Source: Blastocatellia bacterium
GTDB lineage: Bacteria > Acidobacteriota > Blastocatellia > UBA7656
Direction of reading: 5' to 3'
DNA length: 64,000 nucleotides
Assembly: GCA_963765495.1 (NCBI GenBank)
Contig: CAVXWP010000008.1
Span: 736,001 to 800,000 of the forward strand
Below, piece by piece: positions 1-64,000 of the stretch. Every line of letters begins with the position of its first letter. Within the stretch, counting starts at the first letter, position 1. The notes under the pieces are model-generated. The model had not been told where the DNA came from and ran no database searches. It worked only from the letters and a program-made list of their open reading frames with translations. A program made the translations under genes and the position numbers.

Positions 1-1194
1 TTTTTTCAAAACACACCTTTCGAGTTGATAACCGCCTTTCGCACAAACGGGCCTTTCTCAAGCTCATTCATTCAGGCGTTCCCAGGAAGTTCGTTTGACC
101 CTGGCCCGAGGGCCGGGCGATTGCCCACAGACCCGACTCTCAGAAACGGCCCCACTGTGGATCGCAATCTGATAAATACACTTGTCGGGACAGGGGCGCT
201 GCTTCCAAACACATCGCCTTTCTTTGATACGACAGACCGAAAGATGCCCTATGTGCGTTCGGTATCATTTGGTTTCCAGCGCGAACTGATGGCCAACACC
301 GCCGTTACGGTTGATTACATTCATCAGGACGGGGTAGATCAGTTTGTGCAGGTACAATTGAACCCGGGAACGCGAGCTACCACAAGCGCTTCATCGCCGA
401 TTGTTCGGAGATTTGCTACGCTCGGCGAAGTGGTTCAAAACAGCTTTGCTTCATTAGACACCGCCCCGTTTGCCAATCTTCCTTTTGAATTGGTGAGGGC
501 AGTAAATCCTCAGACTCGCCTCAACTTAGGAGAGACCAATTATGACGCTCTTCAAATCTCTCTGGATAAGCGATACAGCCACGGATTTCAATTGAAGGGG
601 TCTTACACGCTGGCAAAGAGCCGGGGTAATATCGGCGCGAACGGAGCACCGGCGGCAAACTTCCAACTGCTGGATGACCCGCGTCTTGAACTAAACGAAG
701 GGCCTACGGATTTCGACATCCGGCACAATTTCGTCTTCAGCGGATTGTGGCAGGTTCCTCACACTCGCGGGTTGGTCATCAGCACGATAATGAGGGCGCT
801 GTCAGGTTCTCCATTCACGATTCTGGATACGACCGTGGACCCGGATCAAAACGGCATCACCTTCGATCCGCTTCCGGCCGGGAGCTTTTCCAGTTCTCGT
901 AGTTTCAAGAACGGCGAAACGCTCGATTTCGCATTCGAGAATGATGGAGGACGCAACGGCGCGCGAGGACCAAAATACCTCTCCGTTGATCTGCGGTTGG
1001 CCTATAAGTACAACTTTACTGAGCGTGTAAAGGCCGGGTTTACCTTTGAGGTGTTCAACCTCACCAATCGGACAAATTTCGATGGGGCCACGATCAGCGG
1101 CAACTTCTTTAACGGAGGTAACGCGAATTTCCTGATCCCCACAGGGTCGAGGGGGCCTCGGATATTACAACTCGGTTTCCGGGTAAGTTTCTAA
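1..1194 (+). CDS. TonB-dependent receptor (Oar-like), C-terminal part; 5' end lies outside the window
   Basis: Frame is open from base 1. Beta-barrel-like C-terminus with FEVFNLTNRTNF...PRILQLGFRVSF (terminal Phe), typical of acidobacterial Oar-type TBDRs. Confidence 0.9.
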   Translation, partial: FFQNTPFELITAFRTNGPFSSSFIQAFPGSSFDPGPRAGRLPTDPTLRNGPTVDRNLINTLVGTGALLPNTSPFFDTTDRKMPYVRSVSFGFQRELMANTAVTVDYIHQDGVDQFVQVQLNPGTRATTSASSPIVRRFATLGEVVQNSFASLDTAPFANLPFELVRAVNPQTRLNLGETNYDALQISLDKRYSHGFQLKGSYTLAKSRGNIGANGAPAANFQLLDDPRLELNEGPTDFDIRHNFVFSGLWQVPHTRGLVISTIMRALSGSPFTILDTTVDPDQNGITFDPLPAGSFSSSRSFKNGETLDFAFENDGGRNGARGPKYLSVDLRLAYKYNFTERVKAGFTFEVFNLTNRTNFDGATISGNFFNGGNANFLIPTGSRGPRILQLGFRVSF

Positions 1195-1197
1195 ATC

Positions 1198-1389
1198 ACT
1201 CCGCAAGAGATTGGTACAAATGAGTGTGAATGGAATGCATCTCGGAATAGGCCGGGACGGACGCGGATCGGGCGGGTTTTCGCGGATTGGCTCAAACTAG
1301 GTCAGATCCGCGCTGATCCGCCCGATCCGCGTCCGTCCCGGCCTATTCACATTTTCCTATGCTAAAGTTTGGAAAACTGAATGCCCCTG
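1198..1389. mobile_element. Palindromic MITE/REPIN-like element copy 1 (chimeric: type-A left end, type-B right end)
   Basis: Perfect 31-bp inverted repeat 1245-1275/1318-1348. Left end GCAAGAGATTGGTACAAA (1203-1220) is shared with copy 2. Right end CCTATGCTA...GGAAAACTGAATGCCCCTG is shared with copy 4. Confidence 0.8.
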
Positions 1390-1495
1390 CCCTGACGACC
1401 AGTTTCTTGTTGAAAAACTCACCTCCGATTGATAGATCAAACAAAGCTGGTCTATGATTGCCTTTGCAAATTTCTTTATTGGAGAGGCTATTTTC

Positions 1496-2482
1496 ATGAG
1501 ATATAAGCTGTCGGTCATCGTAATCCTTGCCAGTTCTTTTCTGTTCAACCTCTCGCCTTCAGCGCAATCAAATGGTTCATCAATCGACAAAACATCCGTC
1601 CGCCAGGTGGCGATAACTATTGATGATCTGCCTTTTGTTTCGGCTTCACCTCTGGATGAAGTGACCCTGAGACATTTGACTGCCAAACTCTTGAAGGCCG
1701 CTACATCGAACGGTGTCCCGGTTACAGGGTTTGTGAATGAAAACAAGCTTGAGCGTGAAGGCAAGCTTGATCCATCCCGGGTTGATCTGTTGAGAATGTG
1801 GCTTGATGCGGGACTGGATTTAGGCAACCACACTTTCTCGCACATAGACTTTAACAAGACTCCTCTCGAAGAGTTTGAGCAGGATGTGATCCGTGGAGAG
1901 ACGGTGACGAAACATCTGCTCGCTGATAAAGGGAAACAACTCCGCTATTTTCGCCATCCATTTCTACACACGGGAAAGGACCTTGAGACAAAAAAAGCCT
2001 TCGAAGATTTTCTGGCGGAGCGAGGATACACGATAGCCCCTGTCACTGTAGACACATCAGATTGGATATTCGCGCGAGCCTACGACAAAGCGGCCCTTAA
2101 CGGTGACGCAAAGACGATGAAGAGCATCGGCGATGCATACATCCCATATATGGACCAGAAATTTGCGTATTACGAATCGCAATCGAATAAACTGCTTGGC
2201 AGTGAGATAAGGCAAATACTCCTGATTCATGCCAACACTCTCAATGCCGATCATCTCGGTGACCTTATCGAAATACTCAAGAGACGCGGGTACAGGTTTA
2301 TCAGTCTTGAAGAGGCGTTAAAGGACGACGCCTACAAAACACCCGACACGTTCATAAGTTCCGCAGGCATTTCCTGGCTTCACAGATGGGCCTATGTTAA
2401 AGGACACAGGGGAGAATATTTTAAAGGCGAACCGACTGTACCTGAGTTCGTAATGAAACTGGCCGGAGTCACATCCGAATAG
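1496..2482 (+). CDS. Secreted polysaccharide deacetylase (CE4/NodB)
   Basis: Signal peptide; TIDD, GNHTFSH, FRHPF and ILLIH motifs; start moved to MRYKL after GGAGAGG. Confidence 0.9.
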   Translation: MRYKLSVIVILASSFLFNLSPSAQSNGSSIDKTSVRQVAITIDDLPFVSASPLDEVTLRHLTAKLLKAATSNGVPVTGFVNENKLEREGKLDPSRVDLLRMWLDAGLDLGNHTFSHIDFNKTPLEEFEQDVIRGETVTKHLLADKGKQLRYFRHPFLHTGKDLETKKAFEDFLAERGYTIAPVTVDTSDWIFARAYDKAALNGDAKTMKSIGDAYIPYMDQKFAYYESQSNKLLGSEIRQILLIHANTLNADHLGDLIEILKRRGYRFISLEEALKDDAYKTPDTFISSAGISWLHRWAYVKGHRGEYFKGEPTVPEFVMKLAGVTSE

Positions 2483-2559
2483 ACGCCCCGTTGCGTTCAC
2501 TGGCCACGAGGCATCTATTCGAGACTGTCGAAGTCATCCGGTATTCCGATTAATTCGAG

Positions 2560-3303
2560 TTAATCAATCGGTCGAATGGGGCCTTCCGTGCGACCAAGCG
2601 TCTTTGGCGAATCGGCTTCAGGGTCATCGGGGGGAGAGACTAGGTTGCCCGAGGAGGGTTGCGGCACAGTGGCGTTTGACTGCGCTTCGCTTCCGCCAAT
2701 TCCCTGTTTATAACGAGCCAGTAACTCATCGGCCGCCGCGCGAGCGCGTTGAGTTTCAAGCTCATGATCGGCCGCCGCAATCTCTGCATCCGCAGATGAA
2801 ATCGCCGACCTGTTCAAGCGAGCGCGCATTTCATCGAGGGTAGAGGCCGGGTCCATCGGATCGAATGGCGATTGAATCCCGGCAATGTTCTCCCGCATCG
2901 ATGTGAGGTGAGTTTCAGCGGCAAGCTCTTCGCCCATTCTCCGTCGTTCCTCGCGCAGAGATGCCGCCCGAGCAGCCGAGGAATTGGCTTCGCTGATCTG
3001 CTTTTTCAACAGATCGCGGTGGTTGGAAAGCGTGACCAATTGATTTACTGCATTGGTGGCGGCGGATTCATTACCCTGGTCACGGGCCATCCGCTCTCGT
3101 TCGGCCACACCGATTATCTTCAACTCCACTTCGGCCAGTTCTTTTTCAAACATCTTTATCGAAGCCCGCGTCTGAACCTCCAGCTCATTCAGCCGCGCCA
3201 TCTCTGCCCGCGTGATCGCCCGCACATCCTTATCGGGTCCGCTCGCGCGGTTTATCATATCGTCGAGATAAGAGTTGATCAGTCGTTTAGTGCGTTCCCA
3301 CAT
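2560..3303 (-). CDS. PspA/IM30-like coiled-coil protein
   Basis: N-terminal amphipathic MWERTKRLINSYLDDMINRASGP resembles PspA helix 0/1; long coiled coil; disordered tail. Confidence 0.6.
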   Translation of the reverse strand: MWERTKRLINSYLDDMINRASGPDKDVRAITRAEMARLNELEVQTRASIKMFEKELAEVELKIIGVAERERMARDQGNESAATNAVNQLVTLSNHRDLLKKQISEANSSAARAASLREERRRMGEELAAETHLTSMRENIAGIQSPFDPMDPASTLDEMRARLNRSAISSADAEIAAADHELETQRARAAADELLARYKQGIGGSEAQSNATVPQPSSGNLVSPPDDPEADSPKTLGRTEGPIRPID

Positions 3304-3348
3304 CCCTTTGCCTCTGTCCTCAATTATTATACCCGCGCGCGGAGACGG

Positions 3349-4059
3349 TCAATGTTGAGAATCGCGTTCGGGTGCGTCCTGCTGGATCGGTCTGGGGCCG
3401 GGCGAAGCCTGTTGGATGACCGGCAGGGTCAAAGGCTTTACAAATTTTATGCGAAAGACCGCGCCGGGCTGAACCCGCACTTCGCCGCCCTTTGTCAGTA
3501 AAACACCGCCAAGCAGGCTCCCTAATATCATAGCGCCACCGGCAGCCGCAGGGCCTCCGACCAGTACGGTCCCGATACCCGCTGCGCCTCCTATCGTCCC
3601 GGCGTCTCTAGTATTTTCGACGGTTCTCTTACCGCTGCGCTTGCCCTTTACTTTCCCTTCGTCATCGGCCTTTAGTTTATCGTCGTTATCCCAATCGTCA
3701 ATAGAGGTCAGCACAACCGACACATTCTCCTCACCCCAGGGCATGGCAACTTTCTCAAAAATGATAGAGAGTTTCCCGTTCTTCTGCCCCCGCCCGGCGG
3801 GTGCTACCTCGGTTATTCGACCGTGGAATTCGGTTCCTCGGGGCAAAACCAGTTTATTGTCTACATAGATCGGGTCATTTAGAACTGCCGTTATCGTATC
3901 GCCTACTTCGTTCAGCTTGGAACTGAGTTGTGTTTGGAGAACCAGACGCGCTTTGGTTTCGGGTTCGATTGTGGCTTCGTTGGCTGCCTGGGACCAGGCG
4001 GGCGCAACGCTACTAATTTGAATCGCGCAAAGCATGATTGCGCAAATAACCTTTCTCAT
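3349..4059 (-). CDS. Exported protein with TrbI/VirB10-like beta domain and glycine zipper
   Basis: Signal peptide; LQTQLSSK..VGD, LPRGTEFHGRI; GGAAGIG..GGPAAAGG..LLGGVL..KGGEV..PGA pattern. Confidence 0.6.
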   Translation of the reverse strand: MRKVICAIMLCAIQISSVAPAWSQAANEATIEPETKARLVLQTQLSSKLNEVGDTITAVLNDPIYVDNKLVLPRGTEFHGRITEVAPAGRGQKNGKLSIIFEKVAMPWGEENVSVVLTSIDDWDNDDKLKADDEGKVKGKRSGKRTVENTRDAGTIGGAAGIGTVLVGGPAAAGGAMILGSLLGGVLLTKGGEVRVQPGAVFRIKFVKPLTLPVIQQASPGPRPIQQDAPERDSQH

Positions 4060-4172
4060 ATTTCACCTCCTGAATCAGGCAGCCGAGTGACGCTGGTAGA
4101 TATTAAAACAGGCTTCCCACCCGGTCAAGATGGCGCGACGGCTTAAACAGGATACCGATTCCTGATGAGCTT

Positions 4173-5561
4173 TCAACCTATGGCTTGTTTGATAGTCGAA
4201 GCCAGGCGGTTGGCCTGCTCTTCAATTGTCGTCTGGTCTTCGCCTTCTATCATGACGCGAGCTAGATTCTCTGTCCCCGAATACCGAACGAGCAAGCGCC
4301 CGCGACCTTGCATCTCTTCTTCAAATTGCGAGATTTCATTGCTCACCTTAGGCAAACTCTCGATTGGCGGCTTCGAGCGCACCGGGACATTTATGAGAAC
4401 CTGCGGAAATCGTTTCATCTCTGCCGCAAGGTCGTCAAGCCTGCGCCCGGATTCCACTACCGCGCGCAAGACTTCGATCCCCGTAATCAGCCCATCGCCC
4501 GCGAGCGATATATCAGGGAAAATAATGTGGCCCGACTGCTCTCCCCCGAGTTTCCCTCCTCGCCTCAACAAATCATCCAGTACGTTTCTGTCACCCACCT
4601 GAGCCCTAATCATCTCGATCTCATTTTCCCGCAGAGCGATCTCAAGCCCTATATTGCTCATCACTGTGGCAACAACCAGATTGCCGGAAAGCAGACCGCG
4701 CGATTGCAAATTCCTTGCAAGGATCAGAAGCATCTGATCGCCGTCGATGACTTTTCCGCTCGAATCTATAAAGAGAGCCCTGTCGGCATCTCCATCAAAG
4801 GCGATCCCCATCTGAAGGCCGTTCTCAAGTACGAAGTTTTGAAGTAATTCCAGATGCGTGGAACCGCAACCCTCGTTTATGTTACGCCCATCGGGTGATA
4901 CCGCGATTGCGCTGACCACGGCGCCCAGTCGCTCGAACAGTGGAGGAGCTATCGCGGAAGCCGCCCCGTTGGCGCAATCCAACCCGAGCCGCAACCCGCT
5001 GAGGTCTAGCCCGCGACCTATCTCATCCGCAAGGTAATCCAGATACATTCCGCAATACTCGTTTTGACAATTCTCCAGGTCTTCCTGTGGCGCAAGAGTG
5101 GCAGCATCCGTGATTCCCTGTTTATTGGAAGTATCCAAATGCTCGGCGAGAAATGCTTCGATTTTGCGCTCAATCTGATCTGCCAATTTTTCCCCGGTCG
5201 GAGTAAAGACTTTGATTCCATTGTCGCGGTAAGGATTGTGTGAGGCAGAAATGACTATGCCCGCGTCGAAGCGCTCGCTTCGGGTAATAAAGGCGATACC
5301 GGGCGTGGTGATAATCCCGGCAGATTTCAACTTTGCCCCGGCAGCGAAAATGCCTCGCGCAAGGAGTCGCTCAATTTGAGGCCCCGACTCGCGGGTGTCG
5401 CGCCCAATTATAATTTGGGGCGAGTGCCCGAGGCTTTCAGACAGGATCACGGCTATCGACCGCCCTATCATTTCTACGGTTGCATCGTCGAGCGGGAACT
5501 CGCCCGCCACTCCTCTGATTCCGTCGGTTCCAAACAGTTTTTGCGCCTCGCCTGTCGGCAT
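4173..5561 (-). CDS. glmM: Phosphoglucosamine mutase
   Basis: FGTDGIRG, ISASHNP, FDGDADR, GGEQSGH, VRYSGTE motifs; cdaA-cdaR-glmM synteny. Confidence 0.97.
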   Translation of the reverse strand: MPTGEAQKLFGTDGIRGVAGEFPLDDATVEMIGRSIAVILSESLGHSPQIIIGRDTRESGPQIERLLARGIFAAGAKLKSAGIITTPGIAFITRSERFDAGIVISASHNPYRDNGIKVFTPTGEKLADQIERKIEAFLAEHLDTSNKQGITDAATLAPQEDLENCQNEYCGMYLDYLADEIGRGLDLSGLRLGLDCANGAASAIAPPLFERLGAVVSAIAVSPDGRNINEGCGSTHLELLQNFVLENGLQMGIAFDGDADRALFIDSSGKVIDGDQMLLILARNLQSRGLLSGNLVVATVMSNIGLEIALRENEIEMIRAQVGDRNVLDDLLRRGGKLGGEQSGHIIFPDISLAGDGLITGIEVLRAVVESGRRLDDLAAEMKRFPQVLINVPVRSKPPIESLPKVSNEISQFEEEMQGRGRLLVRYSGTENLARVMIEGEDQTTIEEQANRLASTIKQAIG

Positions 5562-5650
5562 TTATGCATCTCTCCTTATAGGGGATTTCAATGACCAGCA
5601 CACCGGGCCCGGGAACTGGTCGGTATTTGAGTTTCAGCCTGAAGGCAAAG

Positions 5651-6613
5651 TCATCGCACCCTGATATATTCAGGGCTTATCGAACGAACCTGTACCTTGT
5701 CCTGAAACCTCGATAGAGAAACTCTTGGGGAGATTTCGTGCCATCTGTCCGAGCTTCCAGGGTAATCAACAGTGGCAATGATATCGTCGCTTGTGAGCCG
5801 GTCAACCCCGGATTGTGCGCCGTATACCTTCACATTTATGAATCTTGGAACAATCCTGGCCGAAGACGGGCCGCCATTTAGAGTGACAAGAACATTTTCT
5901 ATAGTGCGTTCCTTTTGCGCCTCGCGGATGTCTACATTCAACTGCACTTTGCGATGTATCTCATCGCTGATATTCACGTTTGGAGAGCCTATATCGATTG
6001 CAACATTCTGGCTGAAACCCTGTGTCCTTCCTTCGAGGCTGACCGTCTCGGTCGTTACCATAATGATGTCCTTCACCTGACTTTGCGCCCCAAAAATGCG
6101 TACGCTCGGAGGTTGAATAGACCAGGTATATTCATAGCCGGGTGGCAATTCCCCTGCAAAACGAGGCACAACCGCAACCTCGCGTTCAACCACGTTTTCG
6201 ACAGTGATGCGTATATTGCGCGGGTCTACGCTTGCCTCTTTTATGCTGGCCGGTAGCCGTGTGCGCTCGAGTCTTAAGGGGATGACACGGACACCCGGTT
6301 CAATTCCGGAAAGATCTGCCAGTACATTCAAATCACTGGCGCGAACCGAATCGAGCACATCGCGAGGCCCTCGCATATAAATTCTGGCGTATGGATTGTC
6401 GGCATTGGTGACTGTCATTACGCGAGGATCGGGCACATTGCGGAATTCGATAGGCACATTCGGAACGGTGATCTGACCGACCGGGCGCGAGGCTACAGAC
6501 AACCACAGGACGGCAGTAATGAAAAGCGCCAGTACCTTCAAGCCGGTATTCTCTAGAACATAATCACGCGCATATTCAGACAGCTGATTCCGATATTGGC
6601 GCATCTTATCCAT
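5651..6613 (-). CDS. cdaR: YbbR-domain diadenylate cyclase regulator
   Basis: N-terminal TM (NTGLKVLALFITAVLWLSV) followed by repeated YbbR-like beta domains; lies between cdaA and glmM. Confidence 0.9.
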   Translation of the reverse strand: MDKMRQYRNQLSEYARDYVLENTGLKVLALFITAVLWLSVASRPVGQITVPNVPIEFRNVPDPRVMTVTNADNPYARIYMRGPRDVLDSVRASDLNVLADLSGIEPGVRVIPLRLERTRLPASIKEASVDPRNIRITVENVVEREVAVVPRFAGELPPGYEYTWSIQPPSVRIFGAQSQVKDIIMVTTETVSLEGRTQGFSQNVAIDIGSPNVNISDEIHRKVQLNVDIREAQKERTIENVLVTLNGGPSSARIVPRFINVKVYGAQSGVDRLTSDDIIATVDYPGSSDRWHEISPRVSLSRFQDKVQVRSISPEYIRVR

Positions 6614-6623
6614 CTTAAATCGG

Positions 6624-7505
6624 CTACTTCACATAGGTTTCGGTTATCCGTTCGCTAGAAGCATCTGAGGCAGGTTTTCCCACCCGGCGGGGGGGTCGCT
6701 TCGGCCTCACTACTTCACGGAATGAGCGGATGGGATCGATTGCATCCCTGATAAGCTCACGCAGGCGCGAACTGTTCAAATATCGCGTGATCTCGCCCTT
6801 CTCGACAAAGGAGATCACGCCGGTTTCTTCGCTCACAACCACTGCCACAGCGTCCGTATCTTCGGTGACACCGATTGCCGCCCTGTGACGGGTTCCTAGC
6901 TCTTTTGAAAGTTTCGGATTCAGCGTTAGAGGAAGGAAGCAACTCGCAGCCGCCAACTTATAATCACGGACAATAACCGCACCGTCGTGCAGGGGCGTGT
7001 GCGTGTCGAAAATGGTCACGAGCAGATCGTATGACAGGCTGGCCCCGAGCGCCACGCCCGTATCGATGTAGTTTTGCAGCCCTACATTTCTCTCTAAAAC
7101 AATCAGCGCCCCGATTCTGCGCGAGGAGAGGGTCATCGCGGCAAGCACTATCTCGTCATACGCCTCGTGACCCAGTTTTGAGCGACCGAATCTTAACGGG
7201 CTTCTCAAATTAGAGCCCACTCTCATCAAAGCGGAGCGAATTTCAGGGGCGAAAATGACCAGTATCGCAAATCCGAAATAGAGCAGCATATTTCGCATTA
7301 CGAACTGTAAAGTCTCCAGCCCGAAATAGACCGACATCTGATACAGGAGACCTACACCGAGCAGACCCATCGCCATTTGCACGGCGCGAGTCCCTCTGAC
7401 AAGCTTCAAAAGGCCATAAATGATTGCCCACACCACCAGGAAATCAACAAGGTCGGTCGGGCGAAGCTGCTCGAAGAATCTAAGCAATTCGGTCGATCGA
7501 GTCAT
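6624..7505 (-). CDS. cdaA: Membrane diadenylate cyclase (c-di-AMP synthase)
   Basis: Three N-terminal TM segments; DAC motifs PLHDGA and GTRHRAA. Confidence 0.96.
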   Translation of the reverse strand: MTRSTELLRFFEQLRPTDLVDFLVVWAIIYGLLKLVRGTRAVQMAMGLLGVGLLYQMSVYFGLETLQFVMRNMLLYFGFAILVIFAPEIRSALMRVGSNLRSPLRFGRSKLGHEAYDEIVLAAMTLSSRRIGALIVLERNVGLQNYIDTGVALGASLSYDLLVTIFDTHTPLHDGAVIVRDYKLAAASCFLPLTLNPKLSKELGTRHRAAIGVTEDTDAVAVVVSEETGVISFVEKGEITRYLNSSRLRELIRDAIDPIRSFREVVRPKRPPRRVGKPASDASSERITETYVK

Positions 7506-7735
7506 CTGGTAGTCGCTGCTCCCTGCTTTCCTCTTTACACAACCGGGTGTCGGTCAAGTCCGCCCTACTGGCTGCTTGTACCGTCATAGATGCGACATTG
7601 GTTGAAAAGTGTTGCCGCGCGAAGATACTGGTTGGCGATTTATCTTGAGAACACCGAGTCGTAAAAAACATCTCTCATCTCAATCGTATCTTAACCAGAA
7701 GCCTCCAACTTTATGGTAGCCCTCAGGTCCGGCAG

Positions 7736-7748
7736 AATCAAGTAGTTA
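7736..7748 (+). promoter_or_regulatory. IHF-consensus site
   Basis: AATCAAGTAGTTA is an exact match to WATCAANNNNTTR, in an AT-rich intergenic region upstream of a sigma54-type promoter. Confidence 0.4.
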
Positions 7749-8024
7749 GCTTCGAAAGGCTCTCGTTTGAGACATTTTATGTTATTTGGACTTACAAAAT
7801 CTGTTTGGCAAGTGTAGCGCGATGATATTCAATACCCTGCTGACCGCTATAAACCCGCGCCGTAGCCAGCGGTTTGTCAAGCCACATCCATTTAAAGACT
7901 TGCAGATATGACGGATTATTGTAAGAATACACTCTAGCCTCATAGCTGTACGCTTTCGCCTCACAAGAAAAGCCCCTCGTTATACAGGCTGCCCGTTCGG
8001 CTGAGTAAAAAGACCATTAACGTA

Positions 8025-8040
8025 TGGTATGCGAATTGCT
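8025..8040 (+). promoter_or_regulatory. Putative sigma54 (-24/-12) promoter
   Basis: TGGTATGCGAATTGCT: GG-N10-GC with TTGCT, 47 nt upstream of the small ORF at 8088. Confidence 0.6.
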
Positions 8041-8087
8041 CCTCAAACAGGAGAAGAGCAAAAACAAATGAAAGAGGTAACAAGCTA

Positions 8088-8258
8088 ATGACGATAAGAT
8101 TAGTTAAACGAAATCAGGAAACAAAAGCCAAGAAAGAGAATATTGAGACTCCATCTCCAAACCGATTGTTGGAATCCACTCAGGCGTGGGTTGAGGAATA
8201 TAGAGCTAAGAAAGCCAGAAACAATGCAGCTCTACTGGCGATTGTAAGAAGCAATTAA
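8088..8258 (+). CDS. Small hypothetical protein (56 aa), below the ORF-track cutoff
   Basis: MTIRLVKRNQETKAKKENIETPSPNRLLESTQAWVEEYRAKKARNNAALLAIVRSN; GAGGT SD upstream; sigma54-type promoter; hairpin downstream. Confidence 0.65.
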   Translation: MTIRLVKRNQETKAKKENIETPSPNRLLESTQAWVEEYRAKKARNNAALLAIVRSN

Positions 8259-8551
8259 GTAACCCGAAGCCCGGTCTATCGCTCAATATCCATCGGCACG
8301 ACCGGCGATTCAGGGAAAGTCCTTCAAGCATCTGGCTACCAGTCGCACCCTATATTTAGAATTAATCTCGCGTTTGCAATCAAACTATTTGAGGCGGATT
8401 CTGCCCAAATCGTATACCGGAGCTTTGACATTTGTAATACGTTTCCCTGAGTATGGATTCACAAAAGGGTTCAATGTGACTGTTCAGGTTGCAACAAGAC
8501 CATCAGATTGGAAAGAGCGATCCAACACGCAGTAGGCTTCAGGGGTGGGCT

Positions 8552-9784
8552 TCAGACCTTAATGCGTGTGGGGACCGCGCGCAAAACATCGAGAACGGCA
8601 TCAAGTATGCGATCCGCCGCTTCTCGCTTTGTAAGCAAGGGCAATTCAGTTTCGCCCTGAGGCGAGACAAGAATTATTCTGTTTGTATCAACATCGAACC
8701 CGGCATCGATGGCCGATACATCGTTGGCAACAATCAGGTCGGCGCTTTTTTCTACCAGCTTTTTTCGTGCATTTGAAATGACGTTTTGAGTCTCAGCCGC
8801 AAACCCGACTATAACCCGCGAGCCCTTCTCTCTTCCCACAGTTGCGAGGATGTCAGTGGTTTGTTCAAGCTCAAGGATAAATCTGTCGCCGTTCTTTTTG
8901 ATCTTCTGGTCTGCGGTTTGGACCGGGCGATAATCTGCCACAGCGGCGGCCATAATTACGACGCTTGCATCAATCAGGTTATCCATAACAGCCGAAAACA
9001 TCTCTGTCGCCGAACGCACTCTTATCACACGCGAGCCCGCTGGAGGCTCGATTGAAACAGGGCCCGTTATAAGTGTTACTTTTGCCCCTCGCCCGAGGGC
9101 CGCCTCTGCCAGCGAGTATCCCATCTTGCCCGATGACTTATTCGTTATTCCTCGCACCGGGTCTATGGCTTCATAAGTAGGGCCTGCGGTAATCAGCACA
9201 TGCTCGTTGTTGAAATCCCCTGCACTCTCTTCGGATGCGAGTCGAAGCCGGTCGCCTCCAAGCAGGTCGAAGACGCGCTCGACAATCACGGAGGGTTCGG
9301 CCAGACGCCCCGCCCCAACGGTGCGGCAGGCCAGGTAGCCTTCTTCCGGGTCAACGATTGCGACACCGCGTTCTCTGAGTCTGCGCACGTTCTCCTGTGT
9401 CGCAGGGTGCGCCCACATTTCCACGTTCATGGCGGGCGCAACCATCACTTGCGAGGTCGTTGAAATGTAGAGTGTCGAGAGAAAATCGTCCGCAATCCCG
9501 CTTGCAAACTTGGCAAGAGCATTAGCGGTCGCAGGAGCTACCAGCAGGAGATCACAGGATTGCGCTATCTGGATGTGCTTTATCTCAGGGTCGTCCGTAG
9601 GCGAAAACATGTCCGTGATGACGGGCAGACCCGAGATGGATTGAAAAGTCAGCGGGCCGACGAAATTTGTTGCGTGCCCTGTCATCACTACCTGCACCTG
9701 AGCGCCGCCCTTTTGCAGCCCGCGCAATATCTCGACGGCCTTATATGCGGCAATGCAGCCGGTGACTCCGAGCGCAACCTTCAT
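8552..9784 (-). CDS. coaBC: Bifunctional phosphopantothenoylcysteine decarboxylase/synthase
   Basis: GVTGCIAAYKA, APAMNVEM, TAGPTYE.IDPVR.ITNKSSGKMG, VGFAAET; start at MKVALG. Confidence 0.97.
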   Translation of the reverse strand: MKVALGVTGCIAAYKAVEILRGLQKGGAQVQVVMTGHATNFVGPLTFQSISGLPVITDMFSPTDDPEIKHIQIAQSCDLLLVAPATANALAKFASGIADDFLSTLYISTTSQVMVAPAMNVEMWAHPATQENVRRLRERGVAIVDPEEGYLACRTVGAGRLAEPSVIVERVFDLLGGDRLRLASEESAGDFNNEHVLITAGPTYEAIDPVRGITNKSSGKMGYSLAEAALGRGAKVTLITGPVSIEPPAGSRVIRVRSATEMFSAVMDNLIDASVVIMAAAVADYRPVQTADQKIKKNGDRFILELEQTTDILATVGREKGSRVIVGFAAETQNVISNARKKLVEKSADLIVANDVSAIDAGFDVDTNRIILVSPQGETELPLLTKREAADRILDAVLDVLRAVPTRIKV

Positions 9785-9894
9785 GGCCTCACCTCTATAC
9801 CCTGGTATTTTGTTTCGCACAACCTTAAGAATTCATTGCAGGAGCAGCCCAAAAGGCCGCACCTTCCTGTAAGAGGGTGCCGGTATCTCTCTAT

Positions 9895-10113
9895 TTATTC
9901 TTTGACATCCTCTTCCTTCATCGTAGGCTGATATTGCACCAGCCCGCGCCGGACCTCTTCGAGGGCCACCCGCGTAGGCTTTTTGGCCAGTGATTCCAGG
10001 CGGGGCCTGGCACCTTTTTGTATCTGCTTGCTCCGCTTCGCGGCAAGCAATACCAGCCTGTACTTGCTGTCAACTTCGCTTGTCCAGCCGGGTTCATTTT
10101 TCTCATCAGGCAT
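9895..10113 (-). CDS. rpoZ: RNA polymerase omega subunit
   Basis: DSKYRLVLLAAKRSKQI...KPTRVALEEV; sits between gmk and coaBC; start moved to MPDEK. Confidence 0.93.
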   Translation of the reverse strand: MPDEKNEPGWTSEVDSKYRLVLLAAKRSKQIQKGARPRLESLAKKPTRVALEEVRRGLVQYQPTMKEEDVKE

Positions 10114-10789
10114 GAAGTGATTCTCCTCCAAATGTAGCAATAATCTCTTGCGCAATATGGCGCTGGCGCTCGAGGCGCTGGCGCTCCGCAATAATAATAG
10201 CCTCAAGCGCGGCAGAAGCGCGATTGATATCATCATTAATGATGACAAACTTGTAATCTTCAAAGAGCCGGACTTCGCCAACCGCGTTCTTGAGACGGTG
10301 TTCGAGGTCAGCCGGATCGTTTAGATTGCGCGCTCGAAGCCGTGACTCCAATACCTCAAGCGACGGCGGCAATATAAAGACGAAAACTGCCTCAGGCATC
10401 CTCTGTCTGATCTGCCTGGCCCCCTGCACATCCAGATCAAGGATGACATCGTCACCTTTTTGAAGGGTCTGCTCAACGATTTGAGAGGGAGTCCCGTAAT
10501 AACTTCCGTGGACCTCGGCGCACTCAAGAAACTCCCCTCTGTCAGTCATTGCCAGAAATTCCGCCTCATCTACAAAATAATAATCTACTCCATGCTTTTC
10601 GATTCCGCGAGCCTTGCGCGTAGTGCAGGATATCGAATAACGCAATCTATCAAGCCGGCCCAAAACTATTTCGACTAGCGTAGACTTGCCCGACCCGGAT
10701 GGAGCCGACACGACTATCAGGTTGCCCCGATTCGGAGGCGCGCTCCCCTGCTCGACACTTTCTTTTGAAGTAATACCCGCGCCTTTCAT
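10106..10789 (-). CDS. gmk: Guanylate kinase
   Basis: SAPSGSGKST P-loop, SCTTRKAR..E..GVDYYF, DLDVQG. Confidence 0.97.
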   Translation of the reverse strand: MKGAGITSKESVEQGSAPPNRGNLIVVSAPSGSGKSTLVEIVLGRLDRLRYSISCTTRKARGIEKHGVDYYFVDEAEFLAMTDRGEFLECAEVHGSYYGTPSQIVEQTLQKGDDVILDLDVQGARQIRQRMPEAVFVFILPPSLEVLESRLRARNLNDPADLEHRLKNAVGEVRLFEDYKFVIINDDINRASAALEAIIIAERQRLERQRHIAQEIIATFGGESLHA

Positions 10790-10799
10790 ACTGTCGCCT

Positions 10800-11675
10800 T
10801 CACTCAACATTCTGGACTTGTTCCCTGATCTTTTCTACTTCGGTCTTAATAACGATGGCAGCATCGCTAATAGACAGATCGCCCGATTTCGAAAGAATCG
10901 TATTTGCCTCCCTGTTCATCTCTTGCAGGATGAAATCAAGCCGTTTGCCCATCTCCTCATCCCCGTCCAGCGAATCGCGCATCTGCGTAATATGACTCTT
11001 GAGTCTCGCAATCTCCTCGCTAATATCGCTGCGGTCCGCAAGCATCACGGCCTCCTGTGCGAGCCTGGCCTCGTCCACAGCCCCGTTTGCATTCAAATCC
11101 TGAATCCGCTTCATCAACTTCTCTCTGTAGATGCCCGGCAGTCGTTCAGCCTCCTTCTCAATAGTCGGGATATGAGCCTCGATGGCATCTAGCCGGTATT
11201 TCAACTCCTGGGCAAGCTCGTTGCCCTCTGTGATTCGCATTTCAGTCAGGGTGATAAGCGCCTCAGACATCGCGGCGATCAGGCCAGTTATCAGTTGTTC
11301 ATCCAGTTGATCAGAATCCTGAGATATCTGTATCGCCCCCGGCAGTTTCGCTATCAATTCCAGCGTCGGTTCATCCAGAAGGTTGTACTCCTGCTTTAGC
11401 TCGGAGAGCGCTGAGAAATAACCGGAAATGAGCGGGCGATTGAGGCTGAATGAGGCCTGCTTCATCTGTTCTATCGAGATGGTTACGTCTACCCGCCCGC
11501 GTTTGAGCACGGCCTGAATCTGCTTTTTGATAGTGACTTCGAGGCTTGCCAGTTCTTGCGGCAGCCGTGCGTGAATGTCGAGAAAGCGGTTATTGACGGT
11601 GCGAATATCTACCCGAACCTTGAAGGCGTCTCCGCTTGCGCTTCCCTGTCCGAACCCTGTCATACTCTTTATCAT
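10800..11675 (-). CDS. yicC: YicC/YloC family endoribonuclease
   Basis: MIKSMTGFG, VNNRFLD, GKRLDFILQEMNREANTILSK, EKIREQVQNVE. Confidence 0.95.
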   Translation of the reverse strand: MIKSMTGFGQGSASGDAFKVRVDIRTVNNRFLDIHARLPQELASLEVTIKKQIQAVLKRGRVDVTISIEQMKQASFSLNRPLISGYFSALSELKQEYNLLDEPTLELIAKLPGAIQISQDSDQLDEQLITGLIAAMSEALITLTEMRITEGNELAQELKYRLDAIEAHIPTIEKEAERLPGIYREKLMKRIQDLNANGAVDEARLAQEAVMLADRSDISEEIARLKSHITQMRDSLDGDEEMGKRLDFILQEMNREANTILSKSGDLSISDAAIVIKTEVEKIREQVQNVE

Positions 11676-11748
11676 AAGCCTAAAACGAAGGGCAACCAGT
11701 CGGATTAAGGGTCTTTATCCCCTGATCCTATCCTTAGCCCCTGGTTCC

Positions 11749-13557
11749 TCATCCTTTCTCTTCGCCGACTGCGATCACCTCATCTGAAAATTGTAGCTCG
11801 TAAAGGTCTTTATAAATCCCGCCCCGCGCCATCAACTCATCGTGGGTACCCGAGTCTATGACACGTCCGCGCGACAGCACAACTATCTGATCGGCGCGGT
11901 GAATGGTCGTCAGCCGGTGCGCAATTACGATGGTCGTGCGCCCCTGCATGAGGTTGGAAAGCGCGTGCTGGACCAGCCTCTCAGATTGCGTATCGAGCGC
12001 CGATGTGGCCTCATCGAGAATCAGTATTGGCGCATCTTTTAAGAGCGCCCGCGCAATCGCCAGCCGCTGGCGTTCCCCTCCCGAGAGCTTTACACCACGC
12101 TCGCCAATCAACGTATCATATCCGCCACGCTCAATTATAAAGTCGTGCGCGTAGGCGGCGCGAGCGGCATCCTCTATACGGGCGCGATCAAAATCAGGCC
12201 GCCCATAGGCTATGTTGTTTATTATCGAATCGTTAAATAATATAACATCCTGCGAAACAAGCGCGATTTGAGAGCGGAGGCTAGCAAGCTTACTGTCCTG
12301 GATATTAACGCCGTCGATCAGAATTTCGCCGTCTGTGGGATCGTAAAACCGCATCAGGAGGTTTGTGATCGTAGTCTTGCCCGCGCCCGACAGTCCCACA
12401 AGCGCGACCACCTCGCCCCGTCGCACATCCAGATTGATCCCATTCAGCACCCAGTCGGATGAATCATTATACTTGAAAGAAACCTCTGAGAATTTGATCG
12501 CGTCTTTGAGCGGACCAAGTTCAATAGCATTCTCGCGGTCGCTCTTTTCGGTGTGGGTATCGAGCAGTGAATATATGCGATTTACTGCCGCAAATGATTG
12601 CTGGAAAAAATTCTGAATCCGCGAAAGCCTTCGGAGCGGGTCATACATCTGGAGCATCGCCACGATATAGGCCGCAAATGTACCGACAGTCATCGCGCCG
12701 GACTCTATCTCTTTCTTGGCATATAGGACAAAACCCGCGGCTATCAAAACACCCACAAGCTCAAGAATGGGCGATGAAAGATAGACGACTCCTGCTGCGC
12801 GGACCTGTGTTCTCGCAAGGTAAACCAGTGCCTTGCGAAAGCGACGCTGTTCGAAAGCCTCGGTTCCGAATGCCTTTACGATCCTGTGACCCGATATAGT
12901 CTCTTGCGCTATGTCGAGAACATCCTCCGTTCCCAGTTGAGTAGAGTGAGCGATGCGGCGCAGTTTGCGCCCAAAATTAACGGTCAGGAAATAGATTATC
13001 GGGCCTACGATCAAGACCGCCAGTGTCAACCGCCAGTTCAGCATGAAGACCAGGGCAAACAGAGAAATAAAGACCAGGCTTTCGCGCAACAGATCGGCCA
13101 GCAATGTTGATACAGAGGTCTGAACGCGTTCGGCATCGCTAATTATATGAGTGGTCAAAGAGTTTGTCGGATGATCGGTAAAGAACTCGCTGGATTGTTG
13201 GAGCACATGCTCATACAATCGCTGCCGGAGATCCACGACTACGCCGACGCCTATGCGCCACATCAGGATATTGGAAAGATACTCCGAAGCTCCTCGAATA
13301 AAGGTAAAAAGTACCAGCAGGAATGCGATAATAGGCAATGCGTTGGTTCCCGCCGGAAGATAGGACCGAACGTCAATCCGGGCAGCAAGACCCGTGCTTG
13401 TCGCCTGGGCCGTCGCGGGCAGTTCATCTATCATGGATTTGAGAAGCGCCGTCCGGCTCGCTTCAAAGACTCCGACAATGACCATTAGAAAAAAGGCTAC
13501 CGCAAATAGCTTCGCATAAGGCCTTACATTCTTAAGTATGATACGGAATTCTTTCAT
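11749..13557 (-). CDS. msbA: MsbA-like ABC exporter (TMD+NBD)
   Basis: Six-TM domain plus GLSGAGKT, LSGGERQR, ILILDEATSALD. Confidence 0.8.
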   Translation of the reverse strand: MKEFRIILKNVRPYAKLFAVAFFLMVIVGVFEASRTALLKSMIDELPATAQATSTGLAARIDVRSYLPAGTNALPIIAFLLVLFTFIRGASEYLSNILMWRIGVGVVVDLRQRLYEHVLQQSSEFFTDHPTNSLTTHIISDAERVQTSVSTLLADLLRESLVFISLFALVFMLNWRLTLAVLIVGPIIYFLTVNFGRKLRRIAHSTQLGTEDVLDIAQETISGHRIVKAFGTEAFEQRRFRKALVYLARTQVRAAGVVYLSSPILELVGVLIAAGFVLYAKKEIESGAMTVGTFAAYIVAMLQMYDPLRRLSRIQNFFQQSFAAVNRIYSLLDTHTEKSDRENAIELGPLKDAIKFSEVSFKYNDSSDWVLNGINLDVRRGEVVALVGLSGAGKTTITNLLMRFYDPTDGEILIDGVNIQDSKLASLRSQIALVSQDVILFNDSIINNIAYGRPDFDRARIEDAARAAYAHDFIIERGGYDTLIGERGVKLSGGERQRLAIARALLKDAPILILDEATSALDTQSERLVQHALSNLMQGRTTIVIAHRLTTIHRADQIVVLSRGRVIDSGTHDELMARGGIYKDLYELQFSDEVIAVGEEKG

Positions 13558-13770
13558 TATGGACAGTCCGAAGGGCGCGACCGCATTTACAATATATTAT
13601 TTGACCGGTTTATTCGCGTTCTGTTTCCTTTGTTCTATCTCAGCTCGGTTTTTCCGCTTCGTATGTGTTTATCAGCAATTGTGACCTGAAAGCGACCGAG
13701 TATTGTTGCATGGGGAGTTGAAAGAGGCAAGCCGCCGCCCTCTAGGCCGTCAGATGCATCACGTTTCCAT

Positions 13771-13813
13771 GGAATTGAGTCTGTGGGAATTGAGTCTGTG
13801 GGAATTGAGTCTG
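13771..13813. repeat. 15-bp tandem repeat x2.9 (GGAATTGAGTCTGTG)
   Basis: Units at 13771, 13786, 13801; partial inverted partner CTCAATTC at 13824-13831 next to the arsC stop. Confidence 0.9.
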
Positions 13814-13832
13814 CGCCACCTTCCTCAATTCT

Positions 13833-14321
13833 TCACGGACCCGTTCTACCTATCTCCTGAGTGAGATGCTCTAACTTGAGGCGGTCGAGCTTTTCAATTG
13901 GTAGCGAGCAGAATAGATCAATGCGGCGTTGGAGTAGATGTGCGGTTTGCTTGAAGACTCGATATATTTCCTCATCGCTTCCTGTAGCTAGCGCGGGGTC
14001 AGGCAGTCCCCAATGGGCGATAATGGGCTGACCGGGCCAGACGGGGCAGGATTCGCGCGCGTTGTCGCAAACCGTAATTACAAAATCAAATTCTATATCC
14101 TCATACTCCTCCCAGGGCTTGCTCCGGGCATCGCCCGGGTCTATGTGATATAGCTCCTTCAACACCTTAATCGCGTAAGGATTGACTTTGCCTGTAGGGA
14201 AACTACCCGCGCTATAAACCTCGAAGCGGCCCTGACCAGTCCTCTCAAGCAGAAACTCGGCAAGAATGCTACGGGCCGAGTTGCCGGTACAGAGAAATAA
14301 AACACGCTTTCGTTCACTCAT
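13833..14321 (-). CDS. arsC: Arsenate reductase (LMW-PTPase fold)
   Basis: LCTGNSARS P-loop, VCDNARESCPVWPG redox cysteine pair, HWGLPDP. Confidence 0.92.
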   Translation of the reverse strand: MSERKRVLFLCTGNSARSILAEFLLERTGQGRFEVYSAGSFPTGKVNPYAIKVLKELYHIDPGDARSKPWEEYEDIEFDFVITVCDNARESCPVWPGQPIIAHWGLPDPALATGSDEEIYRVFKQTAHLLQRRIDLFCSLPIEKLDRLKLEHLTQEIGRTGP

Positions 14322-14403
14322 TCTTGTCCTCACCTTCAAGCTTGATGTTAGCCGCTCTCGATGACAATCTACTATGTAGTGTTTTCTTTAACTTTCTCCC
14401 TTT

Positions 14404-14469
14404 ACATACGTCTATCCGGATATGTTAGCAGTATAAAATTGCCAGTCACATAATGCAAGGCATATATGT
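14404..14469. promoter_or_regulatory. Two candidate ArsR operators (ACATA-N12-TATGT)
   Basis: Boxes at 14404-14425 and 14448-14469 between divergent arsC and arsR. Confidence 0.55.
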
Positions 14470-14489
14470 TTTTGCTAGAATATAAAACT

Positions 14490-14891
14490 ATGAGCAAAGA
14501 GAATGGGAAATTTAGTATGGACAAGCTGCTTCGTGCTCTTGCTGATCGGACACGCCTACGCTTACTCAATCTATTAGGGGAGGACGAGGTATGTGTCTGT
14601 TTCTTCGTTGAGATACTTGGGGAGAGCCAGCCAAAAATATCGCGCCACCTGGCCTATTTGCGGCGAGCAGGAATCGTTGCAAGTCGACGTGAAGGCAAAT
14701 GGATTCACTATCGCATCGTAAATCCGCCGAATCCGCACGCTGTGAGAATTCTCAGCGAGGTTCGGGCTTGTTTGGCTGAAGATAAAGGTATGCAGCGCGA
14801 GCGCGAGCGTCTGGTGAGGGTTTTTTGTGCGCCAGATCCTCCCTTCCAACTACAAGGAGCACCCCGACCTGCGAATTATCTATCTGCCTAA
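14490..14891 (+). CDS. arsR: ArsR/SmtB family repressor
   Basis: ALADRTRLRLL, EVCVC metal box, SQPKISRHLAYLR, RREGKWIHY. Confidence 0.93.
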   Translation: MSKENGKFSMDKLLRALADRTRLRLLNLLGEDEVCVCFFVEILGESQPKISRHLAYLRRAGIVASRREGKWIHYRIVNPPNPHAVRILSEVRACLAEDKGMQRERERLVRVFCAPDPPFQLQGAPRPANYLSA

Positions 14892-14955
14892 CAGGCTTAT
14901 GTTGCCGTCGCCGCACGCATAGTAAGCATTGAAACGCCAATCCTTTCACGCAGTA

Positions 14956-17472
14956 TTACTTAGCGTAATACCCCTTGCGTGCGCGAACAGCCGCATCAGG
15001 GCGCTTCACGTGGACTCGAACCCGGCGAAATGTTCCATCACGCTGAGGATTGGTCGAATAGTACCCCACGCTATAAACCGTGCGAATAGCCGCGCCTACT
15101 TTCTTATACACGCCCGAGAGGTCGCTTGCTTTTTCAGCTCGGAACAATTGGCCGCCTGTCAATTGGGATATTTGCTCAAGCTGATCCTGCGCGATGATGT
15201 AGGCTTCCGAAGACGAATTACCTCGCTCGAAGACTTCTTCGTATTCAGTGTCGAGATATATCGGAAAGACGAGCACGTCTGATTCTTCGAGCCGCCGGGC
15301 GAGTTGATTGTAGGAAACACGTGTCGGGGCGGGGTTGTACCTGTCTAGCGAGCTATCAACTCCGTCCGTCATTACTACGATGGCGTTTCGCTGGCCCTGA
15401 GTCCCTTTCAGCGTATCGGCCACGGCCCACCACATCGCCTCATAAAAGGCCGTGCCACCGGCAGGTCTCTCGATCCCTCTTATTCTTTCGCGCAACATCT
15501 TCCTGTCAGAGGTCAGAGGAGATATTACCTCGATTTGATGCGTAAACGCGATCACGGCGACTCTGTCTTCGGAACCCAGGACATCCAGAAAACGCAGGGC
15601 AGCTTCCTTGACCACGTCGAGCTTGTCCTGTATCGAACCTGAAAGATCAAGCAGCAGCACCAGATTAAAAGGCGCGGTTGTCGGGGCGAAATACTCAACC
15701 GTTTGTAACTGATTGTTCTCTAGAATCTCGAAATCTTCCTTCTTCAGATTTTGCAGTGAGAACCCTGATCGGTCGCTGACGCTCACATTCAGATTTACAA
15801 GCGAGGCATTGAGCCTGATGGCTCCTGCATCTCCCTCATCCTCATCGGCGGTTTCTGAAGAGGATGTGGCAGTAGGCTTGCCTCCCGTGTCACTCCGGCG
15901 GAGAACCGGAGGCGCATCTGGTCGGGGGTTATTTGACGCAATGGAAGGGAAGGAATCATCTCGATCATTTGAGGCCGGGTAACTGGAACCTGAACCCTGA
16001 TTTGCAGCATAAGGATCATCGGGATTCTGTGCACTCCGGCTTCCTCTTGAATTCCCCGCAGATCGTCCGGGCCAGATACTGGAATCGTTGCCCTTCACAC
16101 CCTGCCCCGATGGCTGCCGGTTCATCGGGTTGTTCATGTCGGTAGAGTCGCCGAGCGGCCTCCCGGATGGAATAATTCTTACCTTTAGGCCGGAGGACCC
16201 GCTGCTCGTGTCTTTTTGCTGGCGTGGGCGGATAAACGGACCTCCCCGGTATGTAGTGTTGGATTGTGTGCTTTGATCGTTTCCGGCAAAGACTACGGAG
16301 CCGTTCCCGGAAGAGGGCTGTCTGTTTGATTGCTGAGAGTTTTGCGAATCGGGGTCCGGCTGATCATAATCATTGTCGTTTGAGTCATAGGTCGTGTTGC
16401 CCGGGTCAGGTGCGTTACTCAGCGGTCTGTTTGATGGAATTATCCTGACTCTCGCTCCGCTCGATCCCGCGCTGGTATTTCTCTCTTCGCGGGGCCTTAC
16501 GAGAGGGCCGCTTCGATATGTAGTGTTGCTTTGCGTGCTCTGATCGCTTCCGCCAAATACAACAGTGCCTCCGCCGTAAGGCGAAGAGGCATTTGGTTGG
16601 GAACGGCGAGCGGGTGACTGCGCCTGCTGGTTGTAAGGATCAGGGTCATAGCCCTGACTGCGTCTGTCCTGTTGCTGCTCATAGGGTTGATTTGATGATA
16701 CTGAATCAACAGGCTCTCGGGCAGATTGTTGAGTATCAGGGCTTCCTGAGTTTGCGGCCACTGTGTTGCGGTTTTGATTTACAATTCGGGATATATTTGA
16801 TGAATTCGGCCCGGGCGAAAGCGTAATATTTCCGGTCTGACTGATCAGCGTGATCTGAGAGGCCCCGCTTCCAAGCCGCCCTTGAAGACTTCGAGTACCG
16901 GCACGTTCCAGACCTTCGAGCGAAACCGTAGACCGAACTGTTCCCTTCACAGATTCCAGGGCAATCTGCGCGTCGTCATTTTTTGGTAGCTGATAATCTA
17001 TGTTGCCGCCCGTGGTCTGCACGACCGCGCTTTGAAGAGGCCCGCTCACTTCGACAGGGAGTGCGCCTCCCGTCAGTTGAAGATGTGCGGTAGCAGGAGC
17101 ATATATCAAAAGATCAATGCGTCCGGGTAAACCTGTCTGGCGGCATTGGATAAAAAGGGAATTCTGAGCACCCATCATCATCACCTCGGTGGGTTGAAGC
17201 TGAGCGCCATCCCGACCCTTTTTCTCAGCCACGACTCTTACAGTCTGATTTCCCCATGCCTGTACACGGGTCGCACCGAGCGGATTCTCAACCTTTACGA
17301 TGCCACCGGGATCAAGAGTGAAAGACTCAACACGCATGGCCGCGTTTTGAGCGAGCAGGGTTGGAGTCAGTGTTGCAAAAGCAAAGACAAGCAACAAAGC
17401 AAGGGCTATGCTGATTGAAAACGGGCGCTTTTGTAATTCAGACGACTTTGCAATGGGGGCTTTTGATTTCAT
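14956..17472 (-). CDS. Secreted VWA protein (acidobacterial type) with N-terminal adhesin-like domain and repeat-containing linker
   Basis: Signal/TM; DUF4097-like N-terminus; low-complexity linker; LLLDLSGS MIDAS, TDGVD, YSVGYY, VRARKGYY. Confidence 0.88.
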   Translation of the reverse strand: MKSKAPIAKSSELQKRPFSISIALALLLVFAFATLTPTLLAQNAAMRVESFTLDPGGIVKVENPLGATRVQAWGNQTVRVVAEKKGRDGAQLQPTEVMMMGAQNSLFIQCRQTGLPGRIDLLIYAPATAHLQLTGGALPVEVSGPLQSAVVQTTGGNIDYQLPKNDDAQIALESVKGTVRSTVSLEGLERAGTRSLQGRLGSGASQITLISQTGNITLSPGPNSSNISRIVNQNRNTVAANSGSPDTQQSAREPVDSVSSNQPYEQQQDRRSQGYDPDPYNQQAQSPARRSQPNASSPYGGGTVVFGGSDQSTQSNTTYRSGPLVRPREERNTSAGSSGARVRIIPSNRPLSNAPDPGNTTYDSNDNDYDQPDPDSQNSQQSNRQPSSGNGSVVFAGNDQSTQSNTTYRGGPFIRPRQQKDTSSGSSGLKVRIIPSGRPLGDSTDMNNPMNRQPSGQGVKGNDSSIWPGRSAGNSRGSRSAQNPDDPYAANQGSGSSYPASNDRDDSFPSIASNNPRPDAPPVLRRSDTGGKPTATSSSETADEDEGDAGAIRLNASLVNLNVSVSDRSGFSLQNLKKEDFEILENNQLQTVEYFAPTTAPFNLVLLLDLSGSIQDKLDVVKEAALRFLDVLGSEDRVAVIAFTHQIEVISPLTSDRKMLRERIRGIERPAGGTAFYEAMWWAVADTLKGTQGQRNAIVVMTDGVDSSLDRYNPAPTRVSYNQLARRLEESDVLVFPIYLDTEYEEVFERGNSSSEAYIIAQDQLEQISQLTGGQLFRAEKASDLSGVYKKVGAAIRTVYSVGYYSTNPQRDGTFRRVRVHVKRPDAAVRARKGYYAK

Positions 17473-17641
17473 GACCTACCTCCGCGTGTTCAAAAGGAAA
17501 ACTCGAACTGATCGCAACCGAAACGTCCAAATTTCGCGGCCACGATGTAAAATGAGCGTGCCTAGATTTTCTTATATGCGTGAAATGTAGTCAAACACAG
17601 GGATTGTACCCCATTCGGGGCAGGCTGGCGGAGTGAGAAGA

Positions 17642-17750
17642 TGAATCGTGATGCGTGATGCGTGATGCGTGAGAGGTAAAGGGGGCATCTCCCAATTGAA
17701 TTGTTAATGATCTCAAAATCACGGATCACGATTCACGCATCACGATTCAC
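17642..17750. repeat. Inverted pair of heptamer arrays (TGATGCG)n / (ATCACGM)n
   Basis: Arrays at 17642-17672 and 17718-17750; the second lies 3 nt from the stop at 17754. Confidence 0.9.
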
Positions 17751-17753
17751 TTC

Positions 17754-19496
17754 TTACGTTCCGGTTCGAGTTTCCAGGTCGTGGGCGTTATAACCTTTAC
17801 GGTGGCGCACTGCTATGTCGTCGCGACCGCGCACTCGAATGCGAAGCTGGCGATAGCCACCGTTTGAAAGCGGGTTCGTTGGATAGTAACTGACTACATA
17901 GACGTGTCGAAGCTCTTCGGCTATCCGGGAGGCAAGCCGTCTCAGGTCGCTTATCTGTTGAGCATCGTAGACCGGCCCGCCGCCCGCAGTGGTTATGTCC
18001 TGCATGAAATCGCCGTTTCGGCCGCGTCTGGGCCATCTCTGAACGGAGACTGCCGATGTCGCTCCGGTTACGGCTGTCAGATTTGAACCTGTGAACGGGC
18101 CTCGCCTTCGACCACCCGGCCAGGGCCACGGGAACGGGAGCGGAATGGGCATACGGGGAAAGGGATCTCTTGTCGTAGGCCAGCGATTTCTATTCATCCC
18201 CGTCCCCGGATACCTCAATCCGTAAACAAGCACGTCTGATTCTGTGACTATGTCTATCGCATCGTCATAGCTCGCCTGCTCGCTCGTAGTATCTTCTCCG
18301 TCCGAGAAGAGTATCATCGCTTTGCGGCCTTCTACGTTATTCAATCTGCGCCTGACCGTCTCGTACACCGCATCATAGACGCTCGTACCCGACGCTGTAG
18401 TTGTTTGGCGTATGGCCCATTCAAGCTGGCGTCGATCATTTGTAAACCCTGTGTGAAAGTGGATGTATCTGTCAAAAGATATCACCATCACCTGATCCTG
18501 AGGGCGCAATTGCCGCACAAATTCGATAGCCGCGTCCTGAATATCTTCGAGACTTCCCTGCACGCTCGGGCTCACATCCAGCAGCAATGCCACTTTGAAG
18601 GGAACTTCCTCATCCCCGAAAAAGGCAATCTCCTGCTGTTTTCCGTCTTCATATAGCTCGAAGTCTCGCTGGGAAAGCTGCGGCACATATCGGCCCGAAC
18701 GGTCGCTTACGAGCACAGGTATATTCACAAGCGTGGCAGCCAGCTTTATCGGCTCGTCCCCATTCACCTGGCCCTGCCTGGATTGGGAAGTCTGGGCGGA
18801 ATTATCCTGCTGATCGCCGGGGTCTTGATCGTCAGGCTCCTGTTGAGACTGCCCCCTGGATGGCCGTTGCAGCACCGGGGGCCGTTGTTTGCCTCGACTG
18901 TCATCGTATCCACCTAAATTGGGGGGCTGACGGCTGCTTGTATCCGTATCAGGTTGTCGTGAAGTTTGAGGCACAGGTTGCGGCTGTCGCGGGATCTGCC
19001 TACCGGCCTGTTCCTGACGAGATGGCTGCTGAGTCTGCTGAGAGGGGTATCTGGTAGCAGGCTGAGCGGCAGGCTGATTGCCTGTAGTCGTTCCGAGAGG
19101 CGGTCGGTCGAAAGGGGCAGGCTCTTTATGTCCTCGATCTGCTTCGGAGGATTGTCGTGCCTGTGGATTTTGCGGCTGCCCTCTTCCCGAATCATCCTTT
19201 TGAGGAGCGGGGGCATCCTGCCAGTCGCCTGCGCCCGAAGATTGAGAATCTTCCTGTGGGTCGGGTTCCAGATCAGTTTCGGCCCCATTATTCTGAACCG
19301 TCTGACGGCTGCCTTGATCCCCTCTTTTCTCAGTTGTGGGTGGTGCAACTCTTGACCCGTTTTTGCCACGACGTTGCCGCGACCCGGCAGATTGCTGCGC
19401 GGAACTGGCCCTTGTCGAAGCCAGAGGGAAGGCCGTAAGAATCGTGGCTGCCATTAACATAGCCGCGACTAAAGGTGCGAATGATCTGGGGCGCAT
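17754..19496 (-). CDS. Secreted VWA protein (acidobacterial type)
   Basis: Signal peptide from MRPRSF; Q/P-rich linker; LLLDVSPS MIDAS, SDGED, YVVSYYP, VRHRKGY. Confidence 0.88.
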   Translation of the reverse strand: MRPRSFAPLVAAMLMAATILTAFPLASTRASSAQQSAGSRQRRGKNGSRVAPPTTEKRGDQGSRQTVQNNGAETDLEPDPQEDSQSSGAGDWQDAPAPQKDDSGRGQPQNPQARQSSEADRGHKEPAPFDRPPLGTTTGNQPAAQPATRYPSQQTQQPSRQEQAGRQIPRQPQPVPQTSRQPDTDTSSRQPPNLGGYDDSRGKQRPPVLQRPSRGQSQQEPDDQDPGDQQDNSAQTSQSRQGQVNGDEPIKLAATLVNIPVLVSDRSGRYVPQLSQRDFELYEDGKQQEIAFFGDEEVPFKVALLLDVSPSVQGSLEDIQDAAIEFVRQLRPQDQVMVISFDRYIHFHTGFTNDRRQLEWAIRQTTTASGTSVYDAVYETVRRRLNNVEGRKAMILFSDGEDTTSEQASYDDAIDIVTESDVLVYGLRYPGTGMNRNRWPTTRDPFPRMPIPLPFPWPWPGGRRRGPFTGSNLTAVTGATSAVSVQRWPRRGRNGDFMQDITTAGGGPVYDAQQISDLRRLASRIAEELRHVYVVSYYPTNPLSNGGYRQLRIRVRGRDDIAVRHRKGYNAHDLETRTGT

Positions 19497-19741
19497 CTTA
19501 ATAAGCTCCGTTCTTTTTGTGCTTGTTGCGAGACTGGCTCGCGGGCCGATATTCCGGCAACTGTCCAGACTATCCCCCACATCGCTCATCCTCAAGATTT
19601 GGATGTTTTCAAGACTCGATTTCGTGGCCTGACATGTTTTTTTCTTTTGAGGGGTTTAATCCCCAAGCCTCGGAAGCTTGCAAAGTCCGTCGAGCCAATG
19701 TAAAAAACAGTTTGACCGCAATTTTAGAAATGGAACTAAAA

Positions 19742-20092
19742 ATGGAGAATTTAAAAGAGCTGACTAGCATCGAAGACCTGAACCAGATGCTAGATGACTC
19801 CGCAAAACACCCTGTCCTGTTGTTTAAGCACAGCCTTACGTGTCCTATCAGCGCACGCGCTTTCCGGCAATTAAAGTCGCATCTTGAAGAACCAAATCAC
19901 AGCGTAGAATATAACCTTATAACGGTACAAAACGCACGCGCTGTTTCGAGTGAAGCAGAAACAAGGCTTGGCATCCGGCACGAAACGCCGCAGGCAATTT
20001 TGATACTCGACGGAAAGCCGGTCTGGCACACTTCTCATTTTTCTATAACGGCAGAGGCTATTGAAGAAGCTATTCGCGATCAGGGATTATAA
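19742..20092 (+). CDS. ytxJ: Bacillithiol-system redoxin YtxJ/BrxC
   Basis: FKHSLTCPIS and GIRHETPQ motifs; start at MENLKE. Confidence 0.88.
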   Translation: MENLKELTSIEDLNQMLDDSAKHPVLLFKHSLTCPISARAFRQLKSHLEEPNHSVEYNLITVQNARAVSSEAETRLGIRHETPQAILILDGKPVWHTSHFSITAEAIEEAIRDQGL

Positions 20093-20119
20093 CCATACGC
20101 TTCGATTCATTTATTAAAT

Positions 20120-21202
20120 CTATAACCCGGCTCTCTCGTGCTGACTCCGGTGATTCTTGGCTTCAAGCTTCTGGCGCAGACCGCTCAGGCTCTCTTTTAA
20201 CGTGTCAAGCATGCGCGGCTGGGCCATACGTTTCTTCATAAAACCGAGCATCCCGCCAAGCATATCTACCTGCATGCGTAAGGTGTAGGCAACGAGCGTT
20301 CTTGGACGGCTCTGATTGTCGGAGAACGGCATCAACTCTGCCACTGAAAGGCCCGCATTTGTGTAATGGCTTGAGTAGATTTGTTTTGAGGCGATATAGA
20401 CCCGCTCGCCGTCTTTATGAATCGTCACCTGCACAATGTTTATGACTGGTTTGAGGCTGCCAAATTTCTGTTTTGCCCAGTAGATAAAAGATTCGCTGTC
20501 GGGCAGTGTGGCATCCGGGTAATTCTCAAGGAAATTATAGAGGTGAGGGCAATGGCCGGATGTTTTTATCTGTTCACCGGCAATTGTGGCAAAAGACGCC
20601 CCCGCATCTACCGGATCATCCTTATCAACAAAGATGCCAAGCGCCTGTTTGCCTTTCGACTGATAGGACTTTACTCGTTCAAGCAGAAGGGTCTTGTATG
20701 CTTCGGCGACTCTCTTCTTCGTTGCAGGGGTTAACCCTTTTACCGAACCGAGGCTCGCCCGGAGTTTTGCAATCTCGGACTCTGAGAGTTTCACATCCGA
20801 ATCGCCTACCTTGCATTTCAACAACCCCCGCAGATCATCCGTTTCGATGGTGAGCGGTTCAAGGTCGGCAAGCGCTGGGGCGGCGCCGAAACGCCCTACC
20901 TCGAGGATATGCGGGTTTTGCTGGAATATCTCGAGCGTGCGAAAGGAATCGAGAAAAATCTCTATGGGGGCATCTGCCAGCACGGCTCCAAAACCGGCCA
21001 TCTCAGTCGATTCACTTGTTGACAGAGAGTGAACGACTACCCCGGACTGCTTCAAAGATTGCAAGTCGCCGGACCCTAATTTAAGGTGCGAGATTTGAGT
21101 TGCCTCAAGCGGCTGGCTTTCGCCCGGGACGTCCGGGTGGGCCACAGACATTGAAGCGCATCCGAGAATTATGGCCAGAAAAATTGAGAGTCTGCTTTTC
21201 AT
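20120..21202 (-). CDS. Exported hypothetical protein
   Basis: Signal peptide MKSRLSIFLAIILGC; long ORF with FIYWAKQKFG and ASKQIYSSHY blocks; function not recognised. Confidence 0.75.
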   Translation of the reverse strand: MKSRLSIFLAIILGCASMSVAHPDVPGESQPLEATQISHLKLGSGDLQSLKQSGVVVHSLSTSESTEMAGFGAVLADAPIEIFLDSFRTLEIFQQNPHILEVGRFGAAPALADLEPLTIETDDLRGLLKCKVGDSDVKLSESEIAKLRASLGSVKGLTPATKKRVAEAYKTLLLERVKSYQSKGKQALGIFVDKDDPVDAGASFATIAGEQIKTSGHCPHLYNFLENYPDATLPDSESFIYWAKQKFGSLKPVINIVQVTIHKDGERVYIASKQIYSSHYTNAGLSVAELMPFSDNQSRPRTLVAYTLRMQVDMLGGMLGFMKKRMAQPRMLDTLKESLSGLRQKLEAKNHRSQHERAGL

Positions 21203-21258
21203 ATATGTTTCCCTTCCGCTAGATATCACTGACTACTGGCGGTGTCGGCCAATTAACC

Positions 21259-21274
21259 TACAAAACCCGTGCCA
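21259..21274 (-). promoter_or_regulatory. Possible sigma54-type promoter (variant -12)
   Basis: TGGCACGGGTTTTGTA on the minus strand: perfect -24 box, GT instead of GC at -12. Confidence 0.4.
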
Positions 21275-21519
21275 TCAGAACAGGTCCGGTCTTGAGCATT
21301 TCTAAAAAATCTCGAAGCCGCGAATCATTGAAAAAACCGGCTCTTTTCGTGGGTTTTGTTTCGCAAAGTGTCCGCCGCTGATATAGCGGGATAAAGATAA
21401 TCCGAATTACTTTGATACTCTCATGGATAGACTGAGCAGTTACAGTACATTCTCTCTATAAATATCTTTTTGCCGATATGCTTATGAAGCGGTGGGAATG
21501 GGGGTCTAATCGAGTTTGC

Positions 21520-21744
21520 CTAGCCTGCTATGGCAGTCTGGTATGAATCAGCAGAAAGCCTTTTTCTATTTGCCTTCAGGGTGCGTCTGGGCATTTGATT
21601 ATTGCTTGCGGGAGCGGTGGTCAGATCGGTCACAAGCCCTCTGCCAATTAGCCTCAGTACAAGCTCAAGACAGAAAAAACTGATTCCAAGAGTTATTGCC
21701 GCTATGCCTGCGAGAAAAATCAACGGGGTTATGATTGCTAACAT
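21520..21744 (-). CDS. Small membrane protein (74 aa)
   Basis: AGGAGGTG SD, then MLAIITPLIFLAGIAAITLGISFFCLELVLRLIG...; single TM plus basic tail. Confidence 0.7.
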   Translation of the reverse strand: MLAIITPLIFLAGIAAITLGISFFCLELVLRLIGRGLVTDLTTAPASNNQMPRRTLKANRKRLSADSYQTAIAG

Positions 21745-21771
21745 TCTCTTTTCACCTCCTCCTATTTCAAG

Positions 21772-21787
21772 GGCAACCAACGTGCCA
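21772..21787 (-). promoter_or_regulatory. Sigma54 (-24/-12) promoter
   Basis: TGGCACGTTGGTTGCC, a near-perfect match to TGGCACG-N4-TTGC, 27 nt upstream of the ATG at 21744. Confidence 0.75.
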
Positions 21788-21947
21788 GCCGGAATTGCCC
21801 TCAAACGGCCTGTTGGACTCAATTAAATTGAGGTCACATCTTATAAGTGCGTACAGTTGCCCGAGTCTTATGTTTGGTATAGGTACAAATTGAGTTGAAA
21901 GGAGCCTTGACCCGTGTCCCGTCCATTCCAGATAATCATCCTCTATC

Positions 21948-23717
21948 GTGATAGTGACCAAATTGAGACCTCATACGGATAAAATACTGCTGGCAGCCAT
22001 TTTCCTTTTTTTATCCGCCTCGACCATCGCATGGACGCTTGCCGATAAGACGCCTCCCGCCTGGGACCCGGCTGACCATATAAGCACGGGATATGATTAT
22101 TATCGCCCGCTGGCGCATCTGGATTTCCGTGGTTTTGGGGAGTCATTTTTCAGCGAACACAGGTATTACGCTCCTCTTGTCCATCTGGTAACCGCGTCTC
22201 TCTTTTTGCTGTTTGGCGCGTCGAAATTGATGGGAATAGGTGTGAACATCATCTCTCTTGCAGTCCTTCTCGCCTCGACCGCCTGGATAGCTCGGATGCT
22301 TTACACGCGAAACGGTGACGCCCCGACGGATCGAGCTTCGAAGGGGCCAACGGGTTCAGGGCTTGCCGTAGGAGTTGTCGCTGCGCTGCTTGCCGCATCT
22401 TATCACTTTCCCGCGTGGCTCCTGCACGATGCCTTTATTGATTTCCCCCTGATTGCGATTGTCACCGCAGGATTCGGCTTTCTGATTCAAGCGGGCGATT
22501 TCAAGAATAGACGCCATGCCCTCCTTTTCGGCGTAGTGGCGGGGCTTGGAATGCTCACAAAACAGACGTTCGCCTTTTTCCTGTTCCTGCCTGCGATCTA
22601 TGTCTCTCTTCGCATCCTGCTATCGCGCGACCGGCGGGCGATTGCAAATCTATTCTTAGCCGCAGTTGTTACCTTTGCCATCTCTGCGATCTACTATTTA
22701 CCTCATCTACAGGACGTGCTTGCGATATACAGAGTCAACCGCGAGGCTGCGATCAGCGAAAACGAAGCGCCGCTGTTCGGCTTTGTGTCGAATGTTTATT
22801 ACTCTTATGGGTTGATTGCCTTGCAGATGCAATTGCCTCTGGGTCTTCTGTTTATAGGAGGTTTGATTTATTCGCTTGCGCGCAGGCGAAAGGAATCAAT
22901 GATGCTCTACCTGTGGCTGTTGAGCGGAATAGGCACATTCACATTAATTGCAAACAAGGATATGCGTTACACGGTCCCGGTTCTGCCTGCCGCCGCATTG
23001 ATTTCAGTCTGCTGGCTTGGCTCGCTTTTTGCCGGGAAGACGGCTACGCGCTTGAGGCGCTCTGCCGTTACCGTTATAGTCGCGTGGGCATTTTTGAGTT
23101 TTTTCAACGCGCAATGGCCGCGCCCCGGCAGAGGCTATGCGTTAGACTTTCCAAAATTTCAGGTGATGATTTTCGACCGCAATTATTACGGATTTGACAG
23201 ACATCCATTGCCGGATGATTGGGCGGTCCCCGAATTGATCCGCGCTGTCGCAGAATACAAGGAGGACGACGATTCCCTGCCCTCAGACCAGGCCCGGGCT
23301 TTAGAGAGTCAAACCCGGAAACGCCGACGACCCACGCCGGAAGAGACCGTTTCGCCTCCGACTCGACCTACCAGCTCCGGGAACAATCCAAACGGGCCGA
23401 CCCTCGGCGTGGTAGTAAATCTCGTCACATTGAACCCTTCAAGCATTGCGCTTTATGCCCGCCTGCTTGCTCCCGAAAGAGCCGGGCCGCCTCTGATAAA
23501 CGTGGACTGGCTCGTAGTAGACGCGGCGCGCGACCGGATAGGCGACAGCGAATTTCTGCTTGTGCGTACGGGGCTTGATCACGCCGACTATGTCGCGCCT
23601 GTCGAAAGATATGCCCAGGCCTTGATACTCAATAATCCTGATCGATTTAGGCAGCTTGCATCATTTCCTATCCCGCTTGAGGGCGCGGAAGTCGTACTAT
23701 ATCGCTGCCTGAAGTGA
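21948..23717 (+). CDS. GT-C fold membrane glycosyltransferase (ArnT/PMT-like)
   Basis: PPAWDPADH, YYAPL, GLGMLTKQ, NKDMRY; many TM helices. Confidence 0.85.
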   Translation: MIVTKLRPHTDKILLAAIFLFLSASTIAWTLADKTPPAWDPADHISTGYDYYRPLAHLDFRGFGESFFSEHRYYAPLVHLVTASLFLLFGASKLMGIGVNIISLAVLLASTAWIARMLYTRNGDAPTDRASKGPTGSGLAVGVVAALLAASYHFPAWLLHDAFIDFPLIAIVTAGFGFLIQAGDFKNRRHALLFGVVAGLGMLTKQTFAFFLFLPAIYVSLRILLSRDRRAIANLFLAAVVTFAISAIYYLPHLQDVLAIYRVNREAAISENEAPLFGFVSNVYYSYGLIALQMQLPLGLLFIGGLIYSLARRRKESMMLYLWLLSGIGTFTLIANKDMRYTVPVLPAAALISVCWLGSLFAGKTATRLRRSAVTVIVAWAFLSFFNAQWPRPGRGYALDFPKFQVMIFDRNYYGFDRHPLPDDWAVPELIRAVAEYKEDDDSLPSDQARALESQTRKRRRPTPEETVSPPTRPTSSGNNPNGPTLGVVVNLVTLNPSSIALYARLLAPERAGPPLINVDWLVVDAARDRIGDSEFLLVRTGLDHADYVAPVERYAQALILNNPDRFRQLASFPIPLEGAEVVLYRCLK

Positions 23718-23721
23718 AACA

Positions 23722-24372
23722 ATGTCAAACCTTTTCCCTGCGCTTTCCGACTTCACCAGAAAAGAACGGCTGATCGTTGACCGCTATCGTACTTCCGCAG
23801 AGGTTCAGAGCTATCTGCGCACAATCCCTTATAACCGTGAGCTTGAAAAGCCTACGTGTCTCTCATTTCGCAGCGTCCTTAGCAAAAATAAGGCTCATTG
23901 TCTGGAGGGCGCGCTCGTAGCCGCCGTCATACTCGAACAACACGGATACCCGCCTATGCTTGTCAGCCTGGAATCGCAAGACCTGCTCGATCATGTCCTG
24001 TTCCTTTTCAAGGAGGGAAATCGCTATGGCTCGGTCGCCCGCTCGCGCGATCTCGGGCTGCACGGACGAATGCCCGTCTTCCGAACCGTTCGCGATCTGG
24101 TTATGAGTTATTTCGATCCTTATATTGACAAGACGGGGCGAATTACGGGATATGCGGTCGCCGATCTTCGCGATCTGGGAAACTACGACTGGAGGTTTTC
24201 TGAGCGCAATGTCTGGAAAGTAGAGCGTCACTTGCAGGAAATCCCGCATCGAGAGATTCGCTCATCCGACGCGAGATATGAAAAATGGAGACGCCGCTAC
24301 ACAAGATTCAAAAAGAGATACCCTGATCGCCCGCTTGAATACTTCCCTTCCCGGCACCTGTGGCTCCTCTAA
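23722..24372 (+). CDS. Hypothetical protein with transglutaminase/cysteine-protease-like motifs
   Basis: IPYN, AHCLEGALVAA and DHVL suggest a Cys-His catalytic core. Confidence 0.6.
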   Translation: MSNLFPALSDFTRKERLIVDRYRTSAEVQSYLRTIPYNRELEKPTCLSFRSVLSKNKAHCLEGALVAAVILEQHGYPPMLVSLESQDLLDHVLFLFKEGNRYGSVARSRDLGLHGRMPVFRTVRDLVMSYFDPYIDKTGRITGYAVADLRDLGNYDWRFSERNVWKVERHLQEIPHREIRSSDARYEKWRRRYTRFKKRYPDRPLEYFPSRHLWLL

Positions 24373-24387
24373 ATCTCACGCTCAATT

Positions 24388-25200
24388 CTATCGTTGAAAT
24401 ATCAGCAGGACTGCATTTATCGAGTTGAACAGCATATGCACCCCCACGCAGGGCAGAAGCGATTCGGTCCTTGCGCGAATGATCGTAAGGGTAAAACTCA
24501 GTATGGTAAGCCCTATCAAACCGGCCCATGCACCCCAATACTGAGGCACATGAACGCCTACGAACAGCAATGAGATAATCACTATCGTCGTGTTGACACC
24601 GATTCGGCCCCGAAGGCCAGTAAATAAGACGCCTCTGTAAACGGCCTCCTCCGTTATCGGTGCTGTGAAGACCGCAAGAAACGCAACCGCATATCTGACC
24701 CCCCGAGAGGTCTTGAGCAGTATATCGAATGCCGTCTCTTTATCGGGTGGGAGTATGCTGCCAAGTATGAAGAGTATGGCAATCACCGAAGCGACTATTC
24801 CGCCGATGTAGAGCATTTTTGAGGCAGTAGAGCGTCCGTTCCAGTACCAGTCCAGGCTCTCAAGAAAAGGGCGTTTCCCCATCCCCGTAACGACCATCCA
24901 GATAAAGCCCAGCGTAAGTAGATGAGCAACCATCGTTGACAGTACCTGTACCAGAATTACTGGAGGAGAACTGACCCACTGCAATAGAGCGGTCTCCTCG
25001 GTCAGGCTGGGTACGGGCTTACCCATAAAAAGAAGTAGGATGAACCAGAGGATTACCGCGACAATAGGTATAATCAGCAGAGTGCCTACGCTAAATAGCC
25101 AGACGCCTATCGCCGCCGGGATCGACCAGCGCGGGCGGTTTGGTTCTACAGGAGGGGCGATCTGAGGCTGAAATCCGGCATAATCAACATTTTCCGCCAT
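24388..25200 (-). CDS. CPBP (CAAX/Abi) intramembrane protease
   Basis: APITEEAVYRG, FVGVH, HMLFN motifs. Confidence 0.92.
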   Translation of the reverse strand: MAENVDYAGFQPQIAPPVEPNRPRWSIPAAIGVWLFSVGTLLIIPIVAVILWFILLLFMGKPVPSLTEETALLQWVSSPPVILVQVLSTMVAHLLTLGFIWMVVTGMGKRPFLESLDWYWNGRSTASKMLYIGGIVASVIAILFILGSILPPDKETAFDILLKTSRGVRYAVAFLAVFTAPITEEAVYRGVLFTGLRGRIGVNTTIVIISLLFVGVHVPQYWGAWAGLIGLTILSFTLTIIRARTESLLPCVGVHMLFNSINAVLLIFQR

Positions 25201-25290
25201 ATTTTCCCTTTCGGAGGACGAATCAGATTCAGTTTAGCGACTGCCAGATTGCACGGTCAAGTTCACCGCATTTTCGTAATAGCGCAGAAT

Positions 25291-25357
25291 AGCCACAGAG
25301 GCACAAAGACAAAGAGAATAAAGGAAAAGCCTCTGTGCCTCTGTGGCTCCGTGGCTC
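25291..25357. repeat. REP-like palindrome (CACAGAGGCACA family)
   Basis: AGCCACAGAGGCACAAAG (25291-25308) versus CTCTGTGCCTCTGTGGCT (25331-25348), 17/18 complementary. Confidence 0.8.
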
Positions 25358-25392
25358 ATCCTCTTTCTGAACAGATACCGATCTCATGTATC

Positions 25393-26115
25393 TCAATTCA
25401 AGTTTGACGCGATCACCTCGCGAGTTCTTTGGATCAAACCCGGGAGGTTCTCTTGATACTTGCCAGGATCAATGGCCGCGCTCAAAATCACATCGACTCT
25501 CCCGGGGCGCGGGGCCAGCGACCCCTTCGGTAATCGTTCGTGCGTGCCCCGAATCGCTACCGGCACTACGGGAACTCCTGCGAGGAGAGCAATCTTGAAT
25601 GCGCCCTGTTTGAACTCTTTGAGTCTCCCATCTTCGGACCTTGTTCCTTCTGGAAAGAGCGCCAGCGATTTACCCGCCTGCACGCCCTCGACTATGCGCT
25701 TGATGCTGCGCATTGTTCTTCGCGGGTCGGCCCTGTCTACGGGGAAGTGTCCCGCCGTACGCAGGTACCAGCCAAGAAAAGGCACCGAAAACAGCTCTTT
25801 TTTTGCCATTATATAAAACCTGCGAGGCAGGTAGCCAAATAGCGCAGGGATGTCTATCAGGCTTGTGTGGTTTGCCATGTAAATATAGTTTTGATCGGGA
25901 CGAAGATTCTCAATCCCATGTACTTCGATGCGAGCGCCGATTGTCCACGCAATCAACCGGCACCACCATCTGGCGCACCAGAATTGCAGATTTCCAGTCT
26001 TATCGAACGGCCAGAGTATGAGTGAGAGCGTGCCCATCACTATGGTATAGAAATACCAGAGCAGATTGGCGATTGGAGCATAGCAATAGACCAGGATGAT
26101 TTTTAGCTTCCGCAA
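25393..26115 (-). CDS. plsC: 1-acyl-sn-glycerol-3-phosphate acyltransferase
   Basis: NHTSLID (HX4D), FPEGTRS. Confidence 0.92.
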   Translation of the reverse strand: MRKLKIILVYCYAPIANLLWYFYTIVMGTLSLILWPFDKTGNLQFWCARWWCRLIAWTIGARIEVHGIENLRPDQNYIYMANHTSLIDIPALFGYLPRRFYIMAKKELFSVPFLGWYLRTAGHFPVDRADPRRTMRSIKRIVEGVQAGKSLALFPEGTRSEDGRLKEFKQGAFKIALLAGVPVVPVAIRGTHERLPKGSLAPRPGRVDVILSAAIDPGKYQENLPGLIQRTREVIASNLN

Positions 26116-26705
26116 CGATTACCCGTTCCCTGTCGCGCCAGTAGTCGAGCGCCAGTAGTCGAGCCTTGTTCACTTGCGTCACGCGTCATCGATTCGATCA
26201 GCAAGAGTGTGATTATGGTCTTTGCATCATCAATCTCGCCTGAACGAACCCTCGCGATGGCTTCGGCAAGAGGCATGCGCTCAACTTCGATCTCCTCGTC
26301 ATCATCGAGGTTTTGAGCAGACGGCTCAAGCCCGGTCGCAAGATAAACATATATTCGCTCCTCGCAATACCCCGGCGCGACATTGAATTCAGCGAGCTTG
26401 CGAAACTCGGCGGCGCGCATTCCAATCTCCTCTTCAAGCTCGCGCCGCGCGGCCTGTTCCGGCGTGTCTCCGGGTTCGATGCGCCCGGCTGCGATCTCAA
26501 GCGAATACTTGCCCAGAGGGTAGCGCCACTGCCGGACAAGCGCCACCGAACCGTCTTCAAAGAGCGGCAAAGCACCCGCGCCGCCGTTGTGGTGGACTAC
26601 TTCGATTGTAACTTCTCCCCTGGCAGCCGATTGATACCGGCTCAAAGAGAGATCTAAAACCTTGCCTTGAAAAATGTAATCCCGCTTTATGAGTTCGTGA
26701 GCCAT
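26103..26705 (-). CDS. NUDIX hydrolase (ADP-ribose pyrophosphatase-like)
   Basis: Nudix box GRIEPGDTPEQAARRELEEEIG; LVRQWRY; IDDAKT. Confidence 0.92.
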   Translation of the reverse strand: MAHELIKRDYIFQGKVLDLSLSRYQSAARGEVTIEVVHHNGGAGALPLFEDGSVALVRQWRYPLGKYSLEIAAGRIEPGDTPEQAARRELEEEIGMRAAEFRKLAEFNVAPGYCEERIYVYLATGLEPSAQNLDDDEEIEVERMPLAEAIARVRSGEIDDAKTIITLLLIESMTRDASEQGSTTGARLLARQGTGNRCGS

Positions 26706-28018
26706 CTTTGAGAATCATCCTCCTCTTCTGCGAGAAGTCTTTTTACCTCGCCAACAAGAAACAAGGACCCGGCCACAAGTATCAAGCCGTCAAGAGGTGT
26801 CACGCTCCGCGCCCACGAGAGCGCCTGCCTTACGCTTTCGGTAAAGACAACATTGCGCGACGAAGCAAGCGCCGACTTCCCCATCCGCGCATTGCTTGCG
26901 GCGCGACGGTCGTTTACGCGAGTCAAGACAATGGTCGTGGCAGTGGGGAAGAGTTCGGTCGCTATGCCTTCGATGTTCTTGTCAGCCATAACGCCAAAGA
27001 TCAACGTGATGTGGCCCTGCCAGGATTCATCGAGATAAGCCTTCAGGCTCCGGGCCCCGGCTACATTATGCGCTCCATCAAGCAGGATAGGCGGACGGTC
27101 TTCGACCAATTCCAGACGCCCCGGCCAGGTGATTTCTCTGAGACCCGTGACGATTGCCTCGCGCGGTATCTCGATCCCAAGCTCGGTCAAAAGCTCCGCC
27201 GTCTCGATTGCCGCCGAAGCATTCTCTACCTGATGACGGCCCCTGAGCCCGAGCATCAACCTGCTATAGCTCGTGTGCGAGGATTCGTAATCGAAGCTCA
27301 TCCGGCCCAGATCGTTCACAGACGAATCCGTCGCTTCGTTTGCGAAGACGGGGAGGACACTTACTTCGAGGCAACGACGCATCAATACTTCGGTAGCCTC
27401 TTTGTGCTTCTGGCGTCCGATCACCGCCCGGCGTCCCGGCTTGATAATAGCCGCTTTCTCAGAGGCGATCTCTGTGATCGTGTTGCCGAGAATGTTTTGA
27501 TGATCAAAATCTATCGAGGTGACGACTGACACGATTGCATCGACTGCGTTCGTAGCATCGAGCCTTCCGCCAAGACCTACCTCCAGAACCGCCAGATCGA
27601 CCGCGCTGTCCGAGAAATGCAGGAGCGCAATCGCCGTTACCTGCTCAAAAAAAGTCGGCATCCATTCGAGCTTGCCCTCAGCAAGCAGCGATTCGGATGC
27701 GACACGGACACGGGTCGCGAGGCGGGCAAACTCTTCTTCCGAGATTTCATTCCCACCCGTTCTTATGCGTTCTTCGATCCTTATCAGATGCGGAGATGTA
27801 TAAAGCGCCACCCGGTATTCGGCCTGCCGCGCAATGGATTCGATCATAGCCGCTACCGAGCCTTTGCCGTTTGTTCCCGCGACCAGGATCGAGCGAAACG
27901 ACTGGTCGGGCCGACCAAGCGCCTCAAGCAGCAATGTGACGCTTTCCAGTCCGAATTTCGCCGCGAGCACTTCGTGGCCCAGACCGTAGAGATAATTGAG
28001 CGATTGAGAGTAATCCAT
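26687..28018 (-). CDS. folC: Folylpolyglutamate/dihydrofolate synthase
   Basis: VAGTNGKGS, YTSPHL, LEVGLGGRLDATN, WPGRLE, LDGAHN. Confidence 0.96.
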   Translation of the reverse strand: MDYSQSLNYLYGLGHEVLAAKFGLESVTLLLEALGRPDQSFRSILVAGTNGKGSVAAMIESIARQAEYRVALYTSPHLIRIEERIRTGGNEISEEEFARLATRVRVASESLLAEGKLEWMPTFFEQVTAIALLHFSDSAVDLAVLEVGLGGRLDATNAVDAIVSVVTSIDFDHQNILGNTITEIASEKAAIIKPGRRAVIGRQKHKEATEVLMRRCLEVSVLPVFANEATDSSVNDLGRMSFDYESSHTSYSRLMLGLRGRHQVENASAAIETAELLTELGIEIPREAIVTGLREITWPGRLELVEDRPPILLDGAHNVAGARSLKAYLDESWQGHITLIFGVMADKNIEGIATELFPTATTIVLTRVNDRRAASNARMGKSALASSRNVVFTESVRQALSWARSVTPLDGLILVAGSLFLVGEVKRLLAEEEDDSQRWLTNS

Positions 28019-28028
28019 ATTCAGAATT

Positions 28029-28116
28029 ATTGAAGCGCAAATAGAAGGCGGATGACTCGAACATCTCAGAATGGCGCAGATAAAATCTGCGCTACTTGAG
28101 TCCGCGTCACCCGCAT
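28029..28116. repeat. Long imperfect palindrome between accD and folC
   Basis: GCGCAGAT-AAA-ATCTGCGC core extended by GCGGATGAC/GTCACCCGC and ATTGAA/TTCAAT. Confidence 0.6.
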
Positions 28117-28192
28117 TCGGTTCAATCTGCCTGTCCGGCGCGCCGGGCTGGTTCAGACCTGTAGGCTCTTTTTCAAGCTTCTCATCCGGTCG

Positions 28193-29062
28193 TCAATGCT
28201 CTTTTTTGTTTCCATTCCCGCTCATGAAATTGAGCGAAGAGACCAGAAAATCCTTCATGTCCTTGCGCGGAACCACCTGGTCAAGCATGCCATGTGTGAG
28301 CAGGAATTCCGCCCGCTGAAATCCCTCGGGGAGCTTTTGCCTGATCGTCTGCTCGATTACGCGAGGGCCTGCAAATCCTATCAGCGCGCCGGGTTCGGCT
28401 ATGTTCAAATCACCCAGCATAGCAAAGCTCGCGGTCACGCCCCCGGTCGTAGGGTCCGTCAATACCGAGATAAATGGCATACCCGCCTCATCAAGCCGCG
28501 CGAGCGCCGCAGATATTTTAGCCATCTGCATCAACGAAATGACGCCCTCCTGCATTCGCGCTCCGCCGGAGGCGGAAAAGATTATCAGCGCCGATTTCGA
28601 TTCAACGGCGCGCTCTATGGCGCGTGTTATCTTCTCTCCCACAACCGCGCCGAGCGAACCGCCTACAAAGGACAATTCCATTGAGCATATCGTAACAGGA
28701 TGTCCGCCAACCTTACCCTCGCCCGTTATGAGCGCATCAAGCAGACCCGTGCTTTTGCGCATACTCTCCAAACGGTCCTTATAGCCTTTTGTATCCACAA
28801 ACCGCAAGGGGTCTGTCGAAATCAGATCAGCATCGAACTCGGTCCAGCTTGCCCCGTCGAAGTTCATTCTCAATCGCTCGATAGCCTTGATGCGCATATG
28901 ATAATCGCACTTGGGGCAGACATTGAGATTCTCTTCAATATCGCGCTTGAAAAGCATCTGCTCGCACCCCGGGCACTTGATAAACAGCCCTTCGGTGCGG
29001 ACCGTGCGCTCTTCATTCGTATCGGATTGCTTGGCGGTATCTTTTTTTCTAAACCAGCTCAT
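28193..29062 (-). CDS. accD: Acetyl-CoA carboxylase carboxyltransferase beta subunit
   Basis: Zn ribbon KCPGC..VCPKC, SGGARMQEG, PTTGGVTASFA, GFAGPRVI; start at MSWFRKK (the ORF-track extension is repeat-derived). Confidence 0.97.
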   Translation of the reverse strand: MSWFRKKDTAKQSDTNEERTVRTEGLFIKCPGCEQMLFKRDIEENLNVCPKCDYHMRIKAIERLRMNFDGASWTEFDADLISTDPLRFVDTKGYKDRLESMRKSTGLLDALITGEGKVGGHPVTICSMELSFVGGSLGAVVGEKITRAIERAVESKSALIIFSASGGARMQEGVISLMQMAKISAALARLDEAGMPFISVLTDPTTGGVTASFAMLGDLNIAEPGALIGFAGPRVIEQTIRQKLPEGFQRAEFLLTHGMLDQVVPRKDMKDFLVSSLNFMSGNGNKKEH

Positions 29063-29067
29063 TGTAT

Positions 29068-29148
29068 GGGGGTCGGGGGTCGGGGGCCGGGGTCGGGAAC
29101 AGGCATCCGGCAACGAATCCCTGGCCCCTGGCCCCCGGCCCCCGGCCC
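29068..29148. repeat. Inverted pair of heptamer arrays (GGGGGYC)n / (CCCYGGC)n
   Basis: Arrays at 29068-29097 and 29119-29148 fill the pduO-accD gap. Confidence 0.9.
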
Positions 29149-29706
29149 TTACCTGTTCCTTTTACTAAAATCGGTCATCTTCTCAGGAATACCCGAGCGG
29201 TGATTGATCACTCTGGCCAGGATGAACAAGAGGTCGGACAACCGGTTGAGATAGACTATTGTAAGAGGGTTTATCTCTTCGGTCTCCGAGAGCCCGACGA
29301 CACGGCGTTCGGCCCTGCGCGTCACAGCGCGGGCCAGATGCAGCGTTGCGCCAGCTTCTGAGCCGCCGGGCAGGATAAATTCTTTGAGCGGGGCAAGCTG
29401 CGCCAGATAACGATCCGCCAGTTCCTCAAGCGAAGTAACAAAACGCTCGTCCACGCGAGGCACTTCTATGTCTGAGAGGCTCGCCAGATCTGCGCCTACT
29501 GTAAACAGATCGTTTTGGATGAGGCCCAGGATTTCATCAATTTCAAGGTCTTTCAACCTGGAGCGCGCCTGACCGATGAGCGAGTTCAACTCGTCAACAT
29601 CGCCATAGGCTTCGACGCGCGGGCTTGCCTTGCTCACTCTCGCGCCGCCGACAAGACCTGTTTCGCCTTTGTCTCCGGTCTTTGTGTAGACCTTTGAAAT
29701 TCTCAT
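29149..29706 (-). CDS. pduO: ATP:cob(I)alamin adenosyltransferase, PduO type
   Basis: [40 protein letters not shown]. Confidence 0.94.
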
Positions 29707-29876
29707 CCCATCTCCCTTTTGAATAGCTGTCAATTCTAGGCTCCCGGGTTCGGGTTGTCAAAGCAGTCATAGAAGCAGGGCCCAATAAACGTCGCTCGCA
29801 AACCTGATCCTGCGGTTGCGCGAGGTTGGAAACTCAGCTACTCTGGCGTATCTCAGGTTGGTGAGGGATTGTATAG

Positions 29877-31142
29877 ATGGCAAAGATCACTGTCGGGATA
29901 CTGGGGCTTGGCACAGTCGGGACCGGAGTAGTAAAACTGCTGGCCGATGACCCGCGTTTCAAGGTCAAATGGGTCGCAGTTCGTGATAAATCAAAGGCTC
30001 GAAGGGTTGACATCTCTTCGGTGCGCGTGACCGACCAGCCTTTCGATTTAGTAAACGACCCGGAAGTGGAGATAGTCATCGAAGTCGCGGGAGGCATCTC
30101 CCCGATCTACGATTTGATCAAACAGGCAATCGAACAGGGCAAACACATTGTCACGGCCAACAAGGAGGTCATCGCCCGTCACGGGGCCGAGATATTCCAG
30201 CTTGCGCATAGAAAGAATGTAACGGTCTTGTTTGAAGCCGCCGTTGGCGGCGGCATACCTTTGATTTCGACCATTCAGCGCGGTCTTCAGGCCAATCAGA
30301 TTTCAAGAGTAGCCGGTATTCTAAACGGCACTACAAACTACATCCTGACGGCGATGGACGACCACGGACAGAGCTTCAATGATGCGCTCGCCGACGCGCA
30401 ACGTCTCGGTTTCGCCGAATCCGACCCGACAAATGATGTAGAAGGTTTCGATGTCGCCTATAAGATTACGATCCTCGCATCGCTTGCATTTGGCGGATTC
30501 GTCGAAGCCGATTCCGTCTATCGGCAGGGCATAACCCGGATAACGGATGCCGATATAGCGATAGCGCGCGAGTTCGGTTATAGAATAAAAATGATAGGTC
30601 TGGCTAGCCGTGGCAACGGATGTTTAGATGTGCGCGCGCATCCGATGCTTGTTCCCGCGCATCATCCGCTGGGCTCGGTCGAAGGCGCAAACAATGCCAT
30701 CTTTATCAGCGGTAGCGCCGTCGGCGAGGTGATGCTCGTAGGTCCCGGCGCGGGCGAAATGCCTACCGCAAGCGCCGTCGTGGGCGATCTGATCAGCCTT
30801 GCAAGCGCGCTCCGCCTCCCCGATTTCGCGCCATATTTTCAACCCTCGATTGTTGAGCACGAGTTGCCGCTCTGCTCAATCGAAGACGCTCAAAGCGCCT
30901 ATTACGTCAGGCTTGAAACCAATGACTCACCCGGCGTAATTGGCAATATAGGCCACGCGCTCGGCGGGCACGAGGTGAGCCTGCACAGTCTTGTACAGCG
31001 GGGCGTGAACGAAGACGGCGCGGCCACGATCATTTTGCTTACTCATCGCGCAAGCGAGCGAAATATGGCCCGGGCCTTGAAAGAGATCGAAGCCCAGGCG
31101 ACTACGAAACAGATCGGTATCGCCCTTCGAGTCTTTGAATGA
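29877..31142 (+). CDS. hom: Homoserine dehydrogenase with C-terminal ACT domain
   Basis: GLGTVG, VTANK, FEAAVGGGIP, GILNGTTNYIL, GPGAG..PTASAV. Confidence 0.96.
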   Translation: MAKITVGILGLGTVGTGVVKLLADDPRFKVKWVAVRDKSKARRVDISSVRVTDQPFDLVNDPEVEIVIEVAGGISPIYDLIKQAIEQGKHIVTANKEVIARHGAEIFQLAHRKNVTVLFEAAVGGGIPLISTIQRGLQANQISRVAGILNGTTNYILTAMDDHGQSFNDALADAQRLGFAESDPTNDVEGFDVAYKITILASLAFGGFVEADSVYRQGITRITDADIAIAREFGYRIKMIGLASRGNGCLDVRAHPMLVPAHHPLGSVEGANNAIFISGSAVGEVMLVGPGAGEMPTASAVVGDLISLASALRLPDFAPYFQPSIVEHELPLCSIEDAQSAYYVRLETNDSPGVIGNIGHALGGHEVSLHSLVQRGVNEDGAATIILLTHRASERNMARALKEIEAQATTKQIGIALRVFE

Positions 31143-31178
31143 AGGGGCGATGCAACTATTTATGATAGTTCGGGAATT

Positions 31179-32399
31179 ATGATAGTTCAGAAATTTGGCG
31201 GCACCTCGGTCAAGTCCGTCGCCCGCATAAAGAACGTGGCCGGGATAGTTGCCCGCGCGGCTGAAAATGAACGGGTGGTTGTCGTGGTCTCGGCAATGGG
31301 CGACACGACCGATTACCTTGTGAAGCTTGCGCGGCAGACCAGCAGGTCTCCAAATCATCGAGAGCTTGACGCGCTGCTTGCCACAGGCGAACAGATTTCG
31401 ATTGCGCTCGTTGCAATGGCCCTAAACGAGAGGGGAGTCAAATCTATTTCACTGACAGGCAGCCAGCTTGGCATCATCACCGAAGGCGTACACACCGCCG
31501 CTCGTATCGTAGACATAAAGACAGACCGGATTCGGCATTATCTGGATGACGGCTTTATTGTTGTAGCGGCCGGTTTTCAGGGCACCACGCCCGAAGGTCA
31601 CATTACTACTCTGGGCCGGGGCGGCTCCGACACTACGGCCGTTGCGCTCGCCGCCGCGCTTTGCGCCGCCCGCTGCGACATCTACACCGATGTGAGCGGC
31701 GTCTACACGGCAGATCCGAACGTAGTCAGTACGGCGCGTCTTCTCGATGAGATATCTTATGAAGAGATGCTCGAAATGGCGCGTGTCGGCGCGAAAGTCC
31801 TGCACCCTCGCGCCGTCGAGCTTGCGCGAAAGCACAATCTGCCCTTGAGAGTCAGGAATACTTTCGACCCCGATCATCCGGGCACCCTGCTAAAAGGAGC
31901 TGACAAAATGGAAATCTACCGGCCCGTGAGCGGCGTCAACGTAGACAACAACCAGGCGCGACTGGCTATCTTGAAAGTGCCTGACAGGCCAGGTATAGCG
32001 GGCGAAGTCTTTGGCGCGCTGGCCGAACACGACATAGGCGTGGACATGATAATTCAGGCATTCCACGAAGACCGTTCGGTTAATGACATTACCTTTGTCG
32101 TCAGGCGCGAAGATCTCGACGCGGCCAGAGGGTCTCTTGAAGAGATAGCCGCTCGCATAGGCGCAGAAGGCGTGCTCTGTGATCAGGATGTTGCAAAGGT
32201 GAGCATAGTCGGCGCGGCACTTATGGATCACCCGCGTGTGGCTTCAAAGATGTTTTCGGCGCTCGGGGAAGCGGGCATCAATATAAAGATGATCTCGACC
32301 TCCGACATTCGCATAAGCTGCGCCGTAAGCGAGCGTGATGCTGAAAGAGCCGTACAGATCGTTCACGACCTTTTCCATCTGGATGAAGAGAGTGTATGA
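31179..32399 (+). CDS. lysC: Aspartate kinase (alpha subunit, two ACT domains)
   Basis: VQKFGGTSV, VVVVSAMG, LGRGGSDTTAV, YTDVSGVYTADP. Confidence 0.97.
   Translation: MIVQKFGGTSVKSVARIKNVAGIVARAAENERVVVVVSAMGDTTDYLVKLARQTSRSPNHRELDALLATGEQISIALVAMALNERGVKSISLTGSQLGIITEGVHTAARIVDIKTDRIRHYLDDGFIVVAAGFQGTTPEGHITTLGRGGSDTTAVALAAALCAARCDIYTDVSGVYTADPNVVSTARLLDEISYEEMLEMARVGAKVLHPRAVELARKHNLPLRVRNTFDPDHPGTLLKGADKMEIYRPVSGVNVDNNQARLAILKVPDRPGIAGEVFGALAEHDIGVDMIIQAFHEDRSVNDITFVVRREDLDAARGSLEEIAARIGAEGVLCDQDVAKVSIVGAALMDHPRVASKMFSALGEAGINIKMISTSDIRISCAVSERDAERAVQIVHDLFHLDEESV
31908..32399 (+). CDS. Putative aspartate kinase beta subunit (in-frame internal start)
   Basis: AAGGAG SD 8 nt before the in-frame ATG (Met244), exactly at the kinase/ACT boundary. 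Confidence 0.65.
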   Translation: MEIYRPVSGVNVDNNQARLAILKVPDRPGIAGEVFGALAEHDIGVDMIIQAFHEDRSVNDITFVVRREDLDAARGSLEEIAARIGAEGVLCDQDVAKVSIVGAALMDHPRVASKMFSALGEAGINIKMISTSDIRISCAVSERDAERAVQIVHDLFHLDEESV

Positions 32400-32400
32400 G

Positions 32401-32587
32401 TACTTCCGCAAGAGATTGGTAGAAATGAAATTGAATGAAAGGAAGTTTGGAATAGGCCGCGGATGCGGCGGATTCACGCGGATATGACAATTTATGATCT
32501 AATCCGCGAAGGTCCGCCACATCCGCGCCCGTCCCGGCCTATTTTTGATTACCCTGCTTTGGAGCTTCTTTTGTACCAATCTCTTGC
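32401..32587. mobile_element. Palindromic MITE/REPIN-like element copy 2 (type-A ends)
   Basis: Outer IR GCAAGAGATTGGTAGAAA (32408-32425) / TTTGTACCAATCTCTTGC (32570-32587); inner AATAGGCC...GGCCTATT palindrome with a deletion of about 9 nt in the left arm. Confidence 0.8.
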
Positions 32588-32646
32588 ATTTCGATCTAGA
32601 AAGTGAGACATGCTTTCTTCCCAACCATTCATATTCGGAGCGTTAG

Positions 32647-34338
32647 ATGAAACTTGCCGCGATTGATATCGGTTCAAATTCGATCCATCTGGTAGTCGTG
32701 CAAGCCGAGCAGGGCCGCCATATGGAAATTATTGACCGGGAAAAAGAGATGGCCCGCCTCGGCGCAGGGACTCTGCGCGAGCACAGGCTGTCGGAAGAGA
32801 CTATTGCCCGCGCTGTAACAACGCTCCGCCGGTTCAAACAGATTGCTGAATCCAACTCAGCGCAGCCTATCATTGCCACCGCTACATCGGCGGTGCGGGA
32901 ATCGGTCAATGCTTACGAATTTCTTGAGGCCGTGAGAAAAAAAGTCGGCCTGAACGTTCAATTGCTGCCCGGCGTTGAAGAGGCGCGACTGATCGCGCTC
33001 GCCGTCTCGGAAGTCACAGATTTCGACGGTCGCCGCGCTCTGATTATCGACATCGGCGGAGGCTCTACCGAATTCATCATTACCGACGGGCGCACACCTG
33101 AATTGCTTATGTCCGTGCGGTTGGGCGCAGTCAGGCTTTCTGAGAAATTCATCACTACTGACCCTATTTCAAAGGGAGAGCGCGAACGCCTTGTGACAAC
33201 GATTAGAGCCGACCTGACGCGAGTCGCCTGGGAGATCAAGAATACGGGATTCGATTTCGTAGTGGGGACATCGGGGACAATCCTGAATCTGGCGGATATG
33301 GTTTCGCGCAACGAAGAGGAAGCCGACAGCGAGGGCGCATCGGGATTTGATTCTTTCATCCATACAATCGGATATGATCGACTGGTAGAAATGAACCAGA
33401 AATTGAGCGGCATGACGCTAAGAAAGCGCCGACGCGTGCCGGGACTTGAAAAGGGTCGCGCAGACATTATTGTAGCGGGCGGGCTTCTGCTTGAGACGAT
33501 ACTCTCCGAATTGGGGATACAGAGGATCACAAGCTGTGACTGGTCTTTGAGAGAAGGCGTTATACTCGATTACATCAGAAAACACTCTCCCGATCATCAA
33601 GGAGCCGGACCTCTGACGGAGTCTGTTCTGACAACTCCGGGTGGGCCAAGCCGACAATTGATGGATCAGATCATCGACGGCTCGGCAAGCGACGTTCGGA
33701 CCAGGTCTGTGCTGTCGCTTGCGAGGCGATATGATTATGATGCGAAACATTCGCATCACATAGCGCGACTTGCGGCAAAGATTTTCGATGATACCGTAAC
33801 GCTCCACGGCATGGGCGAACAGGAGCGCAAGATGCTGCTTTACGCCGCGATTCTTCACGACATCGGCTATCATATCGCCCCGGGCAACCATCATCGTCAT
33901 AGCCTTTATCTGATAAAGAACTCCGAGATGCCTGGATTTACCGGAAATGAAATCGCGTTACTTGCCACGATAGTCAGGTATCATCGCGGTTCGCTCCCCA
34001 GAAAGACCGATGACATTCGCCTTATCCACGATCACGATGATTTCTGGATGCTTAGAAGAGCAAATCGAAAACGGGCGCTTAAACTCGCCTCCATCCTCCA
34101 GATCGCCGATGGACTCGACCGCTCCTACAGTCAGAAGGTGAGCGGAGTCGCCTGCGATGTAAAAGGACGAAAGATTACCTTTAATGTCGAATGCTTTGAC
34201 GAATGCGATCTTGAAATATGGTCTGCCGAACGAAAGGCCCGATGGTTTGCCGAAATATTCCGCGCCCGAGTCAAATTCAAGCGTTCGATGGCGAAAGCTG
34301 CCCTTAAAGATTCGCCTGAACAGATGCATTTGTCTTGA
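32647..34338 (+). CDS. ppx: Ppx/GppA exopolyphosphatase with HD domain
   Basis: AAIDIGSNS, ATSAVRE, DIGGGSTE, LREG, LHDIG. Confidence 0.93.
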   Translation: MKLAAIDIGSNSIHLVVVQAEQGRHMEIIDREKEMARLGAGTLREHRLSEETIARAVTTLRRFKQIAESNSAQPIIATATSAVRESVNAYEFLEAVRKKVGLNVQLLPGVEEARLIALAVSEVTDFDGRRALIIDIGGGSTEFIITDGRTPELLMSVRLGAVRLSEKFITTDPISKGERERLVTTIRADLTRVAWEIKNTGFDFVVGTSGTILNLADMVSRNEEEADSEGASGFDSFIHTIGYDRLVEMNQKLSGMTLRKRRRVPGLEKGRADIIVAGGLLLETILSELGIQRITSCDWSLREGVILDYIRKHSPDHQGAGPLTESVLTTPGGPSRQLMDQIIDGSASDVRTRSVLSLARRYDYDAKHSHHIARLAAKIFDDTVTLHGMGEQERKMLLYAAILHDIGYHIAPGNHHRHSLYLIKNSEMPGFTGNEIALLATIVRYHRGSLPRKTDDIRLIHDHDDFWMLRRANRKRALKLASILQIADGLDRSYSQKVSGVACDVKGRKITFNVECFDECDLEIWSAERKARWFAEIFRARVKFKRSMAKAALKDSPEQMHLS

Positions 34339-34439
34339 GAGATGAGCGTTCTTCGGGATTTGAACCGTTCGCTCTATATTTTGCCTTAACAATAATGCCT
34401 TAAATCGCTGTATGTGCTGTGTTTTTGGAATCAAGTTTA

Positions 34440-34468
34440 TTGACACTGAAGCCGTAAATGCATAACAT
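34440..34468 (+). promoter_or_regulatory. Sigma70-type promoter of ihfA
   Basis: TTGACA-17 nt-TAACAT. Confidence 0.6.
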
Positions 34469-34575
34469 AGTCCAGACGCGATTGTAGAATCAGGCAATCG
34501 TCGGAAGATGTTGCGAGGTTTTTGGTGGATGCTTGGCCGCGCGATAAATACTGCGACCAGGGGACCAATCCCGGC

Positions 34576-34845
34576 ATGACCAAAGCTGATCTCGCAAGAA
34601 GAATCTCAGAGAAACATGGGAATATCACCAGACGCGAGGCTTTACGTCTGGTCAATCTGGTATTTGATCTCATCAAGCTGCGATTACAGGAAGGCGAGAG
34701 CTTGCACATAGTCGGGTTCGGCACATTTGAGGTGATCTCTCGCAAACCGAGAACCGGGCGAAACCCTATCACTGGCGAGCCCATCGAATTGCCCGGTCAT
34801 CGCGCTCTGGTTTTCCGGCCTTCGCGCTCCCTGAGATCGGTTTGA
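34576..34845 (+). CDS. ihfA: Integration host factor alpha / HU family protein
   Basis: MTKADLA, GFGTF, RTGRNPITG, FRPS; ihfA-merR-tRNA-Pro synteny. Confidence 0.85.
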   Translation: MTKADLARRISEKHGNITRREALRLVNLVFDLIKLRLQEGESLHIVGFGTFEVISRKPRTGRNPITGEPIELPGHRALVFRPSRSLRSV

Positions 34846-34885
34846 CGAGCCTGCGAGGAGTTCATAGCTTGTCTTCGAGACCACT

Positions 34886-35428
34886 ATGGAAGTGAGATCA
34901 AGAATCCCGGAAAAGCTCTTCTTCCGAATCGGAGAGGTCTGCGAATTGATAAAGGTGCAGCCGCATGTTCTCCGCTACTGGGAGACGGAGTTCCCCATGC
35001 TCGCTCCCCAGAAAAACCGCGCAGGCCAGCGCGTATATCGCCGCAAGGATGTCGAGATGGTGATGCGGATACGCGATCTTCTTTATGAAGAAAAGTTCAC
35101 CATAGCCGGCGCGAAGAAGAAATTGATGGATGAAATACGCGGAGGTTCCCCGCGTTCGAAGACATCACCAAAAGAGACCCCGGCAAAAGAGACGCAAGCA
35201 GACCAGCCCGAACAACCCATGACAGCAAAACCCGCCGAAGCCACCGAAGAAGCAGCCAGACCGGTCGAAACCAGCCCCTCACAGGCAATTGAACCGCCAG
35301 TTGGGTCTTCCGTTGAGTCTCCCACTCCCGCCCTTCCTCCCAGATCGCAGAGGGCCATAAGAATGATAAAACGCGATCTTGAGGAGTTGTTGACAATGCT
35401 CAACACGGATGCTAGCATCAGGAGTTGA
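34886..35428 (+). CDS. MerR-family HTH protein
   Basis: [25 protein letters not shown]...[13 protein letters not shown]. Confidence 0.92.
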
Positions 35429-35453
35429 TCACGGCAGAATATAGCCGACCGTA

Positions 35454-35531
<78 letters not shown>

Positions 35532-35540
35532 AGATTCTCA

Positions 35541-35617
35541 ACCCAGAACATAAGACCAAAGACGAAAAACCCTCGGTTTGGATTAGGGGCTTCGGTCTGG
35601 TAAGCTTGGTTCTGGGT
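35541..35617. repeat. Imperfect long hairpin between tRNA-Pro and surE
   Basis: ACCCAGAAC / GTTCTGGGT outer arms; AGACCAAAG / CTTCGGTCT inner arms. Confidence 0.5.
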
Positions 35618-35627
35618 CTAATTATTT

Positions 35628-36392
35628 ATGCCAAAGATACTTGTAACAAACGATGACGGGATACATTCGGCAGGTATTGTCGCGCTCGCCGAATCGCTTC
35701 AAACCATAGGCGATGTGGTTGTTGTCGCGCCCGCGCACGAGATGAGCGCGGCTTCACACTCGCTTACATTGATGCGCCCTCTGAGAGTACAAAAGATCGA
35801 TGACGCGCATTATTCGATAGATGGAACTCCGACCGATTGCGTCACGATGGCGATGAACCTGATACTCAAAGAGGACCCGCCCGATCTTGTGGTTTCGGGA
35901 ATAAACAAGGGCGGCAATCTCGGCGATGATGTGACCTATTCGGGAACCGTCGCGGGCGCGCTGGAAGCCTCTATCTACGGATTGCCGGGAATCGCAATAA
36001 GCCTCGTTCAACGAACCAATTTTGATTTTACCCACGCAGCGGAATTGGCTCGAGAACTTGCGCGCCGCGTCCTCGGAGACGGGCTTCCTCGCGGCACGCT
36101 GCTAAATGTCAATGTGCCGCCCGGCCCTATCCGCGAAGTGATTATTACGAGACAGGGCAACAAGATTATCCGCCCGACCATCATCGAAGGCACCGATCCG
36201 CGCCAGCGCCAGTATTACTGGATCGGTGAAGAAGCGTTCACCTGGAACGAGGAAGAAGGCACTGATTACGAAGCAGTGCGCCACGGCAATGTTTCAATCA
36301 CCCCGCTCCGCAACGACCTTACCGATTATCGTATGCTCGATGACATCAGGTCGAGGGATTGGGATATAACACTGGAAATACAATCGAAATGA
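35628..36392 (+). CDS. surE: 5'/3'-nucleotidase SurE
   Basis: ILVTNDDG, GTPTDCV, SGINKGGNLG, YSGTVAGA. Confidence 0.97.
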   Translation: MPKILVTNDDGIHSAGIVALAESLQTIGDVVVVAPAHEMSAASHSLTLMRPLRVQKIDDAHYSIDGTPTDCVTMAMNLILKEDPPDLVVSGINKGGNLGDDVTYSGTVAGALEASIYGLPGIAISLVQRTNFDFTHAAELARELARRVLGDGLPRGTLLNVNVPPGPIREVIITRQGNKIIRPTIIEGTDPRQRQYYWIGEEAFTWNEEEGTDYEAVRHGNVSITPLRNDLTDYRMLDDIRSRDWDITLEIQSK

Positions 36393-37066
36393 GATCGCCT
36401 CGCCTAAATGAAGTGTACCCCGGAGCCAATCTTTATCAATCACAACGCGCTCGCATGGTAGATTTGCTCAGACAACGCGGCATCCGAGACGAGCGCGTGC
36501 TTGAGGCGATGCTCGCTATCCCCCGACATACGTTTGTTCCAGAGGCGCTTGAAGCAAAGGCTTACGGCGATCACGCGCTGCCCATAGGGCAGTTCCAGAC
36601 CATATCCCAGCCCTACATGGTCGCTCGAATGACGGAACTGATCGAAGTAGACAAAAACTCGACTGTGCTGGAAATCGGGGCCGGGTGCGGGTATCAGACT
36701 TCGGTGCTTTCAAGCGTAGCCGGGCGCGTCTTTGCCATAGAGCGAATCAGTGATCTGGCGCGAACTGCACAGGCAAACATCAGGCAACTGGGCTGTTATA
36801 ACGCTACGGTTAAATGGTTCGACGGAACTATAGGCTGGAGCGACCACGCCCCCTACGATGCGATTCTCGTGGCCGCCGGAAGCCCTAAAATCCCTGAGCC
36901 CCTCGTTGCTCAACTCGCTGTTGGCGGCAGGCTGGTTATTCCAATAGGCGATGAAGAGAAACAGACGCTTGTGCGTGTGATAAGAACGGAAAGGGGGACC
37001 ATCCGCGAAGAACACGGCCTGTGCCAGTTCGTCAAATTGATAGGCCGTCACGGCTGGGAACCTTGA
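36389..37066 (+). CDS. pcm: Protein-L-isoaspartate O-methyltransferase
   Basis: QTISQPY, VLEIGAGCGY, APYDAI, GGRLVIP; ATGA overlap with surE. Confidence 0.95.
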   Translation: MRSPRLNEVYPGANLYQSQRARMVDLLRQRGIRDERVLEAMLAIPRHTFVPEALEAKAYGDHALPIGQFQTISQPYMVARMTELIEVDKNSTVLEIGAGCGYQTSVLSSVAGRVFAIERISDLARTAQANIRQLGCYNATVKWFDGTIGWSDHAPYDAILVAAGSPKIPEPLVAQLAVGGRLVIPIGDEEKQTLVRVIRTERGTIREEHGLCQFVKLIGRHGWEP

Positions 37067-37126
37067 AACGTTTCTTCTCCGATCACCGTGTCAACTACTC
37101 ATTGATTTTTACATGTTTGAGGCTAT

Positions 37127-37837
37127 ATGGAATGGATTAGCTACTTCATAGACCTGTTTCTACATCTGGATAAACATTTGAATGAAGTGATTCAGGATTA
37201 TGGCATCTGGACTTATCTGATACTGTTTCTGATTATCTTCTGCGAGACCGGCCTCGTTGTAACACCAATACTGCCGGGCGATTCGCTTCTTTTTGCGGCG
37301 GGCGCTCTCTCAGCCACTACGGGCAGCCCGCTCAATCCCGTGGTGCTCTTCCTGCTCCTGTCGGTCGCGGCCATCCTCGGCGACACCGTTAATTACTGGA
37401 TAGGCGCATACGTTGGGCCAAAGGTGTTTCAAAAAGAGAAAGTCCGATTCTTCAAAAAAGAGTACCTTGTGCGCACTCACGAGTTTTATGAAAAACACGG
37501 TGGAAAGACCATCATTATAGCCCGATTCATCCCGATTATTCGCACCTTCGCTCCATTCGTCGCCGGAATCGGCAGCATGACTTACTGGCACTTTATCGGC
37601 TTTAACATAGCAGGGGGATTACTCTGGGTAGCAGTTACCATTTTTTCAGGCTATCTGTTTGGCAACATCCCTTTTGTGAAGAACAATTTTTCTATTGTTA
37701 TAATAGCAATCGTTTTTATCTCAGTTTTGCCCGGCATAATCGAATATATCCGCCAGCGAAGCAGAGGTTCTGAGCGAGACGGCATAGCTCAGGATGAAAA
37801 ACAGACCAATCAGGTCATTGACTCGGCAAGCAAATAA
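37127..37837 (+). CDS. dedA: DedA family membrane protein
   Basis: [32 protein letters not shown]. Confidence 0.95.
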
Positions 37838-37972
37838 ACCGGGCAATTTAGGTCTTAGATTTACCTGCCGAGATCGTAGAAACCTATTGACCTTTGGCGG
37901 ATCGCGCACCGAGACTGAGATTTCAAATCTCTGATCTCAAATAGCCCCAAATCTTAAACGGAGGCAGAGGTA

Positions 37973-39652
37973 ATGCCTATAATTGCAGCCGCAGAAGCTG
38001 CCAGCAGTGGTCCAGAGACTCATTCAGCCATAACCATTTTCATAATCCTGCTTCTGATCGCGGCTGTTGTGGCGATGGCCACCAAATGGATAAATGTTCC
38101 ATACACGCTGGCGCTCGTCATCATAGGGCTGCTGATCAGCCCTATGCACTTCATCCCAGCCGTGCATATCTCGCCGGCCTTGATCTTGCTTATATTTCTG
38201 CCTGCCCTTCTGTTTGAAGCAGCCTGGAATCTCAAACTCGATCACCTGCGCGAGAATATTTTTCCCATTATGACGCTAGCCATCTGGGGAGTCTGCACCT
38301 CAGTCGGTGTCATAGGGTTGATCCTGCATCTCGGCATAGGGCTCTCCTGGTCGCTTGCCCTGCTTTACGGAGCTATGATCTCGGCAACCGATCCTGTCTC
38401 GGTGCTTGCCCTGTTTAAGAAACTAGGAGCGCCAAAACGGCTGAACACAATCGTAGAAGGGGAAAGCCTCTTCAACGACGGCACGGCTGTCGTCGTATTC
38501 AAAATCATTCTGGGCATAATAATCGGCACTACGGCGGGCTCGACAGGAACGATTGTTTTAGGCTCTTTGCGTGAGTTTGCGCTGGTAGTATTTGGCGGGC
38601 TTGCGGTTGGCGCGGCGGTCGGGATGATAGCCTCAATAGTGACGGCCTATTTTGACGACCATCTTCTTGAGATCATGTTGACGACCATCGCTGCATACGG
38701 CTCGTTTCTGCTCGCCGAAGAATTGCTGCACGTTTCCCCCGTAATAGCAGTTCTTGTGGCCGGGTTGATAATAGGAAATTACGGGCGCGAAAAGGGGATG
38801 TCGCCAACAACTCAGATCGCAGTCAATTCGTTCTGGGAGTTCGCGGCATTCGTAGTTAACTCGCTGGTCTTTTTGTTGATCGGGTTGGAGGTTCAGATTT
38901 CGATGCTGGCCGAGAATGCCTGGCCGATAGCCTGGGCGGTGCTTGCAATGCTTGCGGCTCGGATGGTGGCGATTTACACGCTAGTTCCGCTCGCGAACCG
39001 ATTCTCTCATCCGGTGCCGTTCAGATGGCAGCACGTTTTATTCTGGGGAGGGCTTCGCGGGTCTCTGTCGATGGCTCTCGTACTCAGCCTGCCAACTGAA
39101 ATCCCGGGTAGGCCTCAACTTGTTGTGTTGATATTCGGCACTGTCATCTTCAGCCTTCTCGCACAGGGTTTGACTATCTCGCCACTTCTCAGATGGCTCG
39201 GAATCACAAAAGCCGAGCCGGAATGCAACCGGTATGAATATTTGCACGGACAACTCCTGACCGAAGCAGCCGCCCTGACAGAACTCGACAATCTTCATCA
39301 TCGCGGTTTGATAACGGCGCGGGTCTTCGACGGGTTGCAAAAGGAATTGTCCGAGGATTATCAGGAGTTGAACAAAAAGCTGGCGCTACTCGGCGCAGAA
39401 GAGAGAGAAGTCGAGCAGGATCAGCAGAAGCGAATCAGGCTTCATCTGCTTAATATAAGAAAGGCCCGTCTCAACGAACTCCTCAGAGAAGGCGTCATAT
39501 CCGAAGCTGCCTACAACGAATTAAACGAGCACGTGGACGATGAGATGGCCCGACTCCATTCTGACGTAGATTTGCCGGAACTTATTTCTGAGATCGCCGA
39601 ACACGAAAAAACAATGGACATAGCCAACGATATCGAAGAGGGCTCAACCTAA
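37973..39652 (+). CDS. CPA1 Na+/H+ antiporter
   Basis: FLPALLF, SATDPVSV, EGESLFNDG, WGGLRG; C-terminal helical tail. Confidence 0.93.
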   Translation: MPIIAAAEAASSGPETHSAITIFIILLLIAAVVAMATKWINVPYTLALVIIGLLISPMHFIPAVHISPALILLIFLPALLFEAAWNLKLDHLRENIFPIMTLAIWGVCTSVGVIGLILHLGIGLSWSLALLYGAMISATDPVSVLALFKKLGAPKRLNTIVEGESLFNDGTAVVVFKIILGIIIGTTAGSTGTIVLGSLREFALVVFGGLAVGAAVGMIASIVTAYFDDHLLEIMLTTIAAYGSFLLAEELLHVSPVIAVLVAGLIIGNYGREKGMSPTTQIAVNSFWEFAAFVVNSLVFLLIGLEVQISMLAENAWPIAWAVLAMLAARMVAIYTLVPLANRFSHPVPFRWQHVLFWGGLRGSLSMALVLSLPTEIPGRPQLVVLIFGTVIFSLLAQGLTISPLLRWLGITKAEPECNRYEYLHGQLLTEAAALTELDNLHHRGLITARVFDGLQKELSEDYQELNKKLALLGAEEREVEQDQQKRIRLHLLNIRKARLNELLREGVISEAAYNELNEHVDDEMARLHSDVDLPELISEIAEHEKTMDIANDIEEGST

Positions 39653-39690
39653 AAGGCAGGACCGTTCGGTATTCCAACCTCTAAAACTGA

Positions 39691-39742
39691 GAGATTGAAA
39701 TAGGCCAGGATGGACGCGGATCGGGCGGATTTACGCGGATCT
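39691..39742. repeat. Half copy (left arm only) of the palindromic element, copy 3
   Basis: GAAATAGGCCAGGATGGACGCGGATCGGGCGGATTTACGCGGATCT matches the left arm of copies 1 and 4. Confidence 0.8.
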
Positions 39743-39807
39743 AACCTTAGCTGGTTTAATTCCTAACCCATAAAGGAGATGAGGGGCAAACCGAAACGAT
39801 CTCCGGT

Positions 39808-39838
39808 TCATCCCTCATCCCTCATCCCTCATCCCTCA
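39808..39838. repeat. Heptamer array (TCATCCC)4 containing the peroxiredoxin stop codon
   Basis: On the minus strand (TGAGGGA)4TGA begins with the stop codon; single inverted unit at 39778-39786. Confidence 0.88.
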
Positions 39839-40471
39839 CTTATTGGGTTGCGGAGTAACGCGCAGGTATGGCTTCAGAGTCTTCCAGCCTGCCGGGAATT
39901 TGGCCTTCGCATCTTCGTCGGAAATAGCGGGCACGATAATGCAATCGTCGCCGTCTTTCCAGTTTACCGGCGTAGCCACGCTATGATTTGCCGTTAGCTG
40001 CAAAGAATCAATCACGCGCAGAATCTCGTCAAAGTTGCGGCCCGTGCTGGCCGGGTAGGTTATCATCAGCTTCACCTTTTTATCAGGGCCAATGACGTAG
40101 ACGGAACGCACCGTCAGCGTATCGTTGGCATTCGGGTGAATCATGTCATAGAGGTCCGATACTTTCCTGTCGCTGTCTGCGATTACAGGGAAATTCAAAG
40201 CCGTTCCCTGTGTCTCTTCAATGTCTGCGGCCCATCTCTTGTGCGAATCTACAGGGTCTACGCTGAGACCGATTACTTTAACGTTGCGTTTGTCAAACTC
40301 CGGTTTCTGCCGCGCAACTTCGCCAAGCTCGGTCGTGCAGACAGGAGTAAAATCCTTCGGGTGAGAGAACAAAATTGCCCAGCTATCGCCAAGCCATTCG
40401 TGGAAACTGACCGGGCCTTCTGTAGTCTCTGCGGTAAAGTCAGGTGCGGTATCGCCTAAACGAATCGCCAT
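39836..40471 (-). CDS. 1-Cys peroxiredoxin (Prx6)
   Basis: FSHPKDFTPVCTTE, YPASTGRNFDE, ATPVNW; start MAIRLG. Confidence 0.95.
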   Translation of the reverse strand: MAIRLGDTAPDFTAETTEGPVSFHEWLGDSWAILFSHPKDFTPVCTTELGEVARQKPEFDKRNVKVIGLSVDPVDSHKRWAADIEETQGTALNFPVIADSDRKVSDLYDMIHPNANDTLTVRSVYVIGPDKKVKLMITYPASTGRNFDEILRVIDSLQLTANHSVATPVNWKDGDDCIIVPAISDEDAKAKFPAGWKTLKPYLRVTPQPNK

Positions 40472-40671
40472 CGTCTTTCTCCTTTCACTGCCTTGTTTTT
40501 CTAAAGGGAATCTACTTGCCGCCTGGCAAGAGAGAATGAATGCCGACACTTTTTGTCCATGAATCAGGTAACAATGGGGCGCTTCATTCCGAACCGGGTG
40601 AGCGGTCCTCTATTTGATTTGCTCGCCATGCCTCAACCTTAATCCCAGCCCTCTTGATTTGTCAATCCGGG

Positions 40672-41469
40672 TTAGGGTTTACGAACCGGAAAGGCGGGAG
40701 CTAAATCCGAAAGGGTCTCGTTCGGCAAGTAAACGACTCGTTCGAGAAACAACCCCGATGGCGGGGCCGTGTGCCGGGCCACATCAAAAACTCGTTTTTC
40801 CTTCCCGTCAGGCTCAAGCAGGGCGGCGAAATCGTCTGCGCTCAATGCGCCTCTCCCAACTTCAACGAGTGTGCCTACGATTCGTCGAACCATCTTCCAT
40901 AAGAAATGCGAAGCCTCGATCCGAAAGAGCAAAAGGTTTCCGTCCTCTGCAAGCACCGTCTGATTTACCCTCACCAACGTAGACGCTTCTCCCTCGCGGT
41001 GTTCGGAAAAAATCTTGAAGTCATGCATCCCAATCAGTGCCTGCGAGGCCAAAAGCATCTGTTGCATATCGAGCCTATCTCTGACCCACCATACAAATCG
41101 TTTTGCAAATGCAGTGCGGCGAGTCGAAATCTGGTAAAGATAACAACGTCTGAGCGCGTCCCTTCGAGGATCAAAATTCGGATTGGCCTCTTCGGCTTTC
41201 AGTATATCGATGTCGGCAGGCAAACGGTCATTCAGGTTTCGTACCAGATCGCTCCCGCGTACGCTCTTCTTAAATCGCAGTCGGGCTACCTGCGCCAATG
41301 CGTGCACGCCGGAATCGGTCCTGCCCGCGCCCGAAACGTCGACCGGCCCTCCAAGAAAATCTATCGAGGCCCGGCGCAGTTCTCCCGCAACGGTCCGGGC
41401 GTTTTTCTGCTCCTGCCATCCGTGATAACGCGTCCCCTCATACTCAACAGTTACTTTCCAGGTAGGCAA
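40672..41469 (-). CDS. truA: tRNA pseudouridine(38-40) synthase
   Basis: YEGTRYHGWQ, GRTDSGVHA, FLWKMVRRIVG, TAPPSGLFL; TTG start. Confidence 0.93.
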   Translation of the reverse strand: MPTWKVTVEYEGTRYHGWQEQKNARTVAGELRRASIDFLGGPVDVSGAGRTDSGVHALAQVARLRFKKSVRGSDLVRNLNDRLPADIDILKAEEANPNFDPRRDALRRCYLYQISTRRTAFAKRFVWWVRDRLDMQQMLLASQALIGMHDFKIFSEHREGEASTLVRVNQTVLAEDGNLLLFRIEASHFLWKMVRRIVGTLVEVGRGALSADDFAALLEPDGKEKRVFDVARHTAPPSGLFLERVVYLPNETLSDLAPAFPVRKP

Positions 41470-41560
41470 TTTTTGGTTCTCCAGGACTCAGCTTGCTTGA
41501 TCATCCCCTTTATGTCAATCGAAATGGCCCTCTTTTTCACTCGCGCTTATTAGAAAGTGG

Positions 41561-41589
41561 TTGACAGAACCAATTTGCCAGTATAATAT
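41561..41589 (+). promoter_or_regulatory. Sigma70-type promoter of the lrp operon
   Basis: TTGACA at 41561 followed by TATAAT (15-nt spacer) or TAATAT (17-nt spacer). Confidence 0.55.
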
Positions 41590-41626
41590 AAGTCTTGTTT
41601 GAATTTTCCTGTTATATCTCACCATT

Positions 41627-42118
41627 ATGCGATTTGATCAGATAGATTATAATATTCTAGACCTGTTACAGCAGGACGCTCGAATGACCCAGATGGAGAT
41701 AGCAACCGAGGTGGGTTTATCGCAGCCAGCCGTGGCCGAGCGGATGCGCAAGCTCGAACATCACGGCATAATCACGGGTTACGCGGCGCAGGTCAATGCG
41801 CGACTACTCGGGAAAGGTATCACTGCCTTTATCGGCGTAGCCATAGAGCATCCAAGTTACAGCAAGGAATTTTCGGAAAAGATATTAGAGATACCCGATA
41901 TCCTGGAATGCCACAGGGTAACGGGGAATGATTCTTATCTGCTGAAGGTAAAATCTGAAACGACGGAGAGTCTGGACAGGCTCATCTCCGGGGTGCGTTC
42001 GATTCCGGGTGTAACCCGAACGCTGACAACCATAGTCTTATCGTCGGTCAAGGAGGGAATGCGTGTTGAGCCGATAATAAAGCTCGAAGACCAGAATAAG
42101 AAACCTAATACGGGCTAG
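41627..42118 (+). CDS. Lrp/AsnC family regulator
   Basis: DQIDYNIL..LQQDAR, VGLSQPAVAERMRKLE, ECHRVTG.DSYLLKV. Confidence 0.95.
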   Translation: MRFDQIDYNILDLLQQDARMTQMEIATEVGLSQPAVAERMRKLEHHGIITGYAAQVNARLLGKGITAFIGVAIEHPSYSKEFSEKILEIPDILECHRVTGNDSYLLKVKSETTESLDRLISGVRSIPGVTRTLTTIVLSSVKEGMRVEPIIKLEDQNKKPNTG

Positions 42119-42157
42119 CCGTTGGGTCAGTCCACAGCCTGAAAAAGGAGCAAATTG

Positions 42158-43417
42158 ATGGAAGCACGAAAGATGATTCAGAATGTAAGGAATATTTCGG
42201 AACCTGCGAAAGTGGCTGAAAAGATTAGCCGGGCTCCGGGATACCGCTTTGCGCGAAGAGTATCGAAGACGAGAGCCTCTGCTGTTCGCGAAATTCTGAA
42301 GGTCACCGAGAGGCCGGACATCATCTCTTTTGCAGGCGGATTGCCTGCGCCGGAGCTTTTTCCTGTGGAGCAACTCGGCAAAGCACACGCCGATATTTTC
42401 CGAGAAGAGGGCGCGGCGGCTATGCAATACAGCACGACCGAAGGCTGGCGACCGCTCAGAGAGTGGATTGCCGGGCGATTGCAGACAAGAGGCATAAAGG
42501 CCAATGCCGATCAGGTGCTGATTACAAGCGGTTCGCAACAGGGCATCAATCTGATGTCAAAGATTTTTATCGAGCCGGGCGACGCGGTTGTAGTAGAAAA
42601 TCCATGTTATCTTGCCGCTTTACAGGCATTCAACAGCTTCGAGGCTTCCTTTGTCACCCTTGAGAGCGACGGCTCCGGGATGCGACTGGATCATCTTGAA
42701 AACGCGATTGCCGAAACAAGCCCCAAATTTATTTATGTGGTCTCGAATTTTCATAATCCGAAAGGAACTACCCTATCGCTTGAGAGAAGAAAGCAATTAA
42801 TCGAGATTTCGAGGCGGTATCGAGTTCCAATTCTTGAGGATGACCCATACGGCGAACTGAGGTATTCGGGAGAGCGGATCACCCCGCTTGCCGCTCTCGA
42901 TAAAGACGAACTTGTAGTCTACCTTAGCACATTCTCGAAAACCCTGAGCCCCGGCATGCGGATTGGATGGGCCTACGCGCCGAAAGGAATCTTTCAGGCT
43001 ATGGTCTCCACAAAGCAGGCCACCGACCTTCACACAAGCACCATACAGCAGAGGGCGGCGGCACGGATGCTTTCCTCATTCGATTTCGATTCTCATCTCG
43101 AACGGCTTCGTACGGTATACGGCGAGCGTTGTCGAGCGATGCTTAAAGCAATGGAAAAATATTTCCCGACAGAGGTCAGATGGACAAAACCAAACGGGGG
43201 AATGTTTATCTGGGTAGAGTTGCCCGAATCTCTAAATGGAGAAGCGATTCTTGCGGAGGCGCTTGAGGACCACGTAGCCTTTGTGCCCGGCAGTGCTTTC
43301 TTTGCCCGAGCCCGGTGCGAGAATTTCATCAGGCTCAATTTTTCAAATCGCCCGCCCGATATTATCGAAGAAGGTATCAGGCGAATAGGCAATCTGCTGA
43401 AAAGGAAGATTCAATGA
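42158..43417 (+). CDS. PLP-dependent aminotransferase class I (LysN/2-aminoadipate-like)
   Basis: SAVREILK, ISFAGGLP, EDDPY, TFSKTLSPGMRIG, IRLNFS. Confidence 0.9.
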   Translation: MEARKMIQNVRNISEPAKVAEKISRAPGYRFARRVSKTRASAVREILKVTERPDIISFAGGLPAPELFPVEQLGKAHADIFREEGAAAMQYSTTEGWRPLREWIAGRLQTRGIKANADQVLITSGSQQGINLMSKIFIEPGDAVVVENPCYLAALQAFNSFEASFVTLESDGSGMRLDHLENAIAETSPKFIYVVSNFHNPKGTTLSLERRKQLIEISRRYRVPILEDDPYGELRYSGERITPLAALDKDELVVYLSTFSKTLSPGMRIGWAYAPKGIFQAMVSTKQATDLHTSTIQQRAAARMLSSFDFDSHLERLRTVYGERCRAMLKAMEKYFPTEVRWTKPNGGMFIWVELPESLNGEAILAEALEDHVAFVPGSAFFARARCENFIRLNFSNRPPDIIEEGIRRIGNLLKRKIQ

Positions 43418-44331
43418 AGCCAGCAAAATTCATTATCGCCGATGTGTTCACCGAAAAGCTTTTCGGTGGTAATCAGCTAGCCGTTTTCACCGACGGTCGG
43501 GGTATTGATGACGCCACGATGCAAGACATCGCGCGCGAGATGAACTATTCGGAGACCACCTTTATCCTTCCAGCCGAAAGCGGAGGCGATTACCGCGTAA
43601 GGATTTTCACGCCTATGCGCGAGCTTCCCTTCGCAGGCCATCCGCTTGTGGGCTCGGCTCATGTGCTTGTATCCGAGCGCATGAAAGAGTGGACCATACC
43701 GGGTACTTCGATCACGCTCGAAACCGGCGTTGGAAACATCCTGGCCGAAGTGAAGATTGAAGATGATCGAGCGGGTCACACGACGATGACTCAACCTCTG
43801 CCGACTGTTAAGGGGCAATTTACCGACACGGCCAGGCTCGCTCGGGCGCTGACGCTTGCGCCTTCCGACATTGAAGGAACCGGCTTCCCGGTCGAAGCTA
43901 TTTATAACGGAATTACGGTCTTAATCGTGCCTGTCGCAACTCTTCAAGCCGTCGAAACAATAAAGCTCGAATCAAGTGCGCTCGGAGGGATCAGCGAAGA
44001 AATGGGAGCCGATACCGTTCTGGTCTTCGCCTCCGAAACGCTTCGGGAATCGAGCACAGTTCATTGCCGGGTTTTCGCACCCGCCGCAGGGGTCGCGGAA
44101 GACGCGGCCACAGGCTCCGCAAACGGGCCGTTAGGGTTTTATCTCGTCCGACATGGAATCGTCGAGCCAAAGCCTGTGACCCAAATCATCAGCGAACAGG
44201 GATTCGAGATGAAACGGCCAAGCATCCTGCACATCGAAGTTAAGATGGACCCCAACTCAAAAGATATTACAGGCATCCGTGTTGGCGGCGGCGTTGTCAT
44301 CTCCGGTCGGGGCGAAATTCTGCTTTCATAG
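43414..44331 (+). CDS. PhzF-family isomerase
   Basis: DVFT..FGGNQLAV, SETTF, ELPFAGHP, EDAATGSA, QGFEMKRPS; ATGA overlap. Confidence 0.93.
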   Translation: MKPAKFIIADVFTEKLFGGNQLAVFTDGRGIDDATMQDIAREMNYSETTFILPAESGGDYRVRIFTPMRELPFAGHPLVGSAHVLVSERMKEWTIPGTSITLETGVGNILAEVKIEDDRAGHTTMTQPLPTVKGQFTDTARLARALTLAPSDIEGTGFPVEAIYNGITVLIVPVATLQAVETIKLESSALGGISEEMGADTVLVFASETLRESSTVHCRVFAPAAGVAEDAATGSANGPLGFYLVRHGIVEPKPVTQIISEQGFEMKRPSILHIEVKMDPNSKDITGIRVGGGVVISGRGEILLS

Positions 44332-44381
44332 CCTCTTTGCTTTTTGTCATCCGGTCATTACCATATCAAATGGAGGTAGAG

Positions 44382-44891
44382 ATGACTGCAAGCGATATTG
44401 TGACGCTCTACGATTACGGGTACTGGGCCAATCGCAAGCTGATGGCTACGATCAGCCGCCTGAGCGAGGAAGAGTTCACAGGCAAGCCCCTCGGGGCAGA
44501 CAAATCGATTCGGACTCTGCTTGTGCACATATTAAGCGCCGAGTGGGGCTGGTTTGCCCGGTGCGGCGGTCCTGAACGCGACCAACGTCTGCTGCCCGAA
44601 GACTTCCCTTCCCTGGAATCAATTCAAAAGCAATGGAGCAAGATTGAAACCAGCCTGCGCAGCTTTCTTTCAGAGCTTGAGGACAGCGACCTCAACCGCG
44701 TTGTAACATACGCGCTTGATGAAAAGGAGAACCTCGAGATGCCGCTTGGCGAGATATTACAACACGCGGCAAATCATGCGGTGCATCACAGGGGGCAAAT
44801 AAGTTTGATGCTCAGAACTCTCGGTTATAATCCGGAGGGAATAGATATACTTCTGTACTATGGCGAAAAACGTGGCACCCCGGTATGGTAA
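44382..44891 (+). CDS. DinB family protein
   Basis: YGYWAN, SIRTLLVH, HAANHAVHHRGQ. Confidence 0.92.
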   Translation: MTASDIVTLYDYGYWANRKLMATISRLSEEEFTGKPLGADKSIRTLLVHILSAEWGWFARCGGPERDQRLLPEDFPSLESIQKQWSKIETSLRSFLSELEDSDLNRVVTYALDEKENLEMPLGEILQHAANHAVHHRGQISLMLRTLGYNPEGIDILLYYGEKRGTPVW

Positions 44892-44945
44892 TGTGTTTCT
44901 GGAGTGGGATTATTGCGGCGAAATTTTTTGATTGGAGTAAAGAAG

Positions 44946-45827
44946 ATGGCTGACAACTTGATTCGATTGAAGACGGGACTGGCTGAGATGCTGAAAGGCG
45001 GAGTCATAATGGATGTGACCGATGCCGATCAATCACGCATAGCCGAAGAAGCCGGGGCCGTGGCAGTAATGGCGCTTGAACGGGTTCCCGCCGATATTCG
45101 CGCAGAAGGCGGTGTAGCTCGGATGGCATCTCCAAGAAAGATTCGAGAGATCATGAAGGCGGTCTCCATCCCCGTGATGGCAAAGGTTCGAATCGGTCAT
45201 TTCGTCGAGGCGCAGGTGCTTGAAGCGATGGGCGTTGATTTCATAGATGAGAGCGAAGTGCTGACCCCTGCCGACGAAGAACATCACGTGGACAAGCATA
45301 AGTTCAAGGTTCCATTCGTCTGCGGCGCTCGAAACCTCGGAGAGGCTTTGCGCCGGATAGGTGAAGGCGCGGCGATGATTCGCACAAAAGGCGAGGCAGG
45401 ATCGGGAAACATTGTCGAAGCGGTGCGACATCTTCGGCGAATCACTCACGAAATCAAGCGCCTTACTATACTTGGCGATGAGGAGTTGATGGCAGAGGCC
45501 AAGAATCTCGGAGCCCCTTACGAGATCGTGAGAATGGTGGCCCGCGAGGGGCGATTGCCGGTCCCGAATTTCGCAGCGGGCGGAGTGGCCACACCAGCCG
45601 ATGCTGCTCTCTGCATGCAGCTTGGCGCGGAATCGGTCTTCGTAGGCTCGGGGATATTCAAGTCATCGGACCCGGCGGTGCGCGCCCGCGCAATCGTCAA
45701 AGCGACCACGCATTATAACGATCCGAAAGCGGTCCTCGAAGCAAGCGAGGAGCTTGGCGAGGCGATGCGCGGGCTCGATGTTTCAAAGCTTGAAGACAGC
45801 GAGCTATTGCAAACTCGCGGATGGTGA
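44946..45827 (+). CDS. pdxS: PLP synthase lyase subunit
   Basis: [44 protein letters not shown] end. Confidence 0.98.
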
Positions 45828-45830
45828 ACC

Positions 45831-45984
45831 GATTTTAGATTTTGGATTTTAGATTTTGGATTTTAGATTTTGGATTGTTAGTAATGGATTAAAGACTTTG
45901 ATTTGATACCCAATCCAGAATCTAAATCAGCGAAGTGCATGTCGCGCCACGAAAATCCAAAATCTAAAATCTAAAATCCAAAAT
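45831..45984. repeat. Inverted pair of heptamer arrays (GATTTTR)6 / (AAAATCY)4
   Basis: Arrays at 45831-45876 and 45952-45984 span the pdxS-pdxT gap; the second abuts the pdxT ATG. Confidence 0.93.
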
Positions 45985-46554
45985 ATGAAGATTGGTGTAG
46001 TCGCAATACAGGGAGATTTTGCAGCGCATGGGCGGATGCTTTCGCGGCTAGGTGTAGACGTAGCGGAGGTGCGCCGCGCAAGCGATCTCGATGGTGTAGA
46101 AGGCTTGATTTTACCGGGGGGAGAAAGCTCTACGATGCTGAAGTTCCTCGCGGCCGAAGATTTGGAACAGCCTATAAAGGAACTGGCCGGGGCCGGAAAG
46201 CCCGTCTTTGGAACGTGCGCGGGGGCGATCCTGCTTGCCCGCGAGGCGATCAACCCGTCACAGCATTCGATGGACTTGATCGACATCACCGTGGCTCGTA
46301 ATGCCTATGGCAGACAGGTAGACAGCTTTATCGGCGAAGTGGAAACCGTGATAAAGGGCGGCCCGCTCGAAGCCGTATTCATTCGCGCGCCGAGGATCGA
46401 GCGAGTCGGCCCGGAGGTCGAAGTGCTGGCAAGAAATGAAGGCGAGCCGGTTTTCGTCAGACAGGCCAATATACTGGCAGCAACCTTTCATCCTGAACTC
46501 TCGGATGACGAGCGAGCACACAGGTTGTTTGTCGAACTGGCACAAAGAGTCTGA
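45985..46554 (+). CDS. pdxT: PLP synthase glutaminase subunit
   Basis: GVVAIQG, PGGESST, FGTCAG, RNAYGRQ, FIRAP, FHPEL. Confidence 0.97.
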   Translation: MKIGVVAIQGDFAAHGRMLSRLGVDVAEVRRASDLDGVEGLILPGGESSTMLKFLAAEDLEQPIKELAGAGKPVFGTCAGAILLAREAINPSQHSMDLIDITVARNAYGRQVDSFIGEVETVIKGGPLEAVFIRAPRIERVGPEVEVLARNEGEPVFVRQANILAATFHPELSDDERAHRLFVELAQRV

Positions 46555-46578
46555 TCGTCTTATTCTCAGAAGAAAAGT

Positions 46579-47037
46579 GTGGAAATACGTGATTACAGCG
46601 CCAGTGATTTTGAAACACTCTACGAGATCGACCACGAGGCTTTTTCAGAGGATATCGCATATTCTCACCTTGAGTTGCAATACTATCTGCGGTCGAGAAA
46701 ATGCCGCACGCTGATCGCCGAAGACGATAAAGAGATAATCGGCTTTGTTATCGCCTGCTCCGAACCTCGCAAACTTGGACATATCATAACTATTGATGTC
46801 ACACCTCATCGCCAGCGGCAGCACATAGGCAGCCGTTTGCTTTCAGAAATAGAATCCTGGCTATGGGAAAAAGGAGCGCAGGCGATCTATCTGGAAACGC
46901 CCGTCGATGATCTTGGAGCGCGAGGTTTTTACGACAGGCACGGGTATTTTATCCTCGATCGTATCGAAGGCTATTACACCGATACGCTCGATGCCTTCGT
47001 CATGATGAAGACTACAAAGAGGTCGAATCCCGCGTAA
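46579..47037 (+). CDS. GNAT acetyltransferase (RimI-like)
   Basis: HIITIDV.P..QRQHIG, YLET, FYDRHGY, GYY..DAFVM. Confidence 0.85.
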   Translation: MEIRDYSASDFETLYEIDHEAFSEDIAYSHLELQYYLRSRKCRTLIAEDDKEIIGFVIACSEPRKLGHIITIDVTPHRQRQHIGSRLLSEIESWLWEKGAQAIYLETPVDDLGARGFYDRHGYFILDRIEGYYTDTLDAFVMMKTTKRSNPA

Positions 47038-47105
47038 AGTGGCGCAGGTTCGATGCGTTGATCACCTGGATACGCCCGAACGCTTCAGCTATCCTTCATG
47101 TCACA

Positions 47106-47798
47106 ATGTATCAGGCAAATTCGAATGAACATTTGACGCCTACTCAGACCATAGAGTCCGCTCATCCCGATATTATTGCATTCACTCGCCAGCATGCCGG
47201 AGATTCTCAAACGAGCATCGAGCAGGCGGTGAGGCTCTATTACGCGGTGAGGGATGGCGTTCGATACGATCCTTATAGAATCGCCCTCACAATTCCGGGG
47301 ATGAAGGCGAGCGCGACACTCGCTCATAAGCATGGATGGTGCGTTTCAAAGGCCGTACTGCTCGCAGCGTGTTGCAGGTCAACCGGCATCCCGGCCAGGC
47401 TCGGATTCGCCGATGTCAGGAATCATCTCTCCACCGAACGGCTGAGACGACGAATGGCAACCGATATATTTTTCTGGCACGGGTATACAGAGATGTTTCT
47501 GGGCGAGAAATGGGTAAAGGCGACCCCGGCATTCAACATCGAATTATGCGAAAAATTCCGCCTGCTGCCGTTGGAATTTGACGGTCGCAGCGACTCGCTT
47601 TACCATCCATTTGATGCGGACGGGCATCGGCACATGGAGTATGTAAATCATCGCGGCGTATATTCAGATTTGCCGCTCGATGAAATCATCGCGACCTTTG
47701 AACAGGAATACAAATTCGCCCGATCAAGGTCCGAACTTGATGAAGCAAGCTTTGATGCCGATGTCGTAAGAGAAACGGAAAGCAGGGTGGGTCTGTGA
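47106..47798 (+). CDS. Transglutaminase-like protein
   Basis: VRDGVRYDPY, GWCVSKAVLLAA, VRNHL, WHGY, KWVKATPAF. Confidence 0.88.
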   Translation: MYQANSNEHLTPTQTIESAHPDIIAFTRQHAGDSQTSIEQAVRLYYAVRDGVRYDPYRIALTIPGMKASATLAHKHGWCVSKAVLLAACCRSTGIPARLGFADVRNHLSTERLRRRMATDIFFWHGYTEMFLGEKWVKATPAFNIELCEKFRLLPLEFDGRSDSLYHPFDADGHRHMEYVNHRGVYSDLPLDEIIATFEQEYKFARSRSELDEASFDADVVRETESRVGL

Positions 47799-47861
47799 TT
47801 GCAGGTGTCAGTGATTAGCGCAGTACAGCAGAAAACCATATATCAAAGGAGCCCTTCGTCC

Positions 47862-48785
47862 ATGAATCATTTGATTGATCGTCGCAAATTCTTGAAGATT
47901 TCTGCCCAGACTACAACGGGTCTTGCGCTTGCCGGACTGGCCGGCGAGGCGTTTACGTCTGGAAAAGCCAAACCGTTGTTTCAGATTTCACTGGCTGAAT
48001 GGTCATTCCACAAGGCGTTGTTTTCAAAGCAGATGGATAACCTCGACTTTGCAAAAGTGGCCAAACAGGACTACGGCATTGATGCGGTCGAGTACGTCAA
48101 TCAGTTCTTTCCAGACAAGGCCACCGATAAAACTTATCTGGCCGAACTGAAAAAACGCGCTAAAGACAACGGAGTCGAGAGCCGCCTGATAATGATTGAC
48201 GGCGAGGGCGCGCTCGGCGACCCCGATGAGATGAAACGCACCCGCGCTGTCGAGAACCATTACAAATGGGTAGATGCGGCCAAATACCTCGGGTGCTTCT
48301 GCATTCGCGTCAACGCTCAAAGCTCCGGTCCTTATGAGGAGCAGATAAAGCTTGCGGCCGACGGGCTCAGAAGGCTCACCGAGTTCGGCGCAAAGCAAAA
48401 GATCAGCGTTATCGTAGAGAACCACGGAGGGTTGTCATCGAATGGAGAATGGCTCGCGGCTGTGATGAAGAGGGTAAATCATCCGCGATGTGGAACCCTG
48501 CCCGACTTCGGCAATTTTGAACTTGGCGACGGAAAAGAGTACGACCGATACAAAGGGGTCAAAGAGATGATGCCCTTTGCAAAAGCCGTCAGCGCGAAAT
48601 CGTTCGATTTTGACGAACAGGGAAACGAAACACTTATAGACTATCCGCGAATGATGAAAATAGTTATGGACGCGGGCTTTCACAGCTACGTAGGGATCGA
48701 ATACGAAGGAGACAGAATGAGCGAACCGGATGGGGTTCGGGCCACAAAGAGGCTGCTTGAACGCATACGCAACGAGATGGCCTGA
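47862..48785 (+). CDS. Tat-exported sugar phosphate isomerase/epimerase (TIM barrel)
   Basis: DRRKFLK Tat motif; ENHGG, LPDFGNF, SAKS, GIEYEG. Confidence 0.9.
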
Positions 48786-48838
48786 ATCCGAGATTGCACA
48801 ACATCCGGCTAAATCGGAATCAAATGCTGGAGGAAAGA

Positions 48839-49303
48839 ATGATGAAGTCCATACGAATAGTCTCTGTCATGCTACTGGTTCAGATCGCAGTTTTTGCCCA
48901 GAGCGCGGAGGACGTGATCAAGACAAAGACTGATAAGTTCACCAAAGCGATTGTTTCGAAGGACCTCTCGATTCTCGATGATGTTTTCGAGAAGGATGCA
49001 GATAATATCTATTACGATATTAACGAGGGCCCCCTTCGCGGATTTGACAGACTGAAGCGCGTTTGGAGCGCCGCCACGAGTAACTACACCATCTCTCGAT
49101 TCGAATTCAATGATGATATGAAGGTGATAGTTGACGGTGATCACGCGGTGCAAACCGGAACATGGATTCAGACCCAGGTAAACAAGTCGGGCCAGAGCCG
49201 TGACATAAAGGGCCGGGCCACTGTGCTATGGCGCAAACGCGATGGAGAGTGGCGCGTGTGGCATTATCACGCCTCGATCACACCCGCTCGAATGCAAAGA
49301 TAA
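48839..49303 (+). CDS. Exported SnoaL/NTF2-like protein
   Basis: Signal peptide; GRATVLWRKRDGEWRVWHYHAS C-terminus. Confidence 0.85.
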   Translation: MMKSIRIVSVMLLVQIAVFAQSAEDVIKTKTDKFTKAIVSKDLSILDDVFEKDADNIYYDINEGPLRGFDRLKRVWSAATSNYTISRFEFNDDMKVIVDGDHAVQTGTWIQTQVNKSGQSRDIKGRATVLWRKRDGEWRVWHYHASITPARMQR

Positions 49304-49338
49304 GCGGGCATCCAAACATCGAAGGGAGATAATCGGGT

Positions 49339-50025
49339 ATGACGGAAGCAGAGGTATTAAAAGAGCTTGAGGCTCTTGGCACTGAGCAAAACAGAAAAGT
49401 ATACAGGCGGCATGGAGTGGAAGACGATATTTTTGGAGTCAGTTACGCCAACCTCGGAAAGCTCAAAAAGAAGATCAAGACCGATCACGATCTCGCGATC
49501 AGGCTCTGGGCGAGCGCAAATCACGATGCCCGCATATTTGCCACGATGATTGCGGACCCTTCTCTGCTCGACAACCGGGTGTTGGATAGCTGGGTAAAGG
49601 ACCTTGGTAATTACGTGCTGACGGATGCCTTCGCTAATCTGGCCGGTCAATCTCCGCTCGCGCAAAAGAAAATGGAGAAATGGACCACATCCCCAAAGGA
49701 ATGGATTGGGAGCGCAGGATGGGTGTTGCTTTCGACGCTCGCGCGCAACGAAAGCGATTTGCCGGACTCTTATTTTGAGCCTTACCTGGAAACGATTGAG
49801 CACGACATACATTCCAGCAAAAACAGGGTGAAGCACACCATGAACGCCGCGCTGATCGCTATAGGCTCCCGCAACACAGGGCTTGAGAAGAAGGCCCTTG
49901 CTACGGCCGGAAGAATCGGAAAGATTGAAATTGATCACGGAGATACCGGCTGTAAGACGCCGGACGTGGCAGAATACATCAGGAAAATTAAGGAACGAAA
50001 AAGCCGTAGCCGGAAGGCAGGCTAA
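49339..50025 (+). CDS. AlkD-like DNA alkylation repair protein
   Basis: FGVSYANLGKL.KKIK.DH.LA..LW; HEAT-like helices; DHGDTGCKTP. Confidence 0.85.
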   Translation: MTEAEVLKELEALGTEQNRKVYRRHGVEDDIFGVSYANLGKLKKKIKTDHDLAIRLWASANHDARIFATMIADPSLLDNRVLDSWVKDLGNYVLTDAFANLAGQSPLAQKKMEKWTTSPKEWIGSAGWVLLSTLARNESDLPDSYFEPYLETIEHDIHSSKNRVKHTMNAALIAIGSRNTGLEKKALATAGRIGKIEIDHGDTGCKTPDVAEYIRKIKERKSRSRKAG

Positions 50026-50040
50026 GAGGAAAACATTTTG

Positions 50041-50583
50041 ATGAACAAGAATACCGAAGTCGCAACTCTGGGCGGGGGATGTTTCTGGTGCCTTGAGGCT
50101 GTATTTCAAGATTTGCGTGGCGTTGAAGAGGTCGTATCCGGGTATGCAGGAGGCTCGGTTCCCAACCCGTCTTATCAGGAGGTATGCGGAGGAAGAACCG
50201 GGCATGCCGAGGTCGTGCAGGTTACTTTCGACCCGGAGGTCATCTCGTACAGGGAAGTTCTCGAAGCCTTTTTCGCCATCCACGATCCGACAACCTTGAA
50301 TCGCCAGGGGGCGGATGTCGGACCGCAATACAGGTCCGTGATCTTTTATCACTCGCCCGAGCAGAAGGCAGTCGCCGAACAGTTAATTCGAGAACTGAGC
50401 GAAGAAGGAATCTGGGGAAGCCCTATAGTGACAGAGATAACTGCCGCCCCGGCCTTTTATGCAGCCGAGCAGTATCATCAGCGATACTTCGAAAATAACC
50501 CGAATCAGCCGTACTGTCAGGCTGTAGTCGCTCCGAAGGTAGCAAAGTTTCGCAAACACCATCTGGAGAAACTCAAGAGATAA
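50041..50583 (+). CDS. msrA: Peptide methionine sulfoxide reductase A
   Basis: GGGCFWC, GHAE, HDPT.LNRQG.D.G.QYRS, AEQYHQRY, YC. Confidence 0.97.
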   Translation: MNKNTEVATLGGGCFWCLEAVFQDLRGVEEVVSGYAGGSVPNPSYQEVCGGRTGHAEVVQVTFDPEVISYREVLEAFFAIHDPTTLNRQGADVGPQYRSVIFYHSPEQKAVAEQLIRELSEEGIWGSPIVTEITAAPAFYAAEQYHQRYFENNPNQPYCQAVVAPKVAKFRKHHLEKLKR

Positions 50584-50702
50584 GCCTCTTGACAACATCT
50601 ATTTGAGATTCGAGCCTTGAAATCTCAGATCAGTTGAGCAGACCAGACTACAAGAGGCCGCAAAGACGCGAGGAGGCAACAAGATTCTGCATCTTTGCGG
50701 CC

Positions 50703-50925
50703 CAGGGCCATTCAGTTTTTGAATTGCGAGCAACATGCGTCAGACGGTTTGGCAAGTTATATTGAATGCAAGGCGAATTGAAATAGGCCGGGACGGACGC
50801 GGATCGGGCGGATCTACGCGGATCTGACAATATATGATTTAATCCGCGAAAATCCGCCGCATCCGCGTCCGTCCCGGCCTATTCCCCTTTTCCTATGCTA
50901 CATTTTGGAAAACTGAATGGCCCTG
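50703..50925. mobile_element. 223-bp MITE (copy 4, type-B ends) with 17-bp TIRs and 10-bp TSD
   Basis: TIRs CAGGGCCATTCAGTTTT (50703-50719) / AAAACTGAATGGCCCTG (50909-50925); direct repeat CTTTGCGGCC at 50693-50702 and 50926-50935; inner palindrome 50782-50883. Confidence 0.88.
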
Positions 50926-51036
50926 CTTTGCGGCCTCTTTGCTTGCCCGTTTTTTAGCGATCATTCGCGCTCGAGTTTGCCTGCTGTTATTATCTAAGTA
51001 TGTGGATGCCAATCTCAAGAAAGAATAATAGGGAAA

Positions 51037-52692
51037 ATGATCGAAGACCTCTGGTACAAAAACATTGTCATCTACAGTCTGGACCTTGAAACATTCATGG
51101 ATTCGAACGGAGACGGGATCGGCGATTTCGAAGGTCTGATGCGCCGTCTCGATTACCTTCACTCACTTGGCGTGGGTGCCATCTGGCTTGCCCCCTTCCA
51201 ACCTACACCCAATCGAGACAACGGATATGACATCTCCGATTACTTTGGCGTAGACCCCTGTCATGGCTCTGCGGGCGACTTTGTAGAATTCATGCATCAG
51301 GCGCATAAACGCGGGATGAACGTAATCATTGACCTTGTAGTCAATCACACCTCTGATGAACATCCGTGGTTTCAGGAGGCGCGAGTTGATAAGGACTCAA
51401 AGTTCCGCGATTGGTATGTGTGGTCAAAAAAGAAACCGGCCGATTGGAATAAGGGCATGGTCTTCCCTGGAGTCCAGGACGCGACGTGGACCTATGACAA
51501 GAAAGCCCGCGAGTATTACTATCACCGCTTTTACGATTTCCAGCCCGATCTCAACATGGATAATCCCGAGGTCAGGACAGAAATCAGGCGAATCATGGGA
51601 TACTGGCTCGAACTTGGCGTATCCGGATTTCGCGTAGACGCGGTTCCATTTATGATCGAAAGTTTCCCGCCGGGCAAGACAAAGCCTAAATTGAAATTCG
51701 AGTACCTGACAGAGATGAGGGCTTTTTTACAGTGGAGACGCGGTGATGCCATTATGCTTGGAGAGGCTAACGTATTGCCGAAAGAGACAGCAAAATACTT
51801 CGGCGAATCGGGTGACGGCATTCACATGATGTTTAACTTTTACGTAAATCAGCATCTCTTTTATGCTCTCGCAACAGGCGATGTCCGACCGCTCATAAAA
51901 GCCTTAGAGGCCACAAAGGATATTCCACATTCGGCGCAGTGGGCGCAATTCCTGCGCAACCACGATGAACTCGACCTCGGTCGACTCACCGAAAAGCAAA
52001 GAGAGAAGGTCTTTGCGAGGTTTGGACCCGAGAAGAATATGCAGCTTTACAATCGCGGGATTCGCAGGCGGCTGGCCCCGATGCTCGGAACGCAGCGTCA
52101 TATCGAGCTTGCATACAGTGTGCTTTTCTCGCTTCCCGGCACACCGGTCATCCGCTATGGCGACGAGATAGGAATGGGCGATGATCTAAGCCTCAAGGAA
52201 CGCGATGCCGTGCGCACGCCTATGCAGTGGTCGAATGAGCCGCAGGCGGGGTTTTCGCTCTCGGAAAAGACCGTTCACCCTGTCATCAACAATGGACCGT
52301 ATAGTTGCGAAGAGGTAAATGTAGAGACGCAGAGGCGGGACCCGAATTCCCTTCTCAACTGGATGACCAGCATGATTCGATTGCGGAAAGAATGCCCCGA
52401 GATCGGGTGGGGAGACTGGACGATAATGGAGACCGGGTCAGAAAGCGTACTTGCAATCCGTTTTGACTGGAGAAGAAATTCGTTGATCGTGATCCACAAC
52501 TTCGACGAAAAACCTCATGAAGTGGTTATCAAGCCGGGCCGCGAAGGCGGTGAGAAACTGGTCAATCTATTGATCGAAGATCAGAGCGATGCGGAGAAGG
52601 ACGGCACGCACAGGATCAGCCTCGAAGGGTACGGATATCGCTGGTATCGCATCGGAGGACTGAATCACATCCTGCACAGAGAGAAGGCATAA
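51037..52692 (+). CDS. GH13 alpha-amylase family protein, TreS-like
   Basis: DSNGDGIGD, RDNGYD, DLVVNHTS, QPDLN, GFRVDA, FLRNHDEL, YGDEIGM. Confidence 0.88.
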   Translation: MIEDLWYKNIVIYSLDLETFMDSNGDGIGDFEGLMRRLDYLHSLGVGAIWLAPFQPTPNRDNGYDISDYFGVDPCHGSAGDFVEFMHQAHKRGMNVIIDLVVNHTSDEHPWFQEARVDKDSKFRDWYVWSKKKPADWNKGMVFPGVQDATWTYDKKAREYYYHRFYDFQPDLNMDNPEVRTEIRRIMGYWLELGVSGFRVDAVPFMIESFPPGKTKPKLKFEYLTEMRAFLQWRRGDAIMLGEANVLPKETAKYFGESGDGIHMMFNFYVNQHLFYALATGDVRPLIKALEATKDIPHSAQWAQFLRNHDELDLGRLTEKQREKVFARFGPEKNMQLYNRGIRRRLAPMLGTQRHIELAYSVLFSLPGTPVIRYGDEIGMGDDLSLKERDAVRTPMQWSNEPQAGFSLSEKTVHPVINNGPYSCEEVNVETQRRDPNSLLNWMTSMIRLRKECPEIGWGDWTIMETGSESVLAIRFDWRRNSLIVIHNFDEKPHEVVIKPGREGGEKLVNLLIEDQSDAEKDGTHRISLEGYGYRWYRIGGLNHILHREKA

Positions 52693-52740
52693 GTAGTAAT
52701 TTCGAGGCCAGGATTTCATCATTCGTGGTAGGATACCGAC

Positions 52741-53268
52741 ATGATCGAAAGAGGGGCTTGTATCATACGTTTTGGCGCTACGAAGGATGCATCTACGCTT
52801 GCTGAGATTGGCGCGCGCACTTTTTATGATACCTTTGCCGCCAATAATACGCCCGAAGATATGTCTGCCTATATCGCCGAATCGTTTGGTGAAGCTGTCC
52901 AATATCAAGAACTCTCGGACCCTGAAACAAGATTTTTGATTGCCGAAATTGATGGGGTCATGGCGGGATATGCAAAGCTGCAACTGGATGCTTATACATC
53001 GTGTTCAAATGGTCTAAACCAGGTTGAACTCGCCCGATTGTATGTAGTTCAGGGGTTGATCGGGAAGGGGGTAGGAGCAGCCTTGATGGAAAAATGCATC
53101 ACAGAAATGCCGCAAGCAGGGTTCGAGACAATGTGGCTTGGTGTATGGGAACAAAACATACGGGCAAAGCAGTTTTACGAAAAATGGGGATTTCGTGTAA
53201 TCGGAGAGCAGACATTTCAACTGGGAGCGGATTTGCAGAGGGACCTGGTTATGGAAAGAACTCTGTAA
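52741..53268 (+). CDS. GNAT acetyltransferase (PaiA-like)
   Basis: ELARLYV, GKGVG, MWLGVWEQN.RA..FYEKWGF. Confidence 0.9.
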   Translation: MIERGACIIRFGATKDASTLAEIGARTFYDTFAANNTPEDMSAYIAESFGEAVQYQELSDPETRFLIAEIDGVMAGYAKLQLDAYTSCSNGLNQVELARLYVVQGLIGKGVGAALMEKCITEMPQAGFETMWLGVWEQNIRAKQFYEKWGFRVIGEQTFQLGADLQRDLVMERTL

Positions 53269-53301
53269 GGATAACTTATCGGGAATCGGGAGTAAGCACG
53301 A

Positions 53302-53667
53302 ATGCCAAAGATTCTACAAAACCATTATGTCCTGGCCGTTCACGACCTGAAAGGATCAGCGCAATTTTTCCTCGATCTCGGTTTCGAGGTGACATCTGAG
53401 CCGCCCGGCTGGATATTCGTTAAAAAAGATAATTGCATGATAATGCTCGGTGAGTGCCGCGATGATGCGCCCCCAGGCGAGTTGGGGTCTCATAGTTATT
53501 TTGGCTATCTGCGCGTAGACGATGCAGACGCTTATTACAATGAGGTAAGGGCAAAAGGTATCAACATCCTGTCACCGATTGCGAACAAGCCCTGGGGTAT
53601 GCGTGAGTTTTCGCTGGCAACGCCCGAGGGACACAGGATCAATATCGGCCAATGGATCGGTGAATAA
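53302..53667 (+). CDS. VOC/glyoxalase family protein
   Basis: LAVHDL..SAQFF.DLGF, YLRVDDAD, KPWGMREF...PEGHR. Confidence 0.9.
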   Translation: MPKILQNHYVLAVHDLKGSAQFFLDLGFEVTSEPPGWIFVKKDNCMIMLGECRDDAPPGELGSHSYFGYLRVDDADAYYNEVRAKGINILSPIANKPWGMREFSLATPEGHRINIGQWIGE

Positions 53668-53793
53668 AATGACTTATGGTTAGCGTTTGGCTGGAAGCCT
53701 TGCAAGACCCTCATTCATCGCGAAATATGATTCCGGGTCTTTGATTCAGTTTGCCTGACTTTTACCTTGCGGATAACATTCACGTGAGGCTTT

Positions 53794-54324
53794 ATGGAAC
53801 CGATTCTCTTTTGCCCACAATGCGGCTCTCAAAATAATAGCGGCAAATTCTGTAGAAGGTGCGGTACAAATCTGGTCATTGTCTCAGAGGCTATCTCAAA
53901 ATCTCAGCCTGATCACCTGGCATCAACCTACGCAAGCGGCGGAAGCACTATTCGCGTCTTCAGCGGGGCGAATATTACGAATCGTGGTAAAGACCTCAAC
54001 GGCCATACTACGTTGGCGCTCTTCGGGGGGATAAAAATAGACCTCACCGCAGCGCCTTTGCCGGACGGGGAAATCGTGTTAAATGTAATTTCGATTTTCG
54101 GGGGGACTGAGATTGTAGTGCCGGAAGATGTGGGCCTGCAAATAACGGGTATTACAATTTGCGGAGGGTTTGAAATAAGTAAAGAGGACGCCTCGGGCGG
54201 CCTTTTTCACGAGAATGATTATTATGAACCCGATTATGAGCAGATGCCCCAGAGAATACACATAAAGGCGACGACATTGTTTGGAGGGTTCGAAGTAAAG
54301 AGAAAGCCCCCCAACAGGTGGTAG
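53794..54324 (+). CDS. Zinc-ribbon plus LiaF-like domain protein
   Basis: FCPQCG...KFCRRCG; LFGGIKIDL, IFGGTEIVVP, LFGGFEV. Confidence 0.75.
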   Translation: MEPILFCPQCGSQNNSGKFCRRCGTNLVIVSEAISKSQPDHLASTYASGGSTIRVFSGANITNRGKDLNGHTTLALFGGIKIDLTAAPLPDGEIVLNVISIFGGTEIVVPEDVGLQITGITICGGFEISKEDASGGLFHENDYYEPDYEQMPQRIHIKATTLFGGFEVKRKPPNRW

Positions 54325-54461
54325 CGATGATAATTTTTTTAGTTGTCGATACTTTGAATTGCTGACCAACCGTCTACATAAAGCGTGTAGTCAGAAAGAG
54401 GGTCAGCACAAAGACTGAAACCCTGGCACAGATGCATCTCTCCTGATCTTCATTTCATGAA

Positions 54462-56318
54462 TCATTTCTTTTCATCCGGGCTCAACTTGTTCTTGAGCCG
54501 GGTTATCTGCTCAGGGTTTTCAGTAATTGAGAGAGCTTTTTGCCAGGCCTGTTTGGCCTCCTCTTTTTTCCCTGTCCGATCGAGGATGTCGCCGCTATGC
54601 TCATACATAGTAGGGGACTTGCCTCCAACTTTCATAGCTTGATTTATATACTTTTCGGCTTCTGCGAGTTTACCCAGCTTGAAGTATACCCACCCAAGGC
54701 TGTCGAGAAATGACGGATTTTCAGGTTCGGCGTCAACGGCTTTTCTTATCATAACCAGCGCCTCATCCAGCTTCTCATTTCTCTCTACCATAATGTAGCC
54801 CAGATTGTTTAGCCCCCAGGGGTTATCAGGCTCAACCCGCAACACTTCCCGGTATTGCGTCTCAGCCTCAGCCGTCTTCCCGATATGCGAAAGATAAGAG
54901 CCCAGCCCGAGTCTCAATCTGGCATCCTCAGGCGCAAGCTTCACAGCTTTTCTTATCAGAGCCTCTGCATCCTGCTCCTTCTTCTGAAGTATCAGCACAC
55001 CGGCCAGACCCATGTATACCCCGGGTATGTCGGACCTTAGCTTTAGCGATTGCCTGTATGCCGCCTCAGCTTCCGCGAACTGAGCCATATGGGCATAGAC
55101 ATCTCCAAGATTGGCAAATGCATATGAGTTCTCAGGGTCGAGTTTGATCGCTTTCTTTATGGTAACAACTGCCTCGTCGTAACGAGCCAGATCGTGATAA
55201 ATCGAGGCCAGACGCACAAAACCATCTGAATAATCGGGCTTTAACTTAACGGCTTCTTCCATCGCTTCACGAGCTTCATCATAACGATGCAGCCGCAAAT
55301 AACTCATCCCCAGTTCACTGTATACCTTGTGCCTTTGCCAATATTTCGCGTCTGCTTCAAGCGCCTGATTGTATGCATAGATCGCATCCTCAAATTTTTG
55401 TTGCAGCAAATAAACCCACCCGAGGTTGTGATATGCGATGGCTGATTTGGGATCGATCCTGGTTGATTCAAGCAGAGCGGCGATGGCGTCTTCGTATCGT
55501 TTTAACTGTATTAGACTCCATCCAAGCGTATTGTAGTAGGCTGAGTTATCCGGGTGGAGTTCGATCAACCGCGTGAGTATTTCAACCTCTTCGGCGTATC
55601 GCTTACGTTTACTCAGCGCCGTTGACAGTAGATCGAGGATTTCCGTGGAATCGGGGAGTACAATAATCGCCTGATTGTAGGTCTCTATCTCATCGTCCAC
55701 GCGACCGGATTCGCTATAAAGGGCTCCCAGATTTATATATGCCTGCTGATAATCGGGCTTTATCTGAATGGCTACCTTATACTCTTTTATCGCCTCCTCA
55801 TACTCATCCTCTTCCTCATAAGCCCGAGCGAGCCAGTTATGCGCCTCCGGGGAGTATGGATTGGAAAGGGCGGCTTCCTTCGCCTTCTCTAAATCGTCTT
55901 TCCCGCTGTTGTAATTCTCTTTCAGGTCAAAAGAAATAACTATATTCCCAACAACCCTGACGGCCTTTCCATCGACAAGCTGCGGTCTGAACTTCCATTC
56001 GCGCGCTGCTTTGACGGCGGCCTCTTTTAGCAGCGGGTGCCCCCTTTGCGCAATCGCCTTTGTAACGTTTCCTTCCTTATCAAGAGTCACCTCAACCCAA
56101 ATTTCTCCTTCAACCCCGGCGGCGGCGGCGAGAGGCGGATACACAGGATCAACTTTCGTTATGACAAAAGCCTGTAGTCCGATGCCAACTTTAACTGTCT
56201 GATCAGCCTCCTGGACAGGGTTCGATTTTTGATAACTCTTTGCCTGCACATTCGCAAACAGACACAGGGCGATTACAAGTATTAGAAATAGTCTCGGGCG
56301 CATGACCGGGTTCTGCAT
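54462..56318 (-). CDS. Exported TonB C-terminal domain plus TPR protein
   Basis: Signal peptide; PVYPPLA...VEG, AAREWKFRP..DGK; many TPRs, ending NNLGY..LDSLGW..HSGD. Confidence 0.88.
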   Translation of the reverse strand: MQNPVMRPRLFLILVIALCLFANVQAKSYQKSNPVQEADQTVKVGIGLQAFVITKVDPVYPPLAAAAGVEGEIWVEVTLDKEGNVTKAIAQRGHPLLKEAAVKAAREWKFRPQLVDGKAVRVVGNIVISFDLKENYNSGKDDLEKAKEAALSNPYSPEAHNWLARAYEEEDEYEEAIKEYKVAIQIKPDYQQAYINLGALYSESGRVDDEIETYNQAIIVLPDSTEILDLLSTALSKRKRYAEEVEILTRLIELHPDNSAYYNTLGWSLIQLKRYEDAIAALLESTRIDPKSAIAYHNLGWVYLLQQKFEDAIYAYNQALEADAKYWQRHKVYSELGMSYLRLHRYDEAREAMEEAVKLKPDYSDGFVRLASIYHDLARYDEAVVTIKKAIKLDPENSYAFANLGDVYAHMAQFAEAEAAYRQSLKLRSDIPGVYMGLAGVLILQKKEQDAEALIRKAVKLAPEDARLRLGLGSYLSHIGKTAEAETQYREVLRVEPDNPWGLNNLGYIMVERNEKLDEALVMIRKAVDAEPENPSFLDSLGWVYFKLGKLAEAEKYINQAMKVGGKSPTMYEHSGDILDRTGKKEEAKQAWQKALSITENPEQITRLKNKLSPDEKK

Positions 56319-56492
56319 CTTTCCTCCTGTAGTTTTGTTGATCGCGGGACGAAGGTAAATCCTACAATAGAACCCGATCAGATGCAAATTTGACTGTAAA
56401 ATCCTTTTGTTTTCATGGCGCGACTTGACATTACAGGTTGAGCGCGATATTCAAGGAATGCTCGTCGAAATCATACGAATGCGGTTTAAGAT

Positions 56493-57548
56493 ATGCGAAC
56501 AAAATTAAAGTCTACCGTTGTGCTCGTTTCGGTTGTGCTGTTCTTATTTGCTTACCTCAACCTCTCTGCCACGATTACGAAAGATGCCCGCGCCGGACAT
56601 CTTCAAGCAAAAGAGCCAGGTGGTCAGGCAGCCACGCAGTCAAAAAAGCTCGACCCTGCCGCCTGGGGAAGCAATCATGCAGGCAAACCTGTGCCCGAAT
56701 ACATCCACGGAGATGAATGCCTCTTCTGCCATCGTAACGACATAGGCCCCGGCTGGCAGAAGAACGCCCACGGCATAACAGTGCGCCAGCGTGAGGATGC
56801 GCCGGAGCTTATGGCTTTACTGAAGACACAACCCGGTCTGGCGAGTCTTGCCCCCCAAATCGAGTATTTCATGGGAAGCAGGCATCGCGTTAGATTTCTA
56901 AAGAAAGAGGGCTACGGCAAGTTCGCGATCCTCAACACACAGGCAGAGCCTGCCACAGACGGGCAAGCTCCGAAATGGATTGATTTGAAAGACCCCTCCT
57001 GGGACAAGGATCGTTTTGCCAATCGTTGCGCGGGCTGTCATACGACTGGCATCGACGCGGAAACAAAAGCATTCTCGGCCTTCGGGATAGACTGCTATGC
57101 CTGTCACGGAGTCGTAGACCTGAATCATTCGGCCGACACGTCGCTCATCTTCCTCTCGAAGAAGCGACGCAAGGATGAGCTTGCCATAACCTCAACCTGC
57201 GCTCAGTGCCATATTCGCATAGGGAAGTCACGATCAACAGGCTTGCCTTATCCAAATAATTTTGTTGCCGGTGACAACCTCTTTCAAGATTTCGAGGTGG
57301 ATTTTTCGAGGGCCGATGATGAGACACTCAATCCCGGAGACCGGCATATCCTGCAAAATGTGCGGGACATAGTGGTGAACGGGTCGGAGTTTCCTACCTG
57401 TATCACCTGCCACGATCTTCACAAGCAGACAAGCTTCAAGCACCGCCGAGCGCCACGAACGGCAATCTGCGCGGATTGTCACGAAGCCGAAGGGACTATA
57501 AAAGGCAGCAAACCCTTCACGGTTCACAGCGGGTTGTGCGAATACTGA
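56493..57548 (+). CDS. Exported multiheme cytochrome c (6 CxxCH)
   Basis: CLFCH, CAGCH, CYACH, CAQCH, CITCH, CADCH; N-terminal signal/TM. Confidence 0.9.
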   Translation: MRTKLKSTVVLVSVVLFLFAYLNLSATITKDARAGHLQAKEPGGQAATQSKKLDPAAWGSNHAGKPVPEYIHGDECLFCHRNDIGPGWQKNAHGITVRQREDAPELMALLKTQPGLASLAPQIEYFMGSRHRVRFLKKEGYGKFAILNTQAEPATDGQAPKWIDLKDPSWDKDRFANRCAGCHTTGIDAETKAFSAFGIDCYACHGVVDLNHSADTSLIFLSKKRRKDELAITSTCAQCHIRIGKSRSTGLPYPNNFVAGDNLFQDFEVDFSRADDETLNPGDRHILQNVRDIVVNGSEFPTCITCHDLHKQTSFKHRRAPRTAICADCHEAEGTIKGSKPFTVHSGLCEY

Positions 57549-57551
57549 GAG

Positions 57552-57646
57552 GTGATGTGTGATACGTGATGCGTGATTCGTGAACTATAAGCAGTTTTAC
57601 TTCTAACAGGGTATGTCACGCATCACGCATCACGCATCACGCATCA
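57552..57646. repeat. Inverted pair of heptamer arrays (GTGATRC)n / (TCACGCA)4
   Basis: Arrays at 57552-57583 and 57616-57646 between convergent genes; the second contains the stop of the minus-strand ORF. Confidence 0.9.
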
Positions 57647-57933
57647 GCACCAATACCTGTCGAACGGGCGCGATTACGATACTCTATCGCCTGCCCTATG
57701 ACCCTTCGATATTCTGTGACATCGACATCCCGCTCACAGCAAAGCAACATGAGATTGCCGTCGTCGCGGAAGTTTCCGTCCCACTCGATGACCTGCTCAT
57801 CGCTCCAATCCGGGGTATAGCCCCGCATCTTTTCGTCGGGCATGCGGTCGAAATAGGCGCGCAGATTTATCCCGGTCTCATCCAGCGGTTCGTCAGTAGG
57901 CTCCTGCTCAAAATTCCAGATAGGTTGTTCCAT
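57637..57933 (-). CDS. Small acidic hypothetical protein (98 aa)
   Basis: AAGGGA then [12 protein letters not shown]...LLCCERDVD...; co-oriented downstream of the amidohydrolase. Confidence 0.7.
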
Positions 57934-58037
57934 ATCCCTTTTACTCTTTGACTGGCCGACAAAACCATGGGTCGAGTCACTGCAAAGGGGCTGGCAAGAT
58001 CGAACGATCTCGCCAGCCCTGAACTCGAATTCCTCGA

Positions 58038-59549
58038 TTAATCGTCGGCTCTTACCCACCCATAGGCAGCGTTGCTTCTCTGGCCGCCCCTCTCAAGATA
58101 AGCGGTCTTCAGTCTTTCCAGCGTGTCTGCCGGAAATGCCTTGCGCTTCTCTTTCACGTTTACTTTGTAGATTCGCGCCGCATTCAAACCGAATATCTTT
58201 GCTTTATCTTCCTTTGTCAGCTTTTTGTAGCCAAACTTCTCGCACAACTCATCGCTGATCTGGAAGCGCTTAAATGCGTCGATTGCCCACTGAGGCGAGC
58301 CCCACCACAGACAGTCCGTCCCCCAGACAACGTGATCCGCGCCGTAATTTTTTATGTTCTTGCCTATGCCGTGCATGGCCATCACAGGGTCGGCGACCAC
58401 AAGGACGTTAAAGAAGCTGCCTATCTCGCAATATACGTTGTTCATCTTCGGGTTTCGCTTCTTTATGTCCATAAGGATAGAGTGCCATTCGAAATCACCC
58501 GTAGTCGGATCGTACTTGTCGCTCTCTTTCCAATCCGGCTCGTTCGGGCCGTGCTGTATCGCCGAATGATAAACGACAAAGGTAAAATCCGGGTTTCGGA
58601 GCGCGGCCTTTTCAACATCCTTCGGGTTTGCCAGGTGGCCGAGTGTTCGTGACTGGTATGAGTATCCCTTGTGCACGCTTATGGTCTTCATACCGCGCTT
58701 GCGCGATTCTTCGATAAACCACTGCGCGTTGTCATCATCCATCTGGAATCCGTTCCCCGACCTCCCGGGATCGGTGTGGCAATACCATTTCCAGGAATCG
58801 ATCTTGTAGAGATTCAACTCTCGCTCCATCTGTTCGATTGTAGCCGCCTTGTTCATCGAGTTGGTCGCCTTGTCCCAGTAATGATTCGGCGCGAGATTGC
58901 CCTGACAAAGCACGCGATGCGAACCGGACAGGTCATTCAATTCCTTCTTCTTTTCCGCCATAAGCCAGCTTGGCAGGATTCCCCCGTATGGCGTGCGCGC
59001 TTTGCCTTCGAGCACTTTACCGTCCTGGTCCTTCTGGAGTTCCATACCGGGCACGCCTGATATGACCAGCATCTCGGTTTCACTGTCAAAGAACATCTCT
59101 TTTACGAAATTACGAAAGCTATAGGATTCAACATCGTTCTTGAGGTTAAATCCCATGTTCTTGACAAATTCCATGTCCCTGAAAGGCAGCGCGATTCCGT
59201 TTGTGAAATGTGACTGCACGTCGAGGACGAAGTACTCGCCTTTTGGGAATTTTTCTTCGATTGCGGCCAGTTCAAAGGTTTCTGCCTCATCAACATCCCA
59301 AACCTTGCCAAATACCTTATTCTGAGCCAGAAAGCATGTCGCAAGCCCCATGGCACTTGCCATAAAGGTACGCCGGTCCATGCCGAGTTTCTTCGAGCGA
59401 TGATCGGCCATCTCGCCTATCAGGTTTTCGACCTTCTTCTGTTGGAGGTTCTGCGGGCGCGGAGTGAACTCTTCATTTGAGACCACCTGAGTCGGCATCG
59501 GCGAATCAACGCCTTTTCTAATATCTCGAAGCGCTTTTCGAATCCACAT
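58038..59549 (-). CDS. Amidohydrolase-family (TIM-barrel) protein with internal Tat-like motif
   Basis: [47 protein letters not shown]; start MWIRK. Confidence 0.88.
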
Positions 59550-59765
59550 ATAACTCTTTCCTTTCAAAAGATAAAAATACCGGGCGTCATCTGCAAACCA
59601 GCCAACAGGCCATTCCGAGGCCCGGCAGCCTGTCTACTTAACTGACAGGCTAAATGTTCGGGTCCGAACTCCACTATTCATTTGCAGATTTGTTGAGCAG
59701 TTTATACCATCACCGGGCAATTTGCACGTGGAGATTGGCAGCAATCAGGAGTCTGCCGCCGCCAT

Positions 59766-61418
59766 TCAAGAGAGGATTATGTCTTCCCTTACCCGACCGA
59801 CAAGGTTCGCAACCGCATCAATCAGGGACCGCATTTCTACAGGCTTCGACAGGTAATCCTGATAGCCGGAGGAGAGCAGCCGCAAACGATCCTCGGGTCT
59901 CGCATACCCTGTAAGCGCGATTGCGGGAATATTCCCTCCTCGGTCCGGCTCGCGCGCCCTGACCCGATCTATTAGAGAATAGCCATCCTCGTAAGGCATC
60001 CCTATATCGGATACAAGGATTTCGGGAACCCACTGGTCAAATATTTTTAGCGCCTCGTCCGTCGATCCTGACACTCTGACTTCCGCGCCGTGTTGCGCCA
60101 GTATCGCCTCGAGCATTTCGCGAGCATCCTGCTCGTCGTCAATGATCAGCACGCGAACTCCTCTCAAGACCGATTCAGGAGCCAGCGTCGTTTTGTTCTT
60201 CCCGGATGAATGAACGTCCTGCTCAGGGCTCAACACCGACTCACTCGTTTGAGGCGCAGGAGCGTCGGTGGCAATCGAGGGAATCAGGGGCAATCTTACG
60301 ATAAAGGTTGCGCCATGCCCCTCTCCCGGGCTCGCAGCGTGAACCGTTCCGCCGTGAATTTCGACCAGATGCCGTACGATTGCCAGCCCCAGGCCAAGCC
60401 CGCTGTGCTGGCGAGTGCTTGTGCTGTCGGCCTGACGAAACCGATCAAATACAAAAGGGAGAAACTCCGCGCTGATTCCGCTGCCGGTATCACTGACCGC
60501 TATCTCGACCATCGAATCAACCCGCGAGAGTCGGACCCGGACAGTCCCATCTTTAGGCGTGAATTTTATGGCATTTGAAACCAGGTTCCATACGATCTGT
60601 TGCAGGCGGTTTGGGTCGCCCGAGACCAGACATGTATCGGGATCAAGCGATGATTCCAGTCGAATGGACCTGGCCTCGGCGGCAAGCCGCATGGCATCGA
60701 GCGCCGATTCTATTACGGGCACCAGATTGACCGGCACAACCGTCACGTTGAGCTTCCCGGAAATGATGCGGGATACATCCAGTATATCTTCTATTATCTT
60801 CGTCTGAACTTTCACATTGCGGTCAATAATCTCAAGCCCATGCGCGTAGGACTCGGGGTTGAGCTTCTTTGAACGCATGATCTGCACCCATCCGGCGATG
60901 GCGTTTAGAGGCGTTCGTAATTCGTGAGAGACTGTTGCGAGAAACTCATCCTTGCTGCGGTTTGCAGCCTCGGCCTCCTTGCGGGCGGCCTTTTCACGTC
61001 CGAGTAACCTGACAAGCTGTTCTTCACGTGCGATTCGCTCGGTTACGTCGTCAATGATCGTGATCGTGCCTACAATGTTCTCATGTTCTATCAACGGAGC
61101 GATGCGGGCGCTTTGCTGCATAAAACGGAACGATGTCTCATCAATCTGGGGCTTCATCGGCAGCAAATAACGGTGGAGGCGATGTGAGAGCAGCCTTATC
61201 TGACCGGCAAGCGCGTCTCTATAGTATTGGTCCAAACCGCGCTCTACAAGTTCAGGAAACTCTTGAAGAAGGTTGCGACCGATCAGATTGGACGCAGTAT
61301 GACCGCTGCGGATTTCCAGCCAGTGATTCCATCCGCATATGGTCAACTCGGCATCGGTCATGAAAATGCCCTGCGCCGAAAGCTCGTTCATCCAGCGCAG
61401 CGCAGCTTCGTTTAACAT
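59766..61418 (-). CDS. PAS hybrid histidine kinase/receiver
   Basis: PAS; FLATVSHELRTPL H-box; NLVSNAIKF, DTGSGI, GLGLGL; receiver SDIGMP; start MLNE after GGAGG. Confidence 0.93.
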   Translation of the reverse strand: MLNEAALRWMNELSAQGIFMTDAELTICGWNHWLEIRSGHTASNLIGRNLLQEFPELVERGLDQYYRDALAGQIRLLSHRLHRYLLPMKPQIDETSFRFMQQSARIAPLIEHENIVGTITIIDDVTERIAREEQLVRLLGREKAARKEAEAANRSKDEFLATVSHELRTPLNAIAGWVQIMRSKKLNPESYAHGLEIIDRNVKVQTKIIEDILDVSRIISGKLNVTVVPVNLVPVIESALDAMRLAAEARSIRLESSLDPDTCLVSGDPNRLQQIVWNLVSNAIKFTPKDGTVRVRLSRVDSMVEIAVSDTGSGISAEFLPFVFDRFRQADSTSTRQHSGLGLGLAIVRHLVEIHGGTVHAASPGEGHGATFIVRLPLIPSIATDAPAPQTSESVLSPEQDVHSSGKNKTTLAPESVLRGVRVLIIDDEQDAREMLEAILAQHGAEVRVSGSTDEALKIFDQWVPEILVSDIGMPYEDGYSLIDRVRAREPDRGGNIPAIALTGYARPEDRLRLLSSGYQDYLSKPVEMRSLIDAVANLVGRVREDIILS

Positions 61419-61529
61419 TTCCCTCCCTCCGACTAACACAATCCTTCTATCATAATCTCTCAGGATTTCCTCAAGATCATTTATATCCACTCAAGGTAAA
61501 AATGGCGTTTGATGAACTCCGCATACGGT

Positions 61530-62147
61530 TCAGGTTCCCTGTCTCTCTTCCCACTTTTCGACTTCCTGAATCAGGCGATCAAGGCTTACCACGCTCAAGG
61601 CTATAACAAGATAACCGCTTATGGCGCTTTCCCGTACGCGAAAGGCCGTATAAACGACAAGCGCATAGCGGAGCTCTTCTTTCTCTATGACGAGCGACCT
61701 GACCAGTTGCCCAAGAGTCTCCATGTGCAGGCGTGGAACCGAAAAAGAGACTCTCACTTCAAGCAAATTACCGAATACGCCAAGACAGGCATTTAATAAA
61801 ATATTGCCTACCTCGGTCAGCACTTCCCGCGCCGACTCATTCAATCGGCCCGATTGCACCGCTTCATCGGTCAGCACATCTATGAGCTTGACTGCGCCAT
61901 CATAATTGAGCACCAGCAGGGCGTCTCCGGTCAATGGCCCCGTGAAGACCTGATGCACGCTGGCAAGTTCGGCAGGTAAAAATTCAGAGAGCCTGTTCGA
62001 TAATTCACTGACCGGATAGATCGCGACCATTGGCACATCGAGCACTACGCGGTGCCCGGTCAACTCCGAAAGCGAGGCTGCCGTACGAGAAAAGGCTATG
62101 TTGATCAATTCGGTCAAGGCATCATTTTGACGCTCAGTTAGTTCCAT
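61530..62147 (-). CDS. cheC: CheC-family phosphatase
   Basis: Two E-x-x-N motifs (LTELINI, LTEVGNI); FSVP. Confidence 0.88.
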   Translation of the reverse strand: MELTERQNDALTELINIAFSRTAASLSELTGHRVVLDVPMVAIYPVSELSNRLSEFLPAELASVHQVFTGPLTGDALLVLNYDGAVKLIDVLTDEAVQSGRLNESAREVLTEVGNILLNACLGVFGNLLEVRVSFSVPRLHMETLGQLVRSLVIEKEELRYALVVYTAFRVRESAISGYLVIALSVVSLDRLIQEVEKWEERQGT

Positions 62148-62514
62148 CTGCGTCCTCCTGAAGTACCTTGTTCACAATGTTCAACACCTTGTCACCGGTA
62201 AAAGGCTTGTTGATAAAGGCGGCAGCGCCCCCTTCTTCGACCATTTCGCGGGTAGAGCTTTGAATATCGGCGCTCGCAACTATGACGCGCGCGCGCGGGT
62301 CCAGTTCGCGCAGCTTGTTCAGCACGTCTATTCCATACATTCCGCTCATCGTAAGGTCAAGGAAAACCAGATCCGGTCTGTCAAGAAAATAGAGTTCGAG
62401 CGCAATAATTCCCTCTTGCGCCTCGGTGATTTGATGTCCGGCAGGTTCGAGGATTTTTCGCAGTGTCCTGCGCGACATCGCGGAATCGTCCACTACAAGG
62501 ATCTTCGCCATCAT
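62134..62514 (-). CDS. CheY-like single-domain response regulator
   Basis: ILVVDDS, FLDLTM, SAD, INKP. Confidence 0.9.
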   Translation of the reverse strand: MMAKILVVDDSAMSRRTLRKILEPAGHQITEAQEGIIALELYFLDRPDLVFLDLTMSGMYGIDVLNKLRELDPRARVIVASADIQSSTREMVEEGGAAAFINKPFTGDKVLNIVNKVLQEDADGTN

Positions 62515-63554
62515 ATCACCTCAAGGATTGACTCTGCCATTTTATCGAGAGTTACGCTCCTGTCGCTCAAGCCAGCCTCAACTACAGAGAGCGGCATTCC
62601 ATAGACTATACAGGACTGTTCGGCCTCGGTCAGAATAAACCCTCCCTGCGATTTTATCCATGCCGCGCCCTGTTTTCCATCCGATCCCATCCCCGTCATC
62701 ACCACACCTAGAGTACGGCTGGCAAACAGTTCGGCCGCCGACCTGAAAAGCACATCCACCGACGGGCGGTGCGGAGTGTCGAAAGGACGTGCATCCAGAT
62801 GAGCCGTGACCGTGGAGTCCCCCTGACGGAGCATGGTCAGATGGCGTCCGGCAGGCGCAATCAACGCCCTTCCCGCCTCGATCACATCCCCCTGGCGCGC
62901 TTCGCTTACTCTTAGTTGTGACATCTCGTTGAGTTTTTGCGCGTACATTTCGGTATATCCGACAGGCATATGCATAACTATCAGGAGCGGGATTGAAAGA
63001 TCGGCGGGGAGTCGGGGAACCAGATACTTGAGCGCCTGCGGGCCGCCGGTTGATATCCCTAGAACCACGATATCGAAAAGCCCTTTGCGTTCCGGCGCAG
63101 CCGGGGCGGCAATTCTGGGGCCGGGCGCAATCGTAGTCTGCATCCGGGCCATATGAACCTTCGAGGCTGCCTTTACCTTTTCGACCAGTTCGTCGTTTAC
63201 TTCAAATATCTTTTCCGTAGCAAGCGCCGTGGGTTTCTGCACAAAATCGACCGCACCTGCATCAAGCGCATCCAGGGTCAGTTCGCTCCCTTCATTGGCA
63301 ATGCTGACGATAATGATCGGAAGCGGGCGGCGCGACATCTGCTCTCGCACAAAGCCAACCCCGTCCATCACGGGCATTATTAAATCGCAGGTGACGACAT
63401 CCGGGCGCAGTTTTTCAACCATCTCAAGTGCTTCCTCTCCGTCACGCGCTGCGCCCACAACCTCAATGAAAGGGCTGCGAGAAAGCATCTGTTTTATGAC
63501 CTTTCGCACGTATGCCGAATCATCAACAACTAGAACCTTTACCAATTGATCCAT
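62511..63554 (-). CDS. cheB: Chemotaxis methylesterase
   Basis: Receiver domain plus GISTGGP, MHMP, HRPSVD, TGMGSDG catalytic motifs. Confidence 0.96.
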   Translation of the reverse strand: MDQLVKVLVVDDSAYVRKVIKQMLSRSPFIEVVGAARDGEEALEMVEKLRPDVVTCDLIMPVMDGVGFVREQMSRRPLPIIIVSIANEGSELTLDALDAGAVDFVQKPTALATEKIFEVNDELVEKVKAASKVHMARMQTTIAPGPRIAAPAAPERKGLFDIVVLGISTGGPQALKYLVPRLPADLSIPLLIVMHMPVGYTEMYAQKLNEMSQLRVSEARQGDVIEAGRALIAPAGRHLTMLRQGDSTVTAHLDARPFDTPHRPSVDVLFRSAAELFASRTLGVVMTGMGSDGKQGAAWIKSQGGFILTEAEQSCIVYGMPLSVVEAGLSDRSVTLDKMAESILEVI

Positions 63555-63650
63555 AATAATCCTGTAAACCTTGTTAATCGCGGGCTAATTATCTCTCGTT
63601 CATCACCCGTCACGCTTTTCTTCATCTGTACCAAACATACAAGCTCTGAT

Positions 63651-64000
63651 TTAGCTCTTTACATACACAAACGCTCCGCCGATCTCTTGAAATTGAAACG
63701 CCGATGTCAATCTCAGCAATGATTCCGATGCGGCGACAAACAGGTATCCCGGCCGGGGCATACGGTCGGCAAAAAATCTTACGGCCCTTTGTATCGTGTC
63801 ATCTGAGAAATAGATAAACACATTACGGCAGAAGATGAACGGCGCGGTCGCAAAACTCCTGATTTCGGATTCTTCCATCAAATTGGCATTCGCCCATCTG
63901 ATCTTTGCATGCAGATCAGGCGCGACTCGCCACTTCCCCTGCTCCTCGGTGAAGTATTTTTCGCGCAGGTTTTGCGGAAGATTTCTGAACGAGCGGTCAC
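63651..64000 (-). CDS. cheR: Chemotaxis methyltransferase, C-terminal part (runs off the window)
   Basis: Frame is open to the edge: ...RSFRNLP...KYF...ANL...IFCRNVFIYF...GYLFVAASESL. Confidence 0.92.
   Translation of the reverse strand, partial: DRSFRNLPQNLREKYFTEEQGKWRVAPDLHAKIRWANANLMEESEIRSFATAPFIFCRNVFIYFSDDTIQRAVRFFADRMPRPGYLFVAASESLLRLTSAFQFQEIGGAFVYVKS

Follow-up and report, generated by a model that had tools for sequence, protein, structure and literature searches.

A GCGGAT-unit hairpin, probably a gene-less GxxExxY cassette, within several non-autonomous transposon frames of a Blastocatellia bacterium

The window, as we call the whole 64-kb stretch of DNA analyzed here, contains four copies of a palindromic element, which were grouped together by a repeat search (families D1-D4) and whose features are collected in Table 1. 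The 104-nt palindromic core was found at all four sites, with the A, B and chimeric A/B ends described in the first-pass annotation. The arms of copy 1 (1245-1287 and 1306-1348) pair over 43 nt with 91 % complementarity, and those of copy 4 (50771-50823 and 50842-50894) over 53 nt with 83 %. Each 43-nt arm contains three direct GCGGAT units at a phase of 9-10 nt and is not itself a palindrome; its AATAGGCC end and the three hexamers are nearly invariant, and the spacers are variable. There are 11 occurrences of GCGGAT-N3-4-GCGGAT in the window versus 0.07 expected, a count not reached by any of 100 shuffles, and all but one of these motifs (10/11) lie inside the four copies. DNA folding of the copy 4 core gave -47.9 kcal/mol (z = -9.8), a value equaled by none of 200 shuffles, and RNA folding of the copy 1 core gave -94 kcal/mol.

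All four copies are intergenic, as had been proposed, adjoin protein genes and contain no ORF. Copies 1, 2 and 3, already said to lie near stop codons, start at, or no more than 6 nt from, the stop (ORF ends 1194, 32399 and 39652), and copy 4 starts 120 nt past the nearest one (ORF end 50583). Copy 4 is asymmetric, with flanks of 78 nt to the left and 41 nt to the right. Copy 3 had been taken for a half copy and does have a single arm, but it is not a simple half: a degenerate B-short-like flank (from 39657) precedes the arm, and ca. 65 nt of different sequence separate the arm from a (CATCCCT)4 array, a layout repeated at C1:421828.

Table 1. Coordinates of the element copies and their parts in the 64-kb window.
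Feature	Position	Strand	Remarks
Copy 1, left frame A1: A terminal repeat and alpha inner flank	1192..1244	.	Sequence, flank profiles
TAA stop of the host gene, inside the CTAAATC end of copy 1	1192-1194		Relatives keep TTCTAA
Copy 1, core: 104-nt hairpin, three GCGGAT per arm, loop 'flop'	1245..1348	.	Inverted repeat I6, 91 %
Copy 1, right frame Bs: beta inner flank and B terminal repeat ...CTGAATGCCCCTG	1349..1390	.	Copy 1 is an A1/Bs chimera
Copy 2, left frame A1, without the outermost CTAAATCA (outer 8 nt)	32405..32449	.	
Copy 2, core, 94-95 nt, base of left arm shortened, loop 'flip' by eye	32450..32543	.	
Copy 2, right frame A2, end ...GCATTTCGATCTAG	32544..32599	.	Inverted repeat I9
Copy 3: degenerate Bs-like flank and one core arm (39697-39743), no partner arm	39657..39743	+	Inverted repeat I3
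(CATCCCT)4 heptamer array after copy 3	39809..39836	.	
Copy 4, left target duplication, 10 bp, CTTTGCGGCC	50693..50702	.	
Copy 4, left frame Bl: B terminal repeat CAGGGCCATTCAGTTTT, ca. 40 nt, alpha inner flank	50703..50780	.	
Copy 4, core: 104-nt hairpin, loop 'flip'	50781..50884	.	Inverted repeat I5
Copy 4, right frame Bs	50885..50925	.	Whole element 50703-50925, a 223-bp type B MITE
Copy 4, right target duplication, 10 bp, CTTTGCGGCC	50926..50935	.	

An arm HMM (cut-off E<0.01) identified 293 arms in the genome, corresponding to 85 full palindromes and 123 solo arms, and blastn found 211 loci, in agreement with the earlier expectation of many copies genome-wide. At ca. 2.9 loci per 100 kb, the four copies in 64 kb represent about twice the average. 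The flanks fell into the communities Bs (54), Bl (43), A1 (21), A2 (21), D (19), C2 (16) and C1 (4); they remained unclassified for 106 of the 293 arms, and 15 of the 85 full palindromes had no classified flank on either side. Clustering of the flanks, which had been suggested as a check, revealed that they pair non-randomly: the 85 full palindromes include 28 Bl/Bs, eight A1/A2, four C1/C2 and one C1-variant/C2 copies, together with eight that have mixed ends.

Type B qualifies as a true MITE; it measures 221-223 bp and its ends read CAGGGCC... We found 34 inverted pairs of B ends, spanning 123-266 bp (mode 221-223 bp) and with terminal inverted repeats CAGGGCCATTCAGTT... at both ends; target duplications of 8-10 bp flank 24 of them, versus 2 % with shuffled partners, and are absent from the other ten. 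The element is non-coding and dispersed, with the 28 full Bl/Bs copies located on many contigs, and one copy is nested within another B end (C1:186401). CAGGG ends with an 8-10 bp duplication are typical of ISAs1, and the genome harbors five identical 1305-bp copies of an ISAs1-family IS that has in common with type B the CAGGGC start and the duplication length (9-10 bp, in two of the five copies); the IS end, CAGGGCTGTTGCAAAGTAG, agrees with the B end in eight of the first ten bases and no further. No autonomous element with exact B, A or C ends was found in the genome. Type B is like ISAs1-derived MITEs in being non-coding, in its CAGGG ends and 8-10-bp duplications and in its dozens of dispersed copies, but differs from them in that its interior is a long tandem-unit hairpin common to unrelated frames.

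The terminal repeat of type A is ca. 30 nt long (CTAAATC...GGTACAAA), and not 18 nt as first annotated, and no long target duplication accompanies it. Type A probably inserts at TA, in the manner of IS630/Tc1-like MITEs; six of the eight full copies have CTA...TAG ends, and the CTAA of copy 1 is part of the host gene's own TTCTAA, which is the same in three of three relatives. Type C ends read ATACCAAATCT...; a search with NF033545 for partner transposases produced 18 matches, and neither A nor C ends were present in any of the ten gene regions examined. Since type B bears the marks of DDE transposition and type A, besides differing in its ends, is not accompanied by a long duplication, two mobilizing systems are plausible. 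The original idea of one module spread by two transposase systems holds in that a shared module occurs within different ends, but these are not limited to two, because there are at least four frames (A, B, C and the heptamer-armed D).

It had also been recommended to look for copies enclosing an ORF, and one was found at C8:160849-161392, where the same arms (49 nt, 98 % complementary) surround an ORF of 130 aa matching PF13366 (E 2.5e-39) and TIGR04256 (E 4.7e-38). The corresponding GxxExxY family appears as of unknown function in the survey table of PMC3424549. The genome has no PF13366 gene other than this ORF, the product of which contains residues E28, D67, E77, K79 and Q91, which are invariant in 32 relatives. 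Within the class, 91 of the 121 genomes contain PF13366. Inverted arms built from tandem units of 8-10 nt border 25 of the 30 best PF13366 loci in the class; they also border 12 of the 16 loci from five genomes belonging to other lineages, one of which is a Methanoperedenaceae archaeon whose arms carry GCGGAT. No inverted repeat was detected at E<=0.01 for 5/30 and 4/16 of the loci, respectively. The type of arm unit follows the protein clade (8 label changes versus 15.6 when shuffled, none of 200 shuffles giving so few), with the exception of a GCGGAT-armed gene, L173, situated in another clade. The GCGGAT hairpin pattern occurs in at least 115 loci from many phyla, with fewer than one expected by chance according to our estimate, and copies from one Caldilineaceae, one Pyrinomonadaceae and one archaeal genome have an AATAG... 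end in common. What had been called a palindromic cargo is no relic of a transposon, and in place of the usual transposon interior it is most probably a gene-less member of a cross-phylum class of hairpin cassettes. It resembles the GxxExxY cassettes in its inverted arms of three ca. 10-nt units, its many gene-less copies and its cross-phylum distribution; unlike them, the gene-less hairpin is here embedded in frames that possess ends and duplications of their own, and shows chimeras and a flipped loop. This composite architecture, a hairpin cassette inside transposon frames, is what is new, and our literature search found no paper describing either the element or a GxxExxY hairpin cassette.

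We favor, with a probability of around 0.6, the view that the core is a gene-less GxxExxY hairpin cassette residing inside several non-autonomous frames, that the frames move and that the cores are exchanged. The complete cassette would consist of a small PD-(D/E)XK-fold gene between inverted arms, each with three phased GCGGAT units behind a AATAGGCC end. The hairpin plus short asymmetric alpha and beta inner flanks would constitute the interior of several frames, with that of type B probably being an ISAs1-like MITE, and the frames would do the moving, as shown for B and presumed for A and C. Since the same ca. 100-nt palindrome is found in every frame, recombination or gene conversion at this sequence could exchange material between copies; such exchange would reshuffle the arm variants, flip the loop, trim the hairpin and occasionally join left and right ends that belong to different frames, and copy 1 (A1/Bs) may well be one of these joins.

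The distribution of the variants is consistent with this exchange. Arm variants I and II are similarly distributed across the flank types (Bl 16/23, Bs 26/21, A1 8/7, A2 9/11, C2 8/6 and D 7/11, respectively), and the loop of the Bl/Bs copies is in the flip orientation in ten cases, flop in nine and ambiguous in two. This even spread of the arms across end types, together with loops facing either way, suggests that cores have been exchanged between copies, which we infer from the patterns. The eight mixed-end chimeras among the 85 full palindromes, that is, copy 1 and seven more at unrelated loci, fit the initial proposal that recombination generates chimeras. However, a simple reciprocal exchange is not supported, because none of the 85 full palindromes is a reciprocal chimera (Bl/A2 or A1/Bl) and the 77 orphan B ends include no target-duplication partner for the B end of copy 1. 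Copy 1 had been envisaged as a rearrangement junction and does lie at a synteny break, with flanking genes that are not neighbors in relatives, but the reciprocal product of such a rearrangement was not found.

Alternatively, the cassette hairpin could be an invader that entered the loops or centers of other palindromes, perhaps by means of the GxxExxY nuclease acting in trans, in which case the ends would be targets and not vehicles and nested palindromes would accumulate. We consider this unlikely, even though nesting is common: heptamer or CAGGAT hairpins carry type A elements in their loops (C1:623658, C4:133958), and the 19 type D arms are single arms inside heptamer-repeat (GCAGTAG)n hairpins. 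Frames also occur with other cargo: five copies have the A end in front of CAGGAT-unit hairpins, and at least eight B-like ends stand in front of CGCAAAG-unit hairpins. There are, moreover, core-less A hairpins (C8:638646, C7:338138) and one type B copy lacking exactly the core (C8:728261), which could be ancestral empty frames; the location of the gene-bearing copy outside any frame and the tracking of protein clades by arm type also agree with an invader. Nevertheless, alpha and beta inner flanks accompany the core in A, B and C (although the profiles missed A2 and D), and their traveling with the core implies that the shared unit is larger than the hairpin. Likewise, the short B forms keep five different arm stubs, and probably arose by independent deletions because these stubs differ; deletion fits them better than empty targets do. 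The core boundaries show no duplication or target signature either, and the B copies with intact duplications hold the core as an internal part.

We think it improbable that the hairpin is maintained for a function, be it as a 3′ end, terminator, RNase III site or set of phased binding sites, with spread by MITEs being secondary. The start of copies 1-3 at or next to stop codons would be in line with a function, as would the near-invariant ends and hexamers at a 9-10-nt phase, and RNase III is described as cutting the stems of ORF-bearing 23S intervening sequences at heptamer repeats (PMC4990558). Against it, pairing within an element (86.8 % of cells) was no better than with the arms of other elements (85.6 % ± 0.8), indicating that there is no element-specific compensation. 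Additionally, the hairpins are often trimmed, with forms of 85, 95 and ca. 141 nt, the element was absent from the 24 genomes of the same family that were searched, and there was no match to any Rfam family. Finally, although its halves come from different frames and its flanking genes are separated in relatives, copy 1 is very improbably an assembly chimera of A- and B-type copies collapsed through the shared core, given the seven other mixed-end copies, its position 737 kb into a 944-kb contig of a genome assembled in 17 contigs, and the intact stop codon context of the left gene.

If the preferred reading of a gene-less cassette within moving frames is true, a single non-coding module is common to frames of different transposition chemistry, the converse of the usual definition of a MITE family, in which the ends are common and the interiors vary. 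It would also tie an abundant 'orphan' palindrome to a gene and provide a candidate substrate for the GxxExxY protein, in the form of phased GCGGAT units in a hairpin or cruciform; as a recombination substrate, the palindrome would bear on rearrangement by dispersed palindromes in large soil genomes. Going further, it is possible, but speculative, that a mobile cassette of bacteria and archaea has its cis site in the GCGGAT hairpin, and that the PD-(D/E)XK nuclease of this cassette reads the phased hexamers. It might then be a parasite of transposons, carried in trans by DDE enzymes, that colonized three kinds of MITEs as well as heptamer hairpins, with the palindrome serving as a portable recombination site that welds ends together and marks rearrangements.

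Among known systems, REP/REPIN-RAYT elements are also abundant intergenic palindromes with one or a few protein genes flanked by repeats, but here the arm is not a short palindrome and the associated gene codes for a PD-(D/E)XK-fold protein. We discarded this assignment because the element is one long hairpin and not a doublet of 20-40-nt palindromes; no GCGGAT doublet was present within 1.5 kb of either of the two Y1_Tnp (PF01797) genes of the genome. Escherichia coli BIMEs are mosaic repeats, and the Tn3-derived TIMEs are reportedly mosaic as well; both are comparable in combining short non-coding modules in varied orders and pairings, whereas in our case different transposon ends combine around one hairpin cassette, and a relationship in sequence would not be expected. 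The GGGAATC heptamer arrays of Xanthomonas are convergent inverted repeats of short tandem units, capable of forming stem-loops and mostly intergenic (PMC4692102), as is the element; nevertheless, their unit is of 7 nt, versus 9-10 nt here, and the excerpted text of that work links them to no ORF or transposon frame. The ORF-bearing 23S rRNA intervening sequences (S23p/four-helix-bundle; Coxiella burnetii, Leptospira) contain a small ORF in a long stem with arms of tandem heptamers, cut by RNase III (PMC4990558), and are comparable to the cassette in the small ORF and the tandem-unit arms. The core differs from them in its location outside rRNA, in the lack of an ORF in the window copies and in its association with a PD-(D/E)XK fold instead of a four-helix bundle, and such an intervening sequence was rejected because the four copies lie in intergenic DNA adjoining protein genes and there is no rRNA in the window. 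All four PF05635 genes of this genome are bracketed by inverted heptamer arrays.

The repeat family to which the four window copies belong is a composite of a known kind of element, MITEs (miniature inverted-repeat transposable elements), and the remnant of a hairpin cassette of which we found no description in print. The first-pass annotation had described a modular palindromic family with swappable ends, and this observation holds, whereas its interpretation as a single palindromic cargo spread by two transposase systems stands only in part. The core was read in the sequence at all four sites, in a window that corresponds to C8:736001–800000 (contig:position) of the source genome (7.30 Mb, 17 contigs, ca. 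54 % G+C). It consists of a AATAGGCC end, three GCGGAT units spaced 9–10 nt apart, an 18-nt loop and a mirror arm. A repeat search of the window groups the copies and reports hairpins, and the window contains 11 instances of the doublet GCGGAT-N3-4-GCGGAT where 0.07 are expected; the core of copy 4, folded as DNA, has a z of −9.8. An Rfam scan of the window identified no family at the core copies, its sole match being a tRNA gene (35455–35528). The end assignments made from the sequence alone were correct: copies 2 and 4 are A/A and B/B, respectively, and copy 1 has an A left end and a B right end. A lone GCGGAT doublet also lies outside the four copies, within long open reading frames, and could be due to chance or be a fragment.

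The expectation of many copies across the genome was borne out. A profile HMM of the arm gave 335 matches at E ≤ 1, of which 293, counted here as arms, have E < 0.01 and begin at the outer arm end; these fall into 85 full palindromes and 123 solo arms. The core of the full palindromes is most often 104 nt long (n = 45), followed by 105 nt (n = 18) and 85 nt (n = 8), other lengths being rarer. Clustering of the 90 nt outside each arm defined flank communities whose pairing, in the 85 full palindromes, is far from random, with A/A, B/B and mixed combinations all represented. The mixed copies are Bs/C2 (three) and D/C2, Bl/C2, A1/C2, A2/Bs and A1/Bs (one each), the last being copy 1; flank C2 is thus promiscuous, being present in about six to seven of the eight.

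Coordinates of the features, and numbers of arms and full palindromes by flank type, in the source genome
Feature	Position	Number	Remark
Core copy 1	1245		window
Core copy 2	32450		window
Core copy 3	39697		window
Core copy 4	50781		window
Lone GCGGAT doublet	14722-14736		window
Tandem-heptamer-armed hairpins	17642-17749, 45831-45989, 57545-57647		window; units TGATGCG; GATTTTA/GATTTTG
ISAs1-family IS	C13:114720, C15:181283, C16:6313, C2:5430, C9:48160		
Second B-like end with CGCAAAG-type hairpin	C7:249657, C13:66869, C14:17600, C16:260497		examples
A end with CAGGAT/CAAGAT-unit hairpin	C16:289545, C2:470769, C3:251941, C4:221245, C6:152938		no GCGGAT core
Core-less A hairpin	C8:638646, C7:338138		83 bp
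Flank Bs		54 arms	short B flank
Flank Bl		43 arms	long B flank, two subfamilies
Flank A1		21 arms	A flank
Flank A2		21 arms	A flank
Flank D		19 arms	adjoins (GCAGTAG)n arrays
Flank C2		16 arms	C flank
Flank C1		4 arms	C flank
Small flank groups		few arms	
Singleton flanks		106 arms	unclassified
Pair Bl/Bs		28 palindromes	
Pair A1/A2		8 palindromes	
Pair C1/C2		4 palindromes	a further 1 has a variant of C1
Both flanks unclassified		15 palindromes	
One flank unclassified		21 palindromes	
Mixed ends		8 palindromes	

The ca. 22 nt adjoining the core fall, as read from the flank consensus sequences, into two archetypes: alpha, in A1, Bl and C1, and beta, in Bs and C2 and, with a looser fit, in A2 and D. 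Profile HMMs of the archetypes bear out this grouping only in Bl, A1, C1, Bs and C2; being too narrow, they missed 20 of the 21 A2 arms and detected none of the 19 D arms, and the placing of A2 and D depends on the consensus reading. Because these archetypes adjoin the core, the module shared between frames is ca. 150 nt long and asymmetric.

Type B is a classical MITE of 221–223 bp with ends CAGGGCCATTCAGTT..., flanked by duplications of 8–10 bp in 24 of 34 end pairs (2 % with shuffled partners); one copy is nested in the end of another B copy. Some ten short B forms (123–149 bp) hold five different hairpin-base stubs, which we read as deletions that arose independently in an unstable palindrome. 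The source genome also contains an ISAs1-family element with ends CAGGGCTGTTGCAAAGTAG, 9–10-bp duplications being visible at two of its five copies. This resident IS is probably active, since its 1305-bp copies are identical and carry a 419-codon open frame; its family signature agrees with that of type B, but the full terminal repeat differs. Hairpins with CGCAAAG-type units are preceded by a second B-like end (CAGGGCCATTTAATTTTCAGG), so the hairpins carried by ISAs1-like frames are of more than one type.

Type A ends in CTAAATC...GATTTAG in six of the eight full copies, none of which shows a longer target duplication. The CTAA at copy 1 belongs to the TTC-TAA of the host gene itself, a sequence also present in three relatives; this fits an insertion of type A at TA. 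Type C has ends ATACCAAATCT..., and neither A nor C ends were present at the 10 IS630-family gene regions examined (of 18 matches in the genome). Type D consists of a single arm inside a heptamer-armed hairpin, and this arm carries ca. 20 nt resembling the sequence next to the gene in the gene-bearing copy described below. In the D/C2 chimera (C1:973751–973854), the right side runs, after the C end, into the tail of a D arm, as if a C element had inserted at a TA within a D arm and a deletion had then occurred between the two arms. Other A ends are followed by hairpins of CAGGAT/CAAGAT units, and two A hairpins lack a core.

The two main arm-base variants are similarly distributed among all types of frame. 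Among the 45 cores that are precisely 104 nt long, the spacers vary, whereas the AATAGGCC end and the GCGGAT units are nearly invariant; 86.8 % of cells pair, against 85.6 ± 0.8 % for right arms borrowed from another element, and element-specific compensatory pairing was not seen. The loop, oriented from alpha to beta, is flip in 10 Bl/Bs copies, flop in nine and ambiguous in two; it is flop in all seven A1/A2 copies of 104–106 nt, and flip, as judged by eye, in copy 2, which has a shorter core. All these patterns are consistent with frequent recombination or conversion within the palindrome that the copies have in common, and they speak against selection on the stem of each individual copy. 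A local origin of the chimeras from adjacent insertions finds no support in unit spacing, the units being no more clustered than under a Poisson model (four gaps below 1 kb versus 5.4 expected).

The first-pass annotation had envisaged copies enclosing an ORF, and one was found at C8:160849–161392, where two inverted solo arms, 544 bp apart and matching over 49 nt at 98 %, enclose an ORF of 130 aa. Its product belongs to PF13366 (PDDEXK_3, E = 2.5e-39) and TIGR04256 (GxxExxY, E = 4.7e-38), and no other gene of this kind occurs in the source genome. The four PF05635 (four-helix-bundle) genes, elsewhere in this genome, each lie between inverted heptamer arrays, of the same class as the three tandem-heptamer-armed hairpins of the window. 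PF13366 genes occur in 91 of 121 genomes of the class; inverted arms of tandem 8–10-nt units (CACAGAG, CGCAGAG, CACGAAG, CACAGAT, CAGGAT or GCGGAT) surround 25 of the best 30 loci, the other five showing no inverted arms at E ≤ 0.01. Tandem-unit arms were likewise present at 12 of 16 PF13366 loci in five genomes reached through loci of other phyla (Caldilineaceae, Candidatus Ribeiella, a Verrucomicrobia bacterium, a Methanoperedenaceae archaeon and Gemmataceae). In an alignment of 32 GxxExxY proteins, residues E28, D67, E77, K79 and Q91 are invariant, and on their tree the arm unit type tracks the protein clade (8 changes versus 15.6 when shuffled; none of 200 shuffles as low), with one GCGGAT-armed locus (L173) as an exception. 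This agreement suggests cognate recognition of the arms by the GxxExxY protein but is no proof of it, because linked inheritance alone could yield the same result. A sequence search of solved structures gave no credible relative of GxxExxY, the best hit being a repeat protein (E = 0.0098). The published mentions of GxxExxY that we found are incidental, and one survey covering PDDEXK_3 gives the function as unknown and reports multiple transfers (PMC3424549). Searches by the accessions PF13366, TIGR04256, TIGR02436 and PF05635 returned, judging from the listing, nothing on such elements.

Copy 1 had been proposed to mark a rearrangement junction, and it does join segments that lie apart in relatives. 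The gene on its left was matched in only two of 30 family genomes; in three metagenomic relatives (58–67 % identity) the next gene is, in our reading, probably gamma-glutamyltransferase-like, and its orthologue in the source genome (75 % identity) lies on a different contig, at C6:186596–188380. The orthologue of the gene on the right is situated, in three of four family relatives, between two genes that in the source genome are neighbours at C8:188598–192649, with another, small gene separating them. This small gene (C8:191054–191628) may encode a Uma2-type endonuclease. Neither the sequence upstream of the gamma-glutamyltransferase-like gene (C6:186,240–186,596) nor that between the former neighbours (C8:191,036–191,660) contains a core arm or an A, B or C end. 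The reciprocal chimera class is absent among the 85 full palindromes, and copy 1 has no target-duplication partner among the orphan B ends; these gave two one-mismatch duplication matches versus 0.31 expected, neither involving copy 1, which we treated as chance. Copy 1 thus marks a breakpoint but is no more than a possible cause of it; such synteny breaks are common at this evolutionary distance. One soil metagenome run (22 % of sampled words) yielded unitigs of 32–427 nt only, none bridging 1191–1390.

A strict GCGGAT-hairpin pattern retrieved at least 115 loci, and the 80 matches listed include Acidobacteriota, Verrucomicrobiota, Planctomycetota, Chloroflexota, Bacteroidota, Clostridia and Methanoperedens; an AATAG... 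end is common to copies read in an archaeon, one member of the Caldilineaceae and one of the Pyrinomonadaceae. The full B element was absent from the 24 genomes of the same family searched, all from other genera, and core-like hairpins occurred in five of 16 genomes searched from other families; this distribution suggests that the frames are a lineage-specific expansion, built around a hairpin type that is itself old and widespread. In another genome of the class (G034; loci L004 and L009), short GCGGAT hairpins alternate with a direct repeat of ca. 110 nt, forming arrays with ca. 110-nt spacing on several contigs.
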